In this document: piece after piece, positions 1-58,397 of the stretch
How the letters are laid out: each line of letters begins with the position of its first letter
Position numbering within the stretch: the stretch's first letter is position 1
Source of the DNA: a virus
Taxonomy: Duplodnaviria; Caudoviricetes
Length of the DNA: 58,397 bases
Virus record (IMG/VR): IMGVR_UViG_3300025466_000039
Span: 1-58,397 of that record
Reading direction: 5' to 3' (one strand)
Program-made: the position numbers and the translations under genes
Notes under the pieces: model-generated
The model's input: the letters and a program-made list of their open reading frames with translations, nothing else
What the model was told of the DNA's origin: nothing
Database searches by the model: none

Positions 1-155
1 GTTTTAATTGGTTCAATCTTTGTTTCGTACCAATTCGTTTCATGCCCTCGTTTAGCCCATCCATATCTTGTCATCAATACAGGTTCCCAATATGCAGGAT
101 GATTGATGATCTTTGATTCTTGGACTTGGTAATGGCTTTCTAGATCATTAAACAT
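1..155 (-). CDS. N-terminal part of a WVGL-family hypothetical protein that continues across the window junction into 58397..58229
   Basis: ATG at 155 overlaps the end of ORF 148..513. The frame (MFNDLESH...IEPIK) has no stop and joins in frame to DKNDDGAIPLY...KDKNT* at the window end. Confidence 0.75.
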   Translation of the reverse strand, partial: MFNDLESHYQVQESKIINHPAYWEPVLMTRYGWAKRGHETNWYETKIEPIK

Positions 156-513
156 TATTTTTATCCTTTAATTGTTGTATTGCCCATGCAACACCATCTC
201 GCCACGCTCCAGCACTCTGCAAAGCATAAGGAGATCGCAGTAAACCTTGATCTATTTCCTCATCTATCAGTCCTACCCATGTGCGAGTTTGTAGAGTTGA
301 AATAGCCCAATCAAGCCATTCTTTTGCATCCATATCGTAATAACCAACAGGCCCAACAGATGCTAATTCTTCTCCAAGCCTGATTGCGGCTTTATGCCAC
401 TGTTGATTTTGGTACTTGTCAGCCCACGCATTTAACTCATCAATGGTGTACCAAGGGCGTGTGTTGCTCCATGCTTCACGGGCTTTGGTAAAGTTGTAAT
501 CTTCCATGCTCAT
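148..513 (-). CDS. hypothetical phage protein (WVGL..EI...LK.KN C-terminal module family)
   Basis: ORF with TWVGLIDEEI...LKDKNN module shared with neighbours; translationally coupled. Confidence 0.75.
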   Translation of the reverse strand: MSMEDYNFTKAREAWSNTRPWYTIDELNAWADKYQNQQWHKAAIRLGEELASVGPVGYYDMDAKEWLDWAISTLQTRTWVGLIDEEIDQGLLRSPYALQSAGAWRDGVAWAIQQLKDKNNV

Positions 514-920
514 GTGTTCTTTTCCTTTAATTTGGCTTCAATGGCTCTGGCAAAAGACTTGGCATCGACCCCATCCCAAGGAATTTCATCGTCATCTTTC
601 AGTCCTACCCATTCTTTAGGATGGGTGTAAACAGGAATGGTGTATTCTTCTTTTGCGCCAGCTTCCATCTCTATAAACAAAGAAGTCTTACAAGCACCGT
701 GTCTGTTCATCCACGCCACAGGCTCATCTTTTGTTTCTAGTTGTTCTTTATAAGTAGATTTAGATGCCATGCTTTCCACATCAATAGCAAGACGTAATGC
801 AGTAATGGCTTTGTCCACCAATACATTGTCAAAATATTGATCTACTCCGTGGTATCCATCGTTTTCACCAGTTGATTCCAACGCCTCTAATGCAAGGCGT
901 AATGCTTCATCTTTAGTCAT
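510..920 (-). CDS. hypothetical phage protein (WVGL family, EPVAW module)
   Basis: MTKDEALRLALEALE start, EPVAW and EWVGL...AIEAKLKEKNT modules. Confidence 0.8.
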   Translation of the reverse strand: MTKDEALRLALEALESTGENDGYHGVDQYFDNVLVDKAITALRLAIDVESMASKSTYKEQLETKDEPVAWMNRHGACKTSLFIEMEAGAKEEYTIPVYTHPKEWVGLKDDDEIPWDGVDAKSFARAIEAKLKEKNT

Positions 921-1031
921 TCTTATTCCTTACATTCCAAGCCAATGCAATAACAATTGCAATAATCACAAAAGCAATTGCATAAACCGTATCACTATCC
1001 ATCACGATATCAATGTGTAATGAGGGTTGAA

Positions 1032-1283
1032 TCATTCTTGTCCCCTTGCTCGGATTGCACCAGCACATTCGCTTGCTCCCTCACCCATGAATTCATATCT
1101 ACCTTGTATGTCTATCCATGATAAGTAAAAACCATCACAAATTTCAGCACACGCCTCACGTTCTTTTTCTGCAATAAGTTTGGCAAAGGCTTCAAGTGAT
1201 TCAGAATAAATACCATCAAGATGTGGACGCATTCCTAATAAATTGCATTCTTGTGCTATCTTTAAAATTTCTTCTTTAGTCAT
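1032..1283 (-). CDS. hypothetical phage protein (EREACA family)
   Basis: MTKEEI start at 1283; AEKEREACAEIC...AIRARG module. Confidence 0.75.
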   Translation of the reverse strand: MTKEEILKIAQECNLLGMRPHLDGIYSESLEAFAKLIAEKEREACAEICDGFYLSWIDIQGRYEFMGEGASECAGAIRARGQE

Positions 1284-1592
1284 TTTTTCCCCTTTTACGA
1301 ATAGCAAAAGCACAACCGCCTGCCCAATTCTCATCTTCTAGCGCATATTTATCACAAATCTTTGCGCACGCTTCACGCTCTAGTTCTGCTATCCATCTAC
1401 AAAGTTTTACAAAATGTTCTTGTATTAAAAAATAATCAATTTCTTCTTTAGTCATTATTATTTCCTTGCTCTGATTGCACCAGCACATTCGCTTGCTCCC
1501 TCACCCATGAATTCATATCTACCTTGTATGTCTATCCATGATAAGTAAAAACCATCACAAATTTCAGCACACGCCTCACGTTCTTTTTCTGC
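1044..1592. repeat. 129-nt direct repeat (1044-1172 and 1464-1592), 1 mismatch
   Basis: Read directly; both copies encode AEKEREACAEICDGFYLSW...AIRAR. Confidence 0.95.
1276..1455 (-). CDS. hypothetical phage protein (EREACA family)
   Basis: MTKEEI start at 1455; ELEREACAKIC...AIRKRG. Confidence 0.7.
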   Translation of the reverse strand: MTKEEIDYFLIQEHFVKLCRWIAELEREACAKICDKYALEDENWAGGCAFAIRKRGKND

Positions 1593-1739
1593 TATTGCCT
1601 TCGCAAAAATAACCAAACCCGCTCCATCACCGTCCAAATAATCATCGGTATGGTTAAATCGTTTACCATCCCATTCATGTTTGGTAACTGCTATAACCCC
1701 GCATTGATCTGCAAGTTGTAGTATTTCCATGTTTGTCAT
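1458..1739 (-). CDS. hypothetical phage protein (EREACA family)
   Basis: Same C-terminal module as 1032..1283. Confidence 0.75.
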   Translation of the reverse strand: MTNMEILQLADQCGVIAVTKHEWDGKRFNHTDDYLDGDGAGLVIFAKAIAEKEREACAEICDGFYLSWIDIQGRYEFMGEGASECAGAIRARK

Positions 1740-2083
1740 TCTTGTCCCCTTAACTTCAAACCTTTTTCATCTAACCGCTCGATAATTTCTTTTATGCTTT
1801 TGCGACCCAAATTTGGAGTTCTAAGCAAACGTAGCTCAGTGCAATTAGTTAATTGTGTGATGGTAAAAATATCGTCCGCTTTTAGACAACGCTCAGAACG
1901 CACGGTCAAATTAAGATGTTCAATCCCATCATCAATCACAGCTTTACGCAAAGCCCATCTGTTAATAATTTCTTGTCTGCGTTCTATCATGTATTCTGCA
2001 ATGCCATATGCATCACGGGGGGACTGAGGGAAAATCTTAAGCACTTCAAATGCAAGTCGGTCAAGTAATTCTTCTTTAGTCAT
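1736..2083 (-). CDS. protein with RNA polymerase alpha subunit C-terminal domain
   Basis: IEHLNLTVRSERCLKADDIFTITQL...LLRTPNLGRKSIKEI closely matches the RpoA CTD signature (LELTVRSANCLKAE...LLKTPNLGKKSLTEI); GGAG RBS before ATG 2083. Confidence 0.9.
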   Translation of the reverse strand: MTKEELLDRLAFEVLKIFPQSPRDAYGIAEYMIERRQEIINRWALRKAVIDDGIEHLNLTVRSERCLKADDIFTITQLTNCTELRLLRTPNLGRKSIKEIIERLDEKGLKLRGQE

Positions 2084-2179
2084 CTTTATGCTCCTGAATG
2101 AATGCCCACGCAAGCACGCAGGCCACAATGAATACAGCTACTGCACCGCCAAGAGCTAAAGCCCATATCAATGAATTAG

Positions 2180-2452
2180 TCATAGCATTCCAAAGTGTTT
2201 TTGGTAGAAATTTTTTATTTCACCAAGAGAGGCGCCAGGCTTTTGGTTGGCTATTTCAGTGAGCCAAACTCGCTCCCACAGCTCCACCATGACCATCTGG
2301 GCTCCGGCATCTACCAGTTCGAGAGTTGTGTACAGATTCTTGGCCGGATCGATCCAGCAGCGTTTTGAGGTCGGTCTTCCGTAGATTGGGAGGTATGTGA
2401 TTCCCCTCAGAAAAAAAGCCGGCTGGGCAATCGTATTCAATCCTTCACGCAT
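2180..2452 (-). CDS. hypothetical protein
   Basis: ORF in a coupled minus-strand run. Confidence 0.6.
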   Translation of the reverse strand: MREGLNTIAQPAFFLRGITYLPIYGRPTSKRCWIDPAKNLYTTLELVDAGAQMVMVELWERVWLTEIANQKPGASLGEIKNFYQKHFGML

Positions 2453-2600
2453 CGTTGTTCTCCAACCAAAAAATCTTTTTCTCCAGCTCTTCGTTCCTCT
2501 TCACCATATAGGCATACTCGGTTGCGATTTTCTCCATCAACTTGTTGATCTCATCAATGTGGTTGTGAAGCTCTACCAATAGATTTATAAAAGGATGCAT
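2445..2600 (-). CDS. small coiled-coil hypothetical protein
   Basis: MHPFINLLVEL... overlapping both neighbours. Confidence 0.5.
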   Translation of the reverse strand: MHPFINLLVELHNHIDEINKLMEKIATEYAYMVKRNEELEKKIFWLENNDA

Positions 2601-2767
2601 ACATTCCTCACAATAATTGCAACAAACATAGCCAAGCAAACGTTAATGACGGTCTTGGAATAACGGAACTGGCGAGGGTACTTGTAGATGCAGGCACCGT
2701 ACTCCATCGTGCGTGGAAACGCTTCGTTGAGCGTTCTTGGGTATTGTCTAGTGGTTGGGTTGTCCAT
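2585..2767 (-). CDS. hypothetical protein with C-terminal hydrophobic segment
   Basis: AAGGAG RBS; TRQYPRTLNEAFP motif; first gene of the minus-strand accessory run. Confidence 0.7.
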   Translation of the reverse strand: MDNPTTRQYPRTLNEAFPRTMEYGACIYKYPRQFRYSKTVINVCLAMFVAIIVRNVCILL

Positions 2768-3145
2768 AAAGCTCCTTTGTGAGGTGGTGATTTTGGACGG
2801 AAGGCAAGTATGCGTCTCTAGGTGTTTTCCCTAATAGACAAAACGGCTTTAGACATAGCTATGCCGGGTGACTGGGGGGCCCCTCGAGAGCGCTGTAGGT
2901 CACTGTGTCCACCAAAAGGGCGCTTCTGTCCGCTTTTTGGCTAACGACCGGCCATTACTGGACGATCCACCGAAGTGATTCATTCATCGAGATAAGTGCA
3001 AAGCTGGGTCACATATCACTTATGTCTGCTCTAGTACCTGAACAAGTCTAGAACGCATCAGTTGGTCTTGCTGATACGCGTGTTTTCTTCCGCGCCTCCC
3101 ATACAGGAGCTTGCTAACGTGCGGAGTACGGGTAGAGCAAAAAGC

Positions 3146-3290
3146 AAAAAACCCTTACAGAAAGATACGAGCTTTAGGCTTGGTTGCCGCATAAGAGCCT
3201 GCTACAACAGGACATCTTAGCTTTGACAAAGCCCGCTCCTTCTGTAAGGGTTCGGGGCGTTTTGTAGAACTACAACGGGTTACCAAGCCG
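3146..3290 (-). ncRNA. putative C4/CI-like structured antisense RNA or attenuator
   Basis: 13-bp perfect outer stem (3150-3162/3240-3252), inner stem, two small hairpins, U-tract on minus, and 8-nt complementarity to its own leader. Confidence 0.5.
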
Positions 3291-3301
3291 TTGATGCGCG
3301 T

Positions 3302-3329
3302 AGTATATCAAAAATAATTATTTATGCAA
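3302..3329 (-). promoter_or_regulatory. sigma70-type promoter with extended -10
   Basis: TTGCAT-16 nt-TATACT with TGn on the minus strand. Confidence 0.65.
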
Positions 3330-3334
3330 TAGTT

Positions 3335-3745
3335 TGTTGGCACTACCCTGCACACTTAAAGAGGGAATATGTCCCACGGCTATGCATCGCCTTTACAGGA
3401 TTACCAACACGGCTGGGGATTGCACATCTACGCCCCGTCTTGCGACTTCGTGCGTTTATCCAATTACTTGGAAGGGTAAGATGCGGGATGGCCCACTCCA
3501 ATCCCCATGCGTGTTAGTTGTTGGCGAGGTTTGGATTTCGTGGGATGTCCATTCTCCCGTGCGCCGTTGCGATCCCAACGGTAAGCGTCCTTCGTCTATC
3601 GCACTACACCAACAAGAGTAGAGACTGATTGGAGCCATGACCTCCGTGGAGCATCGGGATGAAAGTGTTAACGCTAGATTACTGGCCAGACTCCAAGCGT
3701 TCAGCGCACCGTTGACCGACTTCTTCCCACTCAATCTCTACACTT
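3335..3745 (-). ncRNA. array of four long-range stems enclosing variable loops (putative ncRNA cassette)
   Basis: Inverted-repeat pairs 3335-3342/3402-3409, 3406-3422/3499-3515, 3518-3526/3607-3615, 3614-3628/3731-3745; several C-A mismatches become G-U on minus. Confidence 0.55.
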
Positions 3746-3752
3746 CTTGATG

Positions 3753-3779
3753 AAAAAAAACCCGCCACTCAGGACGGGT
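3753..3779 (-). terminator. intrinsic terminator
   Basis: minus strand ACCCGTC-ctgagt-GGCGGGT followed by a T-run, downstream of ORF 3818..4129. Confidence 0.8.
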
Positions 3780-3817
3780 AAAACCCCAAAAGGAGTAGCA
3801 ACTACCGGAAAACTGCA

Positions 3818-4129
3818 TCATAACTCAACAATTCTGACTTGCCAACGATTATTTACTTTTCGCCAACCATGCACCTCAATCTTTATCCCTGCCGAGACAA
3901 CAACTGGGTAATTATCGTGCGTCTTGATCTTATTAACCCTACTGCTAACGTTGCCATACGAAGTAGTTTGCACCCCCATGACCACGCCTTCTGACAGGCA
4001 AAGTATGTCAATGAAACCAGCAAAATCATTCTTTCGCTTGGTAAAAAAGTTATATCTTTCAACGACTTCTGCATAAAACCCTCTCTCCCTCATGTGCTTG
4101 AGACTTAATTGTGTTGTTGACGTTGCCAT
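3818..4129 (-). CDS. small PD-(D/E)xK nuclease (Holliday junction resolvase/VRR-NUC-like)
   Basis: GFYAEVVE...DFAGFIDILCL...GVQTTS pattern typical of the restriction-fold phage nucleases. Confidence 0.55.
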   Translation of the reverse strand: MATSTTQLSLKHMRERGFYAEVVERYNFFTKRKNDFAGFIDILCLSEGVVMGVQTTSYGNVSSRVNKIKTHDNYPVVVSAGIKIEVHGWRKVNNRWQVRIVEL

Positions 4130-4137
4130 AAAATCCC

Positions 4138-4166
4138 TTGCAAGACATGAATTAATTTAATACACT
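4138..4166 (+). promoter_or_regulatory. sigma70 promoter of the recombination operon
   Basis: TTGCAA-17 nt-TACACT, upstream of AGGAG RBS and GTG 4201. Confidence 0.7.
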
Positions 4167-4200
4167 GTATGGCCCAACCAACCATTCTACAGGAGAAACC

Positions 4201-4386
4201 GTGAACGCATTCCCAAACCCAAACAACACAGAGCAGGCCGGTATGAGCCTGCTGGATTACTTTGCAGCCCAAGCCCTTCAAGGACTAATAGCCAATGGCG
4301 AGGCAGTTAACGAATACTCAGCTGCTCGCGTGGCTTATAAATTTGCAAACGCAATGATGGAAGTCAGACATGAAGATAACGAATAA
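4201..4386 (+). CDS. small conserved phage protein (DYFAA family)
   Basis: AFP...GMSLLDYFAAQALQGL...AYKFANAMM; strong RBS. Confidence 0.8.
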   Translation: MNAFPNPNNTEQAGMSLLDYFAAQALQGLIANGEAVNEYSAARVAYKFANAMMEVRHEDNE

Positions 4387-5248
4387 ATTCAACCTTCCCG
4401 AGACTTTCGTCAACATCATGAAGCGTCCGACCTACAGCAAAGGTCAGGCGAATCTATCTGCTACCGAGCTGATCACAGCCCCCAGGCTTGTACAGCTGCG
4501 CAAAGCCCACCTAGATGAGCTCGAAAGTGACGTTACCGAAAACGTTTGGTCGATCTTTGGCACAGCCATCCACGGTATTCTAGAGCATGGCAAAGCAGAT
4601 AACCATGTCGTAGAGGAGCGGATCACCACCACCATCGAGGGATGGAAGATATCCGGCGCTATCGACCTACAGATCATCAACGAAGACGGGTCTGTAACGA
4701 TCAACGACTACAAGACCACTGGTGCTTGGGCGGTCATGAATGAAAAGATCGACTGGGAACTACAGCTAAACATCTATGCTTGGCTTGTCGAAAAGGTCAA
4801 GCAGCTGCCCGTCAAAAAGGTAGAGATTGTGGCCATTATTCGCGATTGGAGCCGCCGAGATGCTGAGTCTAGGCAAGGATACCCCGATGCCCCGATTAAG
4901 GTCATACCGATCCATCTATGGCCTTTTGAGGTCAGAGAAGCATTCATCATCGAGAAGATCAAGGAACACTCCAACGCTGAGATGGAAGTCGAGATGGGCG
5001 GTGACTTACCCCCTTGTACTCCAGAGCAGATGTGGGAGAAGCCAACCAGTTATGCTGTTATGAAAGACGGTAATAAGCGCGCCACAAGCGTGCATGACAA
5101 CGTTCAGGATGCACTAAACGCTCTTGCAACGATCAAAGGAAAAGCTGATGTCGTGACCCGACCCGGCGAAAGAACGCGTTGCGAAACATTCTGTCAAGTG
5201 AATAAGTTTTGCAGTCAATATCAAAAATATCTACAGGAAAAAGAATGA
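4370..5248 (+). CDS. PD-(D/E)xK (Cas4/RecB-like) exonuclease
   Basis: GTAIH, ISGAIDL, INDYKTT, QLNIY motifs and C-terminal Cys cluster RCETFCQVNKFC. Confidence 0.85.
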   Translation: MKITNKFNLPETFVNIMKRPTYSKGQANLSATELITAPRLVQLRKAHLDELESDVTENVWSIFGTAIHGILEHGKADNHVVEERITTTIEGWKISGAIDLQIINEDGSVTINDYKTTGAWAVMNEKIDWELQLNIYAWLVEKVKQLPVKKVEIVAIIRDWSRRDAESRQGYPDAPIKVIPIHLWPFEVREAFIIEKIKEHSNAEMEVEMGGDLPPCTPEQMWEKPTSYAVMKDGNKRATSVHDNVQDALNALATIKGKADVVTRPGERTRCETFCQVNKFCSQYQKYLQEKE

Positions 5249-5967
5249 CAGTCCACAAAAAACTAATGCAGGCGAGGTGCCAACTTCTGCTTGCTAAACT
5301 AGAAAAGACCGGAAAAAACAGTTTTGCAGGCTACAAATACTTCGAACTCGGAGACTTTCTGCCTGCCGTACAGCTTATTTTCGAGAAAGTAGGGCTCTGT
5401 GGAGTCGTATCCTACGGGACAGACTTCGCCACCCTAACCATTACAGACGTGGATGACGGCACGATGGTGATCATCCAGTCCCCGATGGCCTCAGCATCCC
5501 TCAAGGGAGCGCACGAAATACAGAACCTGGGAGCTGTTGAGACTTATCAGCGTAGGTATCTGTGGATGACGGCGATGGAGCTCGTTGAGAATGACCCTAT
5601 CGATTCAGCCCCTCCAGTTGAACCGCAACATGTTGCGCCCAAGAAAAAGGATTACAAGGTTGAGAATCCCAAGCCCACCCTACACAAAGACTCCAACGAA
5701 TTCTCCGGACTGAAAGAGATTGGCGTTGGTGAAAACATGATGGTTGAGTGGAAGATCAAGGTTACCGACCCGATTGGAACAGCAGAGTGGAAAGAATCCA
5801 CCATAGAAGCCACCAAAATGGCCGTAGAGCTCACGAAATCAGCCGAGGACGTGCAGAGTATCTACCGCGTTAATAAAGCCGTCTATGAGGATTTAAAAAA
5901 GAGTTATCCAACGGAATTTGCCGAATTGTTGGATTTGTTCAAGGCTAAAAAGGAGTCATTCAAGTGA
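5245..5967 (+). CDS. erf: ERF-family single-strand annealing protein
   Basis: KTGKNSFAGYKYFELGDF and QNLGAVETYQRRYLW...END ERF motif; ATGA overlap with the exonuclease. Confidence 0.85.
   Translation: MTVHKKLMQARCQLLLAKLEKTGKNSFAGYKYFELGDFLPAVQLIFEKVGLCGVVSYGTDFATLTITDVDDGTMVIIQSPMASASLKGAHEIQNLGAVETYQRRYLWMTAMELVENDPIDSAPPVEPQHVAPKKKDYKVENPKPTLHKDSNEFSGLKEIGVGENMMVEWKIKVTDPIGTAEWKESTIEATKMAVELTKSAEDVQSIYRVNKAVYEDLKKSYPTEFAELLDLFKAKKESFK
5624..5637. promoter_or_regulatory. palindrome CGCAACATGTTGCG (dispersed motif copy)
   Basis: One of 8 perfect CGCAACWWGTTGCG copies. Confidence 0.7.
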
Positions 5968-6227
5968 GTGCAGATTACCCAAACAGCGGAACGTTGTTCA
6001 CCGCTAAAAAAATGTTCAACGAAAAGTCACCCCATTTCAATGGGTATATCGAGATCGAAAAGGACTTGCTCCTGAGTTTGATCGAGAAGTCCGATGGCGG
6101 CGAAGTCAAGATCAAACTTGACGGCTGGAAGAGGAAGGACAAAGAAGGCAATCACATGGTTTCAATAAAGGTAAATACTTATGAGAAAAAGCAGCAAACC
6201 CCAGTCGCAGACCCCTGGGACAATTAA
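5964..6227 (+). CDS. putative single-stranded DNA-binding protein
   Basis: NSGTLF...KSPHFNG.IEI...LDGW; acidic-aromatic DPWDN tail; follows ERF. Confidence 0.6.
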   Translation: MSADYPNSGTLFTAKKMFNEKSPHFNGYIEIEKDLLLSLIEKSDGGEVKIKLDGWKRKDKEGNHMVSIKVNTYEKKQQTPVADPWDN

Positions 6228-6402
6228 TGTTTCCCAGCGTACCGCAAAGATTCTTAAAGAAACAATGCAGTCACAGGAAAAACAAATTGAATCATTACAA
6301 GATTACATCAGAGAGTTGAGGGGTGAAATCCTCGACAAGATGGCAGTTATTGAATACTTGGAGAAAAGAATTGACAGAACCAATCCAGTTCGAAGCAATT
6401 AA
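6181..6402 (+). CDS. coiled-coil hypothetical protein (start uncertain)
   Basis: ORF filling the gap in the operon. Confidence 0.45.
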   Translation: MRKSSKPQSQTPGTINVSQRTAKILKETMQSQEKQIESLQDYIRELRGEILDKMAVIEYLEKRIDRTNPVRSN

Positions 6403-6793
6403 AACGTCCTTGAAGCAGTCCAAAGATGGGTACATACTCACTTTGGCTGTTCACCCGGACGACCTGCCAGACGACTTGATGAGAGACTTTATTGGCTCTC
6501 GGTATGTTGTTGTGATGGTCAGGATTGGCGATGATGAGATGCCACTATCTCGGGAAGACGAATTCCCTGGCGACATGGCGGTGAAGATCGCAGGAATGTT
6601 GTGCAGAGACAAGGAGTTTTGGGATTGGCTCAACAAAAAAGAATGGTTGATGGAGAGAAACGAAGCCGCTTGTGCAGAGTGGCTTTGTTCCTACCTTGAC
6701 ATTGAGTCCCGCAAGGAGCTCAAGACAAATGTTGAGGCAAGATCTTTATTCAACCAATTGCGCTCAAGTTTTGAGCACTGGAGAAAAGAGTGA
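6371..6793 (+). CDS. hypothetical phage protein
   Basis: TTG start after GGAG; LCRDKEFWDWL...IESRKEL motif. Confidence 0.7.
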   Translation: MTEPIQFEAIKTSLKQSKDGYILTLAVHPDDLPDDLMRDFIGSRYVVVMVRIGDDEMPLSREDEFPGDMAVKIAGMLCRDKEFWDWLNKKEWLMERNEAACAEWLCSYLDIESRKELKTNVEARSLFNQLRSSFEHWRKE

Positions 6794-7053
6794 AACTAAT
6801 CCCGTACAGCGTGTACCTGCCGCCAGAGTACTACGATCAAATCAAAGAACTGGCCAAGGAGCGCAAGGCTTCCAGCATGGTTCGAGATGCGATCTGCATG
6901 ATTATGGATGGCAATGACCAGTTTAAAGCAGGTTACAACAAAGGCTTGATGGATGCTACAAGGGTCGTCAAAAACAACAAGGAACTCAAGATGGCGGGCG
7001 GGGACTTCCTTAAAGAAGTACTCGAGCGAAACATCAAGAGGTTGCACAAGTGA
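6790..7053 (+). CDS. ribbon-helix-helix-like DNA-binding protein
   Basis: YSVYLPPEYYDQIKELAKER..SSMVRDAI. Confidence 0.55.
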   Translation: MKLIPYSVYLPPEYYDQIKELAKERKASSMVRDAICMIMDGNDQFKAGYNKGLMDATRVVKNNKELKMAGGDFLKEVLERNIKRLHK

Positions 7054-7256
7054 AGACGGCTCAAAGAATAGCCATTGCCATATCTCATGCGCTTAACGAT
7101 GAGATAGAAGAAAACCCAACAGAAGTCTTATTGGCTTTTGCTGGGTTATTTTGTAGCCTGTGTATTCATTGCAATGTGCCGGAAGACGACGCCATGAATC
7201 TCATCAGAAATATTTACAAGGACGTTTTAGCAGACGCCCAATCGGAGATGCATTAA
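7050..7256 (+). CDS. hypothetical protein
   Basis: GTGA-coupled ORF. Confidence 0.6.
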   Translation: MKTAQRIAIAISHALNDEIEENPTEVLLAFAGLFCSLCIHCNVPEDDAMNLIRNIYKDVLADAQSEMH

Positions 7257-7471
7257 TGGAAGACCGCGAAAACTTTCGAGCACTAGCGTCTATGTTTGCT
7301 TTGAGCAGACTGGCATACTACACGCCCATCGAGAATGAAGAGTTTGCTGTGCAAGAGGCCGCTCGTGTTGCGAAAACATGTGTTCGCTTGGCTGATGCTT
7401 TGCTCGATGAGCTAGACCCCCAAGAAGGGATTGTGGCACTCAAGAAAAGGAAAAAGAATGTACAGGAATAG
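7256..7471 (+). CDS. hypothetical protein (distant DYFAA-like helical family)
   Basis: TAATG coupling; ...CVRLADALLDEL. Confidence 0.6.
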   Translation: MEDRENFRALASMFALSRLAYYTPIENEEFAVQEAARVAKTCVRLADALLDELDPQEGIVALKKRKKNVQE

Positions 7472-7766
7472 ACCGCTACTAAACGCCTGTCGCGAGCTGC
7501 CTTGTCAGCATTGTGGCATCAGTGATGGGACTGTTGTGGCGGCTCATTCTAATCAACTGCGAGACGGCAAAGGACGCGGCCTGAAAGCTCACGATTATCG
7601 GGTTGCGTCACTCTGCTACAGGTGCCATATGGAATTAGACCAAGGCAAAGACTTATCTAAACAGGAAAGGATTGACTTGTTCGAAGCCGCCCATCGCAAA
7701 ACGATAGGCCAACTCTTTGAGAGAGGACTTATCTCTGTTTCTGCACCTGCGCAATCTCATCGTTAA
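7458..7766 (+). CDS. DUF1364/YbcO-like Zn-binding HNH-type nuclease
   Basis: CQHCG...TVVAAHSN...GKGRGLKAHD...LCYRCH. Confidence 0.7.
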   Translation: MYRNRPLLNACRELPCQHCGISDGTVVAAHSNQLRDGKGRGLKAHDYRVASLCYRCHMELDQGKDLSKQERIDLFEAAHRKTIGQLFERGLISVSAPAQSHR

Positions 7767-10700
7767 ACTGTTTCATTGTTTGAGTTTTGGCTGCTTCAAG
7801 CGCGCGTATATCTTTTATAGGTACCTTCGCTTGGAGCATTTCTTTTTTATCTTGGTTCATTTTGTTGACGTCGTTATAGTAACTATTAACTTCGTCAGCA
7901 AGAATTGCCGCAGGATATTGTTTATAAAACTTAGTTGGGTCTTGTCCGGCGGCCTCAATGTTCTTGACTTCATTTGCATACTTGTTCATCAATGTAACAT
8001 TGTTATAGAACTTGTCTTGAATGGCTGCCGCGCTTTTTGCATCACCATAGAAACGGCCAACAAGCGGAATCCTGTAACTTGGCTGAGATTCACTTGTGAA
8101 CCATGACTTAACTGTTTCTGCGCCTTTAATTACCTCGCGTGCAGCTCCTCCACCAACTTGACCAGCATAATAATCAAGCTCATCTGCTGTTGGGCTGATG
8201 TGGCCTTTTGTGAAGTGCGTACCTGGAGGTGAGCTGACATAGTTTAAGAACTCAGCAATCCATTGGCTAACTTGCGTTGCATTTTCCCTGCTCCTCATAA
8301 ACCCAGGTGTAGGTTTAAGAGCGGTGTCTTCTTTATAGATTGGCCGTCCAAACGCATCTTTATTCGTGGCTGTAGCCGCGATGGGATCAAGAACAGTTGG
8401 AGAAACCATTTGCAATAAAGAACCGCCACCCAATGGGTTAAATGCATCTGCAAATAAAGTGAGCACCTGTGTTGCCGCATCAGTCAATGGTTTTCCACCG
8501 CTGATTAAATGATTTTTACCAAGAACATATTCGGTAGCAATCCTTGCAACGCCAGGCACAACGTTATATCCAGGAGGCATTGGTAACGTTAAATACTTTT
8601 TATTGCCAATTGGAATAATGAAGTTTTTATCGCGAACATAGTCTGGGGGTTCATCTGCATCAAACCCAGCCGCCGCCATCCACAAGGCTTGGAGAACGCC
8701 AATGGTAAGACCGCCCGCAACAATCTTTCTTCCTGCCGGGCCTTTTAGCGTTTTTCCGACAAGAATTGTGCCCTGTACAGCTGGATTAAAGAATGCATAC
8801 AAAGCTTGTAAAAGAGGACTGGATTGACCTTTGCGGTTGAAGTTAATGGTGATGTTTTTAGCCAAACTGGCTGCACGTTCTTCGCTTAAATTATTATCAA
8901 GGGCGACTTTGAATACAGATAGACGAACAGCGTTTTCCATTGCTTCGTTATAGTCTGACAACATATCAAACAAATAGCGTGCTTTTTTCATGGCGCCTCT
9001 TTGAGTCTCGTCAGCCCACAATCTTTCAACAATTGTTGTATCTTTGCCGCTGAAGTTTCCTTTTGCAAACGACTCTCTAAATCCAGTTGTGCCACCAGCC
9101 CTGCGGAACCGATCATAAAGAGCAACATAGGGTCCTGTGACTGTTTGGTTTTTCCTGGCCGCCCTCTCATTTTGAATGATGGCAAACATTGCAGAAAATA
9201 CATGGCGAGCAACTTCTTTTTGCTTGCCAGCCAATGGAGTGTTGGTCAAATTAAATGCGGCGCCTTGAGCATCGCGCGCAAAGTTAATAACACCAAACAC
9301 AGGATTAAATTGTGTATTAACAGAGGCAAACCAACGCGTCATCATTGCCGTTGTGCCCAGCAGGCCACCCAAGGTCTGGGCGTCCAAGTTTGACATCGCC
9401 TGCGCCATTCTGATGGCTTTGGGATCCTTTGTATTAAAGAATATGTATCGATCTTTACCGTTGATCCTGACAGGGAATACATTGGGACTGCTTCTGAGGC
9501 CTGCATTAATGGTATAACGAACCTGTCCGGTTAAGGGATCAAGGCTGGGGGTCTTTGGCTCTTGGATGAAATTCTGTGCAGTAGAGATGGGCAGACCCAT
9601 CGAGACAAGCTCTTGATACAAGGCCGCTTTGTTTTTTACTGCATCGGGATTGACTGGTAGCCAAAAGTCTGGATTTGGGTTCTTTAATGCCAGGCCGTAT
9701 AGCGCACGACCAATTCGAGCTTTCTCAGATCGAATGATGGCACTCTCGCGTTGAATGGCTATGTTGGCAAGAATATCTACCACAGACTTTGATGACCCAT
9801 AGGCACGCTTCGATGCGCTTCCTTTGACCTGAAAGCCTTTGCCCAAACCGGCCCCATGATGCATGAAATCAAGCTCTTCCTGATCCCTCATGAGTGGAAT
9901 GTAATGCTTATAAGCTCTATTCCAATTGTCAATTGTTTCTTGAGTTTCTAGGCCGCGGTCAACAAGAATCTTTTGCGTGCCTTTAATAATGTCGTCTACT
10001 TTGGCGGCAATCTTTGCAAGCTCGGCCGCTTTTGTTGGATCAAGATTCTTAAAGTAATCTCTGGCCGCCTGAGTGCCAATACCAGAACCCGGCTCGTTAT
10101 CAACGTCTGCAAACCTGGGATTGATTTGTGCAATTGCATCATTACGCTCTTCGGCATGACGGTTATGCATATACTGCTCAAGATCGTCAATTGTAAGTTT
10201 AGCGCCTATTAAATCCTTGATGATTGGACTTAATTCATTTTTAAGAAAGTCTTTGATTTCATTGGCCGTCCTGCCATGATACAACTCCTCCTTCATGTAC
10301 GCATCAAACGCGTCATCAATCAGGCCAACATTTTTGGTAATCGCGGCTTGGACTTGCCTTGTATCAACGTGCTTGTCTGCAATTTTATAGTCAAGCGTGT
10401 TGATTAGATTGCCAAGTTTGGTCTCGGGCGCAAGATCCCAGGTCTTCTGCGGCGCAGGTCCGCCAAACACATTCCTCTTGCTCGGGGGACCGGGCGGGAA
10501 CATGTTGCCTTGTCGGCCTTGTGGGCTCAAGGGTGCAACTTGTTGCGATTGAGGAGCCGGCGGGAACATTTGGCCTTGGGATTTTAAACTAACACCAATA
10601 CCGGCGGCAACACTGGCTATAGACTGGCCTATTCTTTCGTTGGGCTTGCGACTGAATATATCGTTAAATACTTTATAGACTTCTGACTTGTGATTAACTC

Positions 10701-13700
10701 CAATAACCTTTTTGAGTCCTTCGAACAGGCGGCGCATTGCAAGCACAAAACGATCCCATCCAGAACCTAACTTCTTGTGCATCAACTTCTCGGCATTGAC
10801 AGCCCAATACTCTGATGGGGTTAAGAATTGATACCAGTTATTAAACTCTTCACGATCCTTTTCTTTGTTGCCGGTTTTTGGAACTGTAGGTATTGCAGCA
10901 ACAGCGGCGTCATATGTTGCATGACTAGGATTTGCAAAGAACACCTCAACCGCCTGGATATAATTTTTTGCTTGAGGATTTTGACTCTTTTTGACGGTTG
11001 CCTTGAAATCTCTTTCCCAAGCCTCAATCAAAGCAACCTTGGCCGCGGGGCTCATCATTTGTTCCATTGCGTGGGCCAACTCATGCCGAACGATTTCAGC
11101 CTTTATCACGCCTGCGGTTTTTTTATATAACTTAACAATTTGTTCAGCAAGATCAAACTCACCCAATGTGCTATTGAATATATCTTTAGATTGGATGACA
11201 GAGAGCTTTAGTCCCTCGAGTAAGAATGGTGCTTTTTCGTATGCAGCATGAATGACGTCATAGACTTCTTTTGCAATACCTTCTTCAGGCAATCCATTTC
11301 TTTTTGCTTTTTCGTAATTGTTTAAAAGCTGCCGAGCATATGTGTCAAAGTCCCCCGCAGTACGGGCTTCATCTTTGGTGTCCTCAATATAATCTTTAAG
11401 GTTTTTCGCAAGCGCATTTAAGTTTGTGAGCTCTTGCTGCAACGAAAGATTAGAGCCCTGCTTGGCCACTTCTTTCAAGACGTAAGCACGACGTTGGTTT
11501 ACTTTGGCATATTCCTGTACGGCGTTCTTTCTATCAATCTCCATTGTGGTTTGAGCACCAGGGTAGATTGGCATGTTGAAATTACGAACGGCAGCATTAA
11601 GAGGAATTTGATACTCCTCTTCCTTTGCGGCGATCTGTTCTTCACTTGGCTTTTTAGCCTCTTTAATTGGCGTCTTGATTTCTTTTGTAAGTGGCTCAAC
11701 GCGTTGGCGCATCATGTCATCACGATAGGTTGCCTTCCCGTTGACAAAGTCCATCGCATTTGTTGCACTATCGGGAACGATAAAGAGCTTGGCGCCATCC
11801 ATCTGAGATAGATGATTCTTAACCAAGTCACCAAACGTTGCCTTATCTACATTGATACAGCCAAACGAAAACCTAGAAACGTCAGGGCGTTCTGTCTTTA
11901 GGGCCGCCAGACGTTGTGCGGCGTCAGACTCATGCGTCCATACGGAATGCATGATGGTCATGGAGTAAGGGCCATGACGGCCTTCACCGGCGTGTTCGAT
12001 TACAAACACTTTGCCGTAATCATATTCACCGGCAGTCTCGGCCTCACCCTTAGAGCGGGATGCATCCCTCAAACCCAGGTTATATAGCCCAGCAGGCGTG
12101 ATCTTGTTGGCATCTATTTCATTAGATCCGGATGGCAAGAAATCACCCATGCTCTTGGACAACAATACCTTCTTATCCAACAGGAGAGATCCATCGGGAT
12201 TGAAGATAAAGTTTCTAGCCATCGGCTTGTCGGTCACGATAAAGAATTTATTGTTCTTCATCAACTCTTCTTTTAGAGTTGGATAAACGACGCTATAGAT
12301 CTGTTGTGCTGCTGGAGACATCTTTGCCTTTGCGTCCGCGGGGACTTCAGCATAGACGGTTTCAATGCGCGTCTCATATTGAGGAACCGCAATGATCTCT
12401 GGTTTGGTAATGAAGTTGGGATTGAGCACCATTGCAACAGATAGCAAGCTGTTTGCAATCTTATTGATGATAGGGCGAATCCTGTTCTTGATGGCCTTTG
12501 CGCCCTGCGTGATGAAGTTAAATACATCGTTATGCAGGCGCTCTAAAAATTCATTTGAGCCATGCTTGGCGCCGTACTCCTCCTCGAGCACAGCTTTTTC
12601 ATTGGCAGTCAACTTGTTGGATTCATCGGCAATCAATAACAATTGTTCTTCGTTACCAACCTCTTTAACCAAATCCGTCCCATCAATGATGTTGGACTCG
12701 TCTGTAATTTGTGGACCAAACTTGGCCAACAAAACACCAGGATCGTCTTCTTCTGCGAGAGCATCAATGATTGCCTGCTCTCTGGTTTTGCCTTTAGATA
12801 CGCCATCCAAAATAGCAGAACGCACTTTGCTGGCATCGGCTGTAACCTGCGTATTGGGTGACTCGTTAGCAACAATGTTTAATAAAGGATTGAGCTTGTA
12901 GTCAGATGCTGCGCCGAGAAAGTGAATCTTCTTTGGCTTTGACTCACGCAAGAAGTCAGCCAATTGATCTCTTGTGATAGCCTCTGCATTAGATGGAACG
13001 CCAACAATAAAGTCATCTGTACCCAGGGTCTTGACAACATGATCGTAAGCCTGCGATAGCGTCAATGCTCCATTTTGAATGGGAATCATTGGCTGAGTAA
13101 TATTGCCCTTGATTTCTGGAATGATCCAGTCTTTATGTTTATCAATTAAAGCTAACGACCCAGCTTGATCACCAACAATGTCTGGCATGACAATGATTGG
13201 ACGGGGATAATCCGTTTTTTCATCTTCGTTCAAATTATGAATTGCTTCAGTAATCTGATCGTACTTTGCAAGAATTTTATTAAAGTCAAGGGGCTTGGGT
13301 CCATTGCCCTTAAGGTTTTGCCTGAAGTTACTGAAAGCACCAGAGTCAATAAAGACCGGAACATTCATGTTCAAAATAGCGTGCGCAAGAGAGTCTATCG
13401 CATTGTTTGATAGTAACCCTACATCCACTCCTATTCCGTGGTTCTGATGGCTTCCTCGAGCCTTTACGCCTGACTCTAAATCGCTAACACCACTCATGCC
13501 TGATGCAAAGCGAACCATATCTTGTTTGATATTGGATAGAGCTCTTTGTTCTGGCGCCTCACCAAACAAATCCTCTTGGCCTTTGGCGGCGGCAATGTCG
13601 GCAGGACGATTACTTCCTGTCAAAGTAAACTCGCCAACGCCTTCATCGGCCTTGGCTTTAGCTTCCGCTTCTTTTTCGGCTTTTAATCGGTCTTCCTTGG

Positions 13701-16700
13701 CGCGTTCTGCTGCTCTGACTTCATCGGGTGTTTGACCGGTAAGTTCCAGTTGCGCTTTACTTGGCTCAAAAACTCTATTCTCGTCTTCGGGCTCAATGAC
13801 CGTATCAGCGAGGTCAGCTTCTCTTTGCTCATTAAATGCTTCTTCGAGGAGGAGGTTGACATCTTTTAACTCCAGTTGTTCTTTGATTTGATCTTCTAAC
13901 TCTTTGATGTTACCGCGCAAATCTTCTATTTCGCCGGTGATTTTTTCTATTTCTCTCTCGGCATCATACGTCATGTAATTGGGCGGATCTTCGCGCAATT
14001 TTTCTTTGATGTATTCAGAAGATTGTTTGTCATCAAAATTTGGATGATCGTGCCGCATTCCGTATGGCAAATATTCATCAAGATCGCCAGATGAAACAAT
14101 ATCAGCTAAATCAGCCCCGCCATTTTTGTTTTTAAGTTGAGTGTATTTTGTATCCGGAGAAATGTCGTTGACTTCTGATGCTTTTAATTTTTGTCTCAAG
14201 GCGCCAAATAAGCCTGTTGTTTTAACTCGTCTTCTGGCCATCTCAGCATATTCTAAATCCTTGTTGAGTTTTTCAAGATACAACTCATCTTCGGTTTTAT
14301 TTGTCAACTCTAGAGGGGGTGGAGTTTTTTTAACTCTAGTTTTTGTTGGAGTAATTAGTTTCTTTGCGGCCTTTATTGATTTATCGTGTTCAATCAAAGC
14401 CTTTTTCAATTCAGCATTGGCTTTTTGTATGGCCCTATTTTGCTCACCAGGCGTCTTCTTGTTGTTCCTGGCCATCTCATTAACAGCAATCTGACCTTTG
14501 TCTTTTAATATATCTGCGGTGCTATTTAAATCATCAATTGCTTTTTGATGTGCATCCGGATCTTTTGCCGCTGGCATGGACTCAGTTAATTGATTAACCA
14601 AATCATTTGACCTATTGATACCATCAACCGCGGGTTGCGCAAGTTTTTCTAATATGGGCGCCGGGGTTAACTTCGACTTGCCAACTTTAATTTTTGGTTC
14701 TATAGCGGCAGTTGGCTTTTCTTCTTCCGCCTTGGGTTCTTCTGACGGCAACTTCTCTTCAACTTTTGGAGCGGTTGGTTCTTCTTTTTTGACTTCGGCA
14801 GGCCTCTCTGTAGGAGCGGGCTCGTTAAACTTATGTGCTTTAACAGCTTGTTCTCTAACGAAATTCAAAGCGTTTGCCTGCGCCTCATCGCCAAACGTCT
14901 TATTGGAGAACATCCTTGCAGAACCAGGAATATACTTGCCTGCATCAGCATCAAACATGTTGGCTGTATAACCTGTAGGTGTTTTTAAAACGTGATATTC
15001 CGTGTTTTCACCCATAGGAATATTGGCCACTTGCTCAACATTGGGTGGCAACTTTGGTGCTGTAGCGATTGGCTCTTCAACTTTGGGCGCTTTAACTTTA
15101 GGTGCAGGAGCTTCTTTTTCGGCACCCATGCTTTCAGCAACCCTAACTATATCCGGACGATTGTTTTCTACACCAAAATTGTATGCTTGCTGTATTCCCT
15201 CTTTTGATCTTGCCATTGGGTTTATCAAAGAACTAATTGCAACATGCAAGGGATTGTCGGCAACGGTCTTGCCTTTGCTTTCATCTTCTTTACGAATTAA
15301 ATTAGCCTCTTCTAACAATTGATTGCGGTCAGCTCTAAGTTGAAATTGCTCAAGCTGAGTATCAAATGCTTTTTGGTTTTCAACAGGAGCTTCCTCGATG
15401 TTTTTACCACTCAGCTCATCCAACATAGCCTGAGTATCTTGACTCTCAGATGGCGCCGCAACTTGTTGCTCCTGTGGTTGCTGTTCTTGCGGCGGCTGCT
15501 CTGGAGGTGCAATAGCAACAGGCAACTTTTTATTGCGATCAACAGTCTCTTCTGGCTGAATCAATTCTTGATTGTAAGAATTGGGATCAAGTCTAGCTAT
15601 GGCTTCTCGTTTTATTTTCTCTGGAGAAAAATTGCCAGACTTTACATCTTCTTTAATGGCGTCAGCAATTTGCTTGTTTCTGCCATAGTCTGTGTTGTCG
15701 TAAACTTTACCAGCAATATGAGCCCCACCAGCCATAATCCCCGACATCAACATAACATCAGGCAAAACTTCTTTGGCAGATTTGGCAATATCACCCATAT
15801 CTGTAAATGAACGTTTGGGTTGATTGCTAAGTCCCGCATCAACTTCAACGTTATGTTGACCAGTCTGAGTAACGGTTTCGGTGCCAAGCTCTGTACCAAA
15901 TTCAAGAGCAGATGCGCCAAAAGACTTGAGCGTACCCATGAGACCTTTTCCGGCCTCTTTAAATATAACGCTACCTAATTTTGCACCCAAAGCATTACCA
16001 AGTGCTTCTGGAACCGCCTCCCAAAGGCCATGTTCTTGAACTAGATCGTTATATTGCTTGGCATAGTCCAGCCATTGCTTATCTGTTAGAGGCTTTCCTG
16101 TAGCCTTTACAGAAGCATCATCAAGATTTTCTCTAATGTCTCGTAGAAAACCATTGGTATCCATGCGGTAAGCAGCCAGACCAGACGCAGCTGTACCCGC
16201 GGCATATCCACCAACTGGGCCGGTAACCATGCCCACCGCACCAGCAGCCAATCCGGCACCCATAGAAAGTACCGAGAACATTGCATTCTGAGGCAACTCT
16301 CTGACTTTTTGACGGGTAATTCCTAAGATATATTCATCTTGTAAACTTGGATCTTTTGCGTTTTTCTTTGAGAGCTCTCTGGCCTCTGCAATAGCATCAT
16401 GCTGCCAATCCGTTTGCGATGTTAAATCTTCTGGTTTGTTGCCGCCAACTAAAGCCTGTGTTGCAGCTTTAGCGTAAGTGGGCGTAGCTTGTCCTGCTGC
16501 AAATATATCTTGCGCAAGATTTCCACCCAAAACCTTTGGACCAACTTGTTTACCTAATTCAGCCTCCCCTGTGGCTGATTCTGCAAATGGAGCCCACCAC
16601 GGTTTTTCTGCTGGCGAAGCGGATTGGGCGGCGGCAGGCACAGAAGGCTGTGCGACTGGAGCGGCCTGGGGCTGGAGCAAACCAGCCAAACCCAATTGAC

Positions 16701-16839
16701 GATTGACTAACTTATCTGTTTCTTCTGGCGTAGCCTCAGACGGAGCGGTATAACGATAATAACGCTTTATAAGTTCTGTCTGTGTAATGTCATCTGGAAC
16801 GCCGGAAACAATCGTTCCATCGGGCATCTGTACATCCAT
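7729..16839 (-). CDS. giant polyvalent internal virion/ejection protein (TGT-like, L,D-transpeptidase-like, zincin, LPD38-like modules)
   Basis: 3036 aa; last gene of the virion block; IDSGAFS/PDIVGD/IHFLG, HSVW..SFGCIN, HELAH, and C-terminal ENAVRL...NITINFNRKG...YAFFN motifs. Confidence 0.85.
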   Translation of the reverse strand: MDVQMPDGTIVSGVPDDITQTELIKRYYRYTAPSEATPEETDKLVNRQLGLAGLLQPQAAPVAQPSVPAAAQSASPAEKPWWAPFAESATGEAELGKQVGPKVLGGNLAQDIFAAGQATPTYAKAATQALVGGNKPEDLTSQTDWQHDAIAEARELSKKNAKDPSLQDEYILGITRQKVRELPQNAMFSVLSMGAGLAAGAVGMVTGPVGGYAAGTAASGLAAYRMDTNGFLRDIRENLDDASVKATGKPLTDKQWLDYAKQYNDLVQEHGLWEAVPEALGNALGAKLGSVIFKEAGKGLMGTLKSFGASALEFGTELGTETVTQTGQHNVEVDAGLSNQPKRSFTDMGDIAKSAKEVLPDVMLMSGIMAGGAHIAGKVYDNTDYGRNKQIADAIKEDVKSGNFSPEKIKREAIARLDPNSYNQELIQPEETVDRNKKLPVAIAPPEQPPQEQQPQEQQVAAPSESQDTQAMLDELSGKNIEEAPVENQKAFDTQLEQFQLRADRNQLLEEANLIRKEDESKGKTVADNPLHVAISSLINPMARSKEGIQQAYNFGVENNRPDIVRVAESMGAEKEAPAPKVKAPKVEEPIATAPKLPPNVEQVANIPMGENTEYHVLKTPTGYTANMFDADAGKYIPGSARMFSNKTFGDEAQANALNFVREQAVKAHKFNEPAPTERPAEVKKEEPTAPKVEEKLPSEEPKAEEEKPTAAIEPKIKVGKSKLTPAPILEKLAQPAVDGINRSNDLVNQLTESMPAAKDPDAHQKAIDDLNSTADILKDKGQIAVNEMARNNKKTPGEQNRAIQKANAELKKALIEHDKSIKAAKKLITPTKTRVKKTPPPLELTNKTEDELYLEKLNKDLEYAEMARRRVKTTGLFGALRQKLKASEVNDISPDTKYTQLKNKNGGADLADIVSSGDLDEYLPYGMRHDHPNFDDKQSSEYIKEKLREDPPNYMTYDAEREIEKITGEIEDLRGNIKELEDQIKEQLELKDVNLLLEEAFNEQREADLADTVIEPEDENRVFEPSKAQLELTGQTPDEVRAAERAKEDRLKAEKEAEAKAKADEGVGEFTLTGSNRPADIAAAKGQEDLFGEAPEQRALSNIKQDMVRFASGMSGVSDLESGVKARGSHQNHGIGVDVGLLSNNAIDSLAHAILNMNVPVFIDSGAFSNFRQNLKGNGPKPLDFNKILAKYDQITEAIHNLNEDEKTDYPRPIIVMPDIVGDQAGSLALIDKHKDWIIPEIKGNITQPMIPIQNGALTLSQAYDHVVKTLGTDDFIVGVPSNAEAITRDQLADFLRESKPKKIHFLGAASDYKLNPLLNIVANESPNTQVTADASKVRSAILDGVSKGKTREQAIIDALAEEDDPGVLLAKFGPQITDESNIIDGTDLVKEVGNEEQLLLIADESNKLTANEKAVLEEEYGAKHGSNEFLERLHNDVFNFITQGAKAIKNRIRPIINKIANSLLSVAMVLNPNFITKPEIIAVPQYETRIETVYAEVPADAKAKMSPAAQQIYSVVYPTLKEELMKNNKFFIVTDKPMARNFIFNPDGSLLLDKKVLLSKSMGDFLPSGSNEIDANKITPAGLYNLGLRDASRSKGEAETAGEYDYGKVFVIEHAGEGRHGPYSMTIMHSVWTHESDAAQRLAALKTERPDVSRFSFGCINVDKATFGDLVKNHLSQMDGAKLFIVPDSATNAMDFVNGKATYRDDMMRQRVEPLTKEIKTPIKEAKKPSEEQIAAKEEEYQIPLNAAVRNFNMPIYPGAQTTMEIDRKNAVQEYAKVNQRRAYVLKEVAKQGSNLSLQQELTNLNALAKNLKDYIEDTKDEARTAGDFDTYARQLLNNYEKAKRNGLPEEGIAKEVYDVIHAAYEKAPFLLEGLKLSVIQSKDIFNSTLGEFDLAEQIVKLYKKTAGVIKAEIVRHELAHAMEQMMSPAAKVALIEAWERDFKATVKKSQNPQAKNYIQAVEVFFANPSHATYDAAVAAIPTVPKTGNKEKDREEFNNWYQFLTPSEYWAVNAEKLMHKKLGSGWDRFVLAMRRLFEGLKKVIGVNHKSEVYKVFNDIFSRKPNERIGQSIASVAAGIGVSLKSQGQMFPPAPQSQQVAPLSPQGRQGNMFPPGPPSKRNVFGGPAPQKTWDLAPETKLGNLINTLDYKIADKHVDTRQVQAAITKNVGLIDDAFDAYMKEELYHGRTANEIKDFLKNELSPIIKDLIGAKLTIDDLEQYMHNRHAEERNDAIAQINPRFADVDNEPGSGIGTQAARDYFKNLDPTKAAELAKIAAKVDDIIKGTQKILVDRGLETQETIDNWNRAYKHYIPLMRDQEELDFMHHGAGLGKGFQVKGSASKRAYGSSKSVVDILANIAIQRESAIIRSEKARIGRALYGLALKNPNPDFWLPVNPDAVKNKAALYQELVSMGLPISTAQNFIQEPKTPSLDPLTGQVRYTINAGLRSSPNVFPVRINGKDRYIFFNTKDPKAIRMAQAMSNLDAQTLGGLLGTTAMMTRWFASVNTQFNPVFGVINFARDAQGAAFNLTNTPLAGKQKEVARHVFSAMFAIIQNERAARKNQTVTGPYVALYDRFRRAGGTTGFRESFAKGNFSGKDTTIVERLWADETQRGAMKKARYLFDMLSDYNEAMENAVRLSVFKVALDNNLSEERAASLAKNITINFNRKGQSSPLLQALYAFFNPAVQGTILVGKTLKGPAGRKIVAGGLTIGVLQALWMAAAGFDADEPPDYVRDKNFIIPIGNKKYLTLPMPPGYNVVPGVARIATEYVLGKNHLISGGKPLTDAATQVLTLFADAFNPLGGGSLLQMVSPTVLDPIAATATNKDAFGRPIYKEDTALKPTPGFMRSRENATQVSQWIAEFLNYVSSPPGTHFTKGHISPTADELDYYAGQVGGGAAREVIKGAETVKSWFTSESQPSYRIPLVGRFYGDAKSAAAIQDKFYNNVTLMNKYANEVKNIEAAGQDPTKFYKQYPAAILADEVNSYYNDVNKMNQDKKEMLQAKVPIKDIRALEAAKTQTMKQFNDEIAQVQKQR

Positions 16840-16848
16840 AATTGCACC

Positions 16849-18300
16849 TTATTTAGGAAGTTGACCGAATGGTACTATATTTGGTCGTGCATTAATAGGC
16901 GCATTGGGGTTGTTGAGTGGCGAGTTTGGATTTGAAGTTGGCGGACCACCAGGCGAAGGACTTAGTGGTTGAGCTGCAAGACCAGGCAGGCCTGGCGTAG
17001 TAGTGTCTTCTGCCGGTTGTTTGGCCTTACTGGTAAACCAACTAAAAAATCCATTATCATCGCTGGTAGTATCTTGCGGTGCAACATATTGAGGAATGTA
17101 TCCATATTTATCTTTAATGGATGGATGTGCGGCATAGATTGAGTCAATCTCTTGATTGTGCAAATCAATAACTCGATTGACAGCCTTGGGATCAACATAA
17201 GGCTTTGCCAACATAGCCGCCAGGGTTTGTTTTGACCTTGAGGTTGCTTGGTTCACCCGAGCGTCAAGTTGTGCCACCAATTTATCTTCTGGTGAAACAA
17301 CCCTGCTCTTATAATAATCTTCCTCGGCAGATTGTAAGCCGGCCAATGAATTGGCTTTCTGTTGATCAATGCTGGCTTGGAAACGTTTAATATCATTGCC
17401 TTCTTTTTCGGCGCGCAACTTACCTTCATCTGCTTTAGATGAGTTAAGTATTTGAATTCCATGATATTCAAGATTTTTCCCAGCCATTAAATTAGCCTGG
17501 GCTGCATTTTGAAGCGTAATTTGATCTTTAACATCACCCTTGAGCGCCGCATTCTTTGCTTGTTCCGCCAAAAATTGCGAGTGATCCAACAAGTCTTGAG
17601 AATCTTGAATGGATTTTTTACCAGATAGGTAAGCAGCCACACCTTCTTGACCGCCTTTTGCTATATTAGCAAGACCATAAGGAGATGTTCCCCCCATCAT
17701 TGCAAGACCAGCCTGCAATAACGCCATGTGAGTATTGGTATTTTTTCTTTCGTCAATATCAGCTTGTTTGTTTTTTAATTTTTCAATGTAAGGATCAAAC
17801 AAAGCGGCGGTTTTTGCCTGTTCTGGCGCGGCCATTTGTTCCGCGGATGACTGCATTTTTTGAGTATATGTTGATATATCTTCGGGTGTTATATTTTTAG
17901 GCAAGTCAGCAGCTGTCATTGCTGTATAGCCATAAGCCGGCTGAACAAGACCTTTGTCTGCATAATGTTGTTCGCCAGTAATACCGCCACCAGCCATTCC
18001 CTGCATGTTCTGAGCCGGTAATGCACCAATCCCCTGCTCCTCTGGCAATTGGGCTTGCTGGGGCATTTGAGGCGCCTGCTGGGGCATCATCTGGGCTAAG
18101 TCTTGCTGGACTACAGGAGGAGGCGTCTGCCCTGATTGGCGAGCCATAGCTTCTGATCGCATGTTTTTGCGGTCTTGGCTTTCTTGGAACGCAAGAGGAA
18201 AGACGTACGGATCGTTGGCATGCATCTTGGCATACTGCGCCAACTGTACATCGGACATTCTTCGAAGATTAGAACTAATACTTTGCGGTGCAATAGACAT
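16849..18300 (-). CDS. internal virion (ejection) protein
   Basis: Q/P/A-rich helical protein between the other ejection proteins. Confidence 0.65.
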   Translation of the reverse strand: MSIAPQSISSNLRRMSDVQLAQYAKMHANDPYVFPLAFQESQDRKNMRSEAMARQSGQTPPPVVQQDLAQMMPQQAPQMPQQAQLPEEQGIGALPAQNMQGMAGGGITGEQHYADKGLVQPAYGYTAMTAADLPKNITPEDISTYTQKMQSSAEQMAAPEQAKTAALFDPYIEKLKNKQADIDERKNTNTHMALLQAGLAMMGGTSPYGLANIAKGGQEGVAAYLSGKKSIQDSQDLLDHSQFLAEQAKNAALKGDVKDQITLQNAAQANLMAGKNLEYHGIQILNSSKADEGKLRAEKEGNDIKRFQASIDQQKANSLAGLQSAEEDYYKSRVVSPEDKLVAQLDARVNQATSRSKQTLAAMLAKPYVDPKAVNRVIDLHNQEIDSIYAAHPSIKDKYGYIPQYVAPQDTTSDDNGFFSWFTSKAKQPAEDTTTPGLPGLAAQPLSPSPGGPPTSNPNSPLNNPNAPINARPNIVPFGQLPK

Positions 18301-19538
18301 TATGCCTCCATCTTGGCTAGAGCCAAATCAACCAAACCTCTTGATTTAATATCTTTGGTAGACCCGCCTTCTTTAGCGTGCATCAATGCAGCCGCAGTCA
18401 AGCCTGCTCCAGCTACCTGTGACAGCATGCTAGGAGGAGCCTGGTAAACAGACGCAGACTGCTGTGTCATCGGTAATCCACGGATCAAGTTAGACATAAA
18501 GTTCATCTGTTGATACGGGAAATTCTGCGCATTCAAAGCGTTTTGCTGATCTACATTCATTTGATTTTGGACTTGCTGTTGTTGCTGTCCGCCCAACTGA
18601 TTCTGTAGACCAATAATACCAATGTTCTGGTTGTATTGGTTATTGCCCAATGTGCCTAACGTGTTAGCGCTTTGCAATGCGGTATTCAATCCTTGAAGAC
18701 CGAAATTAGCCCCAAATTGTCCTTGTTGTGCGTTAAGATTGGCCGCTGACTGATTGGCTCCTTGATTGGCCAATTGAGCCTGCATGTTCTGGCCGGCCCC
18801 AAGATTTTGTACGCCCAACAAAGCCTGTAGGTTTGTGTTACCTACGTTGTAGCCCATGTTTTGGTTGGCCAACTGCGCTTGTAGATTGGCGGCTTGCTCA
18901 GTATTAAACTGGCCTTGCGCGGTGTTATAGGCATTGTTATATCCTTGGCCCACCAGATTACTCATGGCCAACTGATTGGCTTGATTTTGTTGAGCGTTTT
19001 GTACGCCAAAACGTGAGTTACCAAACGCTCCAGCTTGCGTTGCTTGCGCCGCATTGACTTGGTTCTGAGCGCCCTGCTGTTGACCCAATAACGCCATCTG
19101 TGGTGCTAATGACGCCTGCAAGTAAGGGTTCATGTACTGTTGCGCAGTACCAGCCGAAGTAAAACTTTGCGTGCCTACATTGCCAGGATTCGCCATCTGA
19201 AAGTTTTGCAACTGTGGTGCGTTGGCTTGACCCGCTTGGTATGGGCTGTATGTATAGCTGGCATTTAGCCCGCCCATCCCCGCTTGACCTGCCATTGCCG
19301 TTGCATCTTGCAATTGACCTGAAGACTTCAATGCCCCGGCTGCGTCATAGGACTGATTTTGCAAACCCGTAAATCCTGCAACTTGAGGCCCTTGGTATTG
19401 TTGATAAGGGTTGGTCTGAGGGTTTGTAAAAAACGCACCTTCGCCCAGCAAAGCCTGTCCATAAGGGGCAATCTCAGGCGCAAAGCCTGTTTGCATCTGG
19501 GTAATTTGTGTAGGTGTTGTCGTAGCTGTCGTGGTCAT
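18300..19538 (-). CDS. internal virion/DNA transfer protein
   Basis: Q/N/G-rich; YMNPY, QAGAFG.SR motifs typical of podophage pilot proteins. Confidence 0.7.
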   Translation of the reverse strand: MTTTATTTPTQITQMQTGFAPEIAPYGQALLGEGAFFTNPQTNPYQQYQGPQVAGFTGLQNQSYDAAGALKSSGQLQDATAMAGQAGMGGLNASYTYSPYQAGQANAPQLQNFQMANPGNVGTQSFTSAGTAQQYMNPYLQASLAPQMALLGQQQGAQNQVNAAQATQAGAFGNSRFGVQNAQQNQANQLAMSNLVGQGYNNAYNTAQGQFNTEQAANLQAQLANQNMGYNVGNTNLQALLGVQNLGAGQNMQAQLANQGANQSAANLNAQQGQFGANFGLQGLNTALQSANTLGTLGNNQYNQNIGIIGLQNQLGGQQQQQVQNQMNVDQQNALNAQNFPYQQMNFMSNLIRGLPMTQQSASVYQAPPSMLSQVAGAGLTAAALMHAKEGGSTKDIKSRGLVDLALAKMEA

Positions 19539-19547
19539 AATTTTTCC

Positions 19548-22500
19548 TTATGCAGGTAAATATTTGTTAGCATTGGTGTTGGTAGCCACGCGGTCTTTGC
19601 CAGTTGTTTTTGCTCTGGCTTGTTGGATTCTGTCCATCATCTTATAAAGCTGCCTTGCGCCAGCTTCTGTAGAACCATTACCAAGTTCGGAAACGATCCG
19701 AGCAGGAACCACAAACTCACCGTCAGCAAGACGAGCAGGCTCAGGATTAGTATTGCCAATAGTAGCAGGGATCGAATCTGATACCCCATCGCCCGGGCCA
19801 CGCAGTAGACGTCCTCCATCTGAATATCCTCCTAAGTGGCCTACAGACATACCGCCCGCAGCAAGACCCAGTAAACCTCCACCTGCGGCTGCTACACCCA
19901 TGTCAGTGTATGACGGATTGCCATTGCTATCTTGGCCACCATCAGGAACCATAAGATGACCGTTACCTGCAATGTAAGAACCAGCAGGATAAGATTTACC
20001 ACCAACTGTTACTGGCGCTGAACTGGGCGTATTGGTTGCAGTTGTTGTATTGGCACTTTGATCTGTTGTGCTTTTTCCGTAAGCAGAAACACCGTTTTGA
20101 TTTAAATAGTCTAACGTCTTTTGACTTAATCCAGGAACGGGCTCTCCTTTGTATCCTGGTAGATAAGCCCCAATGTAATCTGCCGTTGCATTGAAGTTAG
20201 GATCGTAGTTTGGATTAGCAACATACGATCTAGACGTAGGATCAAATATGGTTGGCTGAGAAATTGTGTATACAGGATTCTCTTTCATCCCCATCACAGA
20301 TGTATAGTAAGGTTTAAAAATCTGGCCATCAGTCGTATAAGGAACCTTTGATGCAGGTATTTTTCCAGACAACATATCCAAAATATGTTGTGTTGCCGCA
20401 TCTGTAGTTGTTGTAGGAGCCGGAGGATTGGTAGCGCCCAGACTTCCACCCGCTTTGGTGTATGCGTCTTTCATTTGCTGTAGCGACGTCCAGTTCCCCA
20501 AGAAACCTTGAGCATTCAATGGTTGGCCTACCTCATTGGCTCTTTGAGAAACATACCCGTTTGCATCAATGAATGCGTGCGAGCCAGACACTCCAGGGGC
20601 TGACGTTGGGTTGGTCGTTGAGTTACTGATATAGCCCGGCGTGTAGTTATTTGCAGGCTGTGTCAGCGTATTTGCCATTACTGCTGCAGGAGACGCTGTA
20701 ATTGATGGCGTAGTTAAAGGTGTTGTAGGTGTAGTTGTTGGCGTTGAAACTGGTACGGTGCCCGGCAATGTTGGTGCGGGAGTAGGTGTTGGTGTAGGAG
20801 TTGGGGTAGGAGTTGGTTTAGCGGTTACTACGGGCGCTGTTGGAGTGGTCGCATTATTAATTGCTGCGTGTAGCGCATAAACACCACTTGGATCAACAGC
20901 GTTATAAAGGTTTTGAATTGTGCTTGGATTAACACCAATAGCTGTACCGACATCAGTAGGTTTAACACCCCACTTGTCCATGAGTGTGGCAATAGCTGCT
21001 TGAGCTTGCGTAGTGTTTCCACCATACAAATCTGTAGCCGCAGTAATTGCATTTTGAATGGCTTTGTTTTTATCAGCAGCGCTACCATTTTGGAAATTGG
21101 TTATGTCTGTTGATGTTGGGTTCGCAAGTGATTGCAACAACCCGTATTCTTGTGCATTTTTAATTGCCTGTATTCCAGCTTGTTGAGGAGTTGCTGTGGC
21201 ACTACCTGTAATAGCTTTATCAATAGCAGCTAAACCAGCCGGTACTGGAGCATTTGGGTTGATCCCATAAACACTTGGATTTGTCAATGTAGTTTGACCA
21301 TATGCATTTTCAATTCGGTTGTAGGTTGCGTCCCCTGGTTTTGCGCCTTCTGCTGAAATAACTTGCGGTGCAATAATGCCTTGATTGTACAATTGCTGGG
21401 CAATTTGATTGTCTGTTAAACCTTTGGATTGAAGCGCTGAAACGGCTGATGCTATATCTGCTGTACTTGAATTAGCATTGACTGACGCTGGGTTAAAAGG
21501 TGCGGGAGCAGGCGTGGGAGCGGAAGATGCTGGTGTTGAAGCAGCATTGATCAAAGGCATTATAGAAGTTATACCATCACCGCCCGACTGTGTTGTAGCA
21601 GGAGCCGGAGTAGGAGTAGAAGCATACTGTGGTGTGCCATCATCATAGTAGCCAATAATAGCAGGGATCTTTAAACCTCCGTCACCACCCACGATATTGT
21701 TAGGCCCGGGGGTATTACTAACATCAATAAAATTACCGGAAGAATCAATATAGTTACCTGAATCATCAGCAACATAGTTACGATCTGGTGCTGGTGTTGG
21801 TGCTGGTGCGGGTTGTGAAGCTGGGGCTGCCTGTTCATTTTGAATGGCCTGAGCCAATGGATTATTGGCAGGAGGTGCAGAAGCAGCAATGGCAGCATTG
21901 ACAGCCGCAGGATCAGCGTTGAATTGTTGTTCGGCAAGAGCAACATTTGCGCCGGGATTTTGAGCAAAATAATCTGTTATTTGTTGTGGGGTATAAGATG
22001 TGTATTGTGGTGTAGCAGGAGCCGCAGGCGCAGCAGGAGCGGCGGGAGCGGCAGGTGCAGATGCGTATTGAGGAGTACCATCATCGTAATATCCAATAAC
22101 CGTTCCACCATCATCGTAATGGTGAACACCACCGCCTTTGGCCAAGGCAACCAGACCGCCAGTAGCGGCTTTAGTCTGATACACATTGCTCGGGCCTGAA
22201 AATACACTACCGCCAAAGTATCGTAGTTGTTGATTGTTGGGTGCGTTGTAGTTTAATTGCTGTGGTTTAGCGGCGGCTTTAAGTAAACCAATTCCACCAA
22301 CGCCAATTGCTGCTTTTTCCCAATTTGGCAAAGCTTTAAAGTCTTGCCACAAGGTTGTTGGAGCGACTTTATCAACTGCACTTTTAGCAATTTTTTCTGA
22401 AAGTCCACTTGGTGTAGGTGTTGGCGCAGCAGATGATGGTGCAGCAGGAGATGATGGTGCAGTTTGCGAACCATTAATTGCCTGAGCATCTACATCAGAA

Positions 22501-23033
22501 GAAATATTTGAATAAGACGGAGTAGTTGGTCCAAGCGGGGTAGCGGTAAGATTGGTTTGCGCTGCAACAGGGGCATTTGAATAATTACTAAAATCAGTTG
22601 GTTGTTGCGCCAATTCATCGGCACCACCCATATTGTTCGTATTGTATGATGCGTAATTACTAATGCTTGGAGCTCCAGGGGTAGCCTGAGATGGTAGCAT
22701 CTCGGTGCCGCCCAAAGGATCAGCCGTAGCTAAATTACCTGCTCCCGATAAACTACCGAGCCCATAGGCCATTGCACCCTGCGTAAGGGCGCTACCAATA
22801 TTCCCGCCATTTAATAGATTAACCAAACCAGAAGCAACGCCAAAATTCCCAGCAGCGCTTGTAATGCCTAGATTTCCAGCGAATGATGTTCCGCCGGAAG
22901 AAAGAAACCCCTCTGGGTCTCCTGTAAAATACGCCAGTGCAGCGGCCTCGGCCATCTGTCCGATAGAACTTTTGCCTACATCATGGATGGCATTCGATAT
23001 GCCGTTCAGCGCATTGCTAAAAATATCAGACAT
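19548..23033 (-). CDS. large low-complexity internal virion protein
   Basis: PT/AP-rich; conserved-looking C-terminus GPGDGVSDSIPA...ARLADGEFVVPA. Confidence 0.7.
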   Translation of the reverse strand: MSDIFSNALNGISNAIHDVGKSSIGQMAEAAALAYFTGDPEGFLSSGGTSFAGNLGITSAAGNFGVASGLVNLLNGGNIGSALTQGAMAYGLGSLSGAGNLATADPLGGTEMLPSQATPGAPSISNYASYNTNNMGGADELAQQPTDFSNYSNAPVAAQTNLTATPLGPTTPSYSNISSDVDAQAINGSQTAPSSPAAPSSAAPTPTPSGLSEKIAKSAVDKVAPTTLWQDFKALPNWEKAAIGVGGIGLLKAAAKPQQLNYNAPNNQQLRYFGGSVFSGPSNVYQTKAATGGLVALAKGGGVHHYDDGGTVIGYYDDGTPQYASAPAAPAAPAAPAAPATPQYTSYTPQQITDYFAQNPGANVALAEQQFNADPAAVNAAIAASAPPANNPLAQAIQNEQAAPASQPAPAPTPAPDRNYVADDSGNYIDSSGNFIDVSNTPGPNNIVGGDGGLKIPAIIGYYDDGTPQYASTPTPAPATTQSGGDGITSIMPLINAASTPASSAPTPAPAPFNPASVNANSSTADIASAVSALQSKGLTDNQIAQQLYNQGIIAPQVISAEGAKPGDATYNRIENAYGQTTLTNPSVYGINPNAPVPAGLAAIDKAITGSATATPQQAGIQAIKNAQEYGLLQSLANPTSTDITNFQNGSAADKNKAIQNAITAATDLYGGNTTQAQAAIATLMDKWGVKPTDVGTAIGVNPSTIQNLYNAVDPSGVYALHAAINNATTPTAPVVTAKPTPTPTPTPTPTPAPTLPGTVPVSTPTTTPTTPLTTPSITASPAAVMANTLTQPANNYTPGYISNSTTNPTSAPGVSGSHAFIDANGYVSQRANEVGQPLNAQGFLGNWTSLQQMKDAYTKAGGSLGATNPPAPTTTTDAATQHILDMLSGKIPASKVPYTTDGQIFKPYYTSVMGMKENPVYTISQPTIFDPTSRSYVANPNYDPNFNATADYIGAYLPGYKGEPVPGLSQKTLDYLNQNGVSAYGKSTTDQSANTTTATNTPSSAPVTVGGKSYPAGSYIAGNGHLMVPDGGQDSNGNPSYTDMGVAAAGGGLLGLAAGGMSVGHLGGYSDGGRLLRGPGDGVSDSIPATIGNTNPEPARLADGEFVVPARIVSELGNGSTEAGARQLYKMMDRIQQARAKTTGKDRVATNTNANKYLPA

Positions 23034-23067
23034 AAAACCGCTCCAATAATAGTTTGTAGTTTACCAT

Positions 23068-23394
23068 TTAACCTATCTTCCAGCTAGTACCTGTCGAGTA
23101 AACAGGCACGGTATTTGTACCGCCACCAACCACCGTTGACCCAAAAGTTGTAACCGTTGCATCAGACACAAAAGTCCTAGTCCCCGCGTTGGTCATGGAC
23201 GCTGTGGGTAGTTTGGCCACTGTAGTTATGGATGTGTTGGTAATATAGGCATCAATGACTGTGCCTAAAACCCCATTCAACTGATTAAAAAACAAACGTA
23301 GAACGTTGGCCAGCCTGTCTACATACGTTTTATCGTATAAATCTGGGGCTATGGGCAGGTTCGGTACTGCGGGATTGATGGGTTTTGTAGCCAT
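23068..23394 (-). CDS. virion structural protein
   Basis: PNLP.AP..Y...LRLFFNQL motif, immediately after the tail stabilisation gene. Confidence 0.6.
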   Translation of the reverse strand: MATKPINPAVPNLPIAPDLYDKTYVDRLANVLRLFFNQLNGVLGTVIDAYITNTSITTVAKLPTASMTNAGTRTFVSDATVTTFGSTVVGGGTNTVPVYSTGTSWKIG

Positions 23395-25487
23395 TATCTG
23401 CGTCCGTCTGGTCTAATACTAAAGCGTGGTGCGCCCAACTGCCATGTCGTGCCAATCTTGTTGGACTCCATCTTAAAGATCATTTGGCGCCCTCTGATCC
23501 TGGTATAGACTTGGCCCGTAAATTCTTGGGTAATGTTATAGGCCGCTTGGTACGCAACATTGTTGCTGTACGTCTGGGTAGCACCCGAGCCCGAATCGGT
23601 CAAGGCATACAAAGTCATTGTGGTGACTGGGCTACTGTTGTTGGTAGACCCCTCAAACGTTAAGTCAGGAAGTATGCGATCAACAAATACAAAGTGATCC
23701 CCATCACCAATATCGAACTCAGAAGAAGATATGTAAGCGTCAATAGCAATAGGAGTTCCCGTTTCGTTATCGTCCACGCCACTTTCTTGATTAAGCAAAT
23801 AGCCATTGTATGTTGCTCCAATCGGATTATTTTGAAGTGTGGTATCTAGCCATGCTGTTCTACCCATTGTGCCGTAATACCATGTTTTCTCAGCGTAGTT
23901 ATAGACAACATAGCTGTTAATCTGTGTACCCGTGCCTGATACATAGAACCACCAAACCTCATTAAAGCCTTCTACTGTAGAGCAGTAAACTTGTTGGTTT
24001 TGGTAGTAATTGATATTTTGGAAAACATATCGGCGCAGGTCACAATTTAGCGTCTGGGCTACACCGCCGCTATACATGTAAAACTTATCAACACCCATCC
24101 AGTACACAACGCCCGAAGCAAGCGCTGCTGCATTGGGCCCAATGATTGTTGTGTTTTCACCAAGAAGCTGTACGCCCCAAACATAAGGCGGGCCAAGGTA
24201 TTGAAAAGAATAACAAGCCGCATCGGTCAATACAAATATCTCTTGACGGGTTTGGATGGCCGTGACAATTTGTGAGCCGTGCGACAAGCGCACGCTACCC
24301 GCTTGATTGGTAATATCAGGATACCAAACCAAAGGATTTTGCTGGTCAGACCAACGAATCAACATGGGGTCTAGCGTGCTTGAGCCGTAGTCATTTGTGC
24401 CAAATACAATGACAAAATTAGATGCATCTGAGACTTGTAAATAGTTTTGATAAAGCGGAACATCCACTAGATCAGAGATGTAAAACGTGCCAGAGCCAGC
24501 AGAAGACGTATTAATAGGCGCGCCACCTTGGGTAGCTGAAATATTAAACTGTGTTCCAGAGACATTGACCACATAGTAAGTTGTATTGGTCGCTAAAGGA
24601 CTGGGCAATGAACCGCCCGTCACCCCAAGCTGTATGCCACTGTTATTGGGCAGAGTAACGCCCGATACGACTAGCGCTGGGGAAGCGTAAGAAATCGTGA
24701 CAGAACCACCTGTTGTATTAAGCGCTACACCGCGCGTAGATAAAGTTGGTGCAGTCCAATAATAAATACCACCACCACGGGGGCCAAAGATTAAGTTTTG
24801 ACCAAAGTTGTATGCGTTCCAAATCTGGAGATTGTTCTTGACGGCCTGCCCATTACCCCATGAACCCCCACCCCAAGTACCTGCGCCCCAACCACTAAAT
24901 GGCGTCTGGAAAGCTGGGCCAGTATTGAGTTGATAAGCTGCCGTAACTGTTCCGCCTCCAGGTGAGCCTGACGCATCGGTTGAATTGGCTGTAGCCGTAG
25001 CGGTAAATGTAAATGAATTGACGTTGGGAACGCTTGTAATTTGATACTGTTGATTGAGTACACCCGCAGTGATATTACCTCCTAGCCCCGTAGCGCCACT
25101 AAAAGTCACAAAATCATTGATTAATGCGCCGTGTGCAGTTGCGGATACCGTGATGGTAGAAGATCCTGCTATGGCTGTGAAAGGATTGGTTAGTGTGGTT
25201 GTTGATCGGATTGGGGTAATATCAAAATACTGATTACCAATCGTCAGGTAGTATTTAAGATTAGTACCAACACCAATGATATTTTGCGCAGATAAAGTAA
25301 TCCAGTTCCAAAGCGAGCGACAAACGCCCAAAAATGTATTGGATGAATACTGCGTCCAACCGCCAATCTTCTCGGGACTGCCTTGACGGAATCTTACTTT
25401 GTCGGACTCATACCACCCGCCTTCATTGAAGTAGCGGGTATTTTCTCTATTGACCCCAGGTTTAAAGGTTATCTTCGAAAATGGCAT
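23394..25487 (-). CDS. tail stabilisation/nozzle protein (P22 gp10-like beta-propeller)
   Basis: KPGVNRE.T.Y..EGGW, IRWSDQ, FNEVWWFY, RFSIRPDGRR; size and position. Confidence 0.7.
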   Translation of the reverse strand: MPFSKITFKPGVNRENTRYFNEGGWYESDKVRFRQGSPEKIGGWTQYSSNTFLGVCRSLWNWITLSAQNIIGVGTNLKYYLTIGNQYFDITPIRSTTTLTNPFTAIAGSSTITVSATAHGALINDFVTFSGATGLGGNITAGVLNQQYQITSVPNVNSFTFTATATANSTDASGSPGGGTVTAAYQLNTGPAFQTPFSGWGAGTWGGGSWGNGQAVKNNLQIWNAYNFGQNLIFGPRGGGIYYWTAPTLSTRGVALNTTGGSVTISYASPALVVSGVTLPNNSGIQLGVTGGSLPSPLATNTTYYVVNVSGTQFNISATQGGAPINTSSAGSGTFYISDLVDVPLYQNYLQVSDASNFVIVFGTNDYGSSTLDPMLIRWSDQQNPLVWYPDITNQAGSVRLSHGSQIVTAIQTRQEIFVLTDAACYSFQYLGPPYVWGVQLLGENTTIIGPNAAALASGVVYWMGVDKFYMYSGGVAQTLNCDLRRYVFQNINYYQNQQVYCSTVEGFNEVWWFYVSGTGTQINSYVVYNYAEKTWYYGTMGRTAWLDTTLQNNPIGATYNGYLLNQESGVDDNETGTPIAIDAYISSSEFDIGDGDHFVFVDRILPDLTFEGSTNNSSPVTTMTLYALTDSGSGATQTYSNNVAYQAAYNITQEFTGQVYTRIRGRQMIFKMESNKIGTTWQLGAPRFSIRPDGRR

Positions 25488-25488
25488 G

Positions 25489-26085
25489 TTAACCGCCTAA
25501 AACAGAAAGGGCGTGTTGGGTTAATTTGATACGTTCATCAAGACCAAATGTACCACCATTTATGCGTTTTGTTAAGCCCAGCCAGTTCTCCGCTTCAGCC
25601 AAATCGTTGCATCCGTGGGTCTTCCAGAACCACCCAGCAGACAGGGCGGCATACATGGGGGTCGCAACAAGTTGCGGGTTCATCACAAAATCCTGACCCA
25701 CTGCTTGTCCAAAGTGCCAGTAGTTATCATGAAAGGTGAGCTGGATACAGCCTCTTCCGTGAAAGCGATGCCCGTCCCCTGAAGCTTCATCTCTATTACC
25801 GCCTCGATTGGCGTAAATTCTGTTGGCAATCTTAACGGGATTGTGGGCGTAAAGCTCAACTTCTCCTGGCTTAAACTTGTGACCAAATTTTGCTTGAAGG
25901 ATTTCGGCTCGATAGTTGAGGTTTTCTTCCAGTGTTTTGAAATGGTTGCACTCGTGAGAGCACTGTCCGATAAAAGCTGCCTGCTTCTTGACATCGTTTA
26001 CCCCAAACGTAGCAAAGGTTGTAGTCAATGGCTCTGACCATTCAGCACCTATCCCGAGCTGATTGAGCTTCTCAGGGCTTAACAT
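25489..26085 (-). CDS. glycoside hydrolase family 19 endolysin
   Basis: FIGQCSHE..F..LEENLNY, GRGCIQLT..DNY, TKRINGG..GL.ER. Confidence 0.9.
   Translation of the reverse strand: MLSPEKLNQLGIGAEWSEPLTTTFATFGVNDVKKQAAFIGQCSHECNHFKTLEENLNYRAEILQAKFGHKFKPGEVELYAHNPVKIANRIYANRGGNRDEASGDGHRFHGRGCIQLTFHDNYWHFGQAVGQDFVMNPQLVATPMYAALSAGWFWKTHGCNDLAEAENWLGLTKRINGGTFGLDERIKLTQHALSVLGG
25663..25676. promoter_or_regulatory. palindrome CGCAACAAGTTGCG (dispersed motif copy)
   Basis: Perfect copy inside the endolysin gene. Confidence 0.6.
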
Positions 26086-26647
26086 TGACCATCTCCCTTA
26101 CTTTTTGGTAGGTGTCGATACAGGCGTTGAGCTGGGTGATGGCGATGTCCCCGTCTGCTGCGATGGCTGCAATAGCTTTAAGAGTCTCTCGCTCAGATTC
26201 GCTTGCATCGGTTGTATTTCCGCTGGTAGCTCCGGCATCTGCACTGGCTTGAACGGGACAACTGGAGGGGAGGCGCAATTTGTTACTGTCCACGAAAGCA
26301 GTAAGATTATCTTGTTTCGCTTTAACATCATCTTTTGCCTTTCTCAATGCACTATTTACCCCAACCAGCTTTTTGTTTAGCTCGGCTTCTTTGGCTCTTG
26401 CTTCGTCATTAAGTCGGATAATTTCTGCTTGATCTTCAGCAACACGCCTTTGATAACCATGATGATCTGCGACATAGTAACCTCCTAAAATAACTAACAC
26501 AATACCGCCAATTTGCATGACAAAAGCCTGTGGCTTAAGCATGGGCAGGAACTTGACCAGGTGACTTACCAAATACAAACCAATTCCTACTGCCAACGAC
26601 AGCAGTGCAAGGTAGTACAAGATGTCACCAAAGAGCCAACTAAGCAT
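26072..26647 (-). CDS. Rz-like inner-membrane spanin
   Basis: N-terminal TM helices, coiled coil, C-terminal D.AI.QLNACI..Y motif. Confidence 0.75.
   Translation of the reverse strand: MLSWLFGDILYYLALLSLAVGIGLYLVSHLVKFLPMLKPQAFVMQIGGIVLVILGGYYVADHHGYQRRVAEDQAEIIRLNDEARAKEAELNKKLVGVNSALRKAKDDVKAKQDNLTAFVDSNKLRLPSSCPVQASADAGATSGNTTDASESERETLKAIAAIAADGDIAITQLNACIDTYQKVREMVNVKP
26098..26331 (-). CDS. Rz1-like outer-membrane lipoprotein spanin nested in Rz
   Basis: Alternate frame; basic plus hydrophobic signal MMLKRNKIILLLSWTVTN-C followed by a Pro-rich mature part. Confidence 0.6.
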   Translation of the reverse strand: MMLKRNKIILLLSWTVTNCASPPVVPFKPVQMPELPAEIQPMQANLSERLLKLLQPSQQTGTSPSPSSTPVSTPTKK

Positions 26648-27116
26648 TTACACTAGCCCTTGCATGAGCCATTCTCTCACGTTCTGCGTCATCTTCCAAG
26701 GTGGGGTGAGACATGGGTGGAGGGGGTGGAGTCCAGCCAGACGGAGAAGATGGAGCCATCATAACAACTGGAGCTGGCGGTGGGGGAGGAGGTGCAACGT
26801 AAGCATCCTTATTGGCCTTGGCTGCATTCATCATGTTGGTTGCCTCATTGGTTAAACCCTTGGTCAAAATACCGCCTATCCCGCCCACGATCAGTAACAC
26901 GATATCATTAAGCATCTTGGTGTATGCTTGATCAATGGGAGCCATAGCCTTAATGGGTTGGGTCACAAAGGTTACCGAATAGAGAAGCGCCAAGGTAATA
27001 AAGGCAAAGATTAAAGTCACCATGATGATGACAAACGCCCTGACACGGACTTCTATCTCATCGGCAGACAGGCGTTCCTTGGGGCTGTTGAACAGTGCCA
27101 GCAATAGTTCCTTCAA
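26640..27116 (-). CDS. two-TM membrane protein, holin candidate
   Basis: Two hydrophobic helices, Pro-rich tail, located in the lysis cassette. Confidence 0.55.
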   Translation of the reverse strand: MKELLLALFNSPKERLSADEIEVRVRAFVIIMVTLIFAFITLALLYSVTFVTQPIKAMAPIDQAYTKMLNDIVLLIVGGIGGILTKGLTNEATNMMNAAKANKDAYVAPPPPPPAPVVMMAPSSPSGWTPPPPPMSHPTLEDDAERERMAHARASVNA

Positions 27117-27282
27117 TTTTCTTCTCCAGTATGGGGGCTACAAGATATTCAGGACAGTCTTGGTCAAACTCACATCGAGGCTTTTGGCACTGAGCCGCAC
27201 CAAAGTTGTCAGGATTCTGGCAAAAGTACCTGTAGTTATCACCACAGCTAGTCAACAGTAATAAAACCCAAAGGTATTTCAT
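27058..27282 (-). CDS. small Cys-rich lipoprotein
   Basis: LLLTSC lipobox; YRYFCQNP...C. Confidence 0.65.
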   Translation of the reverse strand: MKYLWVLLLLTSCGDNYRYFCQNPDNFGAAQCQKPRCEFDQDCPEYLVAPILEKKIEGTIAGTVQQPQGTPVCR

Positions 27283-27518
27283 TTGCCTTCAATCCTTGCA
27301 AGAGCTTTGTTGACTCTGATCTCCATCATCTTGATGTCTATGTACATCCATGAAAGCAGTGGTATGAATAGGAGGATCACCACCATCAAGACCACGATAA
27401 CAATGACGAAGAACGAACGATCATCAGCATCAGCCATATCCACGCTATCATCAGAAACGTTATTACTGTAGCTATTGCTCTGTCTTGGAATTCCTCCGCC
27501 CTTTGACGCTTTAGCCAT
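27279..27518 (-). CDS. single-TM membrane protein (start uncertain)
   Basis: Long hydrophobic run; overlaps the upstream gene. Confidence 0.5.
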   Translation of the reverse strand: MAKASKGGGIPRQSNSYSNNVSDDSVDMADADDRSFFVIVIVVLMVVILLFIPLLSWMYIDIKMMEIRVNKALARIEGK

Positions 27519-28105
27519 TGCGCTTTCCGTTTCTTGTCTAGCTCCGCCTTTCTGGCTAACGCCTGCTGATTGGCAATATGCCCAATCATTTTATTTACCC
27601 GACTGTACAAGTCCTTCATCTCAGGAGGAACATGGTAGACCATGTACTCCCGCATTTCCTCATTCAACTTTTCCATCTGTAAGTTAGCAATAACCAACTT
27701 GATCGCAATGTCGTTTCCTTCTTCGTTGTTGGCAGTCAGCGCCAACTCTTCTTGTTCTTTTGTGTAAGCCTTTAAGCCGTTGTATGCGTGGAAGAACTTG
27801 GTGAGGGCATCTGCGACTTGGGCATAGATTTGATTCTCATCAAATTCAACCCTCTTTTTTTGTTTAGCTTTAACAGGAGCTTGGTTAACCGTGGCTTGTG
27901 GCTTTTCTTTACCACCGAAGAGTTTAGAGAAAAACCCAAATATCCCTTTTGCGTCATTTTGGATACCCTTGATATCCCCCACAACTCCATCAATCTCTTT
28001 CTTGGCATCAACAACGAACTGCCGTCCCTCCTTGTACATCTCACAGGATTCTTTAACGAGTTTAAACGCCGAAGTAGCCAGAGCGACAAGGGTGAATGGA
28101 TCAAT
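27386..28105 (-). CDS. membrane-anchored coiled-coil protein, possible ATT start
   Basis: Frame is open from IDPFTLVALA at 28105; first ATG at 28039; C-terminal TM. Confidence 0.65.
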   Translation of the reverse strand: MDPFTLVALATSAFKLVKESCEMYKEGRQFVVDAKKEIDGVVGDIKGIQNDAKGIFGFFSKLFGGKEKPQATVNQAPVKAKQKKRVEFDENQIYAQVADALTKFFHAYNGLKAYTKEQEELALTANNEEGNDIAIKLVIANLQMEKLNEEMREYMVYHVPPEMKDLYSRVNKMIGHIANQQALARKAELDKKRKAQWLKRQRAEEFQDRAIATVITFLMIAWIWLMLMIVRSSSLLSWS

Positions 28106-28107
28106 TT

Positions 28108-28302
28108 TTACAACCCAAAGAACTTATGGAAAAACTGCCCTGCCACATTGGGGCCGAGCAGGACTAGGAGCATCACGCCATAGATCAAATACTCGATCTT
28201 GGTCATGCGTCTATCGCCTTCTTTCAGCATATCTGCGATCTGCCTATAGCGCTCATCACAGACTGCAACGTGGACGGCCAAGTCCTTCTCGGTATCAGAC
28301 AT
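28108..28302 (-). CDS. small membrane protein (holin/XhlA-like)
   Basis: HVAVCDERY coiled coil plus C-terminal TM. Confidence 0.6.
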   Translation of the reverse strand: MSDTEKDLAVHVAVCDERYRQIADMLKEGDRRMTKIEYLIYGVMLLVLLGPNVAGQFFHKFFGL

Positions 28303-28447
28303 TGGTTTCAGGTGGAGTTGTTGCCACTTGCTCTTGAGCTTCTTTTTGCACTTCTTGAATCAATTGGAATACTTCTTGGAAAGGCTTAGTTCCCAAATAT
28401 GCCATGATGTTATTCACGAGTGTGGTTGATAAAGTTACTTTGTCCAT
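28295..28447 (-). CDS. 50-aa hypothetical protein (not in ORF track)
   Basis: AAGGA RBS; MDKVTLSTTLVNNIMAYLGTKPFQEVFQLI... Confidence 0.65.
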   Translation of the reverse strand: MDKVTLSTTLVNNIMAYLGTKPFQEVFQLIQEVQKEAQEQVATTPPETNV

Positions 28448-28532
28448 TTTTATCCTTTAGAAATTAAAATTCCCATTGCGTAACCAATTATAAAAGCCAC
28501 CATTGGATGACAAATAAACTTGATTACTTTTG

Positions 28533-28889
28533 TCATGCCGTTTGCCAAGGTAAGGGCGGTTGAATGGTCGCAGGGTTAATCTGTGACGCTAGATTTGAAT
28601 TGATTGCAGTCTCTGTGGCAGTTTGGTCAACGCCATTTGCCCAACACCATCCCACAACTTCTGATTGTGTTAACTGTGCATAGGGCGTGAATGATGATCC
28701 TGTAGCAGGTTCAGGGAATGAACAAGTGCCATAGACAGAAGATGTAAATGTAACAGGTGGAGTGGCAGTATTAGCCTCGGTTCCTGTGCATCTCCATCCA
28801 CAAGTTAAAACGACTTCAGAAAAGCCATTGATGGTTTGTGTGGATGCTGACATCCAATCTATACTCCATAAAATTTGTGCGTTTAACAC
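28533..28889 (-). CDS. tail-fibre-associated protein
   Basis: FTPYAQLTQSEVVGW...PPLPW; follows the fibre gene. Confidence 0.6.
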   Translation of the reverse strand: MLNAQILWSIDWMSASTQTINGFSEVVLTCGWRCTGTEANTATPPVTFTSSVYGTCSFPEPATGSSFTPYAQLTQSEVVGWCWANGVDQTATETAINSNLASQINPATIQPPLPWQTA

Positions 28890-28900
28890 ATTAAACTCCT

Positions 28901-29086
28901 TTATTGAATTTCGTCAAGTTGTTGTTGAGTTGGCTTAGGATAAGTTGGATGGTTCCAAACATCTATGTAATCACCTTTTCCATCCCCATCATTGCGAACA
29001 ACAATGATGTTATTCATAGGAATAAAGTCAGTGAACTTTAAATCTGGGTAAAGAATGCATATTTTTTCGGCTAGTGATTTCATCAT
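28901..29086 (-). CDS. XkdW-like tail fibre chaperone
   Basis: LYP.L...VRNDGDGKGDYI..WN...PKPT..QL. Confidence 0.6.
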   Translation of the reverse strand: MMKSLAEKICILYPDLKFTDFIPMNNIIVVRNDGDGKGDYIDVWNHPTYPKPTQQQLDEIQ

Positions 29087-31083
29087 GCTCCTCTTGCTAA
29101 AAATGCTTCAAATCTTGTGGCAACGCCTGAATTAACATTAACATTGCTAGAACAAGTAAAATAAACTTCAATGTAATCAGTTGACCCATTCATATAAACA
29201 ATAGCTGAACCAAGTTGATATTGGTCATTGGCCCCACCATTATTCCATGATGTCATTGATGCATAAAAGCCACCATTTAAATATAGCGATACAGTTGTAT
29301 TTGCACCATTTGTTGCAGTGCCTGCTTGACCACTAGGAATACAAGTATTTACTTGGTAATAACCTGCAACATTAGGTGTATATCTTTTGTTTGTAAAGTC
29401 AAAAGATGAAGAAGTGTCCCACCCACTAGATGTTGTCCAATTCGTTATTTTTGTAAGCGTGTTTGCCGTAACTGCTTGTGTACCAGATGAAGTTACTTTA
29501 AATGTAGGTGTACCCGTCAATCCTTTTGGTGCTTGGATTTTTCCACTTCCACTAGGGCTTGTTGTAGTACCCACTAACAAGTTACCACTATTATCTAGTG
29601 TCATTGCTTGGGTGAAGGATATAGTTCCACCAGCAGTACCAGTACCTGCCGTATTCCAAATGTGTTGTCCAGCATATTGCGTATAACCTGACGCATAGCT
29701 AGATGTTTTGTAAATGTAATTGCCAGAAGAATTTTTATATGTGTTTGCAAATACACTTATTGATGAGTTGTTGCTTGTAATAGCAGAGTTTGAACCACCT
29801 AAATCTAAAACTGAAAATCCAGATTGCCATGCGTTTGGTGTAGTTCCTAATCCTAAGTTGCCAGAGGAGTCAAGCACCATTTGTGCTGTACCGCCTTTTT
29901 GCCATTGGTATGTTGTAGCACCACCGTTGGCTGTTGCAACATTAAATAACAAAGCACCTGTAACCGTAGCATCGTTTTTAATAGTGCTGTAATATGTTCC
30001 GCTACCAAGCCAAATTGTTCCATTATTAGCTGTGGAATCTTGTACGTTAAGCGCTGCATTAGGACTACTTGTACCTATACCTAGATAGCCTGATGAATTA
30101 AATGTGCCAACAGTACCGCCTCCAACTATTTGAAATTGTAAACTTCCTCCTGATGGATAACCTATTGCGGTTGCAGAAGCATTTGCATAAACATAAGAAA
30201 CAGCAGAATTGTTTACTGTAAAACTAAGTTTGTTTGCCAAACCAGTTGTAGCATTCATCACATAATTTGTCCCTGATACAAAAGTAGAATTACTTGTTGT
30301 TCCCAAATACAAATTTGTTCCATCAAATCCAAGTGTTGACCCAGTAGCCAAAGCACTTGTACTTGTAGCGTATGCTACGCCATTCGTTGTTAAGCCACTT
30401 AATCCTGTTGATATAGGCAATCCTGTTGCATTAGTCAATGTAACGCTAGATGGCGTTCCAAGGGCAGGAGTTACCAATGTAGGAGAAGTGTTCAACACCA
30501 CGCTACCTGTACCCGTAGATGTAGTCACACCCGTACCACCATTGGCGACATTCAAAGTGCCTGCCAAAGTCACTGCGCCAGTCGTTGCGGTGTTGGGTGT
30601 TAATCCTGTTGTCCCTGCGCTGAATGAGGATACGTTGACTGTTGAGCTGACCTTTACATAATCCGTAGCTGTGACTGAATCATAATAAACAATCGCTGTT
30701 TCATTTGGCGCAATACTAACCCCAGTACCGCCTGACTTCTTGATGACAATCGCAAACCCGCCCGTGGTATTGTTAATAACTACAAATGTTCTACTTGACG
30801 CTGGAGCGATGATGTTTCTAATTGCCCCTCTAGCGCCTGTGCAGTTCAACACATAATACTGAGCTACTGTTGAGTTGGTCGCTGTGGACGTAAACGTAGA
30901 GGAGTTATTCCCGTTACTGACCGAGAGCGTGATGTCTGAGTCCTGCGTGATATTATTTGTACCTGCAACCGATACATCAATCAAAATCGTCAAGCCATTG
31001 TTGACATCATCGCCCCAAACACCAGACTCTGTGCCAGTAGTGGGTAGAGCTAAACCTAGTAGTGATGTGTTAGTTACTGTCAT
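29083..31083 (-). CDS. tail fibre protein
   Basis: T/S/G-rich; repeated LDSSGNLGLGT units; C-terminal beta-sandwich (TPNVAGYYQV...MNGSTDYIEV). Confidence 0.8.
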   Translation of the reverse strand: MTVTNTSLLGLALPTTGTESGVWGDDVNNGLTILIDVSVAGTNNITQDSDITLSVSNGNNSSTFTSTATNSTVAQYYVLNCTGARGAIRNIIAPASSRTFVVINNTTGGFAIVIKKSGGTGVSIAPNETAIVYYDSVTATDYVKVSSTVNVSSFSAGTTGLTPNTATTGAVTLAGTLNVANGGTGVTTSTGTGSVVLNTSPTLVTPALGTPSSVTLTNATGLPISTGLSGLTTNGVAYATSTSALATGSTLGFDGTNLYLGTTSNSTFVSGTNYVMNATTGLANKLSFTVNNSAVSYVYANASATAIGYPSGGSLQFQIVGGGTVGTFNSSGYLGIGTSSPNAALNVQDSTANNGTIWLGSGTYYSTIKNDATVTGALLFNVATANGGATTYQWQKGGTAQMVLDSSGNLGLGTTPNAWQSGFSVLDLGGSNSAITSNNSSISVFANTYKNSSGNYIYKTSSYASGYTQYAGQHIWNTAGTGTAGGTISFTQAMTLDNSGNLLVGTTTSPSGSGKIQAPKGLTGTPTFKVTSSGTQAVTANTLTKITNWTTSSGWDTSSSFDFTNKRYTPNVAGYYQVNTCIPSGQAGTATNGANTTVSLYLNGGFYASMTSWNNGGANDQYQLGSAIVYMNGSTDYIEVYFTCSSNVNVNSGVATRFEAFLARGA

Positions 31084-31086
31084 GTT

Positions 31087-31911
31087 TTATCCTGTTGAAA
31101 TCACTGTCCAATTCGGCGTTTGATTGTCGTCAATTGTAGACCAGCCTGGGGTCTGTGCGTCCCCAATATTCTGCCACGAAGGGTTCTGGCTGTCATCAAT
31201 TAAACTCCAATACACCGCAAACATATTGCCCACTTGACCCGTTGCGTTCACTCCTGTCAACTGAGCCGTCCTTGCTCCCATCGTCACGGAACCCACCAAG
31301 CCACTCGCCCCAACACCTGTCAAAGCTATCGTGATGTTTGGCCCAACTGAACCGACATTACCATTTGCGGTAACGCCCCTCAAAGCCGCTAAAACCGATC
31401 CGACTGCGCCCGTGGAGCTTGTTCCAGTCAATCCCACTGAACTGCTGGGGGCCACCGTACCAACTGCACCTGAAGCATTATCCCCTGTCAGTCCAAAACT
31501 CTTGGCTGGACTGACTGACCCTACCGAGCCACTGGCAAAAACTCCTGACAGCGCCCGAGCATTGGTGACCATCAACGTGCCAGCATACCCAGATGCCGCA
31601 TCGCCTGACAACCCCACCGATACACTAAAGCTGACCGACCCAACCGCTCCACTACCGCCAACACCTGAGAGCGCTATAGTGATATTAGGCCCGACAGACC
31701 CTACACTACCAATTGCTCCATCGCCCGTACCAGCCTCAGACTCAACCGCTACGACTGTCCCTACATTTCCTACGCCACCTACGCCCGTTAAAGCGATGGT
31801 GATATTGGGGCCAACTGATCCTACATTACCCGAGGCTGGGTCTCCTGTGAGTGGTAGAGTACCGCCCCAAGCTCCATCACCCCAGTTGCCATAGCCCCAT
31901 GTTAATGCCAT
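31087..31911 (-). CDS. Gly/Ser/Val-repeat virion protein
   Basis: WG.G.WG start; repeated GSVGPNITIALTGVG units. Confidence 0.7.
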   Translation of the reverse strand: MALTWGYGNWGDGAWGGTLPLTGDPASGNVGSVGPNITIALTGVGGVGNVGTVVAVESEAGTGDGAIGSVGSVGPNITIALSGVGGSGAVGSVSFSVSVGLSGDAASGYAGTLMVTNARALSGVFASGSVGSVSPAKSFGLTGDNASGAVGTVAPSSSVGLTGTSSTGAVGSVLAALRGVTANGNVGSVGPNITIALTGVGASGLVGSVTMGARTAQLTGVNATGQVGNMFAVYWSLIDDSQNPSWQNIGDAQTPGWSTIDDNQTPNWTVISTG

Positions 31912-31914
31912 ACA

Positions 31915-32382
31915 TTATGTTGTGGACAAACGTAGTAATGCTGAAGATGTCGAGTTGGAAGGCATGGTCAATGTAAACGTACCCGCCGTGATGGTCTGAG
32001 AACCAAAGGTATGAACGCTCACTGCCTTATTTGAAGCACTGGAGTTGTAAAGCAAAACAGCATCAAAGGCGGTGTTTACTGTCAAAGCTGTCCACTGAAA
32101 GCTCGCAGTAGGAGTCCAATAAGCCACGCCCGCCGTAGAAGATGAGTTGGTAGCAATCGGACTTGTACCATTTGTCACCGTCACACCACCAGCCGTATAT
32201 CCAGTACCTGAAGTGTTGGTCACCTCACCAGTAGTAGAGTACGCAGTTGTGGCCGCATTGACAGTAGCAGATGCAAAGTACAACGCTGCTTTGAATGTAT
32301 TACCTGTACCAGTGGTAAAGTTGTGAGTGGCTGTCATCAGCTCACCCATGAAAGAGGTACACATTGATTGCTGATTCGCCAT
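31915..32382 (-). CDS. virion structural protein (paralog of 32581..33024)
   Basis: TSF.....A.HNF...NTFK.ALY...TT.YS...EV..GY..GG. Confidence 0.75.
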   Translation of the reverse strand: MANQQSMCTSFMGELMTATHNFTTGTGNTFKAALYFASATVNAATTAYSTTGEVTNTSGTGYTAGGVTVTNGTSPIATNSSSTAGVAYWTPTASFQWTALTVNTAFDAVLLYNSSASNKAVSVHTFGSQTITAGTFTLTMPSNSTSSALLRLSTT

Positions 32383-32392
32383 TTTAAGCTCC

Positions 32393-32584
32393 TTAGAATG
32401 TTTCTACCGTACCCGAAACAAGGGACGGCATTTGTTTTAAAGTCACATGAGCAGAACGGTGAACCAACTCACCATCAAGATAGTACTCATCCCATGTTGT
32501 GTACTCAATATCATTGTCGATAAACCCGGGTCTATGCTCCAACAATGAAGTATCCATGTCGCCTTTGGTAGTTGTGATAATCAT
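32393..32584 (-). CDS. hypothetical protein
   Basis: TTKGDMD..LL...EY.LDGELVHRSAHVTLK. Confidence 0.7.
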   Translation of the reverse strand: MIITTTKGDMDTSLLEHRPGFIDNDIEYTTWDEYYLDGELVHRSAHVTLKQMPSLVSGTVETF

Positions 32585-33024
32585 GCGATCCTCATTATTG
32601 CATTAGTGCTGTTTATGGCAGGCATTGTGACTGTGAACGAGTTAGCACAAGTTTTATCTGCGCCAAAATCCAATAGAAAAACTGAAGCATTATTTTGACT
32701 TGAATTGTAAATCAAAGCACCACGAGCTGTAAACGCCGCTGGGCTCCACACTACATTTGCAAAAGACCAATAGGCCACTGTGCCACCTAAAGAACCAGAC
32801 GTTGGAGTTTGATTAATTGTCAAAATCTGTCCGCCTTGCGTATAACCTGTTCCAACTACCTCCCCAACAAGTTGGGTAGAGTACTGCGTTGTGGTCGCAT
32901 TCAACGTGGCCGCTGACGTAAATAGTGCAATTTTGAACGTGTTGGGATTGGTGGGCCCAAAGTTGTGTAAACCTTGAGCTATTTGAACTCTGAAGCTGGT
33001 CGTGGCAGTCTGGACTATGCTCAT
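32581..33024 (-). CDS. virion structural protein (paralog of 31915..32382)
   Basis: Same motif set; ARGALIYN, DFGADKT. Confidence 0.75.
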   Translation of the reverse strand: MSIVQTATTSFRVQIAQGLHNFGPTNPNTFKIALFTSAATLNATTTQYSTQLVGEVVGTGYTQGGQILTINQTPTSGSLGGTVAYWSFANVVWSPAAFTARGALIYNSSQNNASVFLLDFGADKTCANSFTVTMPAINSTNAIMRIA

Positions 33025-33890
33025 GTGACCGCCTGCCTAAATTGTGGAGTGCGGTATGCATCTTGACGCTCCATACCATCACCAAGACGTTTAGCAAGAG
33101 CTAATGCCTCAATGTACTTTTGATTGTAAAGCGCCATCATGTCTTGCTCACCCTTCATGAAGGTATAAGCCTCGACAAGAGATCCATACAAAAGCACGGT
33201 ATCAAAGTTGTCCCCAAGCCAAGAAGTACCACTTGGGTTGTTAGTGGTATCTGCGATTGAAACTGGGTAATAGTAATAATGCAACTCAGCGGTATAAGCA
33301 GTGTCAGGAGTGGGGCCCAGTATGAAAGACAATTCATTGGTGATTGCCCCGCTAACGACTGCTGGCCCAAACAAAGCATAGTACTGCGGTGTTCCGTAGG
33401 AGTTTGGAAACCCATAGGCTTCACGAATGAAATTGACGTCTTTGTTGAGTAAATACTGAAACTGGCCTTGGAACGTCACTGTTCCTGATACTGCGCCAGT
33501 GTTGATTGCAGATAATGCTATTGTGGTTCCTGAAATACTCGTCACATACGCATTAGATGCTATACCTGTTCCTTGCGCCAACTGGCCCACAACAATACCT
33601 GAATTGCTATTTACAGTGATCGTAAGGGCGCCAGAAGAGCCTGTAGCGGTCGTGGATGCAGTTGTGTAGATAGCCAGTGAGTAAGGCGCCAAAAAGTCCG
33701 TAGGAGACGCTAGATATTGGTTGTTGGGGCTTACCGATCCCGTCACGTTTTTTCGCAATGACGGGAACTGCACCGAGTTATAAATACGCTGTTCAGCTTG
33801 CTCAACAAACGTAGGAATATCCGCTACGAAAGTAGTCTCGTAGTTCTGCGTGTAATCCTGAATGTTTTGCTTGAGCTGGGCGTAGTTCAT
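33021..33890 (-). CDS. head-tail adaptor-like protein
   Basis: MNY..L...IQDY..N...F...AEQRI, P.YYA, GPTPD..Y..ELHY, LLYGSL.EA..FMK. Confidence 0.7.
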   Translation of the reverse strand: MNYAQLKQNIQDYTQNYETTFVADIPTFVEQAEQRIYNSVQFPSLRKNVTGSVSPNNQYLASPTDFLAPYSLAIYTTASTTATGSSGALTITVNSNSGIVVGQLAQGTGIASNAYVTSISGTTIALSAINTGAVSGTVTFQGQFQYLLNKDVNFIREAYGFPNSYGTPQYYALFGPAVVSGAITNELSFILGPTPDTAYTAELHYYYYPVSIADTTNNPSGTSWLGDNFDTVLLYGSLVEAYTFMKGEQDMMALYNQKYIEALALAKRLGDGMERQDAYRTPQFRQAVT

Positions 33891-34174
33891 GCCATCGGGC
33901 CTCTTGCCATCACACCTTTAGTCGCTGCACCTGTGCCACGAATCTTGATGCCGTCTTCTTTGACGCGGTCATCCATCGTAATAGACACGCCCATCAAAGG
34001 AACCCAGTTCTTTTTCTTCTGGAACTCTGGTTCTGTGAATGCATCGGCTGGTCCAACAGGACGGCCTTTCATATCATGCGGTTTTGCATACTCATCAGCA
34101 GTGCCATTATTAACATCACGCGCGCGATGAATAGCAGGACTATTTTTTTTGGTGGGTTTAACTTCTGGTTTCAT
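33887..34174 (-). CDS. small basic late protein
   Basis: IRGTGAATKG..ARGPMA C-terminus. Confidence 0.7.
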   Translation of the reverse strand: MKPEVKPTKKNSPAIHRARDVNNGTADEYAKPHDMKGRPVGPADAFTEPEFQKKKNWVPLMGVSITMDDRVKEDGIKIRGTGAATKGVMARGPMA

Positions 34175-34392
34175 TATTTGCTCCCAGGTTTTTGATTATG
34201 AGCGCGAGCCAAATTGCGGCCAACAGCTCTCATGGCTTTACCAGTGACACCACCCTTGGCCATCTTGTGGATTTTTCCACCCTTCTTGAGTTTACTCAAA
34301 TCAGTGTGTTTGCCAGGATGTTCCTGCTTATCGTGCATACCAAAAGCCTTTTTGATTAGCTTTTTGTCTTCCTTGATGTCATCATGTTTCAT
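34174..34392 (-). CDS. small basic late protein (xxxGG motif)
   Basis: LKKGG, MAKGG, GRNLAR. Confidence 0.7.
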   Translation of the reverse strand: MKHDDIKEDKKLIKKAFGMHDKQEHPGKHTDLSKLKKGGKIHKMAKGGVTGKAMRAVGRNLARAHNQKPGSK

Positions 34393-34401
34393 TTCAAACT
34401 C

Positions 34402-34791
34402 CTACGTTGTAACTATTGTGACTGTACCAATTTGCACCTGTAGAAGCAAATCATTTTGAGTCAAAGGAACATCAAATTGACTGGCACCACCCACAGGGTT
34501 CCACCCCCACTGAAATACTCTACTGCCTTCTCCAATACTACCTGTGGACGTTGTGCCAGAAGCGTAATAAGTGGTGTCAGGACGCGGATCACGCACCCCT
34601 TGAGGGTCATCTACTGGGTACATACCCAATTGCAACTGAGGTTGATCTGGATCCCAACAGGCTGGACAGACTTTTAAATCATAAACCTTGGTCTTGATGA
34701 TCTCTTTTTTGAGCTCTGTCAGTTTAAATTGAAATCCGCACCGATCACACTCGGCAATCGAGTTCTTGCCAGAGGAAAATCGGTTACCCAT
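34402..34791 (-). CDS. Zn-finger late protein
   Basis: CDRCG...VCPACWDPDQPQL...DPRPD. Confidence 0.75.
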   Translation of the reverse strand: MGNRFSSGKNSIAECDRCGFQFKLTELKKEIIKTKVYDLKVCPACWDPDQPQLQLGMYPVDDPQGVRDPRPDTTYYASGTTSTGSIGEGSRVFQWGWNPVGGASQFDVPLTQNDLLLQVQIGTVTIVTT

Positions 34792-35744
34792 TACGAATAA
34801 CCCCCACCAATGTACATTCTGCGAGGTACAAAACGCACCGCCGCCTTCTCATGGTCTTCGCCAGCTGCTAATTCCCACGCCTCATCATATTGAGACTTCA
34901 AAATTGGCAATCTTTCCAGTCCGCCTGGCACTTTTAACGCCATGTAATACGATAAACCACTCACCATAGCGGTAATAAACCGAAAAGGGACATCCATAAT
35001 GTTGGTACCGCTACCAACATCTTGCATTCTACGCATTCTCCAGTAGACAAACTGGTATGTATTGGCACCATCGGGTGTTGGCCATACAGTGATACTGTTC
35101 TTTTGGTTTAAAAGCAGTGGTGTGCCAGCCACATGAGTGGCTGCAGTCGTATTACCTTGGCCACGAGTGCAGTTTAAGAGGTACGCGGGGTTACCATTGG
35201 CAGCAACTTGCAACTCATTCCATCCAATCAGTTCATTATCAAGTGTAATCCAGCCCGCATTTGGCAATCCAGCCACCCCGCTGATGGCAATTTGAGTGTC
35301 ACTAGTGCCAACAGCAGAATTAACAGTAATTCCAGTAGGTTGAGAGTTGGCTGTAAGACGCTGAATCCATACCTGAATTGGGCGTCCTTGAATTAATTTG
35401 TTGGGTATCGTTGCATAAGTTGGCATGCTTATGCGTGTAATCGTTAAATCAGCTTGGTTTGATGGCTGATTTTGTTGCGTTCTAATAACGTGATCCAATA
35501 GATCAACGGTATCATCTGGCAACGCATAAGTTGGTTGGCCTTGAACAAGATTAATAACATCTTGCTCAAATGTCCACATGTTAATTCCGCGATTTGCCCA
35601 GTCTGTAAAAAGCAAATTCAATGATCTTCTGGCTGTTTTAATGTCATATCCGGTACGGGATTCACCGCCACAACGCTCAAAAGCCTCCTCGACTAACTCG
35701 GGAAGCTGTAGATTAAACGTTGATAAACCAGATGTTTGTGCCAT
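34791..35744 (-). CDS. head-tail connector/adaptor protein
   Basis: EEAFERCG...TGYD.KTARRSLNLL..DWANRGIN.W; DVPFRF. Confidence 0.7.
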   Translation of the reverse strand: MAQTSGLSTFNLQLPELVEEAFERCGGESRTGYDIKTARRSLNLLFTDWANRGINMWTFEQDVINLVQGQPTYALPDDTVDLLDHVIRTQQNQPSNQADLTITRISMPTYATIPNKLIQGRPIQVWIQRLTANSQPTGITVNSAVGTSDTQIAISGVAGLPNAGWITLDNELIGWNELQVAANGNPAYLLNCTRGQGNTTAATHVAGTPLLLNQKNSITVWPTPDGANTYQFVYWRMRRMQDVGSGTNIMDVPFRFITAMVSGLSYYMALKVPGGLERLPILKSQYDEAWELAAGEDHEKAAVRFVPRRMYIGGGYS

Positions 35745-35998
35745 TATTTAGCCGCTCTCATGTTGTCTATCAGATTTGGGTAAGGTCTACCCGCCGCTTT
35801 TGCAGCTTTCTTTGCGGCAGCTTTTTTAGCGGGGCTTAGCTTCTTGGGTTTTCCTAAACCTTTGGGTCTAGGCTTATCCCAAACTTCACCACCCTTTTTG
35901 TAGACAGATACATCGTTCGGATTATCCTTGCGATGTATCGTTTTTCTACCAGGCATTTTGGACGGGTTGATATCACCCATTCCGCGGCTTGCCATCAT
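35744..35998 (-). CDS. small basic late protein
   Basis: SRGMG.INP.K, YKKGG, GRPYPNL.DNM. Confidence 0.7.
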   Translation of the reverse strand: MMASRGMGDINPSKMPGRKTIHRKDNPNDVSVYKKGGEVWDKPRPKGLGKPKKLSPAKKAAAKKAAKAAGRPYPNLIDNMRAAK

Positions 35999-36231
35999 TT
36001 TTTAGCCATCCCGCCACCACACATTACGATGTGGCCTTTGGTGTGTCCCTTCTCGCAACAACCATCAGCACGCTCGCTTGCACGATGAGCAGAACCGCCC
36101 TTTTTCATGCCACCAGGACGTTTTGCAGCCAACAAGGGGTTGATGGGCATGCGGCCTGCCATAGGCGTTCTGGAACGCATTGGAGCAGCCGCAGGCGCCA
36201 TTTGATTCATCATCATTGGATTCATTGGCAT
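35995..36231 (-). CDS. small Met/Pro-rich late protein
   Basis: MKKGG, RADGCCEKGHTKG. Confidence 0.65.
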   Translation of the reverse strand: MPMNPMMMNQMAPAAAPMRSRTPMAGRMPINPLLAAKRPGGMKKGGSAHRASERADGCCEKGHTKGHIVMCGGGMAKK

Positions 36232-36241
36232 GATAATCTCC

Positions 36242-36448
36242 TTATTTGGATTCTTGGTGCTTGTGCATGTGCTCTACGATTTCATGATGCTTGTGATGGC
36301 CAGCAGCATGCTCTCCGTAGTGGTGATGATGGTGAACATGTCCACCAGCTTCATGTTCCTTCATGTGATGTACATGGTGTTTGTGCTCATGAGGATGTTC
36401 GTGTCCAACTGGATGAACGTGCTTATGATGTTCGTGATGATGTTTCAT
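36242..36448 (-). CDS. histidine-rich small protein (30 of 68 residues His)
   Basis: GAGGA RBS before ATG 36448; collinear with the late operon. Confidence 0.65.
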   Translation of the reverse strand: MKHHHEHHKHVHPVGHEHPHEHKHHVHHMKEHEAGGHVHHHHHYGEHAAGHHKHHEIVEHMHKHQESK

Positions 36449-36455
36449 GATGTCC

Positions 36456-36908
36456 TCACTTCTTGTGATGATGTTTAGCGTGGCCACCACGCTTCATACC
36501 CGTTGTAGAACCAGCCATCTTGGGCTCCATACCTCTGGTGTGACCACGCTCTTGAACAGAGTGTTCGCCATGTGCGCGCATACCGCCTTCTTTGACTTTT
36601 CCCATCTTGGCTGTAGTCATACCCTTTTTCTCTTCAACACCGTGCATTCCAGTGACTCCACCGGTAGCCATTTTTTTAACATGACCGCCGTGTTTCATCG
36701 CTTCTTTCAAGTGATGATGAGCCATTTTCATGTGATGATGATGCATTTCGTGCTTTTCCATATTTCCACCTTGTTTAAATGTGCGGCCTTTGTCCGCTTT
36801 ACTGAACTCTTGCCCCACATTTTGAGGGACCCCTACTTTCTTGGCGAACGATGGATTGTGAGCCACCGCCTCCATGAATCTGTGTTGTTTTGCGCTTGTG
36901 CTTGGCAT
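36456..36908 (-). CDS. small basic late protein with multiple xxxGG motifs
   Basis: MPSTS.KQHRFM.AVAHNP.FAKKVG.PQ.VG.EF..ADK. Confidence 0.75.
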   Translation of the reverse strand: MPSTSAKQHRFMEAVAHNPSFAKKVGVPQNVGQEFSKADKGRTFKQGGNMEKHEMHHHHMKMAHHHLKEAMKHGGHVKKMATGGVTGMHGVEEKKGMTTAKMGKVKEGGMRAHGEHSVQERGHTRGMEPKMAGSTTGMKRGGHAKHHHKK

Positions 36909-37378
36909 TATCTCATCCTTCCTCTGGTATGGCCGCGTTGAGCAATTCCATCGCCACGTTTAGATGTTTTGGTTTGTTTAAACTTTATTGTGATACTTTT
37001 ATCACCGCGTTTTTCAGCCGCCTTAACAGCCGCAGATGCGCTTTTATAATGTTTAATCTTGCCGCCTTTTTTCATCCCCTCAGATCCGCTTGATCCGGCA
37101 AATTGACCTTGATCTCCCATTCCGGGAGCTGCAAATCTACCAACATCAGAATCTTCATTAACGCGATCCATTGCATCTTGTCTTGCGCCAGGATACTTTC
37201 CAATAATATATTTGCCTTTTCCTGTGACACTGTTAACGTCATTCTGAATAGCTCTATACATCTCTTTGGGTGACAACTTGTTGCTACCCATTGGAATATC
37301 TGCAACGTCCTTTTCTGGACCCGCAAGCATCTCAACCAATTCCTGGGGTGTTGCATAAGATATTGGTTTAGTAGCCAT
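36908..37378 (-). CDS. small late protein
   Basis: MKKGG and RGDGIAQRGHTRG C-terminus. Confidence 0.7.
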   Translation of the reverse strand: MATKPISYATPQELVEMLAGPEKDVADIPMGSNKLSPKEMYRAIQNDVNSVTGKGKYIIGKYPGARQDAMDRVNEDSDVGRFAAPGMGDQGQFAGSSGSEGMKKGGKIKHYKSASAAVKAAEKRGDKSITIKFKQTKTSKRGDGIAQRGHTRGRMR

Positions 37379-37379
37379 A

Positions 37380-37667
37380 TTAGATTATCCTTCCTTTGGT
37401 ATGTCCTCTAATGGCACAGCCATCAGCACAATTCCAAGCCCGAAGGCTTTTGTTAATCCGACTGTTTGGATCTTTGGCTGTCTTCTCTGAAGTCAGCTTG
37501 GCTTTCATTCCTGACATTCTGGCGCAAAAAGACGTCTTCCTTGATCCGCCCTCGGGTTGAGGAGGCTTTAAATGCATCCCCTCCCTCGCGGCTGACGCTC
37601 TTCCTTTGGCGTTTAGCCCGCCATTCTTGTTCTTCCCTTCCGCTCTTTGCCATGCTGGAGTTGCCAT
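37380..37667 (-). CDS. small basic late protein
   Basis: AWQR.EGKN..GGLNAKGRAS...SFCARMSGM...PNSRINKSLRAWNC. Confidence 0.75.
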   Translation of the reverse strand: MATPAWQRAEGKNKNGGLNAKGRASAAREGMHLKPPQPEGGSRKTSFCARMSGMKAKLTSEKTAKDPNSRINKSLRAWNCADGCAIRGHTKGRII

Positions 37668-37669
37668 GA

Positions 37670-38443
37670 TTAACCATTCAAAATCAAATAGCCCTCTTGC
37701 GAAACCGTTAAGGCCGCAGTACCAGTACTGGCTTTTGCTTGCAATTGGATGTCCGTTTTTTCCGCCACAGCTCTGGGCATGACCCGTTGCGTATGGTAGT
37801 TGTTTGTAAACGGAGCAATGATCGTAACAGTGGATACACCAGTGTTAGTTGTTTGGTAATTTTGATACGTCGCAAAACCAGCAGGATTAGCATTCAAGCT
37901 AGTATTGATGTCAATACGGCTTAAATAAAACGTATAGCCCGCAGGTACGGTATAGATGCCCATCAAAGTGCGACCGTTGCCAGCTAAAATTTCCGCATAC
38001 AAAGTTGTATCAGATGTATCTTTTAGCGTGATGTTACCAGTGGGTGCGCCGGTGGTTACTGACATGCTATTGATACGGAGGTACGATTTCACTGTAGTCA
38101 CAGCGGTCGTTCCGTTCAGCTTTATAGTTTCAGAAATTTGGTTATAGTTTGCATCCAGCCCATTGATAAGAACAAACGTATTTGTCTTGTCATCGCCACT
38201 GTTAACAGAACTAGCAACGTGCATTTGAATTGCAGACGATGGAAAAGTGTAGGTGGTATTGCCTTCCCACACAGGAACAAACGATGTGCCTACTGCTGAT
38301 TGATAGCCATAAATGTTCAGGACACTATGTCCGTAAATTTGGCCACGCGCAACCTGTAAATCAAACGGTTCGTAAAGCGCTTGTCTTGTAATTGAATTAA
38401 CGATGTTGCCCGTGCTGGGTACACCATTTGGACTTTGTGCCAT
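37670..38443 (-). CDS. beta-rich virion protein
   Basis: AAGGAG RBS; I.GLDANY...SE...LNG motif. Confidence 0.65.
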   Translation of the reverse strand: MAQSPNGVPSTGNIVNSITRQALYEPFDLQVARGQIYGHSVLNIYGYQSAVGTSFVPVWEGNTTYTFPSSAIQMHVASSVNSGDDKTNTFVLINGLDANYNQISETIKLNGTTAVTTVKSYLRINSMSVTTGAPTGNITLKDTSDTTLYAEILAGNGRTLMGIYTVPAGYTFYLSRIDINTSLNANPAGFATYQNYQTTNTGVSTVTIIAPFTNNYHTQRVMPRAVAEKTDIQLQAKASTGTAALTVSQEGYLILNG

Positions 38444-38466
38444 GAATAATCTCCTTAATTAAAGAC

Positions 38467-38482
38467 GGGGGCCGAAGCCCCC
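38467..38482 (-). terminator. GC hairpin with UUCG tetraloop (weak terminator or stabiliser)
   Basis: minus strand GGGGGC-TTCG-GCCCCC then GTCTTT. Confidence 0.6.
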
Positions 38483-38488
38483 AGAAGA

Positions 38489-39205
38489 TCAGTCGAAGTT
38501 ACCGTAGGGGTAAGTTGTCAAGTTGCCAATATTGGGGTCGTTCTGTGCGTAGCGCATTGTAAAGTTGAACTTACCGCCAGTAGGAGCCGCAACACTTGTA
38601 CCAGTAATGGACAATGTAAACACAACTTGAGAGAAGAAGCTAGGCTGTGTACCAACTTGGGGGTTTTGAATATCCGAAGTTGTGGCAGTCATGTTCAACA
38701 AATTTGTGCCAGTGAAAGTGATGGTTTGACGACCAGCAGTACCCACTGTGGTTGTGCCAAGAGCAGCAGTAGCGTAAACAGGTGTTCCGCCACCAGCAGT
38801 GTAATTGTTAGAAACAAACACGCTCACATTACTCAATGTTGCGCCGCTCTCGCCAGTGATGGCAGAGATATAGTCAATATCAAAAGTAATGATTTGGCTA
38901 TTAATGGGCACATACATTACCACACCACGATACACCTGAGTAGAAGTATCAGCAGGTAGAGTCTGTACGGTTGGGCCAGTAGCGACAAACGTAGAATTGG
39001 GTGTATAGACAACGCCCTGCAAATTGGGAATGGTATTGGAAGAAACAAACTGTCCTGAACCACCACTGTAGCCAGCAGTACCAAGAGTTGTGTTTGACAA
39101 ATCAATATAGCAGTCTTGCTCTAAAACTGTATATCCAATATCGCGAAGGGGGCCGAAACGGTTATCACCGCTTATGATTGGGCCGTCAAATGTACTGCGT
39201 GCCAT
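38489..39205 (-). CDS. virion structural protein (decoration-like)
   Basis: MARSTFDGPI start; T/S/G-rich beta protein. Confidence 0.65.
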   Translation of the reverse strand: MARSTFDGPIISGDNRFGPLRDIGYTVLEQDCYIDLSNTTLGTAGYSGGSGQFVSSNTIPNLQGVVYTPNSTFVATGPTVQTLPADTSTQVYRGVVMYVPINSQIITFDIDYISAITGESGATLSNVSVFVSNNYTAGGGTPVYATAALGTTTVGTAGRQTITFTGTNLLNMTATTSDIQNPQVGTQPSFFSQVVFTLSITGTSVAAPTGGKFNFTMRYAQNDPNIGNLTTYPYGNFD

Positions 39206-39216
39206 GATAATTCCTT

Positions 39217-39287
39217 ATGCAAAAGTCTCTTGTTAATCGTTGCATCGTGACCCCTGGGCGGGCTGGCAACAAGAGAAAAAATCCCAG
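39217..39287 (-). promoter_or_regulatory. structured 5' leader (kissing-loop/double pseudoknot)
   Basis: Three interleaved perfect helices: 39217-22/39240-45, 39226-34/39268-76, 39254-58/39283-87. Confidence 0.5.
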
Positions 39288-39296
39288 ACAACCTAC

Positions 39297-39324
39297 AATA
39301 TACACTATACACGCATGGTGTCAA
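39297..39324 (-). promoter_or_regulatory. sigma70 promoter at the end of the HNH gene
   Basis: TTGACA-16 nt-TATATT. Confidence 0.6.
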
Positions 39325-39895
39325 CAAGTTTGTTAGACTTTTTTAAATTCTCTTCTTGCGTAATAACACGCAGATTCCAAGGCACATGTAGGCCACATAC
39401 AGACTCTGAGATGAGCGGAATAATATGGTCAACTACATACCTTTGCCCAGCTATTTTACTGAGCTCTTGCGCCTTTAAATACAGATTTCGCATGGCCAGC
39501 TTTTGTTCTGGCGTTATCCACTTGGGTGTGGCGTTCTTATGCCTACGTTTGCGTACACTGTTAAGAGCTTTATACAACTCAGGGTTTTGTGTTTTGTATT
39601 TTTCTCTATGTAAACGCCGTTGCTCGACAGGTCGAGCTGCCGCCCTTGCAATTACTTGTTCTTTATTGCGCTCGTAATATTCTTTCTTGGCCTTTTGAGA
39701 CGCCTCGGATTGATTATATTGTTTAAAGTATTCTGCTCTGGTTTCATTGCCTTTATCCCACTCCACCTTTAGGCAGTCAAGACATGAGCCTTTTGTTTTA
39801 CGCAAAGCGATATGCCCATGTTTGCAGGGTTGTCCAGTGAAATAGTACTTACTGCCGATTTTTTTTGCCTCTGCTCTTGTGGCTGGGTAGTCCAT
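39305..39895 (-). CDS. HNH endonuclease (free-standing, homing-like)
   Basis: VDHIIPL...VCGLHVPWNL.VIT..EN..KSN; N-terminal YFTG.PCKHGH. Confidence 0.85.
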   Translation of the reverse strand: MDYPATRAEAKKIGSKYYFTGQPCKHGHIALRKTKGSCLDCLKVEWDKGNETRAEYFKQYNQSEASQKAKKEYYERNKEQVIARAAARPVEQRRLHREKYKTQNPELYKALNSVRKRRHKNATPKWITPEQKLAMRNLYLKAQELSKIAGQRYVVDHIIPLISESVCGLHVPWNLRVITQEENLKKSNKLVDTMRV

Positions 39896-39935
39896 GTGTA
39901 CTCCTTGATTACGATACAGGTAATTATAGTACGAG

Positions 39936-39963
39936 AAAAAGGGGCTCTTGTGAAGCCCCCTTT
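39936..39963 (-). terminator. intrinsic terminator after the major capsid gene
   Basis: minus strand GGGGCTT-cacaa-GAGCCCC then TTTTT. Confidence 0.8.
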
Positions 39964-39986
39964 AATTAATTAAATGTTTAATTTAA

Positions 39987-40889
39987 TCAATATGAACCAT
40001 AGATTCCGAGAGGATCACTCCAACCGAAGCTATAGCGCTCGCGAGACTTGTATCTCACGTTACCGGTGTCGAAGTCCCCGTCCATTGAATTCTGGAGAGG
40101 TGTACGCTCAAAGTGCTTCAAGCCATTTGGAACGTCTGTGGTCAAGAACCATGCATTAGTTGCGGTCAAGAAGTGGTTAACGGTATAACCTTCAGGGATT
40201 GAACCGTTGTTCTTGAGAGCGTTAATGTCATTGTTGTTTGTGCCAACACGCAATTCTGTTTCGAGCAAACGTGTTGCAACAAACATTAGTGCTGGAGGAA
40301 CAATCAACTTCTTGGGGCGTGCGGCGATCAAAAGACCACGCTCGTCTGTCCAAGCAGCGATCTGAATGACGGCATTTTCAAGAGAAGTCTCGTTCAAGTC
40401 AGCCGCTGTGGAAGGAGTGTTGGCGTTTGTGCCACCGTTCACCAAGGGGTGAGCAGAGTTCAACAAAGACACGCCATCACCACCAGGATAGGCAGCGTTG
40501 TAGGCGTTGTTCAACACGTTGGCAGCTTTCACCTGTTTGGTGTAAGCCATCGCACGGGCCAAGCCTTTGGTGTAGCGAGCAGACAAGCTGTCGTACAAAT
40601 TATCCTCAATCGCCTCTTCAGTGATTGAGAAACCCAAAGCAATGGTCTCGTGGTTGTAACGTGCTGTGAAAGCCTCTTGCGCATTGTCATAGCTGAGAGC
40701 TGTACCCTCGGCCTTGACTGGTGCAGCTGAGAAGCCTGACAGTTTTGTTTCTTCTTCAAAGCTACGCTCTGATTTCTCAGTTTCGTAGATCTCTTTGTGC
40801 TCTTCGCCGTAACGGGCGTACTCTAGACCGAACAATGCGTTCAAACCAGGGAGCAACTCTTTAAGCAGTTGTGCGCGTGAAATAGCCAT
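39987..40889 (-). CDS. major capsid protein
   Basis: MAISRAQLLKELLPGLNALFGLEY...DGDFDTGNVRYK.RERYSFG.SDP; strong codon bias; followed by a terminator. Confidence 0.9.
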   Translation of the reverse strand: MAISRAQLLKELLPGLNALFGLEYARYGEEHKEIYETEKSERSFEEETKLSGFSAAPVKAEGTALSYDNAQEAFTARYNHETIALGFSITEEAIEDNLYDSLSARYTKGLARAMAYTKQVKAANVLNNAYNAAYPGGDGVSLLNSAHPLVNGGTNANTPSTAADLNETSLENAVIQIAAWTDERGLLIAARPKKLIVPPALMFVATRLLETELRVGTNNNDINALKNNGSIPEGYTVNHFLTATNAWFLTTDVPNGLKHFERTPLQNSMDGDFDTGNVRYKSRERYSFGWSDPLGIYGSY

Positions 40890-40904
40890 TTAAGTGCTCC
40901 TTAA

Positions 40905-41774
40905 TTAAACACCAGCAGTGTTAGTCATACCTTGGAATGTTGCATTCCATACGACCAAAACTTCAGGGAAACCAACGAAAGATAAGTTCGTGCCTGTGGG
41001 AACAGAAATACTGGAAGCCAAAGTAACGGTTGTGCCGCTAACGTTGGTTACAGAAATATAGTTACCTTGGGCAACGCCACTTACGCCTTGAGCAATCAAT
41101 TGCATTCCGGGCTGGATAGCAGTGTTTGCAGCTGTCAATGTAATAGTAGTACCAGATGTGCTGGCATTTCCGCCAACGGCAGAAACGGTAACAGCAGTAT
41201 CTTGCACCACGCTAACACAGCGGAAAGGTAGCAATGTAGCAATACGAGTATTACCAGATGTACCAGAGCTGATCACAGCACCAGAGACGGCCATTGCTGA
41301 GTCACCAGTCGTGGTGTTACCTGCTGTACCTGTGACGGCATAGAGGTTAGAACCAATGAAGGTGGGGTTAGCATAGCCAACTGTGGAAGCGGTGTTGGAC
41401 AAGGAAGTACCTTGAGCAACCATCACTGCTTTGAACACAGTACGGGGATCGTCAATCACATATCCAACTGCATAGTTAGATGATGTGCTTGCAGGCCAGT
41501 ATTGACCGCGAACGATTTGGCTGGAAGAGTTTGTGTACTCAGCACCAACAAAGATACCCAATGTACCGGCTACAGGAGTAGCAGGGCTAGAGGCAGCAGA
41601 CATGGTGGTGGCAACAATGCTACCGTTAGAGAGCTGAACAATGTCACCATTGAACAACGATGTACCATAAGCAGTAGCAATGGGATACATGCGAGTTGAC
41701 CCAGAATAGGGTAATCCGCCGAACTCACTGACCGCTTTAAACCCGTATGGAGCGGGAATAATTGGATAAGCCAT
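40905..41774 (-). CDS. capsid-associated (decoration/cement) protein
   Basis: APYGFK...FNGD.V...DDP..VFK; immediately upstream of the MCP. Confidence 0.65.
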   Translation of the reverse strand: MAYPIIPAPYGFKAVSEFGGLPYSGSTRMYPIATAYGTSLFNGDIVQLSNGSIVATTMSAASSPATPVAGTLGIFVGAEYTNSSSQIVRGQYWPASTSSNYAVGYVIDDPRTVFKAVMVAQGTSLSNTASTVGYANPTFIGSNLYAVTGTAGNTTTGDSAMAVSGAVISSGTSGNTRIATLLPFRCVSVVQDTAVTVSAVGGNASTSGTTITLTAANTAIQPGMQLIAQGVSGVAQGNYISVTNVSGTTVTLASSISVPTGTNLSFVGFPEVLVVWNATFQGMTNTAGV

Positions 41775-41793
41775 TTAGGACTCCTGAATTAAA

Positions 41794-42237
41794 TTATCTT
41801 GCGCCAAACCCAGTACCGCGTGTCGTTGTGGATGTTCTATCCGAAAACTTGCGCATCCTGGGGTCATTGTCTTTCATGAAACTGTTGTCCACTGACTCCA
41901 TCTGATCTTGTGCTTGCTTGGCATAATAGCGCTGGTAGGCGTCAAAGTTTTCTTGTGTGTTTTTGCACAGAATCAAACCACCGACTTCTACGTTGCCCTC
42001 ATTATTCCCCTCAAGCATTAGCTCGGGATGGTCTGCCGCCTTGACTGGTTCCCAGCCGTCACGTCTCATGCGAGACAATCTGGTGTGATCCGCCTTACCT
42101 AATATGTGTGTCATAACGTAACGATACACAAAACCAGGCTCGGGTGTTGGGTCTGGCAATTGGCTCGAAGGTTTGTACTCCTTACGAACTTCTTTATCAC
42201 GGGTTTCAATATCACGAGTTTTCTTAACATCAACCAT
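41794..42237 (-). CDS. conserved head-module protein
   Basis: LPDP.PEPG..YR...R.GWEPVKA.DHPE...GGLILCK. Confidence 0.7.
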   Translation of the reverse strand: MVDVKKTRDIETRDKEVRKEYKPSSQLPDPTPEPGFVYRYVMTHILGKADHTRLSRMRRDGWEPVKAADHPELMLEGNNEGNVEVGGLILCKNTQENFDAYQRYYAKQAQDQMESVDNSFMKDNDPRMRKFSDRTSTTTRGTGFGAR

Positions 42238-43162
42238 TTTGTGCCTCCAATTTCTGTTGTTCAAGGTAATACTTCTTGGGATCAAGATTAAATTTCTTCA
42301 CTAACGCTGCTTGCGTCGGAGTCAATTGAACCTTTTTTACGCCAGAAGATCGTGACGCTGGAGCAACTACATTCGAAGGACGCTTTGCGGCTTGTGCCGA
42401 TTTTTGTTCACCGAATACTTCCGGGAACGTGTTTTTGATGCGTGAATCTATCTGTTGATAATATTCATCGGAGCGCGGGTCTACACCCGAGTTGACTAGT
42501 TTTTGATGCAGCCCTAGCGCAAAGCTGGTAACTTCTTCAAACCCTTGCGAACCAAACCACTGGTTTTTTGCCTGCCAGCGCAGGGATTTTTCGTCTGGTT
42601 GTACAGATTGAGTCTGTCTAGGTTGAGTTTGTACCGTATTTTCTCGCTCTTGTAAAGCAGGACGGTAATTTTTCAATGATTCAATGCGCCATTTAGCCTC
42701 AGTCAAAGCCTCTTGAGCCGCAATAATGGCATCAGTATCGTAGGCTTCTTGAGCCTCTTTATACTGTTTTCTCGCCAATACCAGGTCAGCTTCAGCCTTT
42801 TCTTTGGCAGAAGACGCAATCATTTGATGGCCCGCTTGGACGTTGCTTTTTAGAGACTTGTTCTCTTCAATTAACTGTCTAGCAAGGCTTTCAAGCTCCT
42901 GTTTTTCCCGCATAGCCGCTTCGGCTTTACGTCTCTCATCGTGTCTAGCATGCGTCAATTCCTTGATGCGGCTTTGTACATTCTGAGAGTAACTGGCAAT
43001 TTCATCGTCAGTTGGATCTGGAACTTCTTTGTTTAAAGGCTGTTTGCCTTTGTCGCGTTCTGGGGTGTCATCGATGATTTCAATTTCGATTTCTTCCTCG
43101 TTTGCTTCCGCAGCTTGAGGTAGTTCATCGGTTTCATCGGGGAACTTGTATGGTTCGTTCAT
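42230..43162 (-). CDS. capsid scaffolding protein
   Basis: Acidic N-terminus, long coiled coil, W..KNQWFG; position between portal and MCP. Confidence 0.7.
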   Translation of the reverse strand: MNEPYKFPDETDELPQAAEANEEEIEIEIIDDTPERDKGKQPLNKEVPDPTDDEIASYSQNVQSRIKELTHARHDERRKAEAAMREKQELESLARQLIEENKSLKSNVQAGHQMIASSAKEKAEADLVLARKQYKEAQEAYDTDAIIAAQEALTEAKWRIESLKNYRPALQERENTVQTQPRQTQSVQPDEKSLRWQAKNQWFGSQGFEEVTSFALGLHQKLVNSGVDPRSDEYYQQIDSRIKNTFPEVFGEQKSAQAAKRPSNVVAPASRSSGVKKVQLTPTQAALVKKFNLDPKKYYLEQQKLEAQNG

Positions 43163-43171
43163 ATTTGTCCT

Positions 43172-43606
43172 TTATGCACGGCTTATGCCGCGGGGGTCTT
43201 CAACAACAGCATCGACTTGGTCATCGTTGATGAGCCTAAATTCTTTGCCGAAAATTTTAAAACGCGTACCAGAATAAGTACGAGTTAGCACAAAATCTCC
43301 AGGCTTGCACCACGCTCCAGTGGGGTACTTTTCTGGGTCTTTATATGCATCGGGCCCAACCTTAAGCACAAACAAAACGGTTGTAGCGTGTTGTTCTTGT
43401 ACCGCGTATTGGGATGGTCTTATCAGATCCAAATCAGTTCCATCAATCTTGTCGGAAATGTCGGGCACTCCGCAAAGAATTTTGTAACCGGTTGGTTCTG
43501 GTAATACAGTGGCCTTCTCTTCATTGGTTGCATTCTCTTGTGGGGCCTCCACAGGTTGAATGGTTTCTGGCATCGTAACGCCAGGGGGGAGGATGAAATC
43601 AGTCAT
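43172..43606 (-). CDS. groES: GroES-like co-chaperonin
   Basis: P.PTGYKIL...VLKVGPDAY.D...WCK.GDFV....YSG...G.EFRLINDD.V.AVV. Confidence 0.85.
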   Translation of the reverse strand: MTDFILPPGVTMPETIQPVEAPQENATNEEKATVLPEPTGYKILCGVPDISDKIDGTDLDLIRPSQYAVQEQHATTVLFVLKVGPDAYKDPEKYPTGAWCKPGDFVLTRTYSGTRFKIFGKEFRLINDDQVDAVVEDPRGISRA

Positions 43607-43793
43607 CGTTTTCTTCACTTTCTTTTAGCAGGTCTAGGAGGTGACGCTCTGCAATGGCCAGACCCGAAATAAGCCCGCAGAGTTTTTGATATTCTTCGAA
43701 AGAGCGGCATGCACCACCAGCCATATCATCGGCATAGTTGTTCATGTCAGTGCGTAATTTTTCGCGCAATACGCGTGCGAAGTCTTGGATCAT
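43599..43793 (-). CDS. hypothetical head-module protein
   Basis: G...FEEY...CG.I.GL motif after the portal. Confidence 0.7.
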   Translation of the reverse strand: MIQDFARVLREKLRTDMNNYADDMAGGACRSFEEYQKLCGLISGLAIAERHLLDLLKESEENDD

Positions 43794-46312
43794 TGTTTAC
43801 CTTTGTTGGCCTCTCGCCTTCTCATAGCAAGTTCGGCTTTGTGTTTAGCAATATCGGCACCGGTTTGTATGCCGATCTGTCTGTCAGCCGCGGCAGTCTG
43901 ATTTCTGTGTTTTGCAACATCAACAATCGTATTGAGTGCGGCCTGTTTCTCTTGTGTATCGATTTGGTTTTTGTGTTTGGCCATATCGATACCGGCTTTG
44001 TACGCACCTAGCTGTTGGTCGCCAGCTATTTTTTGTTGCTCTAAGGCTAGTTTTGCTTGAGCAATTTGCGCTTCCATCTGGGCCTTTTGGGCTTTGATTT
44101 GAACTTCTTGTTGTGCAATTTGCAGTTCTTGCTGTTGCATCTGTAGAACTGGGTCTTGCGCCTGTTGCTGGGCTTGCTGTTGTGCAGCCATTGCCTGATG
44201 TTGTTGCGCAACTTGTTGCGCTGCTTGGGCTAACATTCCAGACAATGCAGTCTCCAGTTGAGGAGTCATCTTTTCATCTTCGGGCGGCATTGCCATTCCG
44301 AGTTGTTCTTCTACCTGCTGACGATACATATACCCAGCATGCTCGCCCATATGCGCCTGAAGAGCCGCCATGATTTGATTGGCTTGGGGATTCTGACCAA
44401 TAATTGCCATGATCATTGGATCTTGCATCATCGACTGATGAACCTGAATATGCGCTTGATGATTCTGGAATAAGAAAGCCTTTAGCGGCTTGCCCTTAAG
44501 CGCCGCTTGGTTCTCAGATACAGGGTCCGTAGGTTTCTGATCATCTGGTAAAGGTACGAGTTTGTCCGCATTTTTAATTCCTAAAACATCTAACATTGAA
44601 CGGTGCAATTGCGGGAGATCATAAATCTGTGGCGCCATCTGGGCCATCTGTATCACAGCTTGATACTGCACCACTCTCTGAGAAAGAGTAGCCGCGTTAG
44701 GATCAGAAACCGGAATAATGTCTACTTTATCGTAATCGGCTTTCTTAGACTTCCTTCCGCCATACTCTGGGTCGTAGGTATAGTCTGGATCTGTGTAGTC
44801 TCGAATAATATTCTTGAGAAGTTTCAACTCCTGCTTTAAGGCAAAGTGTGTGCGCGCCTGCACTGCACTCAACACCTTTAGCTGTCTCTCAAGTAGAGCT
44901 AAAGTAGTTCCGACTGGTGTCTGGGCAGACATGTCGGACACACTCATATCGGCAGTAGCAGCAAACCTGCGGCCTTCTTCTACGATGTTATTGAGTAGTG
45001 TATAAAGAACTTGACTCGGTTCTTTGTAGGGTAAGGGTAATATAGAGTCGCGGATATTTCCTGACGCTACATCTACATCCCGGAATTCTCCCGGAGCAAT
45101 TGGGGTATCATCGCCCTTAATGCGAAGGCCCCTGGACTTGAGTCCCCCAGGCAAGTTTGATAAAGTTCCTGCATCAATGAGCTGTCGCATGATGCTAGTG
45201 GCAGATTTAGCAAACCCGCCAATGAGGTGGAAGAGCCCGAACCCATAAGCGCCAAAGCCGGGTATGTATTGGTAGTGGACAAAATGCTGTCTCTTGAGCC
45301 TGAGTTCGTCGCCTTCATTCCAGTTCCTCCTTACGGATAAGATATCATGAGTACCCTTAATTAAGGTCACGACATAAGGAACCATAATTCCAGTTTCGTT
45401 ACCTTCGTCATCAACATCCTCAAAACCATCCAATTCAAGATCAACGTGGCACTCATAAAGAGTATATCGTTCATCGTTCAAATCGCTAAATCCAGTCTCC
45501 TTGTCCTTCGCCATCTGGATATCTTCTCGCGAACGACTAGGATCGGGTAACTCTATATCACGGTAAAAACCGGCATTTTGTAACTTGACAATCTCATTCT
45601 TGGTCTTTCTCATGACGTGCGTCACTCGATAGCAGGTATCCATATCTGTAGTCCCGTAGGGAAGAATGATATCTTCGGCAGGGATAAACATAGAAACCTG
45701 GCGTCCTAGATTGGGATCGTAGTACACCTTCTTAAATGCAGAGCCAGTCGCTGGCAAAGACCAAAGCATGCGCTCATGTTCCGGCCTAAATTCTTTCATA
45801 ACTTCCGTCAATTCGTTGTTCATGTCGTCTTGAACATTGATGGATATTTCTCTGGTCTCGTTGGTTTCTTTGCCGATGATTTTGCTGCGAACCGGGCCTT
45901 GGGCTGGGAATGTTTCCGTGATCATCTCAGACTGGAACCTGACCACTGCCTCTGTAATCATAGGATGGAATACACCTGATGCACCGTCCCAGGGTTCTGT
46001 TCTCTCTTCTATATGCAGGCCGAGTAATTTAAGGCCCTCTGTATACGCTTTCTCCCAGTCTTTCCTGGAGTTCTTATCCTGATCAATACTTCTGTCTAAG
46101 TCTCCGGCCAATGTGGATAGCGCAGCTTCGCTTATTTCTTCTGCTAAATTATTGCTAAATCCCTCTTCATCACCTTTTTCCATATCAACCTCAAGATCGC
46201 CTGCTTTAATATGGACCGCTTCGGGATCTACGATTTCTATCTCCACAGGTTCCTGGTCTTGGGCTAAACTCTCAAGTCCAGCTGGGGCTTGGTTAAGTGA
46301 TTTGTCTATCAT
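43790..46312 (-). CDS. portal protein
   Basis: SR.DWE..Y..GL.LLG, HP...EA...FQ, GSAFKKVYYD, RQL.DAGTLSNLP.G; Q-rich C-terminal coil; follows terL. Confidence 0.9.
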   Translation of the reverse strand: MIDKSLNQAPAGLESLAQDQEPVEIEIVDPEAVHIKAGDLEVDMEKGDEEGFSNNLAEEISEAALSTLAGDLDRSIDQDKNSRKDWEKAYTEGLKLLGLHIEERTEPWDGASGVFHPMITEAVVRFQSEMITETFPAQGPVRSKIIGKETNETREISINVQDDMNNELTEVMKEFRPEHERMLWSLPATGSAFKKVYYDPNLGRQVSMFIPAEDIILPYGTTDMDTCYRVTHVMRKTKNEIVKLQNAGFYRDIELPDPSRSREDIQMAKDKETGFSDLNDERYTLYECHVDLELDGFEDVDDEGNETGIMVPYVVTLIKGTHDILSVRRNWNEGDELRLKRQHFVHYQYIPGFGAYGFGLFHLIGGFAKSATSIMRQLIDAGTLSNLPGGLKSRGLRIKGDDTPIAPGEFRDVDVASGNIRDSILPLPYKEPSQVLYTLLNNIVEEGRRFAATADMSVSDMSAQTPVGTTLALLERQLKVLSAVQARTHFALKQELKLLKNIIRDYTDPDYTYDPEYGGRKSKKADYDKVDIIPVSDPNAATLSQRVVQYQAVIQMAQMAPQIYDLPQLHRSMLDVLGIKNADKLVPLPDDQKPTDPVSENQAALKGKPLKAFLFQNHQAHIQVHQSMMQDPMIMAIIGQNPQANQIMAALQAHMGEHAGYMYRQQVEEQLGMAMPPEDEKMTPQLETALSGMLAQAAQQVAQQHQAMAAQQQAQQQAQDPVLQMQQQELQIAQQEVQIKAQKAQMEAQIAQAKLALEQQKIAGDQQLGAYKAGIDMAKHKNQIDTQEKQAALNTIVDVAKHRNQTAAADRQIGIQTGADIAKHKAELAMRRREANKGKQ
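44207..44220. promoter_or_regulatory. palindrome CGCAACTTGTTGCG (dispersed motif copy)
   Basis: Perfect copy inside the portal gene. Confidence 0.55.
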
Positions 46313-46320
46313 GATGTTCC

Positions 46321-46899
46321 TTAAATTAATTTCCAATTACCTGATGAATAATGTTGCGGCATTGCAACCCCACCGGACTTGTTACCTAAATCTTGTTTCA
46401 TATAGCTCTTTAATGAATCCAACATTTTGAGTTGGTCTTTGTTGTATTTCATTTCATCGTTGGCTTCTTTTGGCCATTGATTTAATAGATATCCTCGCAT
46501 TGCAGAGTCTGTTCCGTTTTGCACCGCATCTGCGGCCGGCCTGCCTTCGTCCATTGTTTGTTTAAAGTCACCAGAAACTGTAGCAAGTGTAGCAAGTTGC
46601 TTTGCAGTCATTGAATCTATTAAATCTTTTCTAGTTTTATTTGCAATGGGATCGACATGCATTAATTCGCCAGCCAAGTCGTGATGGGTAAATTCGTTGG
46701 GTTTGCCTATCATCACTCCGACTCTATCAATGGGAAATTCTTTTGGCCTTGGAGCGTTTGGAGCGCCGGGCTCATTTTGGGGCCATGTTTCAGCGTAGTC
46801 TTCCCCTGCATTTCCAACCATTACGATAGGATTATGTTTTGCAATAAATGGGTATTCTTCAACAGCTTTACTCATTAAATTGTTTATATAATCATCCAT
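46321..46899 (-). CDS. hypothetical protein between terL and portal
   Basis: 192-aa ORF ending KSGG...GNWKLI. Confidence 0.7.
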   Translation of the reverse strand: MDDYINNLMSKAVEEYPFIAKHNPIVMVGNAGEDYAETWPQNEPGAPNAPRPKEFPIDRVGVMIGKPNEFTHHDLAGELMHVDPIANKTRKDLIDSMTAKQLATLATVSGDFKQTMDEGRPAADAVQNGTDSAMRGYLLNQWPKEANDEMKYNKDQLKMLDSLKSYMKQDLGNKSGGVAMPQHYSSGNWKLI

Positions 46900-46907
46900 C
46901 TCAATCC

Positions 46908-48401
46908 TTAATAGTATGCGGCTCTACGACGGTAGGAAGACGGTTCGTCTTTCTCGTCAGAATTTAAAGACAAAAATCCGCCTTTTCTGAATCTCAGCAA
47001 TGCTTGGGTTGTTGAGTCCACAAGGTCATCATGGTCTGAGTTTGGGAATGCGGCCAGTTCTTCAATTACTTCATCCGCCCATCTGGTGGGTGGCGCCCAG
47101 ACCTTTCCGCTTGCAAAAAGATCAGACACTGAGTTAATCCTCACCATCTTATCATTTCCCCTGCTGGGCGTAAACTCTTGCACCGGGATACCCATCGCCC
47201 TTAATTCATAAATAAGAGGAGCTCCAGAAGCCTTTGCCTCTACGATAAACGCATCTGGCTCCCAGTTTCTATACTCTTCTAATGCTACCTGCTTAAGCTC
47301 TGGGAACTCCATCCGTCTTTTAAATGCATCTAATAATATTACATGGGGATCTCGGACGTTCTCGTTAAGATAAAACACACCCCAGGTCGTACAAGCAGAG
47401 TAGTCGCTTCGTTCGTTCTTGGTAAAAGCCGTATCCCAAGACTGAATAATATACTCACATACAGGAACATTATCTTCCCATATCTTCCACCATTCTCTCT
47501 TGACGATAGCCCCTTCCTCCGAGGTAGGGGACTGCATGTATTGGGCATTCCATTTCGCAGCGGGGAGTTCGGACTTGAGTGCCAGCAACTCCTCTAGCCG
47601 CCAAAACTCTGGCCACAGGGGATTCCCGCTTGGCATAATTGCCGGCAACTGAATAACCTCCCACTTCTCTCCGTCCCTGTCGATCATGGACTGGATGATC
47701 TTGCCTGTTAAATCTTTCTTCGCCCATCTGGTCATCACCACCACAATAGCCCCGCCTGGTTGTAGACGCTGACGAGGTCCGGATGTGTACCACTCATAAA
47801 CTTTATCAAACACCGTTGGGTCTCCGGCCGCTAGAGCTGCCTCCTGTTCCGAATGCGGGTCATCGATAATAAGAAGGTCAGCTCCTTTACCCGTTACCGT
47901 ACCGCCAACACCGATCGCAAAGTATTCGCCATTCTTATTCGTACTCCATCTTCCAGCGGCCTTACTATCCGACCTCAGATTCACAAATGGGAATATCTTA
48001 TGGTATGTCTCAGAGGCTACCAGGTTCCTCACCTTACGGCCGAATCCAACAGCCAACTCGGCAGTATTGGATGTTTGGATAATCTTCTTCCCCGGGTATT
48101 TACCCAGGAACCAGGCGGGCAACAGAAAAGACGCAAACTCAGACTTGGTATGCCGAGGCGGCATGTTAATGATCAAACGCTTTAACTTACCACTAGCGAT
48201 CTCTTCAAACTTCTCTGCCATTAACTCATGATGCCGCCCATGTATAAACCCAGGCCACATCTCAGAAACAAACTGCATAAAGTCATCGGCGGCTTTCTCT
48301 ACGTTGAGGCTCTCCTTGTACACCTCAAACATATCCCACATCTCCTCCGCCAACTCCGGAGGCATGTTCTGTATCGCCGCTTCCATCTGCTCTACATTCA
48401 T
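46908..48401 (-). CDS. terL: terminase large subunit
   Basis: INMPPRHTKSE (Walker A), LLIIDDP (Walker B), SWDTA, HDDLVDS nuclease motifs. Confidence 0.95.
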   Translation of the reverse strand: MNVEQMEAAIQNMPPELAEEMWDMFEVYKESLNVEKAADDFMQFVSEMWPGFIHGRHHELMAEKFEEIASGKLKRLIINMPPRHTKSEFASFLLPAWFLGKYPGKKIIQTSNTAELAVGFGRKVRNLVASETYHKIFPFVNLRSDSKAAGRWSTNKNGEYFAIGVGGTVTGKGADLLIIDDPHSEQEAALAAGDPTVFDKVYEWYTSGPRQRLQPGGAIVVVMTRWAKKDLTGKIIQSMIDRDGEKWEVIQLPAIMPSGNPLWPEFWRLEELLALKSELPAAKWNAQYMQSPTSEEGAIVKREWWKIWEDNVPVCEYIIQSWDTAFTKNERSDYSACTTWGVFYLNENVRDPHVILLDAFKRRMEFPELKQVALEEYRNWEPDAFIVEAKASGAPLIYELRAMGIPVQEFTPSRGNDKMVRINSVSDLFASGKVWAPPTRWADEVIEELAAFPNSDHDDLVDSTTQALLRFRKGGFLSLNSDEKDEPSSYRRRAAYY

Positions 48402-48712
48402 TCCAAATCCCTAAACTTAATATAAACAGGCCGAACACTTCTGTCCTTATTCGCGAGTTTCTTACAAACCCCCAAATTACACAAGTTCCTAATCACCCTC
48501 ACCAAATTCGCCCGACCCTTATCCCCAGTCGCCCGCATAATGTCCTCGTAAGAAGGACCATACCCAAATTTCTTCCAATGCTCATCTATTACCAAAAACA
48601 CATTCCTCTCTTTAGGCGTCATATCCATCTCCATACACTCCGTCTCCGATAACCTACCAGGCCGAGACATCGCTTTCAATTCCTTCTTCGTATGTATGTA
48701 CTTCTTTTTCAT
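48398..48712 (-). CDS. LexA-like winged-HTH DNA-binding protein (no peptidase domain)
   Basis: MTPKE..V...I......GYGPSYEDI....G......V...L...G. Confidence 0.7.
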   Translation of the reverse strand: MKKKYIHTKKELKAMSRPGRLSETECMEMDMTPKERNVFLVIDEHWKKFGYGPSYEDIMRATGDKGRANLVRVIRNLCNLGVCKKLANKDRSVRPVYIKFRDLE

Positions 48713-48715
48713 TAC

Positions 48716-48812
48716 CGCAACATGTTGCGCTCTTAACGCTTTTTCTAAAAATATACACCCCCACCCTATTTTGTTTCAGAGACTGACGGGGGGGGTTCCG
48801 CAACATGTTGCG
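48716..48812. promoter_or_regulatory. two CGCAACATGTTGCG palindromes (48716-48729, 48799-48812)
   Basis: Perfect palindromes; the first lies 4 nt upstream of the annotated start of the LexA-like gene. Confidence 0.7.
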
Positions 48813-49497
48813 CTGGGTCTAGATCGGAATTTTCGATGGATTGAGTGAGTGGAGTAGTATGCGTAGGATCCCCGCCCGCCTCGAGCTCAGTCGCGGGGGG
48901 TGCCCCGTGGGTGGGGTCGCGCCCTTCGGATATCTCTTCCAGCAATGACCTCCCGCCTGAGCGCGCCGGCTTGGCGTCCACGTCCACCACTGATTTGATT
49001 CTCTCCAGTAGCTGAGCCTTGATGTCTCCGCTCTTAACGTGCGTGACTGTAGTCTCTTTGCGCTCCATGAATGCACCGACGTCGTACAGTTTGCCGATGA
49101 GTTCTAGCGCCTTCATTCGTTGGGCCGGTGGAAAATCCTCATCAATGGAGTGCTTGACCAATTGGTGGATTAGCAGTGCCTTTAATTCTCTAGGGGTTCG
49201 CAGTTTCTCCGCCTCAATCGCCAGCCTGTAAGCGTTCACCTCTTGGATCACGCGTGGATCACTGGCGAGCTTGTACGGGTCACTGGCGAGCGTATAGTCA
49301 CTCCGAGCGTTATATGTCTCTCTGTATGCTTGTCTCTTGCTCATTGTCCCCTCTGCTAGTTTACGCGCGTACTCTCTCTGTTTACTTGTGAGCGGTTGTT
49401 TTGTCCCTAAGATTGACTCTATTGGCGTGCTCTCCAGTGTTTCCCTTATTTGCGCCCTGGTTAACTTTTTAGTGGGCGCGCGTTTTGTTGCCGGCAT
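48766..49497 (-). CDS. terS: terminase small subunit
   Basis: LTSKQREYA.......SKRQAYRE.Y and RMKALELIGK motifs; GGAGG RBS; upstream of terL. Confidence 0.75.
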   Translation of the reverse strand: MPATKRAPTKKLTRAQIRETLESTPIESILGTKQPLTSKQREYARKLAEGTMSKRQAYRETYNARSDYTLASDPYKLASDPRVIQEVNAYRLAIEAEKLRTPRELKALLIHQLVKHSIDEDFPPAQRMKALELIGKLYDVGAFMERKETTVTHVKSGDIKAQLLERIKSVVDVDAKPARSGGRSLLEEISEGRDPTHGAPPATELEAGGDPTHTTPLTQSIENSDLDPAQHVAEPPPSVSETK

Positions 49498-49590
49498 GAT
49501 TCTACCCTCCAATTTCCTATACTTGACGCGAGTATAAACGCAAACAGCACTCCATGCAAACACCCCCAAAATCAAATTGTAGTCCTTATA

Positions 49591-49625
49591 AATCAACAAC
49601 TTACACGCGCTGGCACGATTTTTTC
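49591..49625 (+). promoter_or_regulatory. IHF consensus site plus sigma54-like -24 box
   Basis: AATCAACAACTTA fits WATCAANNNNTTR; then TGGCAC-GATTT-TTTC (the -12 GC is imperfect). Confidence 0.45.
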
Positions 49626-49691
49626 CCCATATAAGGTATGGGGTATCAAAAAACAGAGCCTCATATTTTCAACAACTAAGGAAAACACACT

Positions 49692-50003
49692 ATGTATTCA
49701 CAATTCAAAACTCTAGAAAATCTAATCGATTATCACCTCACCAGTGAGCAAACCATGTACCTGTGCGACTTGACCGGCCTAAGTGTTGACGATCGCGGGT
49801 TTGACTCGCTCCAACACTGGTTCGACATCAACGACCCATTCCACACCGCCTCGAAAACCATGCGCGAGATTGGTGGCTCATTTGCCGGTGCGATCGGCGA
49901 GGCTTACCAGTGCGCCGACTCTCGCAACCGCTTGATCTTAATTACCGCCTTCAAGGATCTATTCGTTCGCTTTATGCCCACTAGTGTGACTGATGAGGCT
50001 TGA
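49692..50003 (+). CDS. early hypothetical protein
   Basis: AAGGA RBS; GGSFA....AY..AD..N...L..AF motif. Confidence 0.75.
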   Translation: MYSQFKTLENLIDYHLTSEQTMYLCDLTGLSVDDRGFDSLQHWFDINDPFHTASKTMREIGGSFAGAIGEAYQCADSRNRLILITAFKDLFVRFMPTSVTDEA

Positions 50004-50033
50004 TTAGCCGAAACCCCGCGAGGGGTCTCACAC
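49984..50033 (+). ncRNA. hammerhead ribozyme, type I (HH1)
   Basis: GTGTGA-CTGATGA-GGCT tgatt AGCC-GAAA-CCCC gcga GGGG-TC^-TCACAC. Confidence 0.93.
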
Positions 50034-50049
50034 AACTACTGGAGAACCA

Positions 50050-50499
50050 ATGAAAAACGAAATTATCTTAGCCCTTCACACCTTCGCACGCAAGCGCCCT
50101 CAGCTTGAATACGGCAACTATGGGAGCGCCTCGAGTTACCGCGCGGAGGCGCGCGCCATTACAAGAGACTTGCAACACGCACGCGCTCTACTTCGCAAAG
50201 TGGAGTTATCGGGTATCACCGCTCAAGATTTAATCAAGGCGAGTACTGAGGCATTCTCAGGCCGGTTAACGATTATGCCCGCCAACTCTTACAGCGACAA
50301 AATCCGGATCGATTATTGTGTTGGCCAATATTGGCCGACCGAATACCGCAAAGCAGTTTGCGCAGTATTGGCTCGCGCACTCTGGAATCACTGGATGGAA
50401 GATCGAAAAGAGGGCGAGTTTATGACCACCCGCCAAAAAATCCGCATACTGGCGCGCGTGGAGCTTGGAAGAACTATAGCGCAAGTCTATTTTAATTAA
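50050..50499 (+). CDS. early hypothetical protein
   Basis: GGAG RBS; RP.LEYGNYG...YRAE.R.IT.D; Y..GQYWPTEYRKA. Confidence 0.8.
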   Translation: MKNEIILALHTFARKRPQLEYGNYGSASSYRAEARAITRDLQHARALLRKVELSGITAQDLIKASTEAFSGRLTIMPANSYSDKIRIDYCVGQYWPTEYRKAVCAVLARALWNHWMEDRKEGEFMTTRQKIRILARVELGRTIAQVYFN

Positions 50500-50549
50500 G
50501 CATAACTGACGAGGCTTAATGAGCCGAAACCCCCGCGGGGGTCTTATGC
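50500..50549 (+). ncRNA. hammerhead ribozyme, type I (HH2)
   Basis: GCATAA-CTGACGA-GGCT taatg AGCC-GAAA-CCCC cgcg GGGG-TC^-TTATGC. Confidence 0.93.
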
Positions 50550-50569
50550 AACAACAAGGAAACAAAACA

Positions 50570-50734
50570 ATGATTTTACTTACAAAATTTTGGGGTTATC
50601 TCACCCTCAAAACCGCGCTTTGTCTCGGCGGGTATGCGGTAACAGTCTTACAAGGCTCACCCAGTCAAACCCTCTTGATTGTCGGCTCATTGTCGGCTCT
50701 TGCAATCCCAGTATTTTATTATTTTGGAGAGTGA
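50570..50734 (+). CDS. small two-TM membrane protein
   Basis: AAGGA RBS after HH2; hydrophobic. Confidence 0.6.
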   Translation: MILLTKFWGYLTLKTALCLGGYAVTVLQGSPSQTLLIVGSLSALAIPVFYYFGE

Positions 50735-50738
50735 CACC

Positions 50739-50915
50739 ATGCTAATCGCTTACCACGCAAAACATGAGCGCCACGGATGGCGCGAGATATGTCGTCAACC
50801 TATCGACTGGGATGGATGGGGAGATTTCGACCGCTCCATGATTGACGAACTAATCAAAAACGGGTCTCACGTTTTAACGTGCGGGTGGAATATGTACCAA
50901 CTAATTGAGGGTTAA
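50739..50915 (+). CDS. early hypothetical protein
   Basis: GGAG RBS; MLIAYHAKHE... Confidence 0.6.
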   Translation: MLIAYHAKHERHGWREICRQPIDWDGWGDFDRSMIDELIKNGSHVLTCGWNMYQLIEG

Positions 50916-50918
50916 ATT

Positions 50919-51566
50919 ATGAGAGTAATTATGCTGAAAAAAGAGGCGAGCGCGCTTACTGGTGGACTCACCGAAACTTCTAAGATGCCTTGCAAGTCCT
51001 ACAGTTTACCGACTGAGGCGTGCGAGACCGGTTTCAAAATGGCTCAAATTGAGGGGTCGATCTGTTTTTCATGCTATGCGGATCGTAATTTTTATTTGAT
51101 GTATCAAAACACAATTAAACCCGCCCAATTCGCTCGACTTGATTCAATTAATGATTCCCATTGGGTGGACGCGATGGTTACTCTAATTGGCTTAGATCCT
51201 TATTTTAGGTGGCACGACTCCGGAGATCTCCAAGGCCTTGATCACTTCAAGAAAATTATAGAGGTTGCGACATTGACGCCAAAAACAAAACACTGGCTTC
51301 CGACCCGTGAATACTCAATTATTAAGGATTTTATCTCAGCCGGTGGCGTAATCCCCAAAAACTTAATTGTCCGGCTCTCGGGTATGTATCCTGACAAGGC
51401 CGTAAAAGTCCCCAAAAGCCTCGAAGGCGTGCGAGGCGTGACAACGTCTAACGTCCACACCAAAAAGCCTCTAGGGCTCGCCTGTAAAGCCCCAGAGCAA
51501 GCCGGCGAGTGTCGCGATTGTCGCGCGTGTTGGACTTCGAAACCGGTGTCCTACTTGATGCACTAG
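50919..51566 (+). CDS. GP88-like Cys-rich protein (possible radical-SAM-related fold)
   Basis: TSKMP....LP...C..G....IC..CYA, FRWHDSGD, HWLPTRE, C.....C..C.ACW. Confidence 0.75.
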   Translation: MRVIMLKKEASALTGGLTETSKMPCKSYSLPTEACETGFKMAQIEGSICFSCYADRNFYLMYQNTIKPAQFARLDSINDSHWVDAMVTLIGLDPYFRWHDSGDLQGLDHFKKIIEVATLTPKTKHWLPTREYSIIKDFISAGGVIPKNLIVRLSGMYPDKAVKVPKSLEGVRGVTTSNVHTKKPLGLACKAPEQAGECRDCRACWTSKPVSYLMH

Positions 51567-51617
51567 CATGACTGATGAGGCCTGAGAGGCCGAAACCCGA
51601 GCGATCGGGTCTCATGC
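51566..51617 (+). ncRNA. hammerhead ribozyme, type I (HH3)
   Basis: GCATGA-CTGATGA-GGCC tgaga GGCC-GAAA-CCCGA gcga TCGGG-TC^-TCATGC. Confidence 0.93.
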
Positions 51618-51633
51618 AACTACAAGGGAAACA

Positions 51634-51801
51634 ATGAAATATTCCGAATTTGACTATATCCAAGCCGGTTATCTATTTGAGAAAAACCGCATTAAGCTCG
51701 CACGATTTGAGCGTATGCTCGCGCGCGAATATCAGGAACACAAAAACAAAGCGGTCTTTTTGTTCAACCGCGGTCGATTGGAGGCTCGCTCATGTATCTA
51801 G
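51634..51801 (+). CDS. 55-aa early protein (not in ORF track)
   Basis: AAGGGA RBS after HH3; MKYSEFDYIQAGYLFEK... Confidence 0.65.
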   Translation: MKYSEFDYIQAGYLFEKNRIKLARFERMLAREYQEHKNKAVFLFNRGRLEARSCI

Positions 51802-51974
51802 TCTTTAACCACAATGCCCGATTTTTGGGCGACTTTGCGACCATGCATGAGGCTCAAACTGAGGCCATGCTCTATATGGGGCAAACCGGAAACCCCGCCT
51901 ACATCACAACCCGCAACTTGTTGCGCCCCGAAGAGCGCGACTCTTACGAACAATTTTTGGAGATACACGAATGA
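51792..51974 (+). CDS. early hypothetical protein
   Basis: GGAGG RBS; coupled; contains a palindrome copy at 51912-51925. Confidence 0.65.
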   Translation: MYLVFNHNARFLGDFATMHEAQTEAMLYMGQTGNPAYITTRNLLRPEERDSYEQFLEIHE

Positions 51975-52204
51975 CTTCTATCGCAACAAAATATAACTGG
52001 TTACTGGTGGACAAAACCGGCGTAGCAGTCCCCAAGGGCGCGATCATCAAAACACGCAACGGCGAAGAGTTCGAGCTCACTGGGGGGAGACCCCCGCACA
52101 ATGACGGCTCAACCGGTCGCGTATGGGTTAAGCCCGTGGGCGAACCCGAAACCACGCAAGAGCTCTACCCGACAGTTTTTGATCTGAAATGGGAAATAGT
52201 CTAA
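51971..52204 (+). CDS. early hypothetical protein
   Basis: GGRPPH..GSTGRVWV...YP.VF.L.W. Confidence 0.75.
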   Translation: MTSIATKYNWLLVDKTGVAVPKGAIIKTRNGEEFELTGGRPPHNDGSTGRVWVKPVGEPETTQELYPTVFDLKWEIV

Positions 52205-52256
52205 GCGCAACTGATGAGCCCTGACTGGGCGAAACCCGCGCGAGCGGGTCTTGTGC
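52205..52256 (+). ncRNA. hammerhead ribozyme, type I (HH4)
   Basis: GCGCAA-CTGATGA-GCCC tgact GGGC-GAAA-CCCGC gcga GCGGG-TC^-TTGTGC. Confidence 0.93.
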
Positions 52257-52275
52257 AACTACAGGAGGCCAAAAA

Positions 52276-52512
52276 ATGGCACGATTAATTAAAACTGAGA
52301 AACAATGGGTAATTCGTGACGAATGGTGCGAGGATGATATCACCGACCAATGCGAGCAAATCGGCGAAGAGCTCACCCTTGACGAAACCCGCAAAGTGTT
52401 GGAGATCATCGTCAAATCACACGATGCTGAAATTGGCATTAACTGGAATTCAATCAATTCAGCAATCGATGAGGTCTTGATGCTACGCGATCAAGAGGCC
52501 GAAAGGGATTAA
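52276..52512 (+). CDS. early acidic protein
   Basis: AGGAGG RBS; W..DDI...LT..E...VL......HDAEIGINW. Confidence 0.8.
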   Translation: MARLIKTEKQWVIRDEWCEDDITDQCEQIGEELTLDETRKVLEIIVKSHDAEIGINWNSINSAIDEVLMLRDQEAERD

Positions 52513-52515
52513 AAA

Positions 52516-52845
52516 ATGACTTGTTCAAAATGTAACTCACCTACAAGTAACACTTGGGATTGTGAATGCCAGTATGAAAAGGTAGACCCGATGCTACGGG
52601 CTAAGATTTTAGCCAAACTAACACCGCAAGAACTCGATCCAGAAATGTACTCTGATTCGGACACATGGGGCTCAACTGAGGTTGATGGGGTTATGTATGA
52701 CCTCAATTTTTGGTTTGATGAAGATCAATTCAATATCACCGCTTACTTTTTAACCGAGGAAGATGGTGTTGTTGTCACGGATAACTGTAGATTTTTTAGG
52801 ATTTTGTCTAAAACTGTTAAGGTAATAGACGAGGAGAATGAATAA
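52516..52845 (+). CDS. early acidic protein
   Basis: ORF in the early run. Confidence 0.6.
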   Translation: MTCSKCNSPTSNTWDCECQYEKVDPMLRAKILAKLTPQELDPEMYSDSDTWGSTEVDGVMYDLNFWFDEDQFNITAYFLTEEDGVVVTDNCRFFRILSKTVKVIDEENE

Positions 52846-53033
52846 TGGCACCAATTGACCAAGCATTTTTTGAGATGTATCGCGGATCTATTTCTGAGTG
52901 CGATGACGAAACAATTTTGCGCTTTTTGAAGGATAACGAATCAGTAGATAGTTTTGAAGGATATACACATTTGATGGATACCTATATTGCATTCGAGGCC
53001 GGTATTAAATACGCAAGGGAAAATCCAATATGA
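52845..53033 (+). CDS. early acidic protein
   Basis: TAATG coupling. Confidence 0.65.
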   Translation: MAPIDQAFFEMYRGSISECDDETILRFLKDNESVDSFEGYTHLMDTYIAFEAGIKYARENPI

Positions 53034-53158
53034 CCGCACAAGAACTATACGAGGCCTTAGAAAAAGCCGGCATTGACTTTGAGGTTGTCGAGATATTCGA
53101 AGGATGCCGGTGGCTTAGATTTGACGTTGAAGAAGAAACAGACGAGGAGAATGAATAA
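53030..53158 (+). CDS. 42-aa acidic protein (not in ORF track)
   Basis: ATGA coupling; MTAQELYEALEKAGIDFEVVEIFEG... Confidence 0.6.
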   Translation: MTAQELYEALEKAGIDFEVVEIFEGCRWLRFDVEEETDEENE

Positions 53159-53349
53159 TGATGGATCGAAGAATTAAAAGTTATGCGGTGCAAATTACTT
53201 GGGATGACGGAGAAACAGAAATTCGTGAGGATTTCCCGCCTATTCCCTACATCGAAGAGTGGATGGATGAGATTGAATTAGAAGAAAACAAAGCCTGCAA
53301 CATGATTGTGGATGATGTTGAAAAAGACGAAGGGGTGAATGAAGAATGA
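53158..53349 (+). CDS. early acidic protein
   Basis: TAATG coupling; very D/E-rich. Confidence 0.65.
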   Translation: MMDRRIKSYAVQITWDDGETEIREDFPPIPYIEEWMDEIELEENKACNMIVDDVEKDEGVNEE

Positions 53350-53556
53350 TAACCATATTTTTTGAGATCGATGGCCACGTCTTTGAGTCGGCCACATTTG
53401 CCAACGAGGGACTTTATATTGCGTGCTACGGGGCTCTTGAGCACTATGCGCGCCTCAACAACTTTGACATGACGGAGGTGGTGACATGATAAGGAGTCAA
53501 TTTGACTAGATGCGAAGAATTGGGAGTCTGTCAATCCATTGGGTGCGCAGACTGCC

Positions 53557-53594
53557 CGCAACTTGTTGCGGTGGAAGACCCGCAACTTGTTGCG
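53557..53594. promoter_or_regulatory. tandem CGCAACTTGTTGCG palindromes (53557-53570, 53581-53594)
   Basis: Located at the convergence of the early operon and the primase gene. Confidence 0.7.
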
Positions 53595-53595
53595 C

Positions 53596-54372
53596 TTACA
53601 GCATTTTTACAAGGCTTTCACCCGCCAACTGAGACCCAACCCGAGCCTCAAAATCGTTAAAATCCTCCCCCTCTTCACCTACCCAGTAGCATGAGGCTAT
53701 TTTTTCTGCCGTTTTCACTCCAACTGGATCGTTGTCCGCAACAACAAGAGGCTTATTTAAGGACTTCGCGATCTCAATCATATTAGAGGCTGAGAAACAA
53801 ATATGTATCTTATACCTCACCCGCAACAATTTCAGGGCTCTACGGATCGATAAACCGGTCGCATACCCCTCACAAATAATATCCCGTCCCTTATTGTCTA
53901 TCACGAGGCTTGCGCCCTTGGTAATCTGACCCGACAAAAACTTTTTATTGCCGTCCTTGTCGATCAGCTGACAACCCACCAACTTGTCTCCGACCCGCAT
54001 TGTGACGACCAACAAATCCTTCCATACGAGGCCACGCTCGGTGAAACCTTTGCGAATTAAGTACGGGTGGGACGAAAGAACCCCGCTCTTGACGATGTAA
54101 ACCGCCTTCTTTCTAGCCTCCTCCTGCCGGTGGAGGCGGTCTTGGTTTACTCTCGCAATCTTCTGTTGGTCGATTACATGAGGCTTGTCGGTCTTGTAAG
54201 GCGCGTGAGATTCCATAGTCGCAAAGTTAATAACGGCACCACCGACCCCATCGAATATGTATGCGCCGTTGGTTTTGGTGGGTTTGTCTAGCGTCTTGAC
54301 CCTAGCCCACCGATCCATCACAAGATTCTCAATAATGAGGCCGTGCTGATATGCAAAGTCCTCGAATGTCAT
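53596..54372 (-). CDS. Toprim-domain DNA primase
   Basis: HPYL.RKG, Q.ID.DG.KKFL.G, ICEGYATG.S, ADND, DFND; ATGA overlap with the helicase. Confidence 0.85.
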   Translation of the reverse strand: MTFEDFAYQHGLIIENLVMDRWARVKTLDKPTKTNGAYIFDGVGGAVINFATMESHAPYKTDKPHVIDQQKIARVNQDRLHRQEEARKKAVYIVKSGVLSSHPYLIRKGFTERGLVWKDLLVVTMRVGDKLVGCQLIDKDGNKKFLSGQITKGASLVIDNKGRDIICEGYATGLSIRRALKLLRVRYKIHICFSASNMIEIAKSLNKPLVVADNDPVGVKTAEKIASCYWVGEEGEDFNDFEARVGSQLAGESLVKML

Positions 54373-55838
54373 GCTTTCTGTCCCTTTGCCCATGCTATTT
54401 GCCTCGAGCGTATCCAATTTACAGTTTTTTGCGTTGTTGGAATTGTGTTGGAATTCAACCCGCGAGGGAAGACCCCAAACTTTTCTTTGTATTTGTGCGC
54501 TGCCCAACCATCCTTGTACCCGCGCAAGCGACAATAGTACAACAATTCAGAATAGAAAACTTGATTTGTATCGACCGCCGTCCTGGTTCCCGTTAATTCG
54601 TGGAGCTCACCTGGCACACTTGCGATACCCTTGAGTGGCTTTTCATGCCCACAAAACACGCAAGCAATCGAACCCTTCTCCCAGAGGCTACCGCAAGCCG
54701 GACACTTCGAATCTTTCTTTTCCTTCTCGGTCGGTTCTTTCTTGGTCTTTTCACCGCCTCCGCTCTCGAGCTCTGTCACCCCTTCATCGAAGAGCTTGTC
54801 CCAATCCGAGCGGAATCGCAGGTAATTACCAGAGTGATCCAGCCAAACCCCAAACTTTTTATCTGGAGATGGGCGCATAATCCTACCCATCTGTTGAACG
54901 TGCGAGCTGAATGACTTAGAAAATGGCCTCGCTGAGACCCCTATAAGCACATCTGGGACGTCAAATCCGCGGGTGAGTATGTCGGTGGCTATGAGGCCGT
55001 GAATATCTGTATCAGGGCGACCAAAGTCCTCAATGATTTCACGCTTGTAATCATCGTCTTCAAGATAGGATATGGATTTAAAGTTATATCCTTGGGCTTG
55101 AAACTGTTTCTCAAGGTCTCGTCCGTGGGCAACGCCCGCACAGAACACAACAGTCTTCTTGGGGCCACCAAAAATGTCGTGGGTTTTTTTAATCCATTCT
55201 GTGACGATGTCTCCGGTAATCTTCATGCCCCGCTCGGTGACTTGATCTTGTGACCATTCACCAGCAACCTTGGTGACCCCCGTCATGTCGATTTCTTTTG
55301 AGATAAAAATCTTTAGCTGAGTCAACCAACCTTTGTCGATCAAGTCTCCCGTGGAGGTGGCTCCAACCACATGAGAGTAAACATCTCCGAGCCCCGCGGT
55401 GAATGGCGTGGCTGTTAATCCAATTACTTTAAGGTCGGGATTGTCCTCAATGAACCTAACAACACTCTTACGCTGAACATGACATTCATCGATGATTAAG
55501 TATTGTAGATCGGGGAATTCATCTCTTTTTTCGAGGGTCTGAGCGGAACATATTTGGATTCTTTCGAATGGCCTGTACCGCCAGTGGTCAGCCTGCATGA
55601 CGCCGTGCTGAATTTGGTACCGCGCGAGGCGGGTACTGGTTTGGTTGACCAAGACGATGCGATCCATAACCATCGCAACACGCTGTCTCTTGTCTGCAAT
55701 TTCCTGCATCAAAGATATAGCAACCTCAGTCTTGCCAAAACCCGTTGGAGCATAGAGCAATTGCGCTCTATGTCCATCCTCAAAGCCCTTGTTGATTTTC
55801 TCAACCACCTCAACTTGGTGGGGTCTTAATTCAAGCAT
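54369..55838 (-). CDS. superfamily 2 helicase (DExH) with C-terminal Zn ribbon
   Basis: APTGFGKT, IIDECH, GLTATP, GFDVP, QQMGRIMR, CPAC/CVFCG. Confidence 0.9.
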   Translation of the reverse strand: MLELRPHQVEVVEKINKGFEDGHRAQLLYAPTGFGKTEVAISLMQEIADKRQRVAMVMDRIVLVNQTSTRLARYQIQHGVMQADHWRYRPFERIQICSAQTLEKRDEFPDLQYLIIDECHVQRKSVVRFIEDNPDLKVIGLTATPFTAGLGDVYSHVVGATSTGDLIDKGWLTQLKIFISKEIDMTGVTKVAGEWSQDQVTERGMKITGDIVTEWIKKTHDIFGGPKKTVVFCAGVAHGRDLEKQFQAQGYNFKSISYLEDDDYKREIIEDFGRPDTDIHGLIATDILTRGFDVPDVLIGVSARPFSKSFSSHVQQMGRIMRPSPDKKFGVWLDHSGNYLRFRSDWDKLFDEGVTELESGGGEKTKKEPTEKEKKDSKCPACGSLWEKGSIACVFCGHEKPLKGIASVPGELHELTGTRTAVDTNQVFYSELLYYCRLRGYKDGWAAHKYKEKFGVFPRGLNSNTIPTTQKTVNWIRSRQIAWAKGQKA

Positions 55839-55867
55839 TTAAACTCCTGATGGGATAGTGCCCAACT

Positions 55868-56644
55868 TCACTTTTTCTCTAGTTTTTCCGCTCTGCGTTT
55901 CCAGTATTTCACTTGATTGATAGCGTCTGCGGCCTTTTGTTGGAAGTCATTTCTACTGATAGTCATGGCTTCTAATAAAGATTGTAAGCGAGAATTTTCA
56001 GCACGCAACGATTCCATTGTTTCTTCGAGGGTTATTTTCTCTTCGCCCTCTATGTCGTACTGGCCAATTGCAATTTTGTCTCTGAGTTTTGTATTCTCCG
56101 CAAGCAGTGCTTTGTTTTCTGTTATGAGCTCGTTTACTTCATCAGCAACATATTCATCCGCTGGCTCCGGTGTGATCTCTGCTTTTGGCTTCTGAGTGGT
56201 CTTCTGTGTTTTCTTTAGCTCTAGTTCTTTTTTGTATCGACCAATTGTCATGTCTGATACTTTGCATATTTTTGCCAAATCTTTATTTGACAGCATGCTC
56301 AACTCTACGTCAGCGAGTGCTCTAGCAATACTTCTGCGCTTGTCTTCGTTTGATCTTGGTAGGCCGTGATCGTGATTTGCGCCCAGGGAATACTCCCATG
56401 CATCGCGTTTTGTACCATTAACGATGTCGGCATTTATTGCATCAATCTTTGCTCTTTTGTGAGCAAAGTATCTATGGAATCCATCTGCAAGCCACCAGTC
56501 TTTGCCATCATAAAAGACTTTAACGGGTTTAAATGTTTCGCCCTCCATGAGCTTTTCGGTGTAATCCAATACTGTTGCCTCTTTGAGCGACTCTCTGGAT
56601 TGTGTATCTCCATCAATTCTTATTTTTGCTAAATTAATTTTCAT
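55868..56644 (-). CDS. ParB/Srx-like N-terminal domain protein with HTH and coiled coil
   Basis: F.PV.VF.DG..WWLADGFHR..A, AN..HGL.R; LSNKDLAKICKVSDMTIGRY HTH. Confidence 0.8.
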   Translation of the reverse strand: MKINLAKIRIDGDTQSRESLKEATVLDYTEKLMEGETFKPVKVFYDGKDWWLADGFHRYFAHKRAKIDAINADIVNGTKRDAWEYSLGANHDHGLPRSNEDKRRSIARALADVELSMLSNKDLAKICKVSDMTIGRYKKELELKKTQKTTQKPKAEITPEPADEYVADEVNELITENKALLAENTKLRDKIAIGQYDIEGEEKITLEETMESLRAENSRLQSLLEAMTISRNDFQQKAADAINQVKYWKRRAEKLEKK

Positions 56645-56885
56645 AGTCTCTTTCGTTCCATTCTGGATCATCAAAACAAATCACCGGTGTATCAATACCG
56701 ATGTATGCACCTATCACATTAAACTCAAGAAATTCATGAGCATCTTCTTCGTCCATGTCATCTCGCGTCATTAAAAGATCAATCATCTTATCGCCACTGT
56801 AAACCAATACTTCAACAGTAATTTGGTCTCGCCAAATACTAGCGGTGCCAATGACGCAATCGTCAAACCCGTACCACTTTTTCAT
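56634..56885 (-). CDS. conserved small phage protein
   Basis: GFDDC.IG...VY...K....L....M..EDA.EF.EFN..GAY.G..TP. Confidence 0.8.
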   Translation of the reverse strand: MKKWYGFDDCVIGTASIWRDQITVEVLVYSGDKMIDLLMTRDDMDEEDAHEFLEFNVIGAYIGIDTPVICFDDPEWNERDYEN

Positions 56886-57097
56886 GTGTTGCGCTCCTTC
56901 AGCTTAATTTCAATTCTTTTGTAGATTTGCCACGGCAAAAACTGATCAGGAGTTATGGCAAAGCATTCTTTGATTTCATCTTCTGTCAGTCCTACCCATT
57001 CTTTTTGTTTAGAAACCAATGGAGGTTCTAGAATGTAATCAATTAAGTATTGTCGTTTCTTTACAATACGTTCAAATTCTTCATCTTCTTCAGTCAT
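56882..57097 (-). CDS. WVGL-family hypothetical protein
   Basis: MTEEDEEF start; EWVGLTEDEI...IE.KLKERNT. Confidence 0.7.
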   Translation of the reverse strand: MTEEDEEFERIVKKRQYLIDYILEPPLVSKQKEWVGLTEDEIKECFAITPDQFLPWQIYKRIEIKLKERNT

Positions 57098-57405
57098 TGG
57101 TTTCCCTCCGTTGTAATGTCTTCTGTTCTGTGTCGTGTACAAGCCTTACCGCAATTCTCATCCCAGTTCTTCTGCGTTGTTACCTTGTCACCGCATTTTG
57201 TGATGTAGTGATACTCCCTGTCATAAAACCTATATACCTTACAGTTATCAAATGTTTGTATAACTTGCATGGCGTGGTCTTTTGCAATCGCCTCATTGCT
57301 TGGGACAAAACCTAACCACAACCCATATACCATAGCCCATGCTAGAAAACACATAACGATGACAACAAGTATTGAGTAAATTATTTCTTCGATTCTTAAG
57401 CTCAT
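57094..57405 (-). CDS. membrane-anchored Cys-containing protein
   Basis: N-terminal TM; DNCKVYRF.D...HY.T.C. Confidence 0.7.
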   Translation of the reverse strand: MSLRIEEIIYSILVVIVMCFLAWAMVYGLWLGFVPSNEAIAKDHAMQVIQTFDNCKVYRFYDREYHYITKCGDKVTTQKNWDENCGKACTRHRTEDITTEGNQ

Positions 57406-57632
57406 GTGTTCTTCTCCTTCAGCTTGGCTTCAATTGCCATACCCACATCAAAAATGTTTACGCTTCCTCTAACACCGCCTTTCGGGTCAACAACTTTAAG
57501 GTTGCAACATTCCTCAAAACACTCATGAATCTCATCTTCAGTCAGTCCTACCCATTCACGCTTAGGCAAGTCATACTTGCGAGATACATAAACCATCTTG
57601 TCGTGGTCTGTTGGGTGTGGTTTAAGTGGCAT
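57402..57632 (-). CDS. WVGL-family hypothetical protein
   Basis: REWVGLTEDEI...AIEAKLKEKNT. Confidence 0.7.
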   Translation of the reverse strand: MPLKPHPTDHDKMVYVSRKYDLPKREWVGLTEDEIHECFEECCNLKVVDPKGGVRGSVNIFDVGMAIEAKLKEKNT

Positions 57633-57873
57633 TGTTCTTTTCCTTCAGCTTGGCTTCAATGGCTTGACATAGTTCGTATGACATTCCAAATGGCAACACC
57701 CCGCATTGAATAAGTTCCGCTTGTGTTAATCCAACCCATTCACGCTCAGGCTTTTCCATTTGAACAATCAATGAGGATTCTTTAATCATCTGCCCCTTGA
57801 GCAATCGGTCAACATCATCCTTGTTGAGATACAAGTTGTCGTACCCTGCGTTGAAAGTTCGTGTTAGTCTCAT
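57622..57873 (-). CDS. WVGL-family hypothetical protein
   Basis: REWVGLT..E...AIEAKLKEKN. Confidence 0.7.
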   Translation of the reverse strand: MRLTRTFNAGYDNLYLNKDDVDRLLKGQMIKESSLIVQMEKPEREWVGLTQAELIQCGVLPFGMSYELCQAIEAKLKEKNNAT

Positions 57874-58232
57874 GTGTTCTTCTCCTTTAGCTTGGCTTCA
57901 ATGGCTCTGGCAAAAGACTTGGCATCGACCCCATCCCAAGGAATTTCATCGTCATCTTTCAGTCCTACCCATGTGCTTTGTGGTGCAACATAATTTGGCC
58001 CCGCCATGTGTTCATGGAACTGTTCCCACGCCACAGGCTCATCTTTTGTTTCTAGTTGTTCTTTATAGGTAGATTTAGAGGCCATGTTTTGCACATCTTT
58101 TGTCATTCCTTCGTACTCAAGGATTGCTCTAGCAAACAATACAGGAAAGTCAGCCGTGCCAGTCGCTTCAACCAATCCCTCTGCTTTGCCACTCATGTGC
58201 AAATAAACGTTGTGTATTTCTTCGTCAGTCAT
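57870..58232 (-). CDS. WVGL-family hypothetical protein, mosaic with 510..920
   Basis: Shares two near-identical nucleotide blocks with 510..920. Confidence 0.75.
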   Translation of the reverse strand: MTDEEIHNVYLHMSGKAEGLVEATGTADFPVLFARAILEYEGMTKDVQNMASKSTYKEQLETKDEPVAWEQFHEHMAGPNYVAPQSTWVGLKDDDEIPWDGVDAKSFARAIEAKLKEKNT

Positions 58233-58397
58233 GTGTTCTTGTCCTTAATCTTAATTTCAATGCGTCTTGCATACACATCAATGGTCTGTGTTGGCAAACC
58301 TTGCAAGCACTCATCTACTTCTTTATCTGTAAGCCATACCCATGTGCGTTGTTGTTGGTCTTTGTACAGCGGGATAGCGCCATCATCATTTTTGTCT
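58229..58397 (-). CDS. C-terminal part of the junction-spanning WVGL-family ORF
   Basis: ...IPLYKDQQQRTWVWLTDKEV...IEIKIKDKNT*; ATGA overlap with the next gene. Confidence 0.75.
   Translation of the reverse strand, partial: DKNDDGAIPLYKDQQQRTWVWLTDKEVDECLQGLPTQTIDVYARRIEIKIKDKNT

Follow-up and report, generated by a model that had tools for sequence, protein, structure and literature searches.

Dispersed palindromes that differ between related tailed phages, with a ParA-less ParB-family protein as their candidate reader

The window, the whole 58,397 nt stretch of tailed-phage DNA that was analysed, has a G+C content of 46%. It carried a 14-base palindrome, CGCAACWWGTTGCG, in eight exact copies (starting at 5624, 25663, 44207, 48716, 48799, 51912, 53557 and 53581) and two copies with one mismatch (10534 and 15457); on recount, all ten coordinates in the initial annotation were correct. 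The central dinucleotide was TT in six of the ten copies, AT in three and AA in one, and TA did not occur. The exact copy CGCAACATGTTGCG (5624–5637) lay in a linker encoded by an Erf-like gene (5209–5967, + strand), where it is read as PQHVA. Both near copies, TGCAACTTGTTGCG (10534–10547) and CGCAACTTGTTGCT (15457–15470), were within the gene for a 3036-aa LPD38 virion protein (7729–16839, - strand), with the readings SQQVA and EQQVA. Exact copies were also found in the endolysin gene (copy 25663–25676; gene 25489–26085, - strand), read PQLVA, in the portal gene (copy 44207–44220; gene 43790–46336, - strand), read AQQVA, and in a small ORF (copy 51912–51925; ORF 51792–51974, + strand), read RNLLR. 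Translation of the copies at 5624, 25663 and 44207 bore out the peptides PQHVA, PQLVA and AQQVA proposed earlier. The same frame, xCG-CAA-CWW-GTT-GCG, was used by 6 of the 7 intragenic copies, in stretches rich in P, Q and A.

Two exact copies spaced 83 bp apart were associated with the packaging genes. The first (48716–48729) was 3 nt, rather than the 4 nt given in the initial annotation, before the ATG of a gene (48398–48712, - strand) that encodes a 104-aa homolog of the LexA N-terminal DNA-binding domain (wHTH) and overlaps the start of TerL. The second (48799–48812) occupied the last codons of a TerS-like gene (48766–49599, - strand) and is read as AQHVA. Between them was a weak sigma-70-like element, CTGAAA-N18-TATATT (48750–48779, - strand; 9/12 matches), with the 48716 copy approximately 20 nt downstream of its -10; the promoter scan as a whole found 9 elements against 7.0 expected, which was not above shuffles. 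The remaining two exact copies, 24 bp apart (53557–53594), were in the gap between a + strand block and the convergent primase gene (stop at 53596). A sequence with two mismatches to the window motif, CCCAACAAGTTGGG (32863–32876), matched the site type of the closest relatives.

The expected number of copies in dinucleotide shuffles was 0.02 and ten copies were reached in 0/100 shuffles; a control pattern, CGCAACWWGTTGCG reversed without complementing, had no copies in the window. Counted by mismatch class there were eight sites with none, two with one, one with two and nine with three, giving 20 sites at ≤3 mismatches against 8.2 expected. The excess was therefore confined to perfect and near-perfect copies and the class was sharply bounded. 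A count against codon-preserving shuffles, which the initial annotation had called for, was performed by permuting synonymous codons within each gene (69 ORFs, 52,530 nt) and confirmed the enrichment: coding sequence held five exact copies compared with a shuffle mean of 0.247 (maximum 2; five reached in 0/1000). Copies with ≤1 mismatch numbered seven against 0.62 expected (0/200), and the 10-bp core CAACWWGTTG was found 11 times against 1.40 expected (0/1000). The portal peptide AQAAQQVAQQH was identical in L005, a related locus with 97.6% (TerL) and 96.4% (portal) identity to the window, and aligned DNA showed the flanking Ala codons to be GCG in the window and GCC in L005. The palindromes are selected at the DNA level, as indicated by the codon-preserving shuffles, the drop from perfect to degenerate copies and the synonymous Ala codons of the portal gene.

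The palindromes could instead act as nucleic-acid structures, either as CUUG-loop RNA hairpins (for termination or processing) or as DNA cruciforms, and the 53557/53581 pair in its convergent gap can form a structure of -24 to -27 kcal/mol (z -3.2, -4.5). Single sites were, however, weak (-4 to -8.7 kcal/mol), with five of six within the shuffle range, and occurred in both orientations relative to genes. No close T-run was present in the site flanks, the nearest feature of this kind at the pair being TTTTT 10 nt past the stem. In relatives the spacers were 0–4 bp, and asymmetric half-sites (GTCAAC/CCCAAC, ACATTAAC/ACTTTAAC) would mispair. A structural role is thus very improbable.

None of 80 related loci carried exact CGCAACWWGTTGCG. 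They had palindromes of their own, of the types YCAAC-WW-GTTGR, TGCAAC-WW-GTTGCA, TGGAAC-WW-GTTCCA, TTAAC-N3/4-GTTAA and GGCAC-TA-GTGCC, and these occupied shared places: before wHTH/TerL (as a pair), in the gap following the primase gene and, frequently, within the ParB-like gene itself. The best conserved place was the first, with a site ≤250 bp upstream of the wHTH start in 44/55 loci, and the relatives' own palindromes included sites at the place of the 48799 copy. Of 55 related loci, 19 had a site ≤300 bp beyond the primase stop, and a site lay inside the ParB-like gene in 15/53 loci from five clades. The check set out in the initial annotation, co-occurrence of motif and ParB-like gene in relatives, failed for the exact motif, which is not conserved, and held for lineage-specific palindromes at the same places.

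L005 contained no exact copy; at places aligned to window copies, including that of the 51912 copy, it had its own site type, YCAAC-WW-GTTGR. The closest complete relative, G001, carried 26 core sites compared with 0.51 in shuffles, of which one aligned with the 10534 copy, and had three sites of its own type in the equivalent Erf region. The other palindromes of other relatives, motifs picked post hoc, reached 3–26 copies against ≤0.5 in shuffles. One locus, L102, was a mosaic carrying both motif types. These comparisons indicate that the determinant of site specificity is phage-encoded and fast-evolving. The endolysin copy at 25663 was different: six motif-scan loci aligned to this region at 78–96% identity, and in the records of five of them that were searched (6–35 kb) there were no other GCAAC-WW-GTTGC sites. 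Because its coding sequence is conserved even where a relative lacks further sites of this kind, this copy is probably ancestral coding sequence outside the lineage-specific set.

A protein with a ParB/Noc/KorB fold, the proposed reader of the palindromes, is encoded at 55868–56674 (- strand). Translation may instead begin at the ATG at 56644. It consists of an N-terminal ParB/sulfiredoxin-like domain, an HTH (approximately residues 129–150) and a long C-terminal coiled coil. Profile searches against the PDB matched Myxococcus xanthus ParB (8.9e-8) and sulfiredoxin (1e-7), PHROG 1033 ('ParB-like partition protein') matched at 1.1e-16, and the best Foldseek match was ParB-CDP (3.1e-8), with Noc, KorB, PadC and Srx also among the matches. 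The ParB-CDP, Noc and KorB alignments (E 3e-8 to 2e-6, ~140–230 columns) covered the N-domain and the HTH. The model placed helices at 109–121, 130–137 and 141–159 (pLDDT ~90), fold alignments of 140–160 columns ran through the HTH region, placing the HTH directly after the N-domain, and HTH_36 matched weakly at residues 129–154. The ParB-N plus HTH architecture in the initial annotation was thereby confirmed, as was its lack of a recognisable ParA: none of the 70 ORFs matched a ParA/CbiA/AAA_31-type ATPase (Pfam at E 0.01, PHROGs at E 0.001).

Box I was retained in this protein as T-Q-(S/P)-R, with Q25 and R27 invariant. At box II, where GERRxRA forms the arginine patch for CTP binding and hydrolysis, the aligned segment was DGFHRY(F/H)AHKRA; its invariant residues (D64, G65, H67, R68 and A71) were closer to the sulfiredoxin G-C-H-R. 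There was no Pfam match to ParBc at E 0.01, and the ParB-like gene of the window neither contained nor adjoined a palindrome, the nearest being at 53581. The window does not fit a ParB-activated 5mYOX pair. Such pairs are described, in the available excerpt of the source, as a phage thymine dioxygenase with a partner ParB that has no DNA-binding domain (PMC13229309); the window's protein has an HTH, and no TET/JBP-type dioxygenase matched among the 70 ORFs (Pfam).

The residues flanking 'VS', two in number and at the start of the recognition helix of the ParB-like HTH, were associated with the half-site. The residue after 'VS' was D with C at -5 (window, L005 clade and L128 clade), H/R with G at -5 (GGAAC, GGCAC and GGTAA) and S/N/A/V with T at -5; the residue before 'VS' was K/N with G at -6 and D/Q/L with T/Y at -6. 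Agreement was found in 24–26 of 26 labelled rows of the tree, the motif labels being assigned by inspection and 18/44 rows without a usable motif call being left out, and represented 1–3 phylogenetically independent contrasts per trait. Sign tests were not significant (p 0.25–1), with no independent pair opposing the association. The TTAAC groups shared one 15-residue ParB signature with spacers of 3 or 4 and differing outer flanks, so this signature is not the whole explanation. Specificity of ParB and Noc is set by a few HTH residues.

The wHTH protein is a rival reader. It matched the LexA DNA-binding domain by profile (E 1.3e-6) and by Foldseek (LexA, rmsd 1.2 Å, 65 columns), and the xxAAC...GTTxx shape of the sites resembles Gram-positive LexA boxes (GAAC-N4-GTTC). 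If it read the palindromes as its operators, the pair before its gene would give autoregulation and control of TerL and portal, and the other copies would be dispersed operators; in a variant it would have a role in packaging recognition, as it abuts TerL. The conserved upstream site in 44/55 loci, the window copies bracketing the promoter-like element with one abutting the start codon, and a recognition helix that differs between most motif clades all agree with such a role. The locus L105 does not: its wHTH had the same recognition helix and wing as the window (89/104 residues overall) and a near-identical TerS core, yet its half-sites were YCAAC in 12/12 and its ParB HTH was of the L005 type. 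Similarly, the wHTH helix was identical across the TTAAC-N3, TTAAC-N4 and ATAAC-N3 groups, whereas TGGAAC occurred with two different helices, the G003 type and the L018 type. The protein ends after the wing and had no Peptidase_S24 match (Pfam), i.e. it has the winged-helix domain of LexA without the S24 self-cleaving peptidase and dimerisation domain, and there was no obvious dimerisation domain. The wHTH protein is accordingly an unlikely reader. The comparative data favour the ParB-like protein over it, in line with one suggestion of the initial annotation; the other, a global operator network, is possible, as the conserved pair flanks a weak promoter-like element before the wHTH/TerL genes.

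A third candidate would be a small phage protein, or a host protein with strain-dependent specificity; approximately 40 window ORFs had no family match. Numerous copies of CGCAACWWGTTGCG turned up in just one further phage type, G012, an unrelated phage (83.6 kb, 58.7% G+C) with 26 exact copies, in which only distant TerL and helicase homologs were shared with the window. Its sites were evenly spaced (CV 0.53 vs 0.95, p 0.0004) and, read by eye, at least 7 of the 26 were beside strong TTGACA-N17-TATACT promoters. G012 had no ortholog of the window's ParB-like protein and a different HTH, so the shared 14-mer reflects either convergence or some other shared factor. A host shared by phages of 46% and 58.7% G+C seems unlikely, and the motif differed between phages with 98%-identical TerL, which, together with the L102 mosaic, points to a linked phage gene more than to a host factor. 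The ParB-like HTH was alone among the examined DNA-binding proteins in changing with the motif: between the window and G001 the first 41 residues of an RHH protein were identical and an alpha-CTD-like domain differed at one residue. Another reader is thus rather improbable.

The reading that we prefer, at about even confidence, is that the palindromes are dispersed, co-evolving cognate docking sites of the phage's own ParA-less ParB-family protein. Besides the selection on the sites, their turnover between relatives, the fold and the association of half-site with HTH residues, the sequence comparisons favouring it are that L105 separates the ParB HTH from wHTH and TerS, that the compared parts of the RHH protein and alpha-CTD-like domain were identical or nearly so in G001, that 15/53 loci have a site inside the ParB-like gene itself, and that PHROGs assigned a ParB fold to two proteins of G012, where a copy follows the stop of one of them by 2 nt and no wHTH homolog was found. 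Against it are the few independent contrasts, the distance of the window's ParB-like gene from any copy, the most conserved place being that expected of an autoregulated wHTH gene, DGFHRY in place of GERRxR, the missing Pfam ParBc match and the missing ortholog in G012.

The ParB-family protein would bind as a dimer, probably formed through the C-terminal coiled coil, with each HTH reading one half-site, (C)GCAAC. Each lineage would have its own matched protein and sites, diverged even between close relatives: a change in residues where the recognition helix begins would be followed by point mutations that re-tune sites across the genome, including synonymous changes and changes in tolerant P/Q/A-rich coding linkers. 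Docking would be best conserved at the pair bracketing the promoter-like element before the wHTH-TerL-portal genes and at one to three sites in the post-primase gap, with other sites genome-wide. By analogy with KorB, Noc and VirB, the sites may nucleate a larger complex that slides or spreads outward, possibly under a nucleotide switch, and that would set expression of packaging and structural genes and/or coat the phage DNA. A broader proposal, which we consider doubtful, is that such a protein and 10–26 palindromes spread over the genome form a private 'address code' for each phage lineage. Loaded at the sites and covering the phage chromosome, the protein would mark this DNA against that of the host and of co-infecting close relatives, be it for expression, protection or packaging. 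The rapid joint change of helix residues and sites would then be driven by conflict between relatives, and a readable recognition code (D-C, H/R-G, K-G) would follow for a large family of orphan phage ParB-like proteins.

Many phage genomes carry orphan 'ParB-like' genes, most of which have no assigned role. This phage family offers a natural experiment, in which close relatives differ in the palindrome at corresponding positions and in the ParB-fold HTH that changes alongside it. If binding is true, it would suggest what orphan phage ParB proteins may do, and would provide a simple residue-to-base code and an example of genome-wide site re-tuning that includes synonymous positions of essential genes.

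Unlike ParABS systems, the window has no match to a ParA-type ATPase partner and no parS cluster in or by its ParB-like gene; the site within that gene in some relatives is more similar to ParABS. Cluster A stoperators, P1 C1 sites and phiC31 CIRs are tens of 13–17-bp repressor sites dispersed through phage genomes, including coding sequence, and in Cluster A the stoperator sequence and repressor specificity co-diversify between relatives. The proteins that bind these sets are immunity repressors, encoded by temperate phages; stoperators, in addition, lack symmetry and follow the direction of transcription. The window sites are instead palindromic, no integrase or CI-type repressor matched in the window (Pfam, PHROGs) and the reader favoured here is a ParB-fold protein. 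Bacillus Noc and its NBS sites share with the window a ParA-less ParB-family protein, among the best fold matches, and a replicon-wide palindrome. Noc is, however, chromosomal, membrane-tethered and involved in nucleoid occlusion, and a long coiled coil sets the phage protein apart.

KorB of plasmid RK2 likewise combines a ParB fold and HTH with a short palindrome (OB) repeated many times over a small replicon, partly near promoters and partly far from them or intragenic. It is plasmid-borne, has a GERR box and a ParA partner (IncC), and works with KorA and TrbA. The part of the literature available on it describes a ParB-family CTP-dependent sliding clamp and global repressor, with long-range silencing from OB operators (PMC11790492). 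The window differs in its missing ParA, DGFHRY box II, C-terminal coiled coil, phage replicon and unrelated site sequence. VirB/virS and BisD, in partial accounts, are gene-activating ParB-like CTP switches that have no part in partition; they load at specific sites, from which they affect transcription at a distance. They share the ParB fold; their sites are few, their context is chromosomal, plasmid or ICE, and the window had no sign of anti-silencing.

The closest precedent, judged from an excerpt of its report, is the set of dispersed dyad repeats in Cluster O mycobacteriophages (Corndog and relatives), which were described in 2015 and left unexplained; the address code, if true, would account for these as well as for the 26 evenly spaced copies of G012. 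More than 30 copies of TGTTCGG-N3-CCGAACA occur genome-wide, about one third of them in coding sequence, and the centre of these 17-bp repeats is mostly TTT/AAA, without an orientation rule (PMC4351075). These phages are not evidently temperate and encode a ParB-like domain protein with no parAB; the authors predicted a dimeric DNA-binding protein with a role other than promoter control and, in that excerpt, did not tie the repeats to the ParB-like protein and found no variation among five genomes (PMC4351075). Host, phage type and motif differ from those here and, in contrast to Cluster O as excerpted, the motif of the window's family differs from one relative to another, in step with the ParB-like HTH.

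A scan of the window for the 14-bp palindrome CGCAAC-WW-GTTGCG revealed exact copies at 5624, 25663, 44207, 48716, 48799, 51912, 53557 and 53581 and one-mismatch copies at 10534 and 15457, so all ten coordinates of the initial annotation were correct. The enrichment of the palindrome in the window is real and well beyond chance: 0.02 copies with up to one mismatch were expected, and the reversed control pattern had 0 copies. The motif class was sharply bounded, with 8 perfect copies, two with one mismatch, one with two mismatches and nine with three mismatches, the last being roughly the shuffle level. Analysis of spacing evenness gave p 0.01 for 12 clusters of the core site CAACWWGTTG in the window and p 0.29 for its 8 GCAAC clusters; the complete relative G001 gave p 0.41.

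The codon-preserving shuffle that the initial annotation had proposed was run by permuting synonymous codons inside each of 69 ORFs. Five exact coding copies were observed compared to 0.247 expected, and 0 of 1000 shuffles reached five; the amino acid sequences therefore fail to explain the motif. The peptide readings of the initial annotation were also borne out; six of the seven intragenic copies share one frame, (P/A/S/E)-Q-(H/Q/L)-V-A, in P/Q/A-rich stretches. An alignment with L005, a related locus with 97.6% (TerL) and 96.4% (portal) identity to the window, showed that the portal peptide AQAAQQVAQQH was identical in both, whereas both flanking Ala codons were GCG in the window and GCC in L005. 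This codon difference on an unchanged peptide is direct evidence for selection on the DNA word at the portal site rather than on the protein. The endolysin copy differs from the others in that its coding sequence is conserved among relatives; six loci of the motif scan aligned there, and the five searched records of these loci (6–35 kb) contained no other GCAAC-WW-GTTGC site.

The window is a whole, linear virus record of 58,397 bases (completeness estimate 97%), with the gene content of a tailed phage. The structural block on the minus strand runs from a TerS-like gene (48766–49599) to a small winged-helix (wHTH) gene (48398–48712), TerL, portal, major capsid, an SU10-type adaptor, endolysin and a 3036-aa LPD38 virion protein. 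A recombination block on the plus strand encodes a PD-(D/E)XK exonuclease, Erf and an RHH protein, and a replication block on the minus strand encodes the ParB-like protein (55868–56674), helicase and primase. A scan of 70 window ORFs gave no match to an integrase, CI-type repressor, ParA, methyltransferase or TET/JBP enzyme, in agreement with the initial annotation as regards ParA. Megablast of 40000–58397 against the phage collection returned zero matches. Additionally, 1736–2128 on the minus strand encodes a 130-aa protein with RNA_pol_A_CTD (Pfam, E 3.6e-17), a C-terminal domain from the alpha subunit of bacterial RNA polymerase; it has 91% identity to its G001 counterpart and might act on host transcription as a decoy or adaptor. 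Another 14-base repeat, ATGGGTAGGACTGA, has five exact copies, all on the minus strand (267–280, 599–612, 56986–56999, 57542–57555 and 57959–57972; 0.26 expected at up to two mismatches). Read in frame, it gives E-W-V-G-L-T-(D/E)-(D/E)-E; the five ORFs concerned are small, lie on the minus strand at both record ends, and are thereby marked as early genes of one paralogous family.

A search of bacterial genomes with the ParB-like profile found no prophage copy of the window phage. Full-length relatives had just 34–39% identity and included a few Betaproteobacteria, Flavobacterium and a Peribacteraceae MAG among others, and N-terminal relatives were present in Planctomycetes and cyanobacteria. 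At least ten homologs of the N-terminal 150 residues (N-domain and HTH), with 35–49% identity, were scattered in one Planctomycetes chromosome (L318, L322, L325, L326, L330, L334, L346, L348, L351 and L367), and further ones were found in Nostoc and other cyanobacteria, which suggests a multi-copy element or family.

The initial annotation had also raised the co-occurrence of motif and ParB-like gene in related phages. The gene was present in relatives, but the exact motif was in 0 of 80 TerL loci (the best 80 of about 600 related loci), and ten larger related records held one 1-mismatch copy in total. When the ten window sites were aligned with relatives, other palindromes stood at the corresponding positions. 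By these comparisons the exact motif is private to the window phage and the phenomenon is common to its relatives. L005 and G001 had YCAAC-WW-GTTGR sites, with 26 core sites in G001 compared to 14 in the window. De novo counts revealed a different palindrome per lineage, such as TGCAAC-WW-GTTGCA in L128 (8 copies in 20.8 kb), TGGAAC-WW-GTTCCA, GTAAC-WW-GTTAC, GGCAC-TA-GTGCC, TGGTAA-TA-TTACCA, TTAAC-N3- or -N4-GTTAA and GG(T/A)AACGTT(A/T)CC; in the related record G002 they found none. Each lineage palindrome had 3–26 copies compared to ≤0.5 in dinucleotide-type shuffles, a generous comparison as the motifs were chosen post hoc. Among loci with a called motif, overlapping loci being retained, 44 of 55 had a site ≤250 bp upstream of the start of the wHTH gene and 19 of 55 had one ≤300 bp beyond the stop of the primase gene. 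In 15 of 53 loci, from five clades, the ParB-like gene itself contained a site, although that of the window does not. An IMG/VR scan for CGCAACATGTTGCG gave 116 stretches; the 80 of these that were listed were all separate contigs and none was multi-copy.

L102, a related locus whose ParB-like HTH and other sites are of the L005 type, carries a pair of window-type GCAAC-AA-GTTGC sites after its primase gene, spaced by 24 bp (5054–5091). The presence of both site types shows that a site-bearing segment was exchanged between lineages, leaving a mosaic. Recurring AAGACCCC-N4-GGGGTTTC hairpins between small genes of the close relatives L005 and L102–L104 (e.g. L104 5746, 6387, 7339 and 8056) look like intrinsic terminators, distinct from the palindrome family.

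Four DNA-binding candidates, the ParB-like, wHTH, TerS-like and RHH proteins, were conserved in relatives. The model of the ParB-like protein (pLDDT 80) has an N-domain, an HTH and a long coiled coil, and matched ParB-CDP, Noc and KorB structures (E 3e-8 to 2e-6); its profile matches were ParB and sulfiredoxin. Box I, TQ(S/P)R, is retained, and box II is DGFHRY instead of GERRxR. For 96 ParB-like orthologs the HTH was set beside the palindrome most frequent at the respective locus. The recognition helix is capped by 'VS'; the residue after this pair varied with base -5 (D with C; H or R with G; S/N/A/V with T), and the residue before it with base -6 (K or N with G; D/Q/L with T or Y). Such pairings are chemically ordinary for HTH proteins, and on the ParB-like tree they appear in clades that are separate from one another. 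Of 44 tree rows 26 were labelled, 17 being without a clear motif and one mixed; half-site and HTH residue agreed in 24–26 of the 26, a weak formal test with 1–3 independent pairs per trait (0 discordant, p 0.25–1). The same 15 signature residues accompanied spacers of either 3 or 4 and outer flanks that differed, so the signature is, on this comparison, not a perfect predictor of the site.

The wHTH, which is homologous to the DNA-binding domain of LexA and lacks its peptidase domain, is a serious rival reader, although we consider it unlikely. The wHTH of the related locus L105 is identical to that of the window at 89 of 104 residues, including the whole recognition helix and wing, yet the six core sites of L105 had YCAAC in all 12 half-sites, among them those of a site 33 nt before its wHTH gene. 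The ParB-like HTH of L105 was of the L005 type, with D not K before 'VS' and I and R not Y and K in the helix. This dissociation is sharper sequence evidence than the independent-pairs test. Furthermore, the wHTH helix was identical across the TTAAC-N3, TTAAC-N4 and ATAAC groups and differed between two groups having TGGAAC in common. The RHH protein was ruled out because its first 41 residues, the DNA-reading part, were identical in the window and G001. The alpha-CTD-like protein, whose domain differs from that of G001 at one residue only, and the TerS-like protein, whose core is near-identical in the window and L105, were also rejected. With the L105 dissociation and the HTH/half-site pattern, the ParB reading of the initial annotation is the best-supported one, but it is not proven, and we judge its chances to be evenly balanced.

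Single sites form only weak RNA hairpins, and the 0–4 bp spacers and asymmetric half-sites of the relatives favour a protein site over a nucleic acid structure. A restriction or methylation target was ruled out, since a methyltransferase had no match in the window and the motif is enriched; avoidance of such sites, not enrichment, is expected. A 5mYOX/ParB modification scheme was likewise ruled out, a TET/JBP enzyme having no match. Copies 48799 and 48716 are 83 bp apart and flank a weak promoter-like element, CTGAAA-N18-TATATT, before the wHTH–TerL genes, with copy 48716 abutting the wHTH start codon. This putative element is only a lead because the promoter scan overall was not above chance. 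The plus-strand block and the replication block are convergent, and copies 53557 and 53581 are in the gap between them. In the favoured reading, a ParB-family dimer, expressed early, would dock at the palindromes and build a larger complex from them, as KorB, Noc or VirB do; this complex would act on the packaging and structural genes, and perhaps on the whole chromosome.

The viral collection was scanned for CGCAACTTGTTGCG, the motif with TT at its centre; the matches listed were the endolysin site in relatives and an unrelated phage type (G011–G013). G012 (loci L308–L312) is siphovirus-like, 83.6 kb and 58.7% G+C, and has 26 exact motif copies (e.g. 28648, 42164 and 69518) that are evenly spaced (p 0.0004). 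At least seven, by eye, adjoin strong TTGACA-N17-TATACT promoters, either 20–36 nt before the -35 or near +5. Repeats of ~90 nt with 72–85% identity surround some copies. The homologs common to G012 and the window were a distant TerL and helicase and no others; neither an ortholog of the window ParB-like protein nor a wHTH homolog was found in G012. It encodes two ParB-fold proteins (PHROGs), one with an IDGRHRF box, a canonical-looking HTH and a C-terminal zinc ribbon; a motif copy lies 2 nt past the stop of this gene. For a second co-variation test, relatives of P0001, the ParB-like protein of G012, were sought, and G012 alone was recovered. We read the G012 14-mer as a product of convergence, in which a different HTH protein, of ParB type or other, came to use a half-site of a common kind. 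That G012 shares the 14-mer without an ortholog of the window ParB-like protein also keeps alive the alternative that another factor, common to both phages, reads the motif.

In the literature searched, no report connected palindromes dispersed in phage genomes with a ParB-like reader or described their turnover between relatives, though such reports may exist. The relatives provide a natural series of site and protein variants, which makes the question directly testable. The dispersed repressor sites of Cluster A phages, the stoperators, reportedly co-diversify with their repressor. The closest mechanistic models are KorB/OB and Noc/NBS, each a ParB-fold protein with dispersed palindromes, the latter without ParA. 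PMC13229309 describes the activation of thymine dioxygenases by a phage ParB that lacks a DNA-binding domain, a pairing that is inapplicable to the window phage. The closest descriptive precedent is that of the Cluster O mycobacteriophages, for which PMC4351075 describes a 17-bp dyad repeat of unknown function in more than 30 copies, with a ParB-like protein present and parAB absent.

Follow-up and report, generated by a model that had tools for sequence, protein, structure and literature searches.

The closest described relatives of the module reported here are the DpdA proteins of phages (DpdA1, the Enterobacteria phage 9g gp03 type, phrog_887), which are stand-alone gene products of about 270-375 amino acids with five conserved motifs at the ends of barrel strands. 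FolE or QueC lies beside the gene in seven out of 10 such phages, and a queuosine-precursor transporter is found in two more. DpdA proteins have been proposed as a signature of viral 7-deazaguanine DNA modification, and DUF6610 (PF20314) of archaeal viruses has been identified as DpdA4, whose viruses mostly carry preQ1 synthesis genes (PMC10516641). In bacteria, the DpdA of the Salmonella Montevideo Dpd restriction-modification system is a TIM barrel with an acid Asp followed by a Phe at the fourth position downstream, a recognition Asp, and a nucleophile Asp; it has an Ins8 subdomain, and a CXCX2CX22H zinc site pins the large insertion in enzymes of this type (PMC10164549). Finally, polyvalent virion proteins that include anti-restriction enzymes are giant multidomain proteins with LPD38, encoded in late blocks (Iyer et al. 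2017, PMC5512222). Since the terms TGT, TIM barrel, queuine, and glycosylase are absent from the main text of that work, a transglycosylase module lies outside its main-text catalogue.

We analyzed a window of 58,397 nt, the whole of the stretch taken from viral record IMGVR_UViG_3300025466_000039, which is estimated to be 97% complete. An earlier note, made from the sequence of this window, had placed a transglycosylase domain of the TGT (tRNA-guanine transglycosylase) or DpdA type at 12740-13518, embedded in a giant virion protein.

The giant polyvalent gene and its barrel domain

The longest open reading frame of the window (7729..16839, minus strand) encodes a protein of 3,036 amino acids, P0001. 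Like the polyvalent proteins already described, it is a very large multidomain protein with a catalogued LPD domain: LPD38 at aa 2729-2927 (8059..8655, minus strand; PF18857, E = 1.1e-36) is its sole Pfam match, and this domain has been described as confined to phage-type polyvalent proteins (PMC5512222). The C-terminal 900 amino acids match the giant-protein families phrog_14770 (E = 5.9e-168), phrog_616, and phrog_10691. The gene adjoins one for a virion structural protein (phrog_3287, E = 1e-58) and another whose product weakly matches a DNA-ejection family (phrog_4287, E = 6.1e-4). The carrier of the module is thus an LPD38 polyvalent protein in a structural (late) gene block, and may be injected from the virion. 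A HELAH (HEXXH) motif at aa 1919-1923 (11071..11085, minus strand) could belong to a processing metallopeptidase, as in polyvalent proteins with a zincin-like peptidase; its region has a weak NCBIfam match (HEXXH_WD0702, E = 0.046) and no Pfam match. A YkuD reading of the next domain after the module found no support in Pfam or PDB searches.

The span given in the earlier note maps to aa 1108-1366 of P0001, and the embedding it claimed was borne out. The modeled domain ends slightly farther on, at about aa 1377 (position 12709, compared with aa 1366 at position 12740), and we delimit it as aa 1108-1377 (12709..13518, minus strand). AF2 gives a confident model of this segment (pLDDT 92.2, pTM 0.88) with eight strand-helix units, i.e., the (beta/alpha)8 barrel of the TGT/DpdA catalytic domain. 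Among the PDB matches listed by Foldseek, 44 out of 49 are tRNA-guanine transglycosylases, including ranks 1-26 (E = 1.4e-5 to 3.8e-5). The best is the enzyme of Zymomonas mobilis (E about 1.4e-5, TM 0.47-0.56), from which the module differs in sharing only about 12% identity, at an rmsd of 5-6 A, and in having neither a PF01702 match nor a zinc site. In the BFVD database, the Foldseek matches include seven proteins of phages or archaeal viruses annotated as queuine tRNA-ribosyltransferase, of which the top three have E = 1.3e-4 to 8.2e-4. These scores are to be read with the caveat that TGT (1.4e-5) is barely set apart from unrelated TIM barrels (4e-5), with TM about 0.5. The AF2 model of a 9g-type DpdA reached a pLDDT of only 49.

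Other structure-based leads were set aside. A profile search of the PDB gave four weak matches to mitochondrial or other single-stranded-DNA-binding proteins (E = 0.23-0.36), which we take as chance, and a phmmer search of the PDB with the module gave none. An ESM Atlas lead to the "T4 beta protein family" (0.95) was not confirmed, as PF14350 matches nothing in the window.

Homology to phage DpdA and candidate catalytic residues

The module is largely invisible to standard resources. Pfam and NCBIfam models return nothing for it; Pfam TGT (PF01702) and DpdA (PF23859) find nothing in the window at a threshold as loose as E = 10; the PADLOC DpdA model has no match; and blastn and tblastn searches with the module against 50,697 GenBank phage records found none. 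Phage DpdA is equally obscure in this respect, since none of 14 bona fide members matches any Pfam model. The comparison of profiles is more informative. An alignment of 68 relatives of the module matches the 14 phage DpdA sequences in hhalign with 95.7% probability (E = 9.2e-9, 156 columns), while reversed-profile controls reach only 0.2% (E = 0.25 and 0.34). When searched against the 38,880 PHROG families, 40 out of 68 relatives match the phage DpdA family phrog_887 (best E = 2.3e-8), although the module sequence alone reaches it only at E = 0.07-0.09. None of the 68 matches Pfam TGT. DpdA4, which is likewise a far-diverged viral branch that profile methods alone recognize, has a marginal link to the module (DUF6610 weakly matched by 2/68 relatives, E = 0.0026); its viruses differ from those with the module in the synthesis genes they carry.

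Four motifs had been noted in the order and rough spacing of TGT-type barrels, and all four are present in that order on the minus strand of the 3,036-aa frame: VFIDSGAFS (aa 1162-1170, 13330-13356), IVMPDIVGD (aa 1216-1224, 13168-13194), IHFLG (aa 1305-1309, 12913-12927), and ADAS (aa 1334-1337, 12829-12840). We considered whether they had arisen by chance. Because relatives aligned to the family HMM keep these positions without exception or almost so, and given the reversed-profile controls, this explanation is rejected. The hhalign alignment pairs five motifs of the module with the five strand-end motifs of phage DpdA in the same order: DSGAF with DSGAF, PD.VGDQ with LD.IGDP, P.Q.G with FH.G, H.LG with HGFG, and (S/T)ADA with SCDS. 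A sixth conserved motif of the module, PSN, follows strand 6 and faces the LGG strand of DpdA in the alignment. The two proteins are nonetheless distant: they share about 19% identity across the aligned portion, and the module has extra conserved N-terminal strands (F.SG.S).

Conservation and the DpdA alignment together point to a candidate active site, whose invariant residues are all found at the C-terminal ends of barrel strands in the AF2 model. D1165 of DSGAF (13345..13347, minus strand), at the end of strand 3, is the candidate general acid/base; it is Asp in 177/177 relatives and aligns with the invariant DSGAF of phage DpdA. Four residues farther on, F1169 is Phe in 162 and Tyr in 13 out of 177 relatives (Phe or Tyr in 175), and by motif the pair is probably equivalent to Asp95/Phe99 of Salmonella DpdA (PMC10164549). 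D1220 in VMPDIVGDQ (13180..13182), just after strand 4, is the candidate base-recognition Asp, conserved in 182/182 relatives and aligned with the Asp of LDGIGD in phage DpdA. Q1255 in IPIQNG (13075..13077), after strand 5, may contact the base edge; this site is Gln in 166 and His in nine out of 183 relatives, whereas phage DpdA has the invariant His of FH.G there. On strand 7, H1306-F-L1308 of IHFLG (12916..12924) is aligned with HGFG of phage DpdA, with both His and Leu kept in 183/183 relatives. Lastly, D1335 in TADAS (12835..12837), at the end of strand 8, is the candidate nucleophile, Asp in all 181 relatives aligned at this site, and aligns with the invariant Asp of S.DSS in phage DpdA. 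All of these codons lie on the minus strand. The three aspartates face the same side of the modeled barrel. The module therefore has the residues typical of the superfamily (an acid/base Asp with an aromatic residue at +4, a recognition Asp with Gln or His, and a nucleophile Asp), their roles being assigned by homology. AlphaFold and Foldseek had been named beforehand as the check on the earlier claim, to be counted against it if the fold were not TGT-like or the catalytic aspartates were missing; instead, both the fold and the aspartates were found.

There are no cysteines in the module and hence no CXCX2CX22H zinc site, and it has no Ins8 subdomain. 

The Salmonella enzyme thus differs from the module in both its Ins8 subdomain and its zinc site (PMC10164549). 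Since the phage DpdA alignment also contains no invariant Cys, the zinc site is not a defining feature of the phage branch. We read the module as a predicted catalytically intact member of an uncatalogued TGT/DpdA transglycosylase subfamily, probably a new DpdA subfamily, with 652 cluster representatives at 50% identity.

The narrow margin in the Foldseek scores, where sugar epimerases and aldolases come close to TGT, raises the question of whether the barrel might instead cleave the glycosidic bond of a free nucleotide, an NAD-type or signaling molecule, or a carbohydrate. One relative is fused to an InPase domain, for which nucleotide-like substrates have been proposed (PMC5512222), and ART domains co-occur in four out of 24 scanned polyvalent relatives. 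However, the five motifs after strands 3, 4, 5, 7, and 8 align with DpdA by sequence, the D-x3-F and Asp/Gln pairs are kept, and DpdA was singled out from all PHROG families, and we regard such a substrate as improbable.

Genomic context and the possible source of the base

In viruses, the module occurs almost always within giant polyvalent proteins: 35 out of 37 viral copies are in open frames of >1,300 aa. The domains joined with it among the 24 scanned relatives comprise ART-PolyVal, LPD1, InPase, RadC, and methylases, with a C5 DNA methylase fused to the module in two and DUF6884 in two. DUF6884 shares the giant frame with the module in four out of 37 viral records and is the next gene in five bacterial loci. 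The bacterial loci were collected with an 18-sequence subset of the 68-relative alignment as query, and six out of 41 have Mom-family genes beside the module; searching the 37 viral records for Mom genes yielded no matches, with the positive controls of that search also unmatched. Stand-alone copies are found in culture-collection strains of Pseudomonas, Noviherbaspirillum, Azohydromonas, and Microvirga. A DUF6884 gene follows those of Noviherbaspirillum; the Microvirga neighbors are labeled hypothetical by PGAP, and an Atlas search of the conserved one gave nothing usable.

One DUF6884 protein also matches PF03883 (E = 3.5e-6), the family of DpdC (PMC12839542), and DUF6884 is, as judged from sequence, a distant relative of DpdC. 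A DpdC-related partner is therefore a feature that some relatives of the module share with the Salmonella Dpd system. The phage itself has no ParB/DpdB partner, in contrast to that system with its DpdB/ParB ATPase.

These associations bear on the nucleic acid that would be modified. The best structural matches are tRNA-guanine transglycosylases, and both tRNA and preQ1 would be available from the host, so that the module could, in the manner of TGT, put queuosine precursors into the anticodons of host tRNAs or take them out, and so bias translation during infection. But its nearest sequence family is phage DpdA rather than TGT, the zinc subdomain, whose insertion contacts tRNA in TGT (PMC10164549), is missing, and the associated Mom, C5 methylase, and DUF6884 genes are all DNA-directed. 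The associations of the module thus point to DNA, not tRNA, and we consider a tRNA target very unlikely.

In this phage and 37 related viral records, the module is never found with synthesis genes, which sets it apart from DpdA in most of the 10 phages above. The absence of queuosine-pathway genes remarked on in the earlier note held up: QueC, GTP cyclohydrolase I, PTPS/QueD, and radical SAM models are unmatched in the record, as is a TGT model, with the positive controls matched. Across the 37 related viral records, 21 of which are at least 90% complete, neither QueC nor GTP cyclohydrolase I (FolE) was found. There is precedent for DpdA in such a setting, in that 76 phages have DpdA without synthesis genes and 9g dpdA alone in E. 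coli yields dPreQ0 in plasmid DNA (PMC6884629). So consistent a lack of these genes is as compatible with a hydrolytic reaction, or with another substrate, as it is with reliance on the host.

A hydrolytic enzyme would be a DNA glycosylase, removing guanine or a modified base, whether from the host or from a competing element, and inserting none; the resulting abasic sites could damage host DNA and so aid takeover, or the reaction could erase a self mark of the host. It would need no base-synthesis genes, and the recurrent partner DUF6884 includes YfjM, which is among reported abasic-lesion binders (PMC11701544); polyvalent proteins have also been proposed as carriers of early-invasion effectors (PMC5512222). 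Against this, the characterized superfamily members described in PMC10164549 and PMC10516641 exchange bases rather than hydrolyze them. The recognition Asp and the Gln/His site are strictly kept, as expected for a guanine-like incoming base, and the DpdC-related partner suggests that an inserted base undergoes additional chemistry. On balance, we think hydrolysis unlikely, although less so than a tRNA target or a small-molecule substrate. The choice among base exchange, base excision, anti-restriction, and attack on host nucleic acid, all of which had been raised earlier, is one of inference.

Proposed base exchange and a candidate clamp-binding peptide

The reading that we favor, to which we give somewhat better than even chances, is a new virion-carried DpdA subfamily that exchanges DNA bases using host-made precursors. 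By homology, a deoxyguanosine would be flipped from duplex DNA into the mouth of the barrel, where D1335 would attack C1′ and D1165 would protonate the leaving guanine, giving a covalent enzyme-DNA intermediate. The guanine would then be replaced by a free base of the 7-deazaguanine type, which D1220 and Q1255 would read. Because synthesis genes for a base of this kind are missing from the phage, the base would come from the host queuosine pathway, as preQ0 or preQ1. The enzyme would be made late, with the structural proteins, and could either mark the DNA of new virions ahead of packaging or accompany the genome and do its work on entry. The phage would be expected to gain protection against restriction. 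Counting against the second route, an injected enzyme would have little time to protect DNA that enters alongside it.

A possible addition to this base-exchange reading concerns how the enzyme finds DNA. The beta-clamp-binding motif has the consensus QL[SD]LF, and the peptide Q1088-E-D-L-F1092 (13564..13578, minus strand), 17 residues before strand 1, resembles it. We tentatively suggest that this peptide might dock the module, or a fragment released from P0001, on the host beta clamp, from which it would scan newly replicated DNA. The family HMM consensus opens with ..QLDLF.., and the strict motif is found upstream of the module in 15 out of 112 segments, compared with 12 out of 1985 control windows; 12 copies of a looser motif share one fixed spacing, and in stand-alone relatives the motif is at the extreme N terminus. 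Similar peptides are found in phage DpdA: 98 out of 120 close homologs of the 9g type end in Q-E-L-F or similar, as do seven out of 10 diverse phage DpdA in an alignment read by eye. In addition, dpdA adjoins the clamp gene, or is one small gene away from it, in 9g, CAjan, Iggy, and a Stenotrophomonas phage. However, only a minority of the relatives have the motif, short D-L-F peptides are also plausible as linker or protease sites of a polyprotein, and a literature search found no supporting paper. When the module with the peptide upstream of it was modeled in complex with the beta clamp of E. coli, used as a stand-in for that of the host, the score was 0.21 (mark, 0.32), which favors neither side. 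We consider a tether to the clamp doubtful.

Taken further, the module could represent a sixth DpdA lineage, carried as virion cargo, recruited by its clamp peptide, supplied with a host-derived and possibly new base, and followed by DUF6884 processing in some lineages. We hold this fuller version to be possible but rather less probable than base exchange by a new subfamily as such. Surveys of modified phage genomes probably miss this branch, because Pfam, NCBIfam, and PADLOC models are blind to it despite its hundreds of cluster representatives. The finding also raises the questions of whether a phage can rely fully on host queuosine precursors and whether a base-exchange enzyme can be delivered ready-made with the genome. 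If the sixth-lineage reading is true, hundreds of uncultured phages and some bacteria would carry an unrecognized DNA hypermodification, and a DNA-modifying enzyme would be deliverable as protein at infection.

Fold and homology of the embedded domain

The longest open reading frame of the 58,397-base window, 7729..16839 (-), encodes 3,036 residues and contains at residues 1108-1377 (12709..13518, -) what we regard, on strong grounds, as a DpdA-like TIM barrel that is catalytically intact and uncatalogued. The earlier note had proposed a transglycosylase-type domain at 12740-13518 (residues 1108-1366), and its four motifs indeed occur in the claimed order: VFIDSGAFS (1162-1170), IVMPDIVGD (1216-1224), IHFLG (1305-1309), and ADAS (1334-1337). 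When all collected relatives are aligned to the family HMM, S1113, G1114, D1165, D1220, P1282, H1306, L1308, and D1335 are invariant, which includes the three candidate catalytic aspartates (D1165, D1220, and D1335); position 1255 is Q in 166 of 183 relatives and H in nine.

An AlphaFold2 model built with a 68-sequence alignment (pLDDT 92.2, pTM 0.88) has eight strand-helix units, and in the model and alignment together all invariant residues lie at or just past the C-terminal ends of strands, the catalytic face of a TIM barrel. The proposed TGT-type fold is borne out by these units and by a Foldseek search of the PDB, where tRNA-guanine transglycosylases take ranks 1-26 and make up 44 of the 49 matches listed (E from 1.4e-5 upward, TM 0.47-0.56, rmsd 5-6 Å). 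Unrelated TIM barrels follow close behind, at 4e-5, and structure comparison by itself separates TGT from other TIM barrels only weakly. Against BFVD, the top match is a true homologue within an ART-PolyVal-containing protein (E 2.6e-15); farther down, seven proteins bear the name queuine tRNA-ribosyltransferase, of which the three highest-ranked score 1.3e-4 to 8.2e-4.

Profile comparisons point to phage DpdA, the 7-deazaguanine DNA transglycosylase. Our reference alignment comprises 14 sequences: ten diverse phage DpdA from GenBank (9g, CAjan, Iggy, Stenotrophomonas phage, BcepGomr, ZHS, Bipper, Dp-1, Qyrzula, and phiFN37) and four database homologues. The profile of 68 family members aligns to it with hhalign at 95.7% (E 9.2e-9, 156 columns), pairing DSGAF with DSGAF, PD.VGDQ with LD.IGDP, P.Q.G with FH.G, H.LG with HGFG, and (S/T)ADA with SCDS (domain and phage DpdA, respectively). 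Reversing the alignment on either side gives 0.2% (E 0.25 and 0.34), and 9g DpdA by itself gives 88.8%. Scanned singly against 38,880 PHROGs, 40 of the 68 relatives match phrog_887 (queuine tRNA-ribosyltransferase; best E 2.3e-8) and another 28 the unnamed phrog_15826. Pfam TGT matches none of the 68; DUF6610, described as the DpdA4 subfamily (PMC10516641), weakly matches two. The Pfam DpdA model PF23859 has no match in the window, a miss that does not exclude DpdA membership because all 14 phage DpdA likewise go unrecognized by Pfam. In the ESM Atlas, the domain (12685-13518, -) lies near a cluster with Pfam DpdA in 17% of its members (score 0.93) and near one auto-named "T4 beta protein family protein" (0.95); the latter reading is not borne out, Pfam Beta_protein (PF14350) having no match in the window.

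In Salmonella DpdA, Asp95 is reported as the general acid/base, Phe99 stacks on the base, Asp130 and His181 read the base, Asp256 is the nucleophile, and a large insertion is pinned by a CXCX2CX22H zinc site (PMC10164549). By motif order, the module's counterparts would be D1165/F1169, D1220, Q1255, and D1335, correspondences that we infer via alignments to phage DpdA and not by superposition. The DpdA-like domain contains no cysteine, and therefore the zinc subdomain of the Salmonella enzyme is missing from it.

The giant protein and the spread of the module

The only Pfam match in the 3,036-residue protein is LPD38 (residues 2729-2927, E 1.1e-36), a domain reported by Iyer et al. 2017 for phage-type polyvalent proteins only (PMC5512222). 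For the last 900 residues, PHROG matches are to families of giant proteins without known function. Residues 2130-3036 (7732-10452, -), including LPD38, show 28-41% identity to giant-protein ends in 333 GenBank phage records, among them Bacillus phage Dartukuta, Methanosarcina virus MetMV, and many short-tailed Stx-converting, Vibrio, Ralstonia, and Burkholderia phages; this very widely shared stretch is possibly a virion anchor. The giant gene comes after genes for a virion structural protein and for a 412-residue protein whose match to a DNA-ejection family is weak (phrog_4287, E 6.1e-4); farther on are portal and terminase genes. Given these neighbors, it is plausible, as an inference, that the giant protein is packaged into the virion and ejected.

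Two other stretches have recognizable patterns. HELAH, a zinc-peptidase-type motif at residues 1919-1923 (11071-11085, -) with a weak NCBIfam HEXXH_WD0702 match (E 0.046), is possibly part of a processing protease of the kind expected in polyvalent proteins. After the DpdA-like domain, residues 1480-1720 (11680-12402, -) contain an H-G ... S-F-G-C-I-N pattern (FGCINV at 1659-1664), reminiscent of L,D-transpeptidase (YkuD) active sites; Pfam YkuD does not match this stretch even at E 10, nor do PDB sequences.

Residues 1075-1400 have no match in Pfam or NCBIfam, and the domain has none among PDB sequences or, by tblastn, across 50,697 GenBank phage records. When 1.84 billion cluster representatives were searched exhaustively, 652 relatives emerged at E<=1e-3, of which 288 reached <=1e-10 and 57 <=1e-30. 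Among the best 150 of the 652, proteins of <=500 residues number 65, those of 501-1000 residues 19, those of 1001-3000 residues 25, and those of >3,000 residues 41. IMG/VR copies lie in open frames of >1,300 residues in 35 of 37 records, the frames extending past the fetched 3-kb flanks; in bacterial genomes the frame is <500 residues in 37 of the 40 loci with a callable host ORF (41 loci in all). One short metagenomic relative (P0004, 540 residues) fuses InPase (PF18823, E 1.2e-41) directly to the domain, and InPase is present in two of 24 polyvalent relatives. We found no description of the module in literature on polyvalent proteins, transglycosylases, DpdA, Mom, or TIM barrels; TGT, TIM barrel, queuine, and glycosylase are all absent from the main text of the polyvalent-protein survey (PMC5512222). 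The domain is uncatalogued: related sequences exist, yet it carries no name.

Associations with DNA modification and a possible link to the sliding clamp

DNA is the likely target of the module, and several associations point that way. A DUF6884 protein is the next gene in five Noviherbaspirillum loci; this assignment comes from scanning one representative (E 2.2e-11), with which blastp clustering groups the others. The representative additionally matches PF03883 (E 3.5e-6), the family of DpdC, which is reported to turn dPreQ0 into dADG in DNA (PMC12839542). For DUF6884, DNA binding with flipping of a base is predicted, and its member YfjM was found among abasic-lesion binders (PMC11701544). 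DUF6884 is fused in two of the 24 scanned polyvalent relatives and lies within the same giant frame as the domain in four of 37 viral records, in two of which coordinate arithmetic places it ~100-130 residues downstream. A Mom-family gene (PF25680, representative E 3.8e-24) adjoins the domain in six of 41 bacterial loci, DUF4942 occurs in six, and a C5 DNA methylase is fused in two of the 24 relatives. These associations concern a minority and are partly lineage-bound; they therefore make a DNA target more probable but do not establish it. The Mom-adjacent stand-alone copies are from Rhodocyclaceae, a gammaproteobacterial MAG, and Noviherbaspirillum (L021:7198-7980, L044, L023, L026, L036, and L040), with a DUF6884 gene also following the domain in Noviherbaspirillum; such an arrangement looks like a small DNA-modification island.

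Seventeen residues ahead of strand 1 lies Q1088-E-D-L-F1092, which resembles the bacterial clamp-binding pentapeptide. The family HMM consensus starts with QLDLF, and the motif, in stand-alone relatives, lies right at the N-terminal end. Of 112 upstream segments, 15 contain its strict form, versus 12 of 1,985 control windows, and twelve copies of the loose form share one fixed spacing. In 9g-type phage DpdA, a C-terminal tail Q-E-L-F, Q-D-L-F, or Q-E-L-Y is found in 98 of 120 close homologues (P0187-P0306) and, reading the alignment by eye, in seven of the ten diverse phage DpdA. The dpdA genes of 9g (L001:3010-3960), CAjan, Iggy, and the Stenotrophomonas phage adjoin a clamp gene or lie one small gene away. 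The conserved tail and this proximity suggest possible clamp tethering of the known DpdA enzymes, a link for which we found nothing in the literature; that Q-E-D-L-F tethers the module itself is a doubtful hypothesis. Residues 1032-1088 (13576-13746, -) hold two linker-like L-T-G-(Q/S) ... A-A elements, with L-T-G at 1033 and 1073, the second running into the peptide. An F.LTGS..PAD...GQ..LF element also precedes the domain in three relatives (P0044, P0085, and P0096), and the L-T-G element may be a processing site or docking peptide.

Possible source of the incoming base

As the earlier note held, queuosine pathway genes are absent: the phage record, estimated at 97% complete, lacks QueC, GTP cyclohydrolase I, PTPS/QueD, and radical-SAM enzymes, as well as TGT, ParB, and DUF6884, in searches that detect controls in well-known genomes. 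QueC and GTP cyclohydrolase I are likewise missing from all 37 related viral records, of which 21 are 90% complete or more. The fetched phage dpdA genes differ in this respect: of the ten, seven are neighbored by a FolE or QueC gene, those of Dp-1 and phiFN37 by a queuosine-precursor transporter gene, and only that of Bipper by neither within the fetched stretch. This uniform absence from the window and its viral relatives is the strongest point for the alternative that the module has a different substrate or that its reaction is hydrolytic. Dependence on the host has precedent, since 9g dpdA alone is reported to yield dPreQ0 in plasmid DNA in E. coli, and 76 phages are described as encoding DpdA and no more of the pathway (PMC6884629). 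A host-derived 7-deazaguanine is our leading, though tentative, guess for the incoming base.

What the first reader, a model, noticed from the sequence alone, without database searches (positions are those of the whole stretch)
49984..52256. Four hammerhead ribozymes punctuate the early operon: a self-processing polycistronic mRNA
Seen: four complete type I hammerheads (49984-50033, 50500-50549, 51566-51617, 52205-52256). Each has a CUGANGA core, a 4-bp stem II with a 5-nt loop, GAAA, stem III and a GUC cleavage triplet. Stems differ between copies but pairing is kept (stem I GUGUGA/UCACAC, GCAUAA/UUAUGC, GCAUGA/UCAUGC, GCGCAA/UUGUGC), which indicates selection on structure. HH2-4 start at the upstream gene's stop codon, and HH1 contains it in loop II. 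Predicted cuts after 50027, 50543, 51611 and 52250 leave 22-26 nt leaders before the next ATG. Established: hammerheads yield 5'-OH and 2',3'-cyclic phosphate ends, and 5'-OH RNAs are poor substrates for 5'-monophosphate-stimulated RNase E. Inference: a protein-independent analogue of the T7 early RNase III sites, giving stabilised mRNA units with uniform leaders for host-takeover genes. Isolated hammerheads in phage DNA are known; I cannot confirm whether this operon-wide arrangement has been described.
Basis: partly seen in the sequence, partly recalled or inferred. Interest (0 to 1): 0.95.

Follow-up and report, generated by a model that had tools for sequence, protein, structure and literature searches.

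The report
Four hammerhead ribozymes between phage genes
A freshwater phage carries four well-formed self-cutting hammerhead RNAs in the gaps between blocks of small genes, a clean but ordinary example of an arrangement described in phages since 2011 whose purpose is still untested.

Summary
A core pattern with no stem requirement matches exactly four sites, all on the + strand (0.15 expected). All four fold into the three-way junction. They show a canonical core, varying only at free position N7, and co-varying stems. Related phages carry the same type I hammerheads at the same place beside the terminase genes: 13 of 33 loci with enough flank. Each ribozyme fills one of the four real intergenic gaps of a 14-gene + strand module. 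Each would cut 22-26 nt before the next start codon. Rfam models do not reach their thresholds, but the field's descriptor criteria are met. Cleavage could not be tested: the one RNA run gave five short, low-depth contigs with no ends at the cut sites. The idea of a self-processing polycistronic mRNA is plausible, but it was published by Perreault et al. 2011 (PMC3088659). This scan has already noted such arrays 401 times on other DNA. 'Early', 'host takeover' and 'stabilised' remain inference. Verdict: new member of a known kind, modest interest.

The parts
49984..50033 (+). HH1, a type I hammerhead with the predicted cut after C50027. Its 5' half is also the last codons and the stop (TGA 50001-03, in loop II) of ORF 49692-50003.
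   Evidence: model R1 67.9 bits
50500..50549 (+). HH2, a type I hammerhead (N7 = C) with the predicted cut after C50543. It starts directly after stop TAA 50497-99.
   Evidence: R1 74.7 bits
51566..51617 (+). HH3, a type I hammerhead with the predicted cut after C51611. Its first G is the last base of stop TAG 51564-66.
   Evidence: R1 75.1 bits
52205..52256 (+). HH4, a type I hammerhead with the predicted cut after C52250. It starts directly after stop TAA 52202-04.
   Evidence: R1 78.1 bits; the only copy that Rfam aligns in register
50028..50049 (+). Predicted 22-nt leader after cleavage: the stem I 3' strand, then AACUAC, then the Shine-Dalgarno site, before ATG 50050.
50544..50569 (+). 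Predicted 26-nt leader before ATG 50570.
51612..51633 (+). Predicted 22-nt leader before ATG 51634.
52251..52275 (+). Predicted 25-nt leader before ATG 52276.
49670..49691 (+). Leader of the first gene. It carries the same CAACAACUAAGGAAA-type motif as the post-cleavage leaders but has no hammerhead in front.
   Evidence: compared
49692..53489 (+). The + strand module of 14 small ORFs: 49692-50003, 50050-50499, 50570-50734, 50739-50915, 50919-51566 (Pfam GP88), 51634-51801, 51792-51974, 51971-52204, 52276-52512, 52516-52845, 52845-53033, 53030-53158, 53158-53349 and 53346-53489. The four hammerheads split it into five blocks. Within a block, neighbouring genes overlap or lie at most 4 nt apart.
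48766..49599 (-). Small terminase subunit gene, the first gene of the divergent structural operon. It fixes where the module lies in the genome.
53596..54534 (-). Primase-like gene, the last gene of the convergent replication operon.

Best explanation
The four elements are functional type I hammerhead ribozymes, transcribed as part of one + strand message that covers a hypervariable module of 14 small accessory genes. Each ribozyme fills one of the four real gaps between translationally coupled gene blocks. After transcription, and after the ribosome has left the upstream stop codon (which abuts or lies inside the ribozyme), the three-way junction folds. It cuts after C17 (50027, 50543, 51611, 52250). 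Because stem I is the open stem, the whole ribozyme body stays on the upstream fragment. That body is two G+C-rich hairpins ending in a 2',3'-cyclic phosphate, and it acts as a structured 3' end. The downstream fragment starts with a 5'-OH and a short, unstructured 22-26 nt leader of uniform design: the stem I 3' strand, AAC(U/A)AC, a Shine-Dalgarno site, then AUG. The message is thus divided into five independent mRNAs whose decay and translation are uncoupled. Shown here: the motif, its structure, its conservation and its placement. Inferred: transcription, cleavage in vivo, and any effect on stability or translation.
For: 1. Four stem-agnostic core matches were found against 0.15 expected, all on the coding strand.
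2. Each copy's minimum-energy fold is the hammerhead junction.
3. The core is invariant except at N7, which is free to vary.
4. Covariation was counted on 34 copies (32 distinct) from this phage and its terminase relatives. 98.9% of cells are paired, against 31-39% when the partners are slid. 10 of 14 pairs change on both sides.
5. In a test that does not presuppose pairing, 103 of 131 unique core-pattern hits in IMG/VR have 6 of 6 stem I pairs, against 6.7% in the control.
6. A model built on the family finds exactly the four copies in the window at 68-78 bits; the next best hit scores 14.7 bits.
7. Hammerheads sit at the same genomic position in 13 of 33 relatives that have at least 4.5 kb of flank, and nowhere else in those loci. 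The closest relative, L125, has all four in front of the orthologous genes.
8. A population variant has paired insertions after 50016 (G) and after 50022 (C), which add one G-C pair to stem III of HH1.
9. Placement is regular. All 4 junctions with a gap of 46 nt or more hold a hammerhead; the other 9 of the 13 junctions are overlaps or gaps of at most 4 nt.
10. Across 178 unique phage hammerheads of this class, 145 of 172 have a Shine-Dalgarno site, a start codon and an ORF within 80 nt of the cut. The median leader is 27 nt.
11. Published precedent: clustered prophage hammerheads cleave about 2-kb polycistronic constructs in vitro, and the A. tumefaciens triple set also self-cleaved in vivo after cloning in E. 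coli. In haloviruses HF1/HF2, a mapped 5' end lies within 3 nt of a hammerhead cut site 13 nt before an early gene (PMC3088659, passages read).
Against: No experimental or read evidence of cleavage or even of transcription exists for this locus. The single RNA run holds 5 short contigs at depth 2-3, some of them diverged, and none ends at a cut site; DNA carry-over cannot be excluded.

Rfam's curated hammerhead models do not reach their thresholds for any copy.

No base-paired tertiary contact (pseudoknot) between loop II and the flanks was found by eye. Activity at physiological Mg2+ therefore rests on an inferred non-canonical contact.

20 of the 33 relatives lack hammerheads, and in L127 and L128 the ortholog of gene 52276 has none in front. 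The ribozymes are therefore dispensable for these genes.

Predicted accessibility of the ribosome-binding site barely differs between uncut and cut RNA: 0.45-0.79 against 0.57-0.77. Unmasking of the ribosome site is not supported.

Whether a 5'-OH end stabilises or destabilises the RNA depends on the host's RNases, and the host is unknown.
Confidence: 0.75

Rival explanations
1. The hammerheads are portable junction modules, not tuned processing sites. Each supplies stop codons in all frames, a cut, and a standard leader with a ribosome site. As short near-identical repeats they also act as recombination points where accessory genes are gained and lost. This does not exclude cleavage.
For: All 4 window copies carry stops in all three frames between -3 and the end of stem II. 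In the wider set, upstream frames end at -1/0, +5, +9 (the core UGA) or +19 (loop II) in most cases; 163 of 174 end between -12 and +30. Gene content of the module differs strongly even between relatives with 93-98% identical terminase. One DNA contig in run X23 joins 49978 to 50505, that is HH1 to HH2, and lacks gene 50050-50499. Loose ends at 52230 show relatives with a different 5' half of HH4 and a different upstream gene.
Against: Only 60 of 177 hammerheads of the class have stops in all three frames. The four window copies are related to each other, so 4 of 4 is not independent evidence. Several differences between relatives do not have hammerheads at both ends: gene 50739 is missing in L125, and HH4 plus two genes are missing in L127. 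The X23 joint rests on one contig with a 28-nt side.
Confidence: 0.2
2. Cleavage is gated by translation. Upstream ORFs stop at or inside the ribozyme, so a terminating ribosome keeps stem I and stem II unfolded. The cut would then happen only once translation of the upstream gene ceases, tying mRNA fate to ribosome traffic.
For: The ORF 49692-50003 reads through stem I, the core and stem II of HH1 to a stop in loop II. The other three stops abut stem I. The L125 ortholog (81% identical) reads in the same frame to the loop II TGA; I read this by eye from the L080 sequence line printed. In the wider set, upstream frames end at positions inside the ribozyme in many cases: 19 at +5, 35 at +9 and 14 at +19, of 163.
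Against: Overlap of stops with a downstream element is also what simple genome compaction gives. There are no kinetic or expression data.
Confidence: 0.15
3. The motifs no longer cleave, or never cleave at cellular Mg2+. They act only as structured 3' ends, pause sites or protein-binding sites.
For: No Rfam threshold is reached. No pseudoknot-type tertiary contact is evident. There is no RNA end evidence.
Against: All 13 core positions used as the field's criterion are canonical in 4 of 4 copies and in the relatives. Selection for mere hairpins would not hold CUGANGA, GAAA and UH invariant while the stems co-vary. The fixed 6-bp stem I, the A / AA flanks and the UNANU loop II look like a conserved tertiary contact.
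Confidence: 0.08
4. The segments between two cuts are ligated into circular mRNAs, either by the reverse hammerhead reaction or by an RtcB-type ligase.
For: Each internal segment would carry a 5'-OH and a 2',3'-cyclic phosphate. The 5' end left by HH2 (UUAUGC) can pair 6 of 6 (one G-U) with the stem I 5' strand of HH3. This was read by hand from the sequences.
Against: The other two segments fit poorly: 3 of 6 pairs for HH1 to HH2 and 4 of 6 for HH3 to HH4, by the same reading. Perreault et al. report that they could not detect spliced or circular products (PMC3088659). No back-splice joint was seen, though the RNA data were far too thin to show one.
Confidence: 0.04

Closest known systems
Clustered hammerhead ribozymes flanking single genes or short gene blocks in prophages (Perreault et al. 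2011, PLoS Comput Biol, PMC3088659; passages read)
   Same: Several canonical hammerheads lie within a few kb on the coding strand of phage DNA. They bracket single genes or short blocks whose identities are not constant. The proposed role is the same: cutting long phage transcripts into operon- or gene-length mRNAs.
   Different: Here all four are type I, in an uncultured freshwater phage related to HTVC023P/027P-type pelagiphages at 53-59% TerL identity. None has been assayed. Their figures, supplementary figures and Dataset S1 could not be seen, so I cannot say whether this exact subclass is in their alignments.
HHphage of haloviruses HF1/HF2 (as described in PMC3088659)
   Same: A hammerhead sits a few nucleotides (13 nt) upstream of the start codon of an early gene at the head of a polycistronic transcript. 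A mapped 5' end lies within 3 nt of the cut.
   Different: HHphage is a single variant-core hammerhead that needs high Mg2+. The present copies have canonical cores, lie inside the operon, and number four.
Type I hammerheads in the UTRs and intergenic regions of RNA viruses (Lopez-Galiano et al. 2026, NAR, PMC13725137; passages read)
   Same: A type I hammerhead with a long helix III spans a short intergenic region, with the cut a few nt before the next ORF. Self-cleavage is linked to translation of the downstream ORF.
   Different: Those are eukaryotic RNA viruses using cap-independent initiation. Here a DNA phage uses Shine-Dalgarno-led initiation, and predicted ribosome-site accessibility does not depend on the cut.
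RNase III processing sites of the phage T7 early transcript (recalled knowledge, not from a call)
   Same: The outcome is analogous: one long early RNA is cut in intergenic regions into separate mRNAs that keep a hairpin at the 3' end.
   Different: T7 sites are long imperfect hairpins cut by a host protein and leave 5'-phosphate and 3'-OH ends. The present elements are three-way junctions with 4-6 bp stems that would cut themselves and leave 5'-OH and cyclic phosphate ends.
RiboJ-type synthetic ribozyme insulators (recalled knowledge, not from a call)
   Same: A hammerhead placed just upstream of a ribosome-binding site removes the upstream RNA context and gives a defined 5' leader.
   Different: RiboJ is engineered, derived from a satellite-RNA hammerhead, and followed by an added hairpin. 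The present elements are natural and leave an unstructured leader.

Membership tests
Hammerhead ribozyme (any type) | Canonical core: C3 U4 G5 A6 N7 G8 A9, G12 A13 A14, A15.1-U16.1, H17 (the criterion in the methods of PMC3088659) | tested here: met
   All four copies read CUGA(U/C)GA ... GAAA ... UC, and N7 is the only variable position.
Hammerhead ribozyme (any type) | Three helices around the core, with no mispair next to the core (1.1-2.1, 10.1-11.1, 15.1-16.1) | tested here: met
   The minimum-energy folds give the junction in 4 of 4 copies. The core-adjacent pairs are A-U, G-C and A-U, invariant in 32 of 32 distinct rows.
Hammerhead ribozyme (any type) | Helices supported by compensatory changes | tested here: met
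   10 of 14 pairs change on both sides. 98.9% of cells are paired, against 31-39% when slid (the rows were picked by a pairing-aware regex). In the unbiased test, 103 of 131 hits have 6 of 6 stem I pairs against 6.7% in the control.
Hammerhead ribozyme (any type) | Score at or above the gathering threshold of an Rfam hammerhead model | tested here: not met
   There are 0 hits at gathering scores. The best scores are HH9 at 23.3 bits against 52 and Hammerhead_1 at 19.1 bits against 34, both for HH4 only. I file the elements as hammerheads on the descriptor criteria above and treat this as a limit of the models.
Hammerhead ribozyme (any type) | Site-specific self-cleavage giving 2',3'-cyclic phosphate and 5'-OH ends | not testable with these tools
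   The RNA contigs of the one run were too sparse to show ends.
Type I topology | Stem I is open; stems II and III are closed by loops | tested here: met
   The order is stem I 5' strand, core, stem II hairpin, GAAA, stem III hairpin, UC, stem I 3' strand in all four copies.
Extended (fast) natural hammerhead | [quoted passage not shown] | tested here: inconclusive
   No pseudoknot was found. The class has a fixed 6-bp stem I (144 of 177). A is at -1 in 128 of 144, A at +1 in 125 of 144 and A at +2 in 111 of 144. Loop II reads U-N-A-N-U (117, 111 and 100 of 120). This is the kind of pattern a non-canonical contact would leave, but no more than that.
Clustered gene-flanking hammerheads of phages and prophages (Perreault 2011) | Several hammerheads within a few kb, on one strand, flanking genes in phage DNA | tested here: met
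   Four copies lie within 2.3 kb on the coding strand of a phage that encodes terminase, portal, primase and helicase.
Clustered gene-flanking hammerheads of phages and prophages (Perreault 2011) | Cleavage of the polycistronic RNA at every site | not testable with these tools
   This needs in vitro transcription or end-specific RNA sequencing.
RNase III processing site (T7 early type) | A long, near-continuous double-stranded hairpin as substrate of a host enzyme (feature recalled, not from a call) | tested here: not met
   The stems have only 4-6 pairs around a three-way junction. The resemblance is functional only.

The most novel reading that the evidence does not exclude
In this widespread phage subclass the type I hammerhead is a self-contained 'stop, cut, restart' junction. 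It ends any upstream reading frame with stops built into stem I, the core and loop II. It waits for the terminating ribosome to leave before it can fold, then cuts. It hands the next gene a standard leader. As a short conserved repeat it also serves as the recombination point through which accessory genes are swapped between related phages. The ribozyme would then be an organiser of gene-cassette exchange and of translation-gated mRNA decay, not merely a processing site.
Probability: 0.15. Interest if true: 0.55.

Novelty: new member of a known kind. Interest (0 to 1): 0.3.

Why it matters
The biological purpose of the many hammerheads in phage genomes is still open. A 2019 review says additional work is needed to define the purpose of these bacterial and phage-associated ribozymes (PMC6765202). 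A 2026 paper still calls the roles of genomic ribozymes elusive in most cases (PMC13725137).

This locus adds no new principle. It is a tidy test case:
- four canonical ribozymes;
- one per real intergenic gap;
- defined predicted fragments of 516, 1068 and 639 nt;
- close relatives with and without individual copies.

The class-level regularities measured here give concrete hypotheses for experiments on why phages prefer a ribozyme to a host RNase at these sites. These regularities are a fixed 6-bp stem I, conserved A / AA flanks, a UNANU loop II, a median 27-nt leader, and upstream stops inside the ribozyme.

Tried and rejected
**Rfam.** The whole window at gathering scores gave nothing. E-value mode on 45000-58397 gave only sub-threshold and partly mis-registered hammerhead matches. 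RF00163 on the genome gave 19.1 bits for HH4 only. Nine relatives without hammerheads also gave 0 Rfam hits. That null says little, because the same thresholds miss the window's own copies.

**DNA similarity.** blastn of the module against 50,697 phage records found no match.

**RNA evidence.** One metatranscriptome run (X24) held 6% of the sampled words. Laid on the stretch, it gave 5 short contigs at depth 2-3. There was no cover between 50046 and 50969 or after 52026, and no ends at the cut sites. This is no evidence for or against transcription or cleavage.

**Promoters and terminators.** Counts of consensus sites were at the shuffled expectation, and there was no convincing + strand promoter before 49692.

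**Gene function.** PHROGs, Pfam and the ESM Atlas left the flanked genes unnamed. The exceptions are Pfam GP88 for 50919-51566 and two PHROGs of unknown function. 'Host takeover' could therefore not be tested.

**Unmasking of the ribosome site by cleavage.** Rejected: predicted accessibility is about the same in uncut and cut RNA.

**Pseudoknot between loop II and the flanks.** I looked by eye in the four copies and found no consistent pairing.

**Other hammerhead topologies in relatives.** A type II/III descriptor scan of 81 sources gave 5 scattered candidates. One overlaps a type I copy already counted. There was no systematic replacement.

**Cultured relatives.** Model R1 found nothing in Pelagibacter phage HTVC027P or in phage 023Pt_psg01.

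**Literature.** These searches found nothing beyond Perreault 2011 on phage hammerhead arrays:
- ('hammerhead ribozyme', 'bacteriophage', 'polycistronic')
- ('hammerhead', 'phage', 'self-cleaving', 'metatranscriptom')
- ('hammerhead ribozymes', 'prophage', 'mrna processing')
- ('hammerhead', 'phage genome', 'ribozymes', 'intergenic')
- ('hammerhead ribozyme', 'phage', 'early genes')

Subscription journals are not covered by the library. For all four papers cited I read only passages returned by 'find'. Supplements are closed, so Figure 3, Figures S1-S5 and Dataset S1 of PMC3088659, which may show this very subclass, were not seen.


Full report
**What is there.** The window is a 58,397-base virus record, estimated 97% complete. 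Structural genes lie on the minus strand: small terminase 48766-49599, large terminase 46908-48401 and portal 43790-46336. Replication genes also lie on the minus strand: primase-like 53596-54534 and helicase 54369-55838. Between them sits a plus-strand module of 14 small ORFs, 49692-53489. The module diverges from the terminase genes and converges on the primase gene. The nearest cultured phages by large terminase are marine. They are phage 023Pt_psg01 (59%), DSL-LC04 (58.5%), and Pelagibacter phages HTVC027P (54.5%) and HTVC023P (52.8%). The DNA recurs in many freshwater metagenome runs.

**The observation.** A pattern made only of the hammerhead core (CTGANGA, CGAAA, GTC, with free spacers) matches four times, all on the plus strand. 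0.15 matches are expected, and none of 100 shuffles reached four. The reversed-pattern control and the minus strand gave nothing. Each match is flanked by a perfect 6-bp stem I. Each contains a 4-5 bp stem II and a 5-6 bp stem III closing a 4-nt loop (GCGA in HH1, HH3 and HH4; CGCG in HH2). The minimum-energy fold of every copy is the three-way junction, with z-scores of -2.3 to -3.1. The four copies differ in 4 of 6 stem I pairs and in pairs of stems II and III, always keeping the pairing. The single variable core base is N7, the one core position that is free in hammerheads.

**Rfam.**
- There are no hits at gathering scores.
- HH4 reaches 23.3 bits on Hammerhead_HH9, where the cut-off is 52.
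- HH4 reaches 19.1 bits on Hammerhead_1, where the cut-off is 34.
- HH2 and HH3 align only in a wrong register as type III, and HH1 does not align at all.

I nevertheless file the elements as hammerheads. They meet each descriptor criterion used in the field: all core positions are canonical and there are no mispairs next to the core (methods passage of PMC3088659).

**Relatives.** The large terminase has at least 598 relatives in IMG/VR, of which 80 loci were kept. A descriptor scan found type I hammerheads upstream of the terminase genes on the opposite strand, the same place as in the window. This holds in 13 of the 33 loci that have at least 4.5 kb of upstream DNA, with one to four copies each and none elsewhere in those loci. 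A covariance model was built from the 4 window copies plus 30 relatives' copies.
- With filters off it finds exactly the four copies in the window, at 67.9-78.1 bits; the next hit scores 14.7 bits.
- In 39 relatives' loci it finds the same set plus two more.
- It finds nothing in the 20 relatives that the descriptor scan called empty.

On the MAFFT alignment of the 34 copies (32 distinct), 98.9% of cells are standard pairs, against 31-39% with slid partners. 10 of 14 pairs change on both sides, and the covariation score is 0.698 against 0.175 for shuffles. These rows were chosen by a regex that already asked for some pairing. I therefore also took the 131 unique IMG/VR hits to a core pattern that does not constrain stems I and II. 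Of these, 103 have 6 of 6 stem I pairs, against 6.7% when the 3' strands are dealt among the hits. 123 have at least 4 consecutive stem II pairs, against about 7% after shuffling. A population variant in two DNA runs carries an inserted G after 50016 together with an inserted C after 50022. Together these add one G-C pair to stem III of HH1.

**Placement.** Of the 13 junctions between the 14 ORFs, nine are overlaps or gaps of at most 4 nt. Four are gaps of 46-71 nt, and each of those four is filled by a hammerhead plus leader. The ribozymes thus separate five translationally coupled blocks of 1, 1, 3, 3 and 6 genes.

The same design recurs across phages. Among 178 unique hammerheads of this kind in the fetched loci, 145 of the 172 with enough downstream DNA have a Shine-Dalgarno site, a start codon and an ORF of at least 30 codons within 80 nt of the cut. 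The median leader is 27 nt (interquartile range 25-34). In 163 of 174, an upstream frame of at least 40 codons ends between -12 and +30 of the ribozyme's 5' end. The peaks lie directly before stem I, at the end of stem I, at the core UGA and in loop II. Other contigs hold 4-5 copies each: L016, L019, L073, L083.

The class has further regularities:
- stem I has 6 bp in 144 of 177;
- A is at -1 in 128 of 144;
- A is at +1 in 125 of 144 and at +2 in 111 of 144;
- loop II has 5 nt and reads U-N-A-N-U (117, 111 and 100 of 120).

I read this as the footprint of a non-canonical loop II to stem I contact, of the kind that natural fast hammerheads need (introduction of PMC3088659). That reading is inference. 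The first gene of the module has the same CAACAACUAAGGAAA-type leader without a ribozyme. The cut would therefore give every block a leader like that of the primary transcript.

**How it most likely works.** Stem I is the open stem, so cleavage after C17 leaves the whole ribozyme on the upstream RNA. That RNA then ends in two G+C-rich hairpins and a 2',3'-cyclic phosphate. The downstream RNA begins with a 5'-OH and a short leader that is predicted to be unstructured. The likely outcome is five independent mRNAs whose decay and translation are uncoupled. I give 0.75 to the statement that the ribozymes cut the message in this way.

The further claim, that the products are stabilised because 5'-OH ends evade RNase E, is possible but depends on the host and is untested. 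Cleavage does not appear to unmask the ribosome sites: predicted accessibility is 0.45-0.79 uncut and 0.57-0.77 cut. 'Early' and 'host takeover' are guesses. The genes are ORFans apart from a GP88-family protein. The module is hypervariable between close relatives, which fits an accessory module of any timing.

**Evidence against, and limits.** Nothing shows transcription or cleavage. The one RNA run gave five short low-depth contigs, and none ended at a cut site. 20 of 33 relatives have no hammerhead. In L127 and L128 the ortholog of gene 52276 (87% identical) follows the ortholog of 51634 without a ribozyme. The elements are therefore not essential to these genes. Cultured relatives HTVC027P and 023Pt_psg01 have none, so no laboratory system is at hand.

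**Comparison with what is known.** Perreault et al. [quoted passage not shown] They report that three tandem arrangements cleaved at all sites in about 2-kb transcripts in vitro; the A. tumefaciens triple arrangement also self-cleaved in vivo after cloning in E. coli. They also note a halovirus hammerhead 13 nt before an early gene, with a mapped 5' end at the cut. They could not detect spliced or circular products (PMC3088659, passages read). A 2019 review repeats the processing idea and says its purpose is unresolved (PMC6765202). A 2026 paper links type I hammerheads just upstream of ORFs in RNA viruses to translation initiation (PMC13725137). Earlier notes of this scan list 401 findings of such arrays in at least 361 genomes, some with 10-33 copies. 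The present case is a small, clean, new member of a known kind.

**Rivals and the boldest reading.** Three ideas are not excluded.
1. The hammerheads are portable 'stop, cut, restart' junctions and recombination points. In favour: three-frame stops in 4 of 4 window copies, a DNA variant joining HH1 to HH2 without the gene between them, and hypervariable content. Against: only 60 of 177 copies of the class have stops in three frames, and several gene-content differences do not end at hammerheads.
2. Cleavage is gated by the ribosome that terminates at or inside the ribozyme.
3. The segments are circularised. Only the HH2-to-HH3 segment has compatible ends: 6 of 6 pairs, against 3 of 6 and 4 of 6 for the other two, read.

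I give the combined junction reading 0.15.

Noticed in passing
window 53555-53594, also 51906-51921: Two tandem copies of the palindrome-containing unit CCCGCAACTTGTTGCG lie in the convergent gap between the + module and the primase gene. Another copy lies inside ORF 51792-51974. The pair at the convergent junction could be a bidirectional terminator or a protein-binding site.
   Followed up: partly
window 49600-49691: The 92-nt divergent gap between the small terminase gene and the first + ORF holds a 7-bp inverted repeat, CCCCATA-TAAGG-TATGGGG (about 49626-49644), flanked by a T run and an A run. No consensus sigma-70 promoter is found on the + strand.
   Followed up: partly
window 49984-50003: HH1 is dual-coding. 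The last six codons (S V T D E A) and the stop of ORF 49692-50003 are stem I, the core and stem II of the ribozyme. By eye, from the L080 sequence line, the L125 ortholog reads in the same frame to the loop II TGA.
   Followed up: partly
window 49978-50505 (run X23); 50016/50022 (runs X20, X23); 52230 (runs X14, X20, X23): Population variants occur in lake metagenomes. One contig joins HH1 to HH2 and lacks gene 50050-50499. A paired insertion makes stem III of HH1 identical to that of HH4. Some relatives have a different 5' half of HH4 and a different upstream gene.
   Followed up: partly
loci L005-L124 (IMG/VR), e.g. L019, L073, L016, L083: Type I hammerheads of the same build are common in unrelated viral contigs, up to 5 per contig. 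The build is a 6-bp stem I, A / AA flanks, a UNANU loop II, and a ribosome site and ATG about 27 nt after the cut. Successive copies in one contig often share an identical stem I.
   Followed up: partly
window 7729-16839 (-): A 3036-aa ORF carries an LPD38 domain (large polyvalent protein associated). Its C-terminal third matches PHROGs of very large proteins of unknown function. It is probably a giant virion or ejection protein.
   Followed up: no
window 53134-53337: DNA contigs in three runs (X14, X20, X23) skip 202 bases here and have CAGGA in between. This is a variant lacking most of ORF 53158-53349.
   Followed up: no
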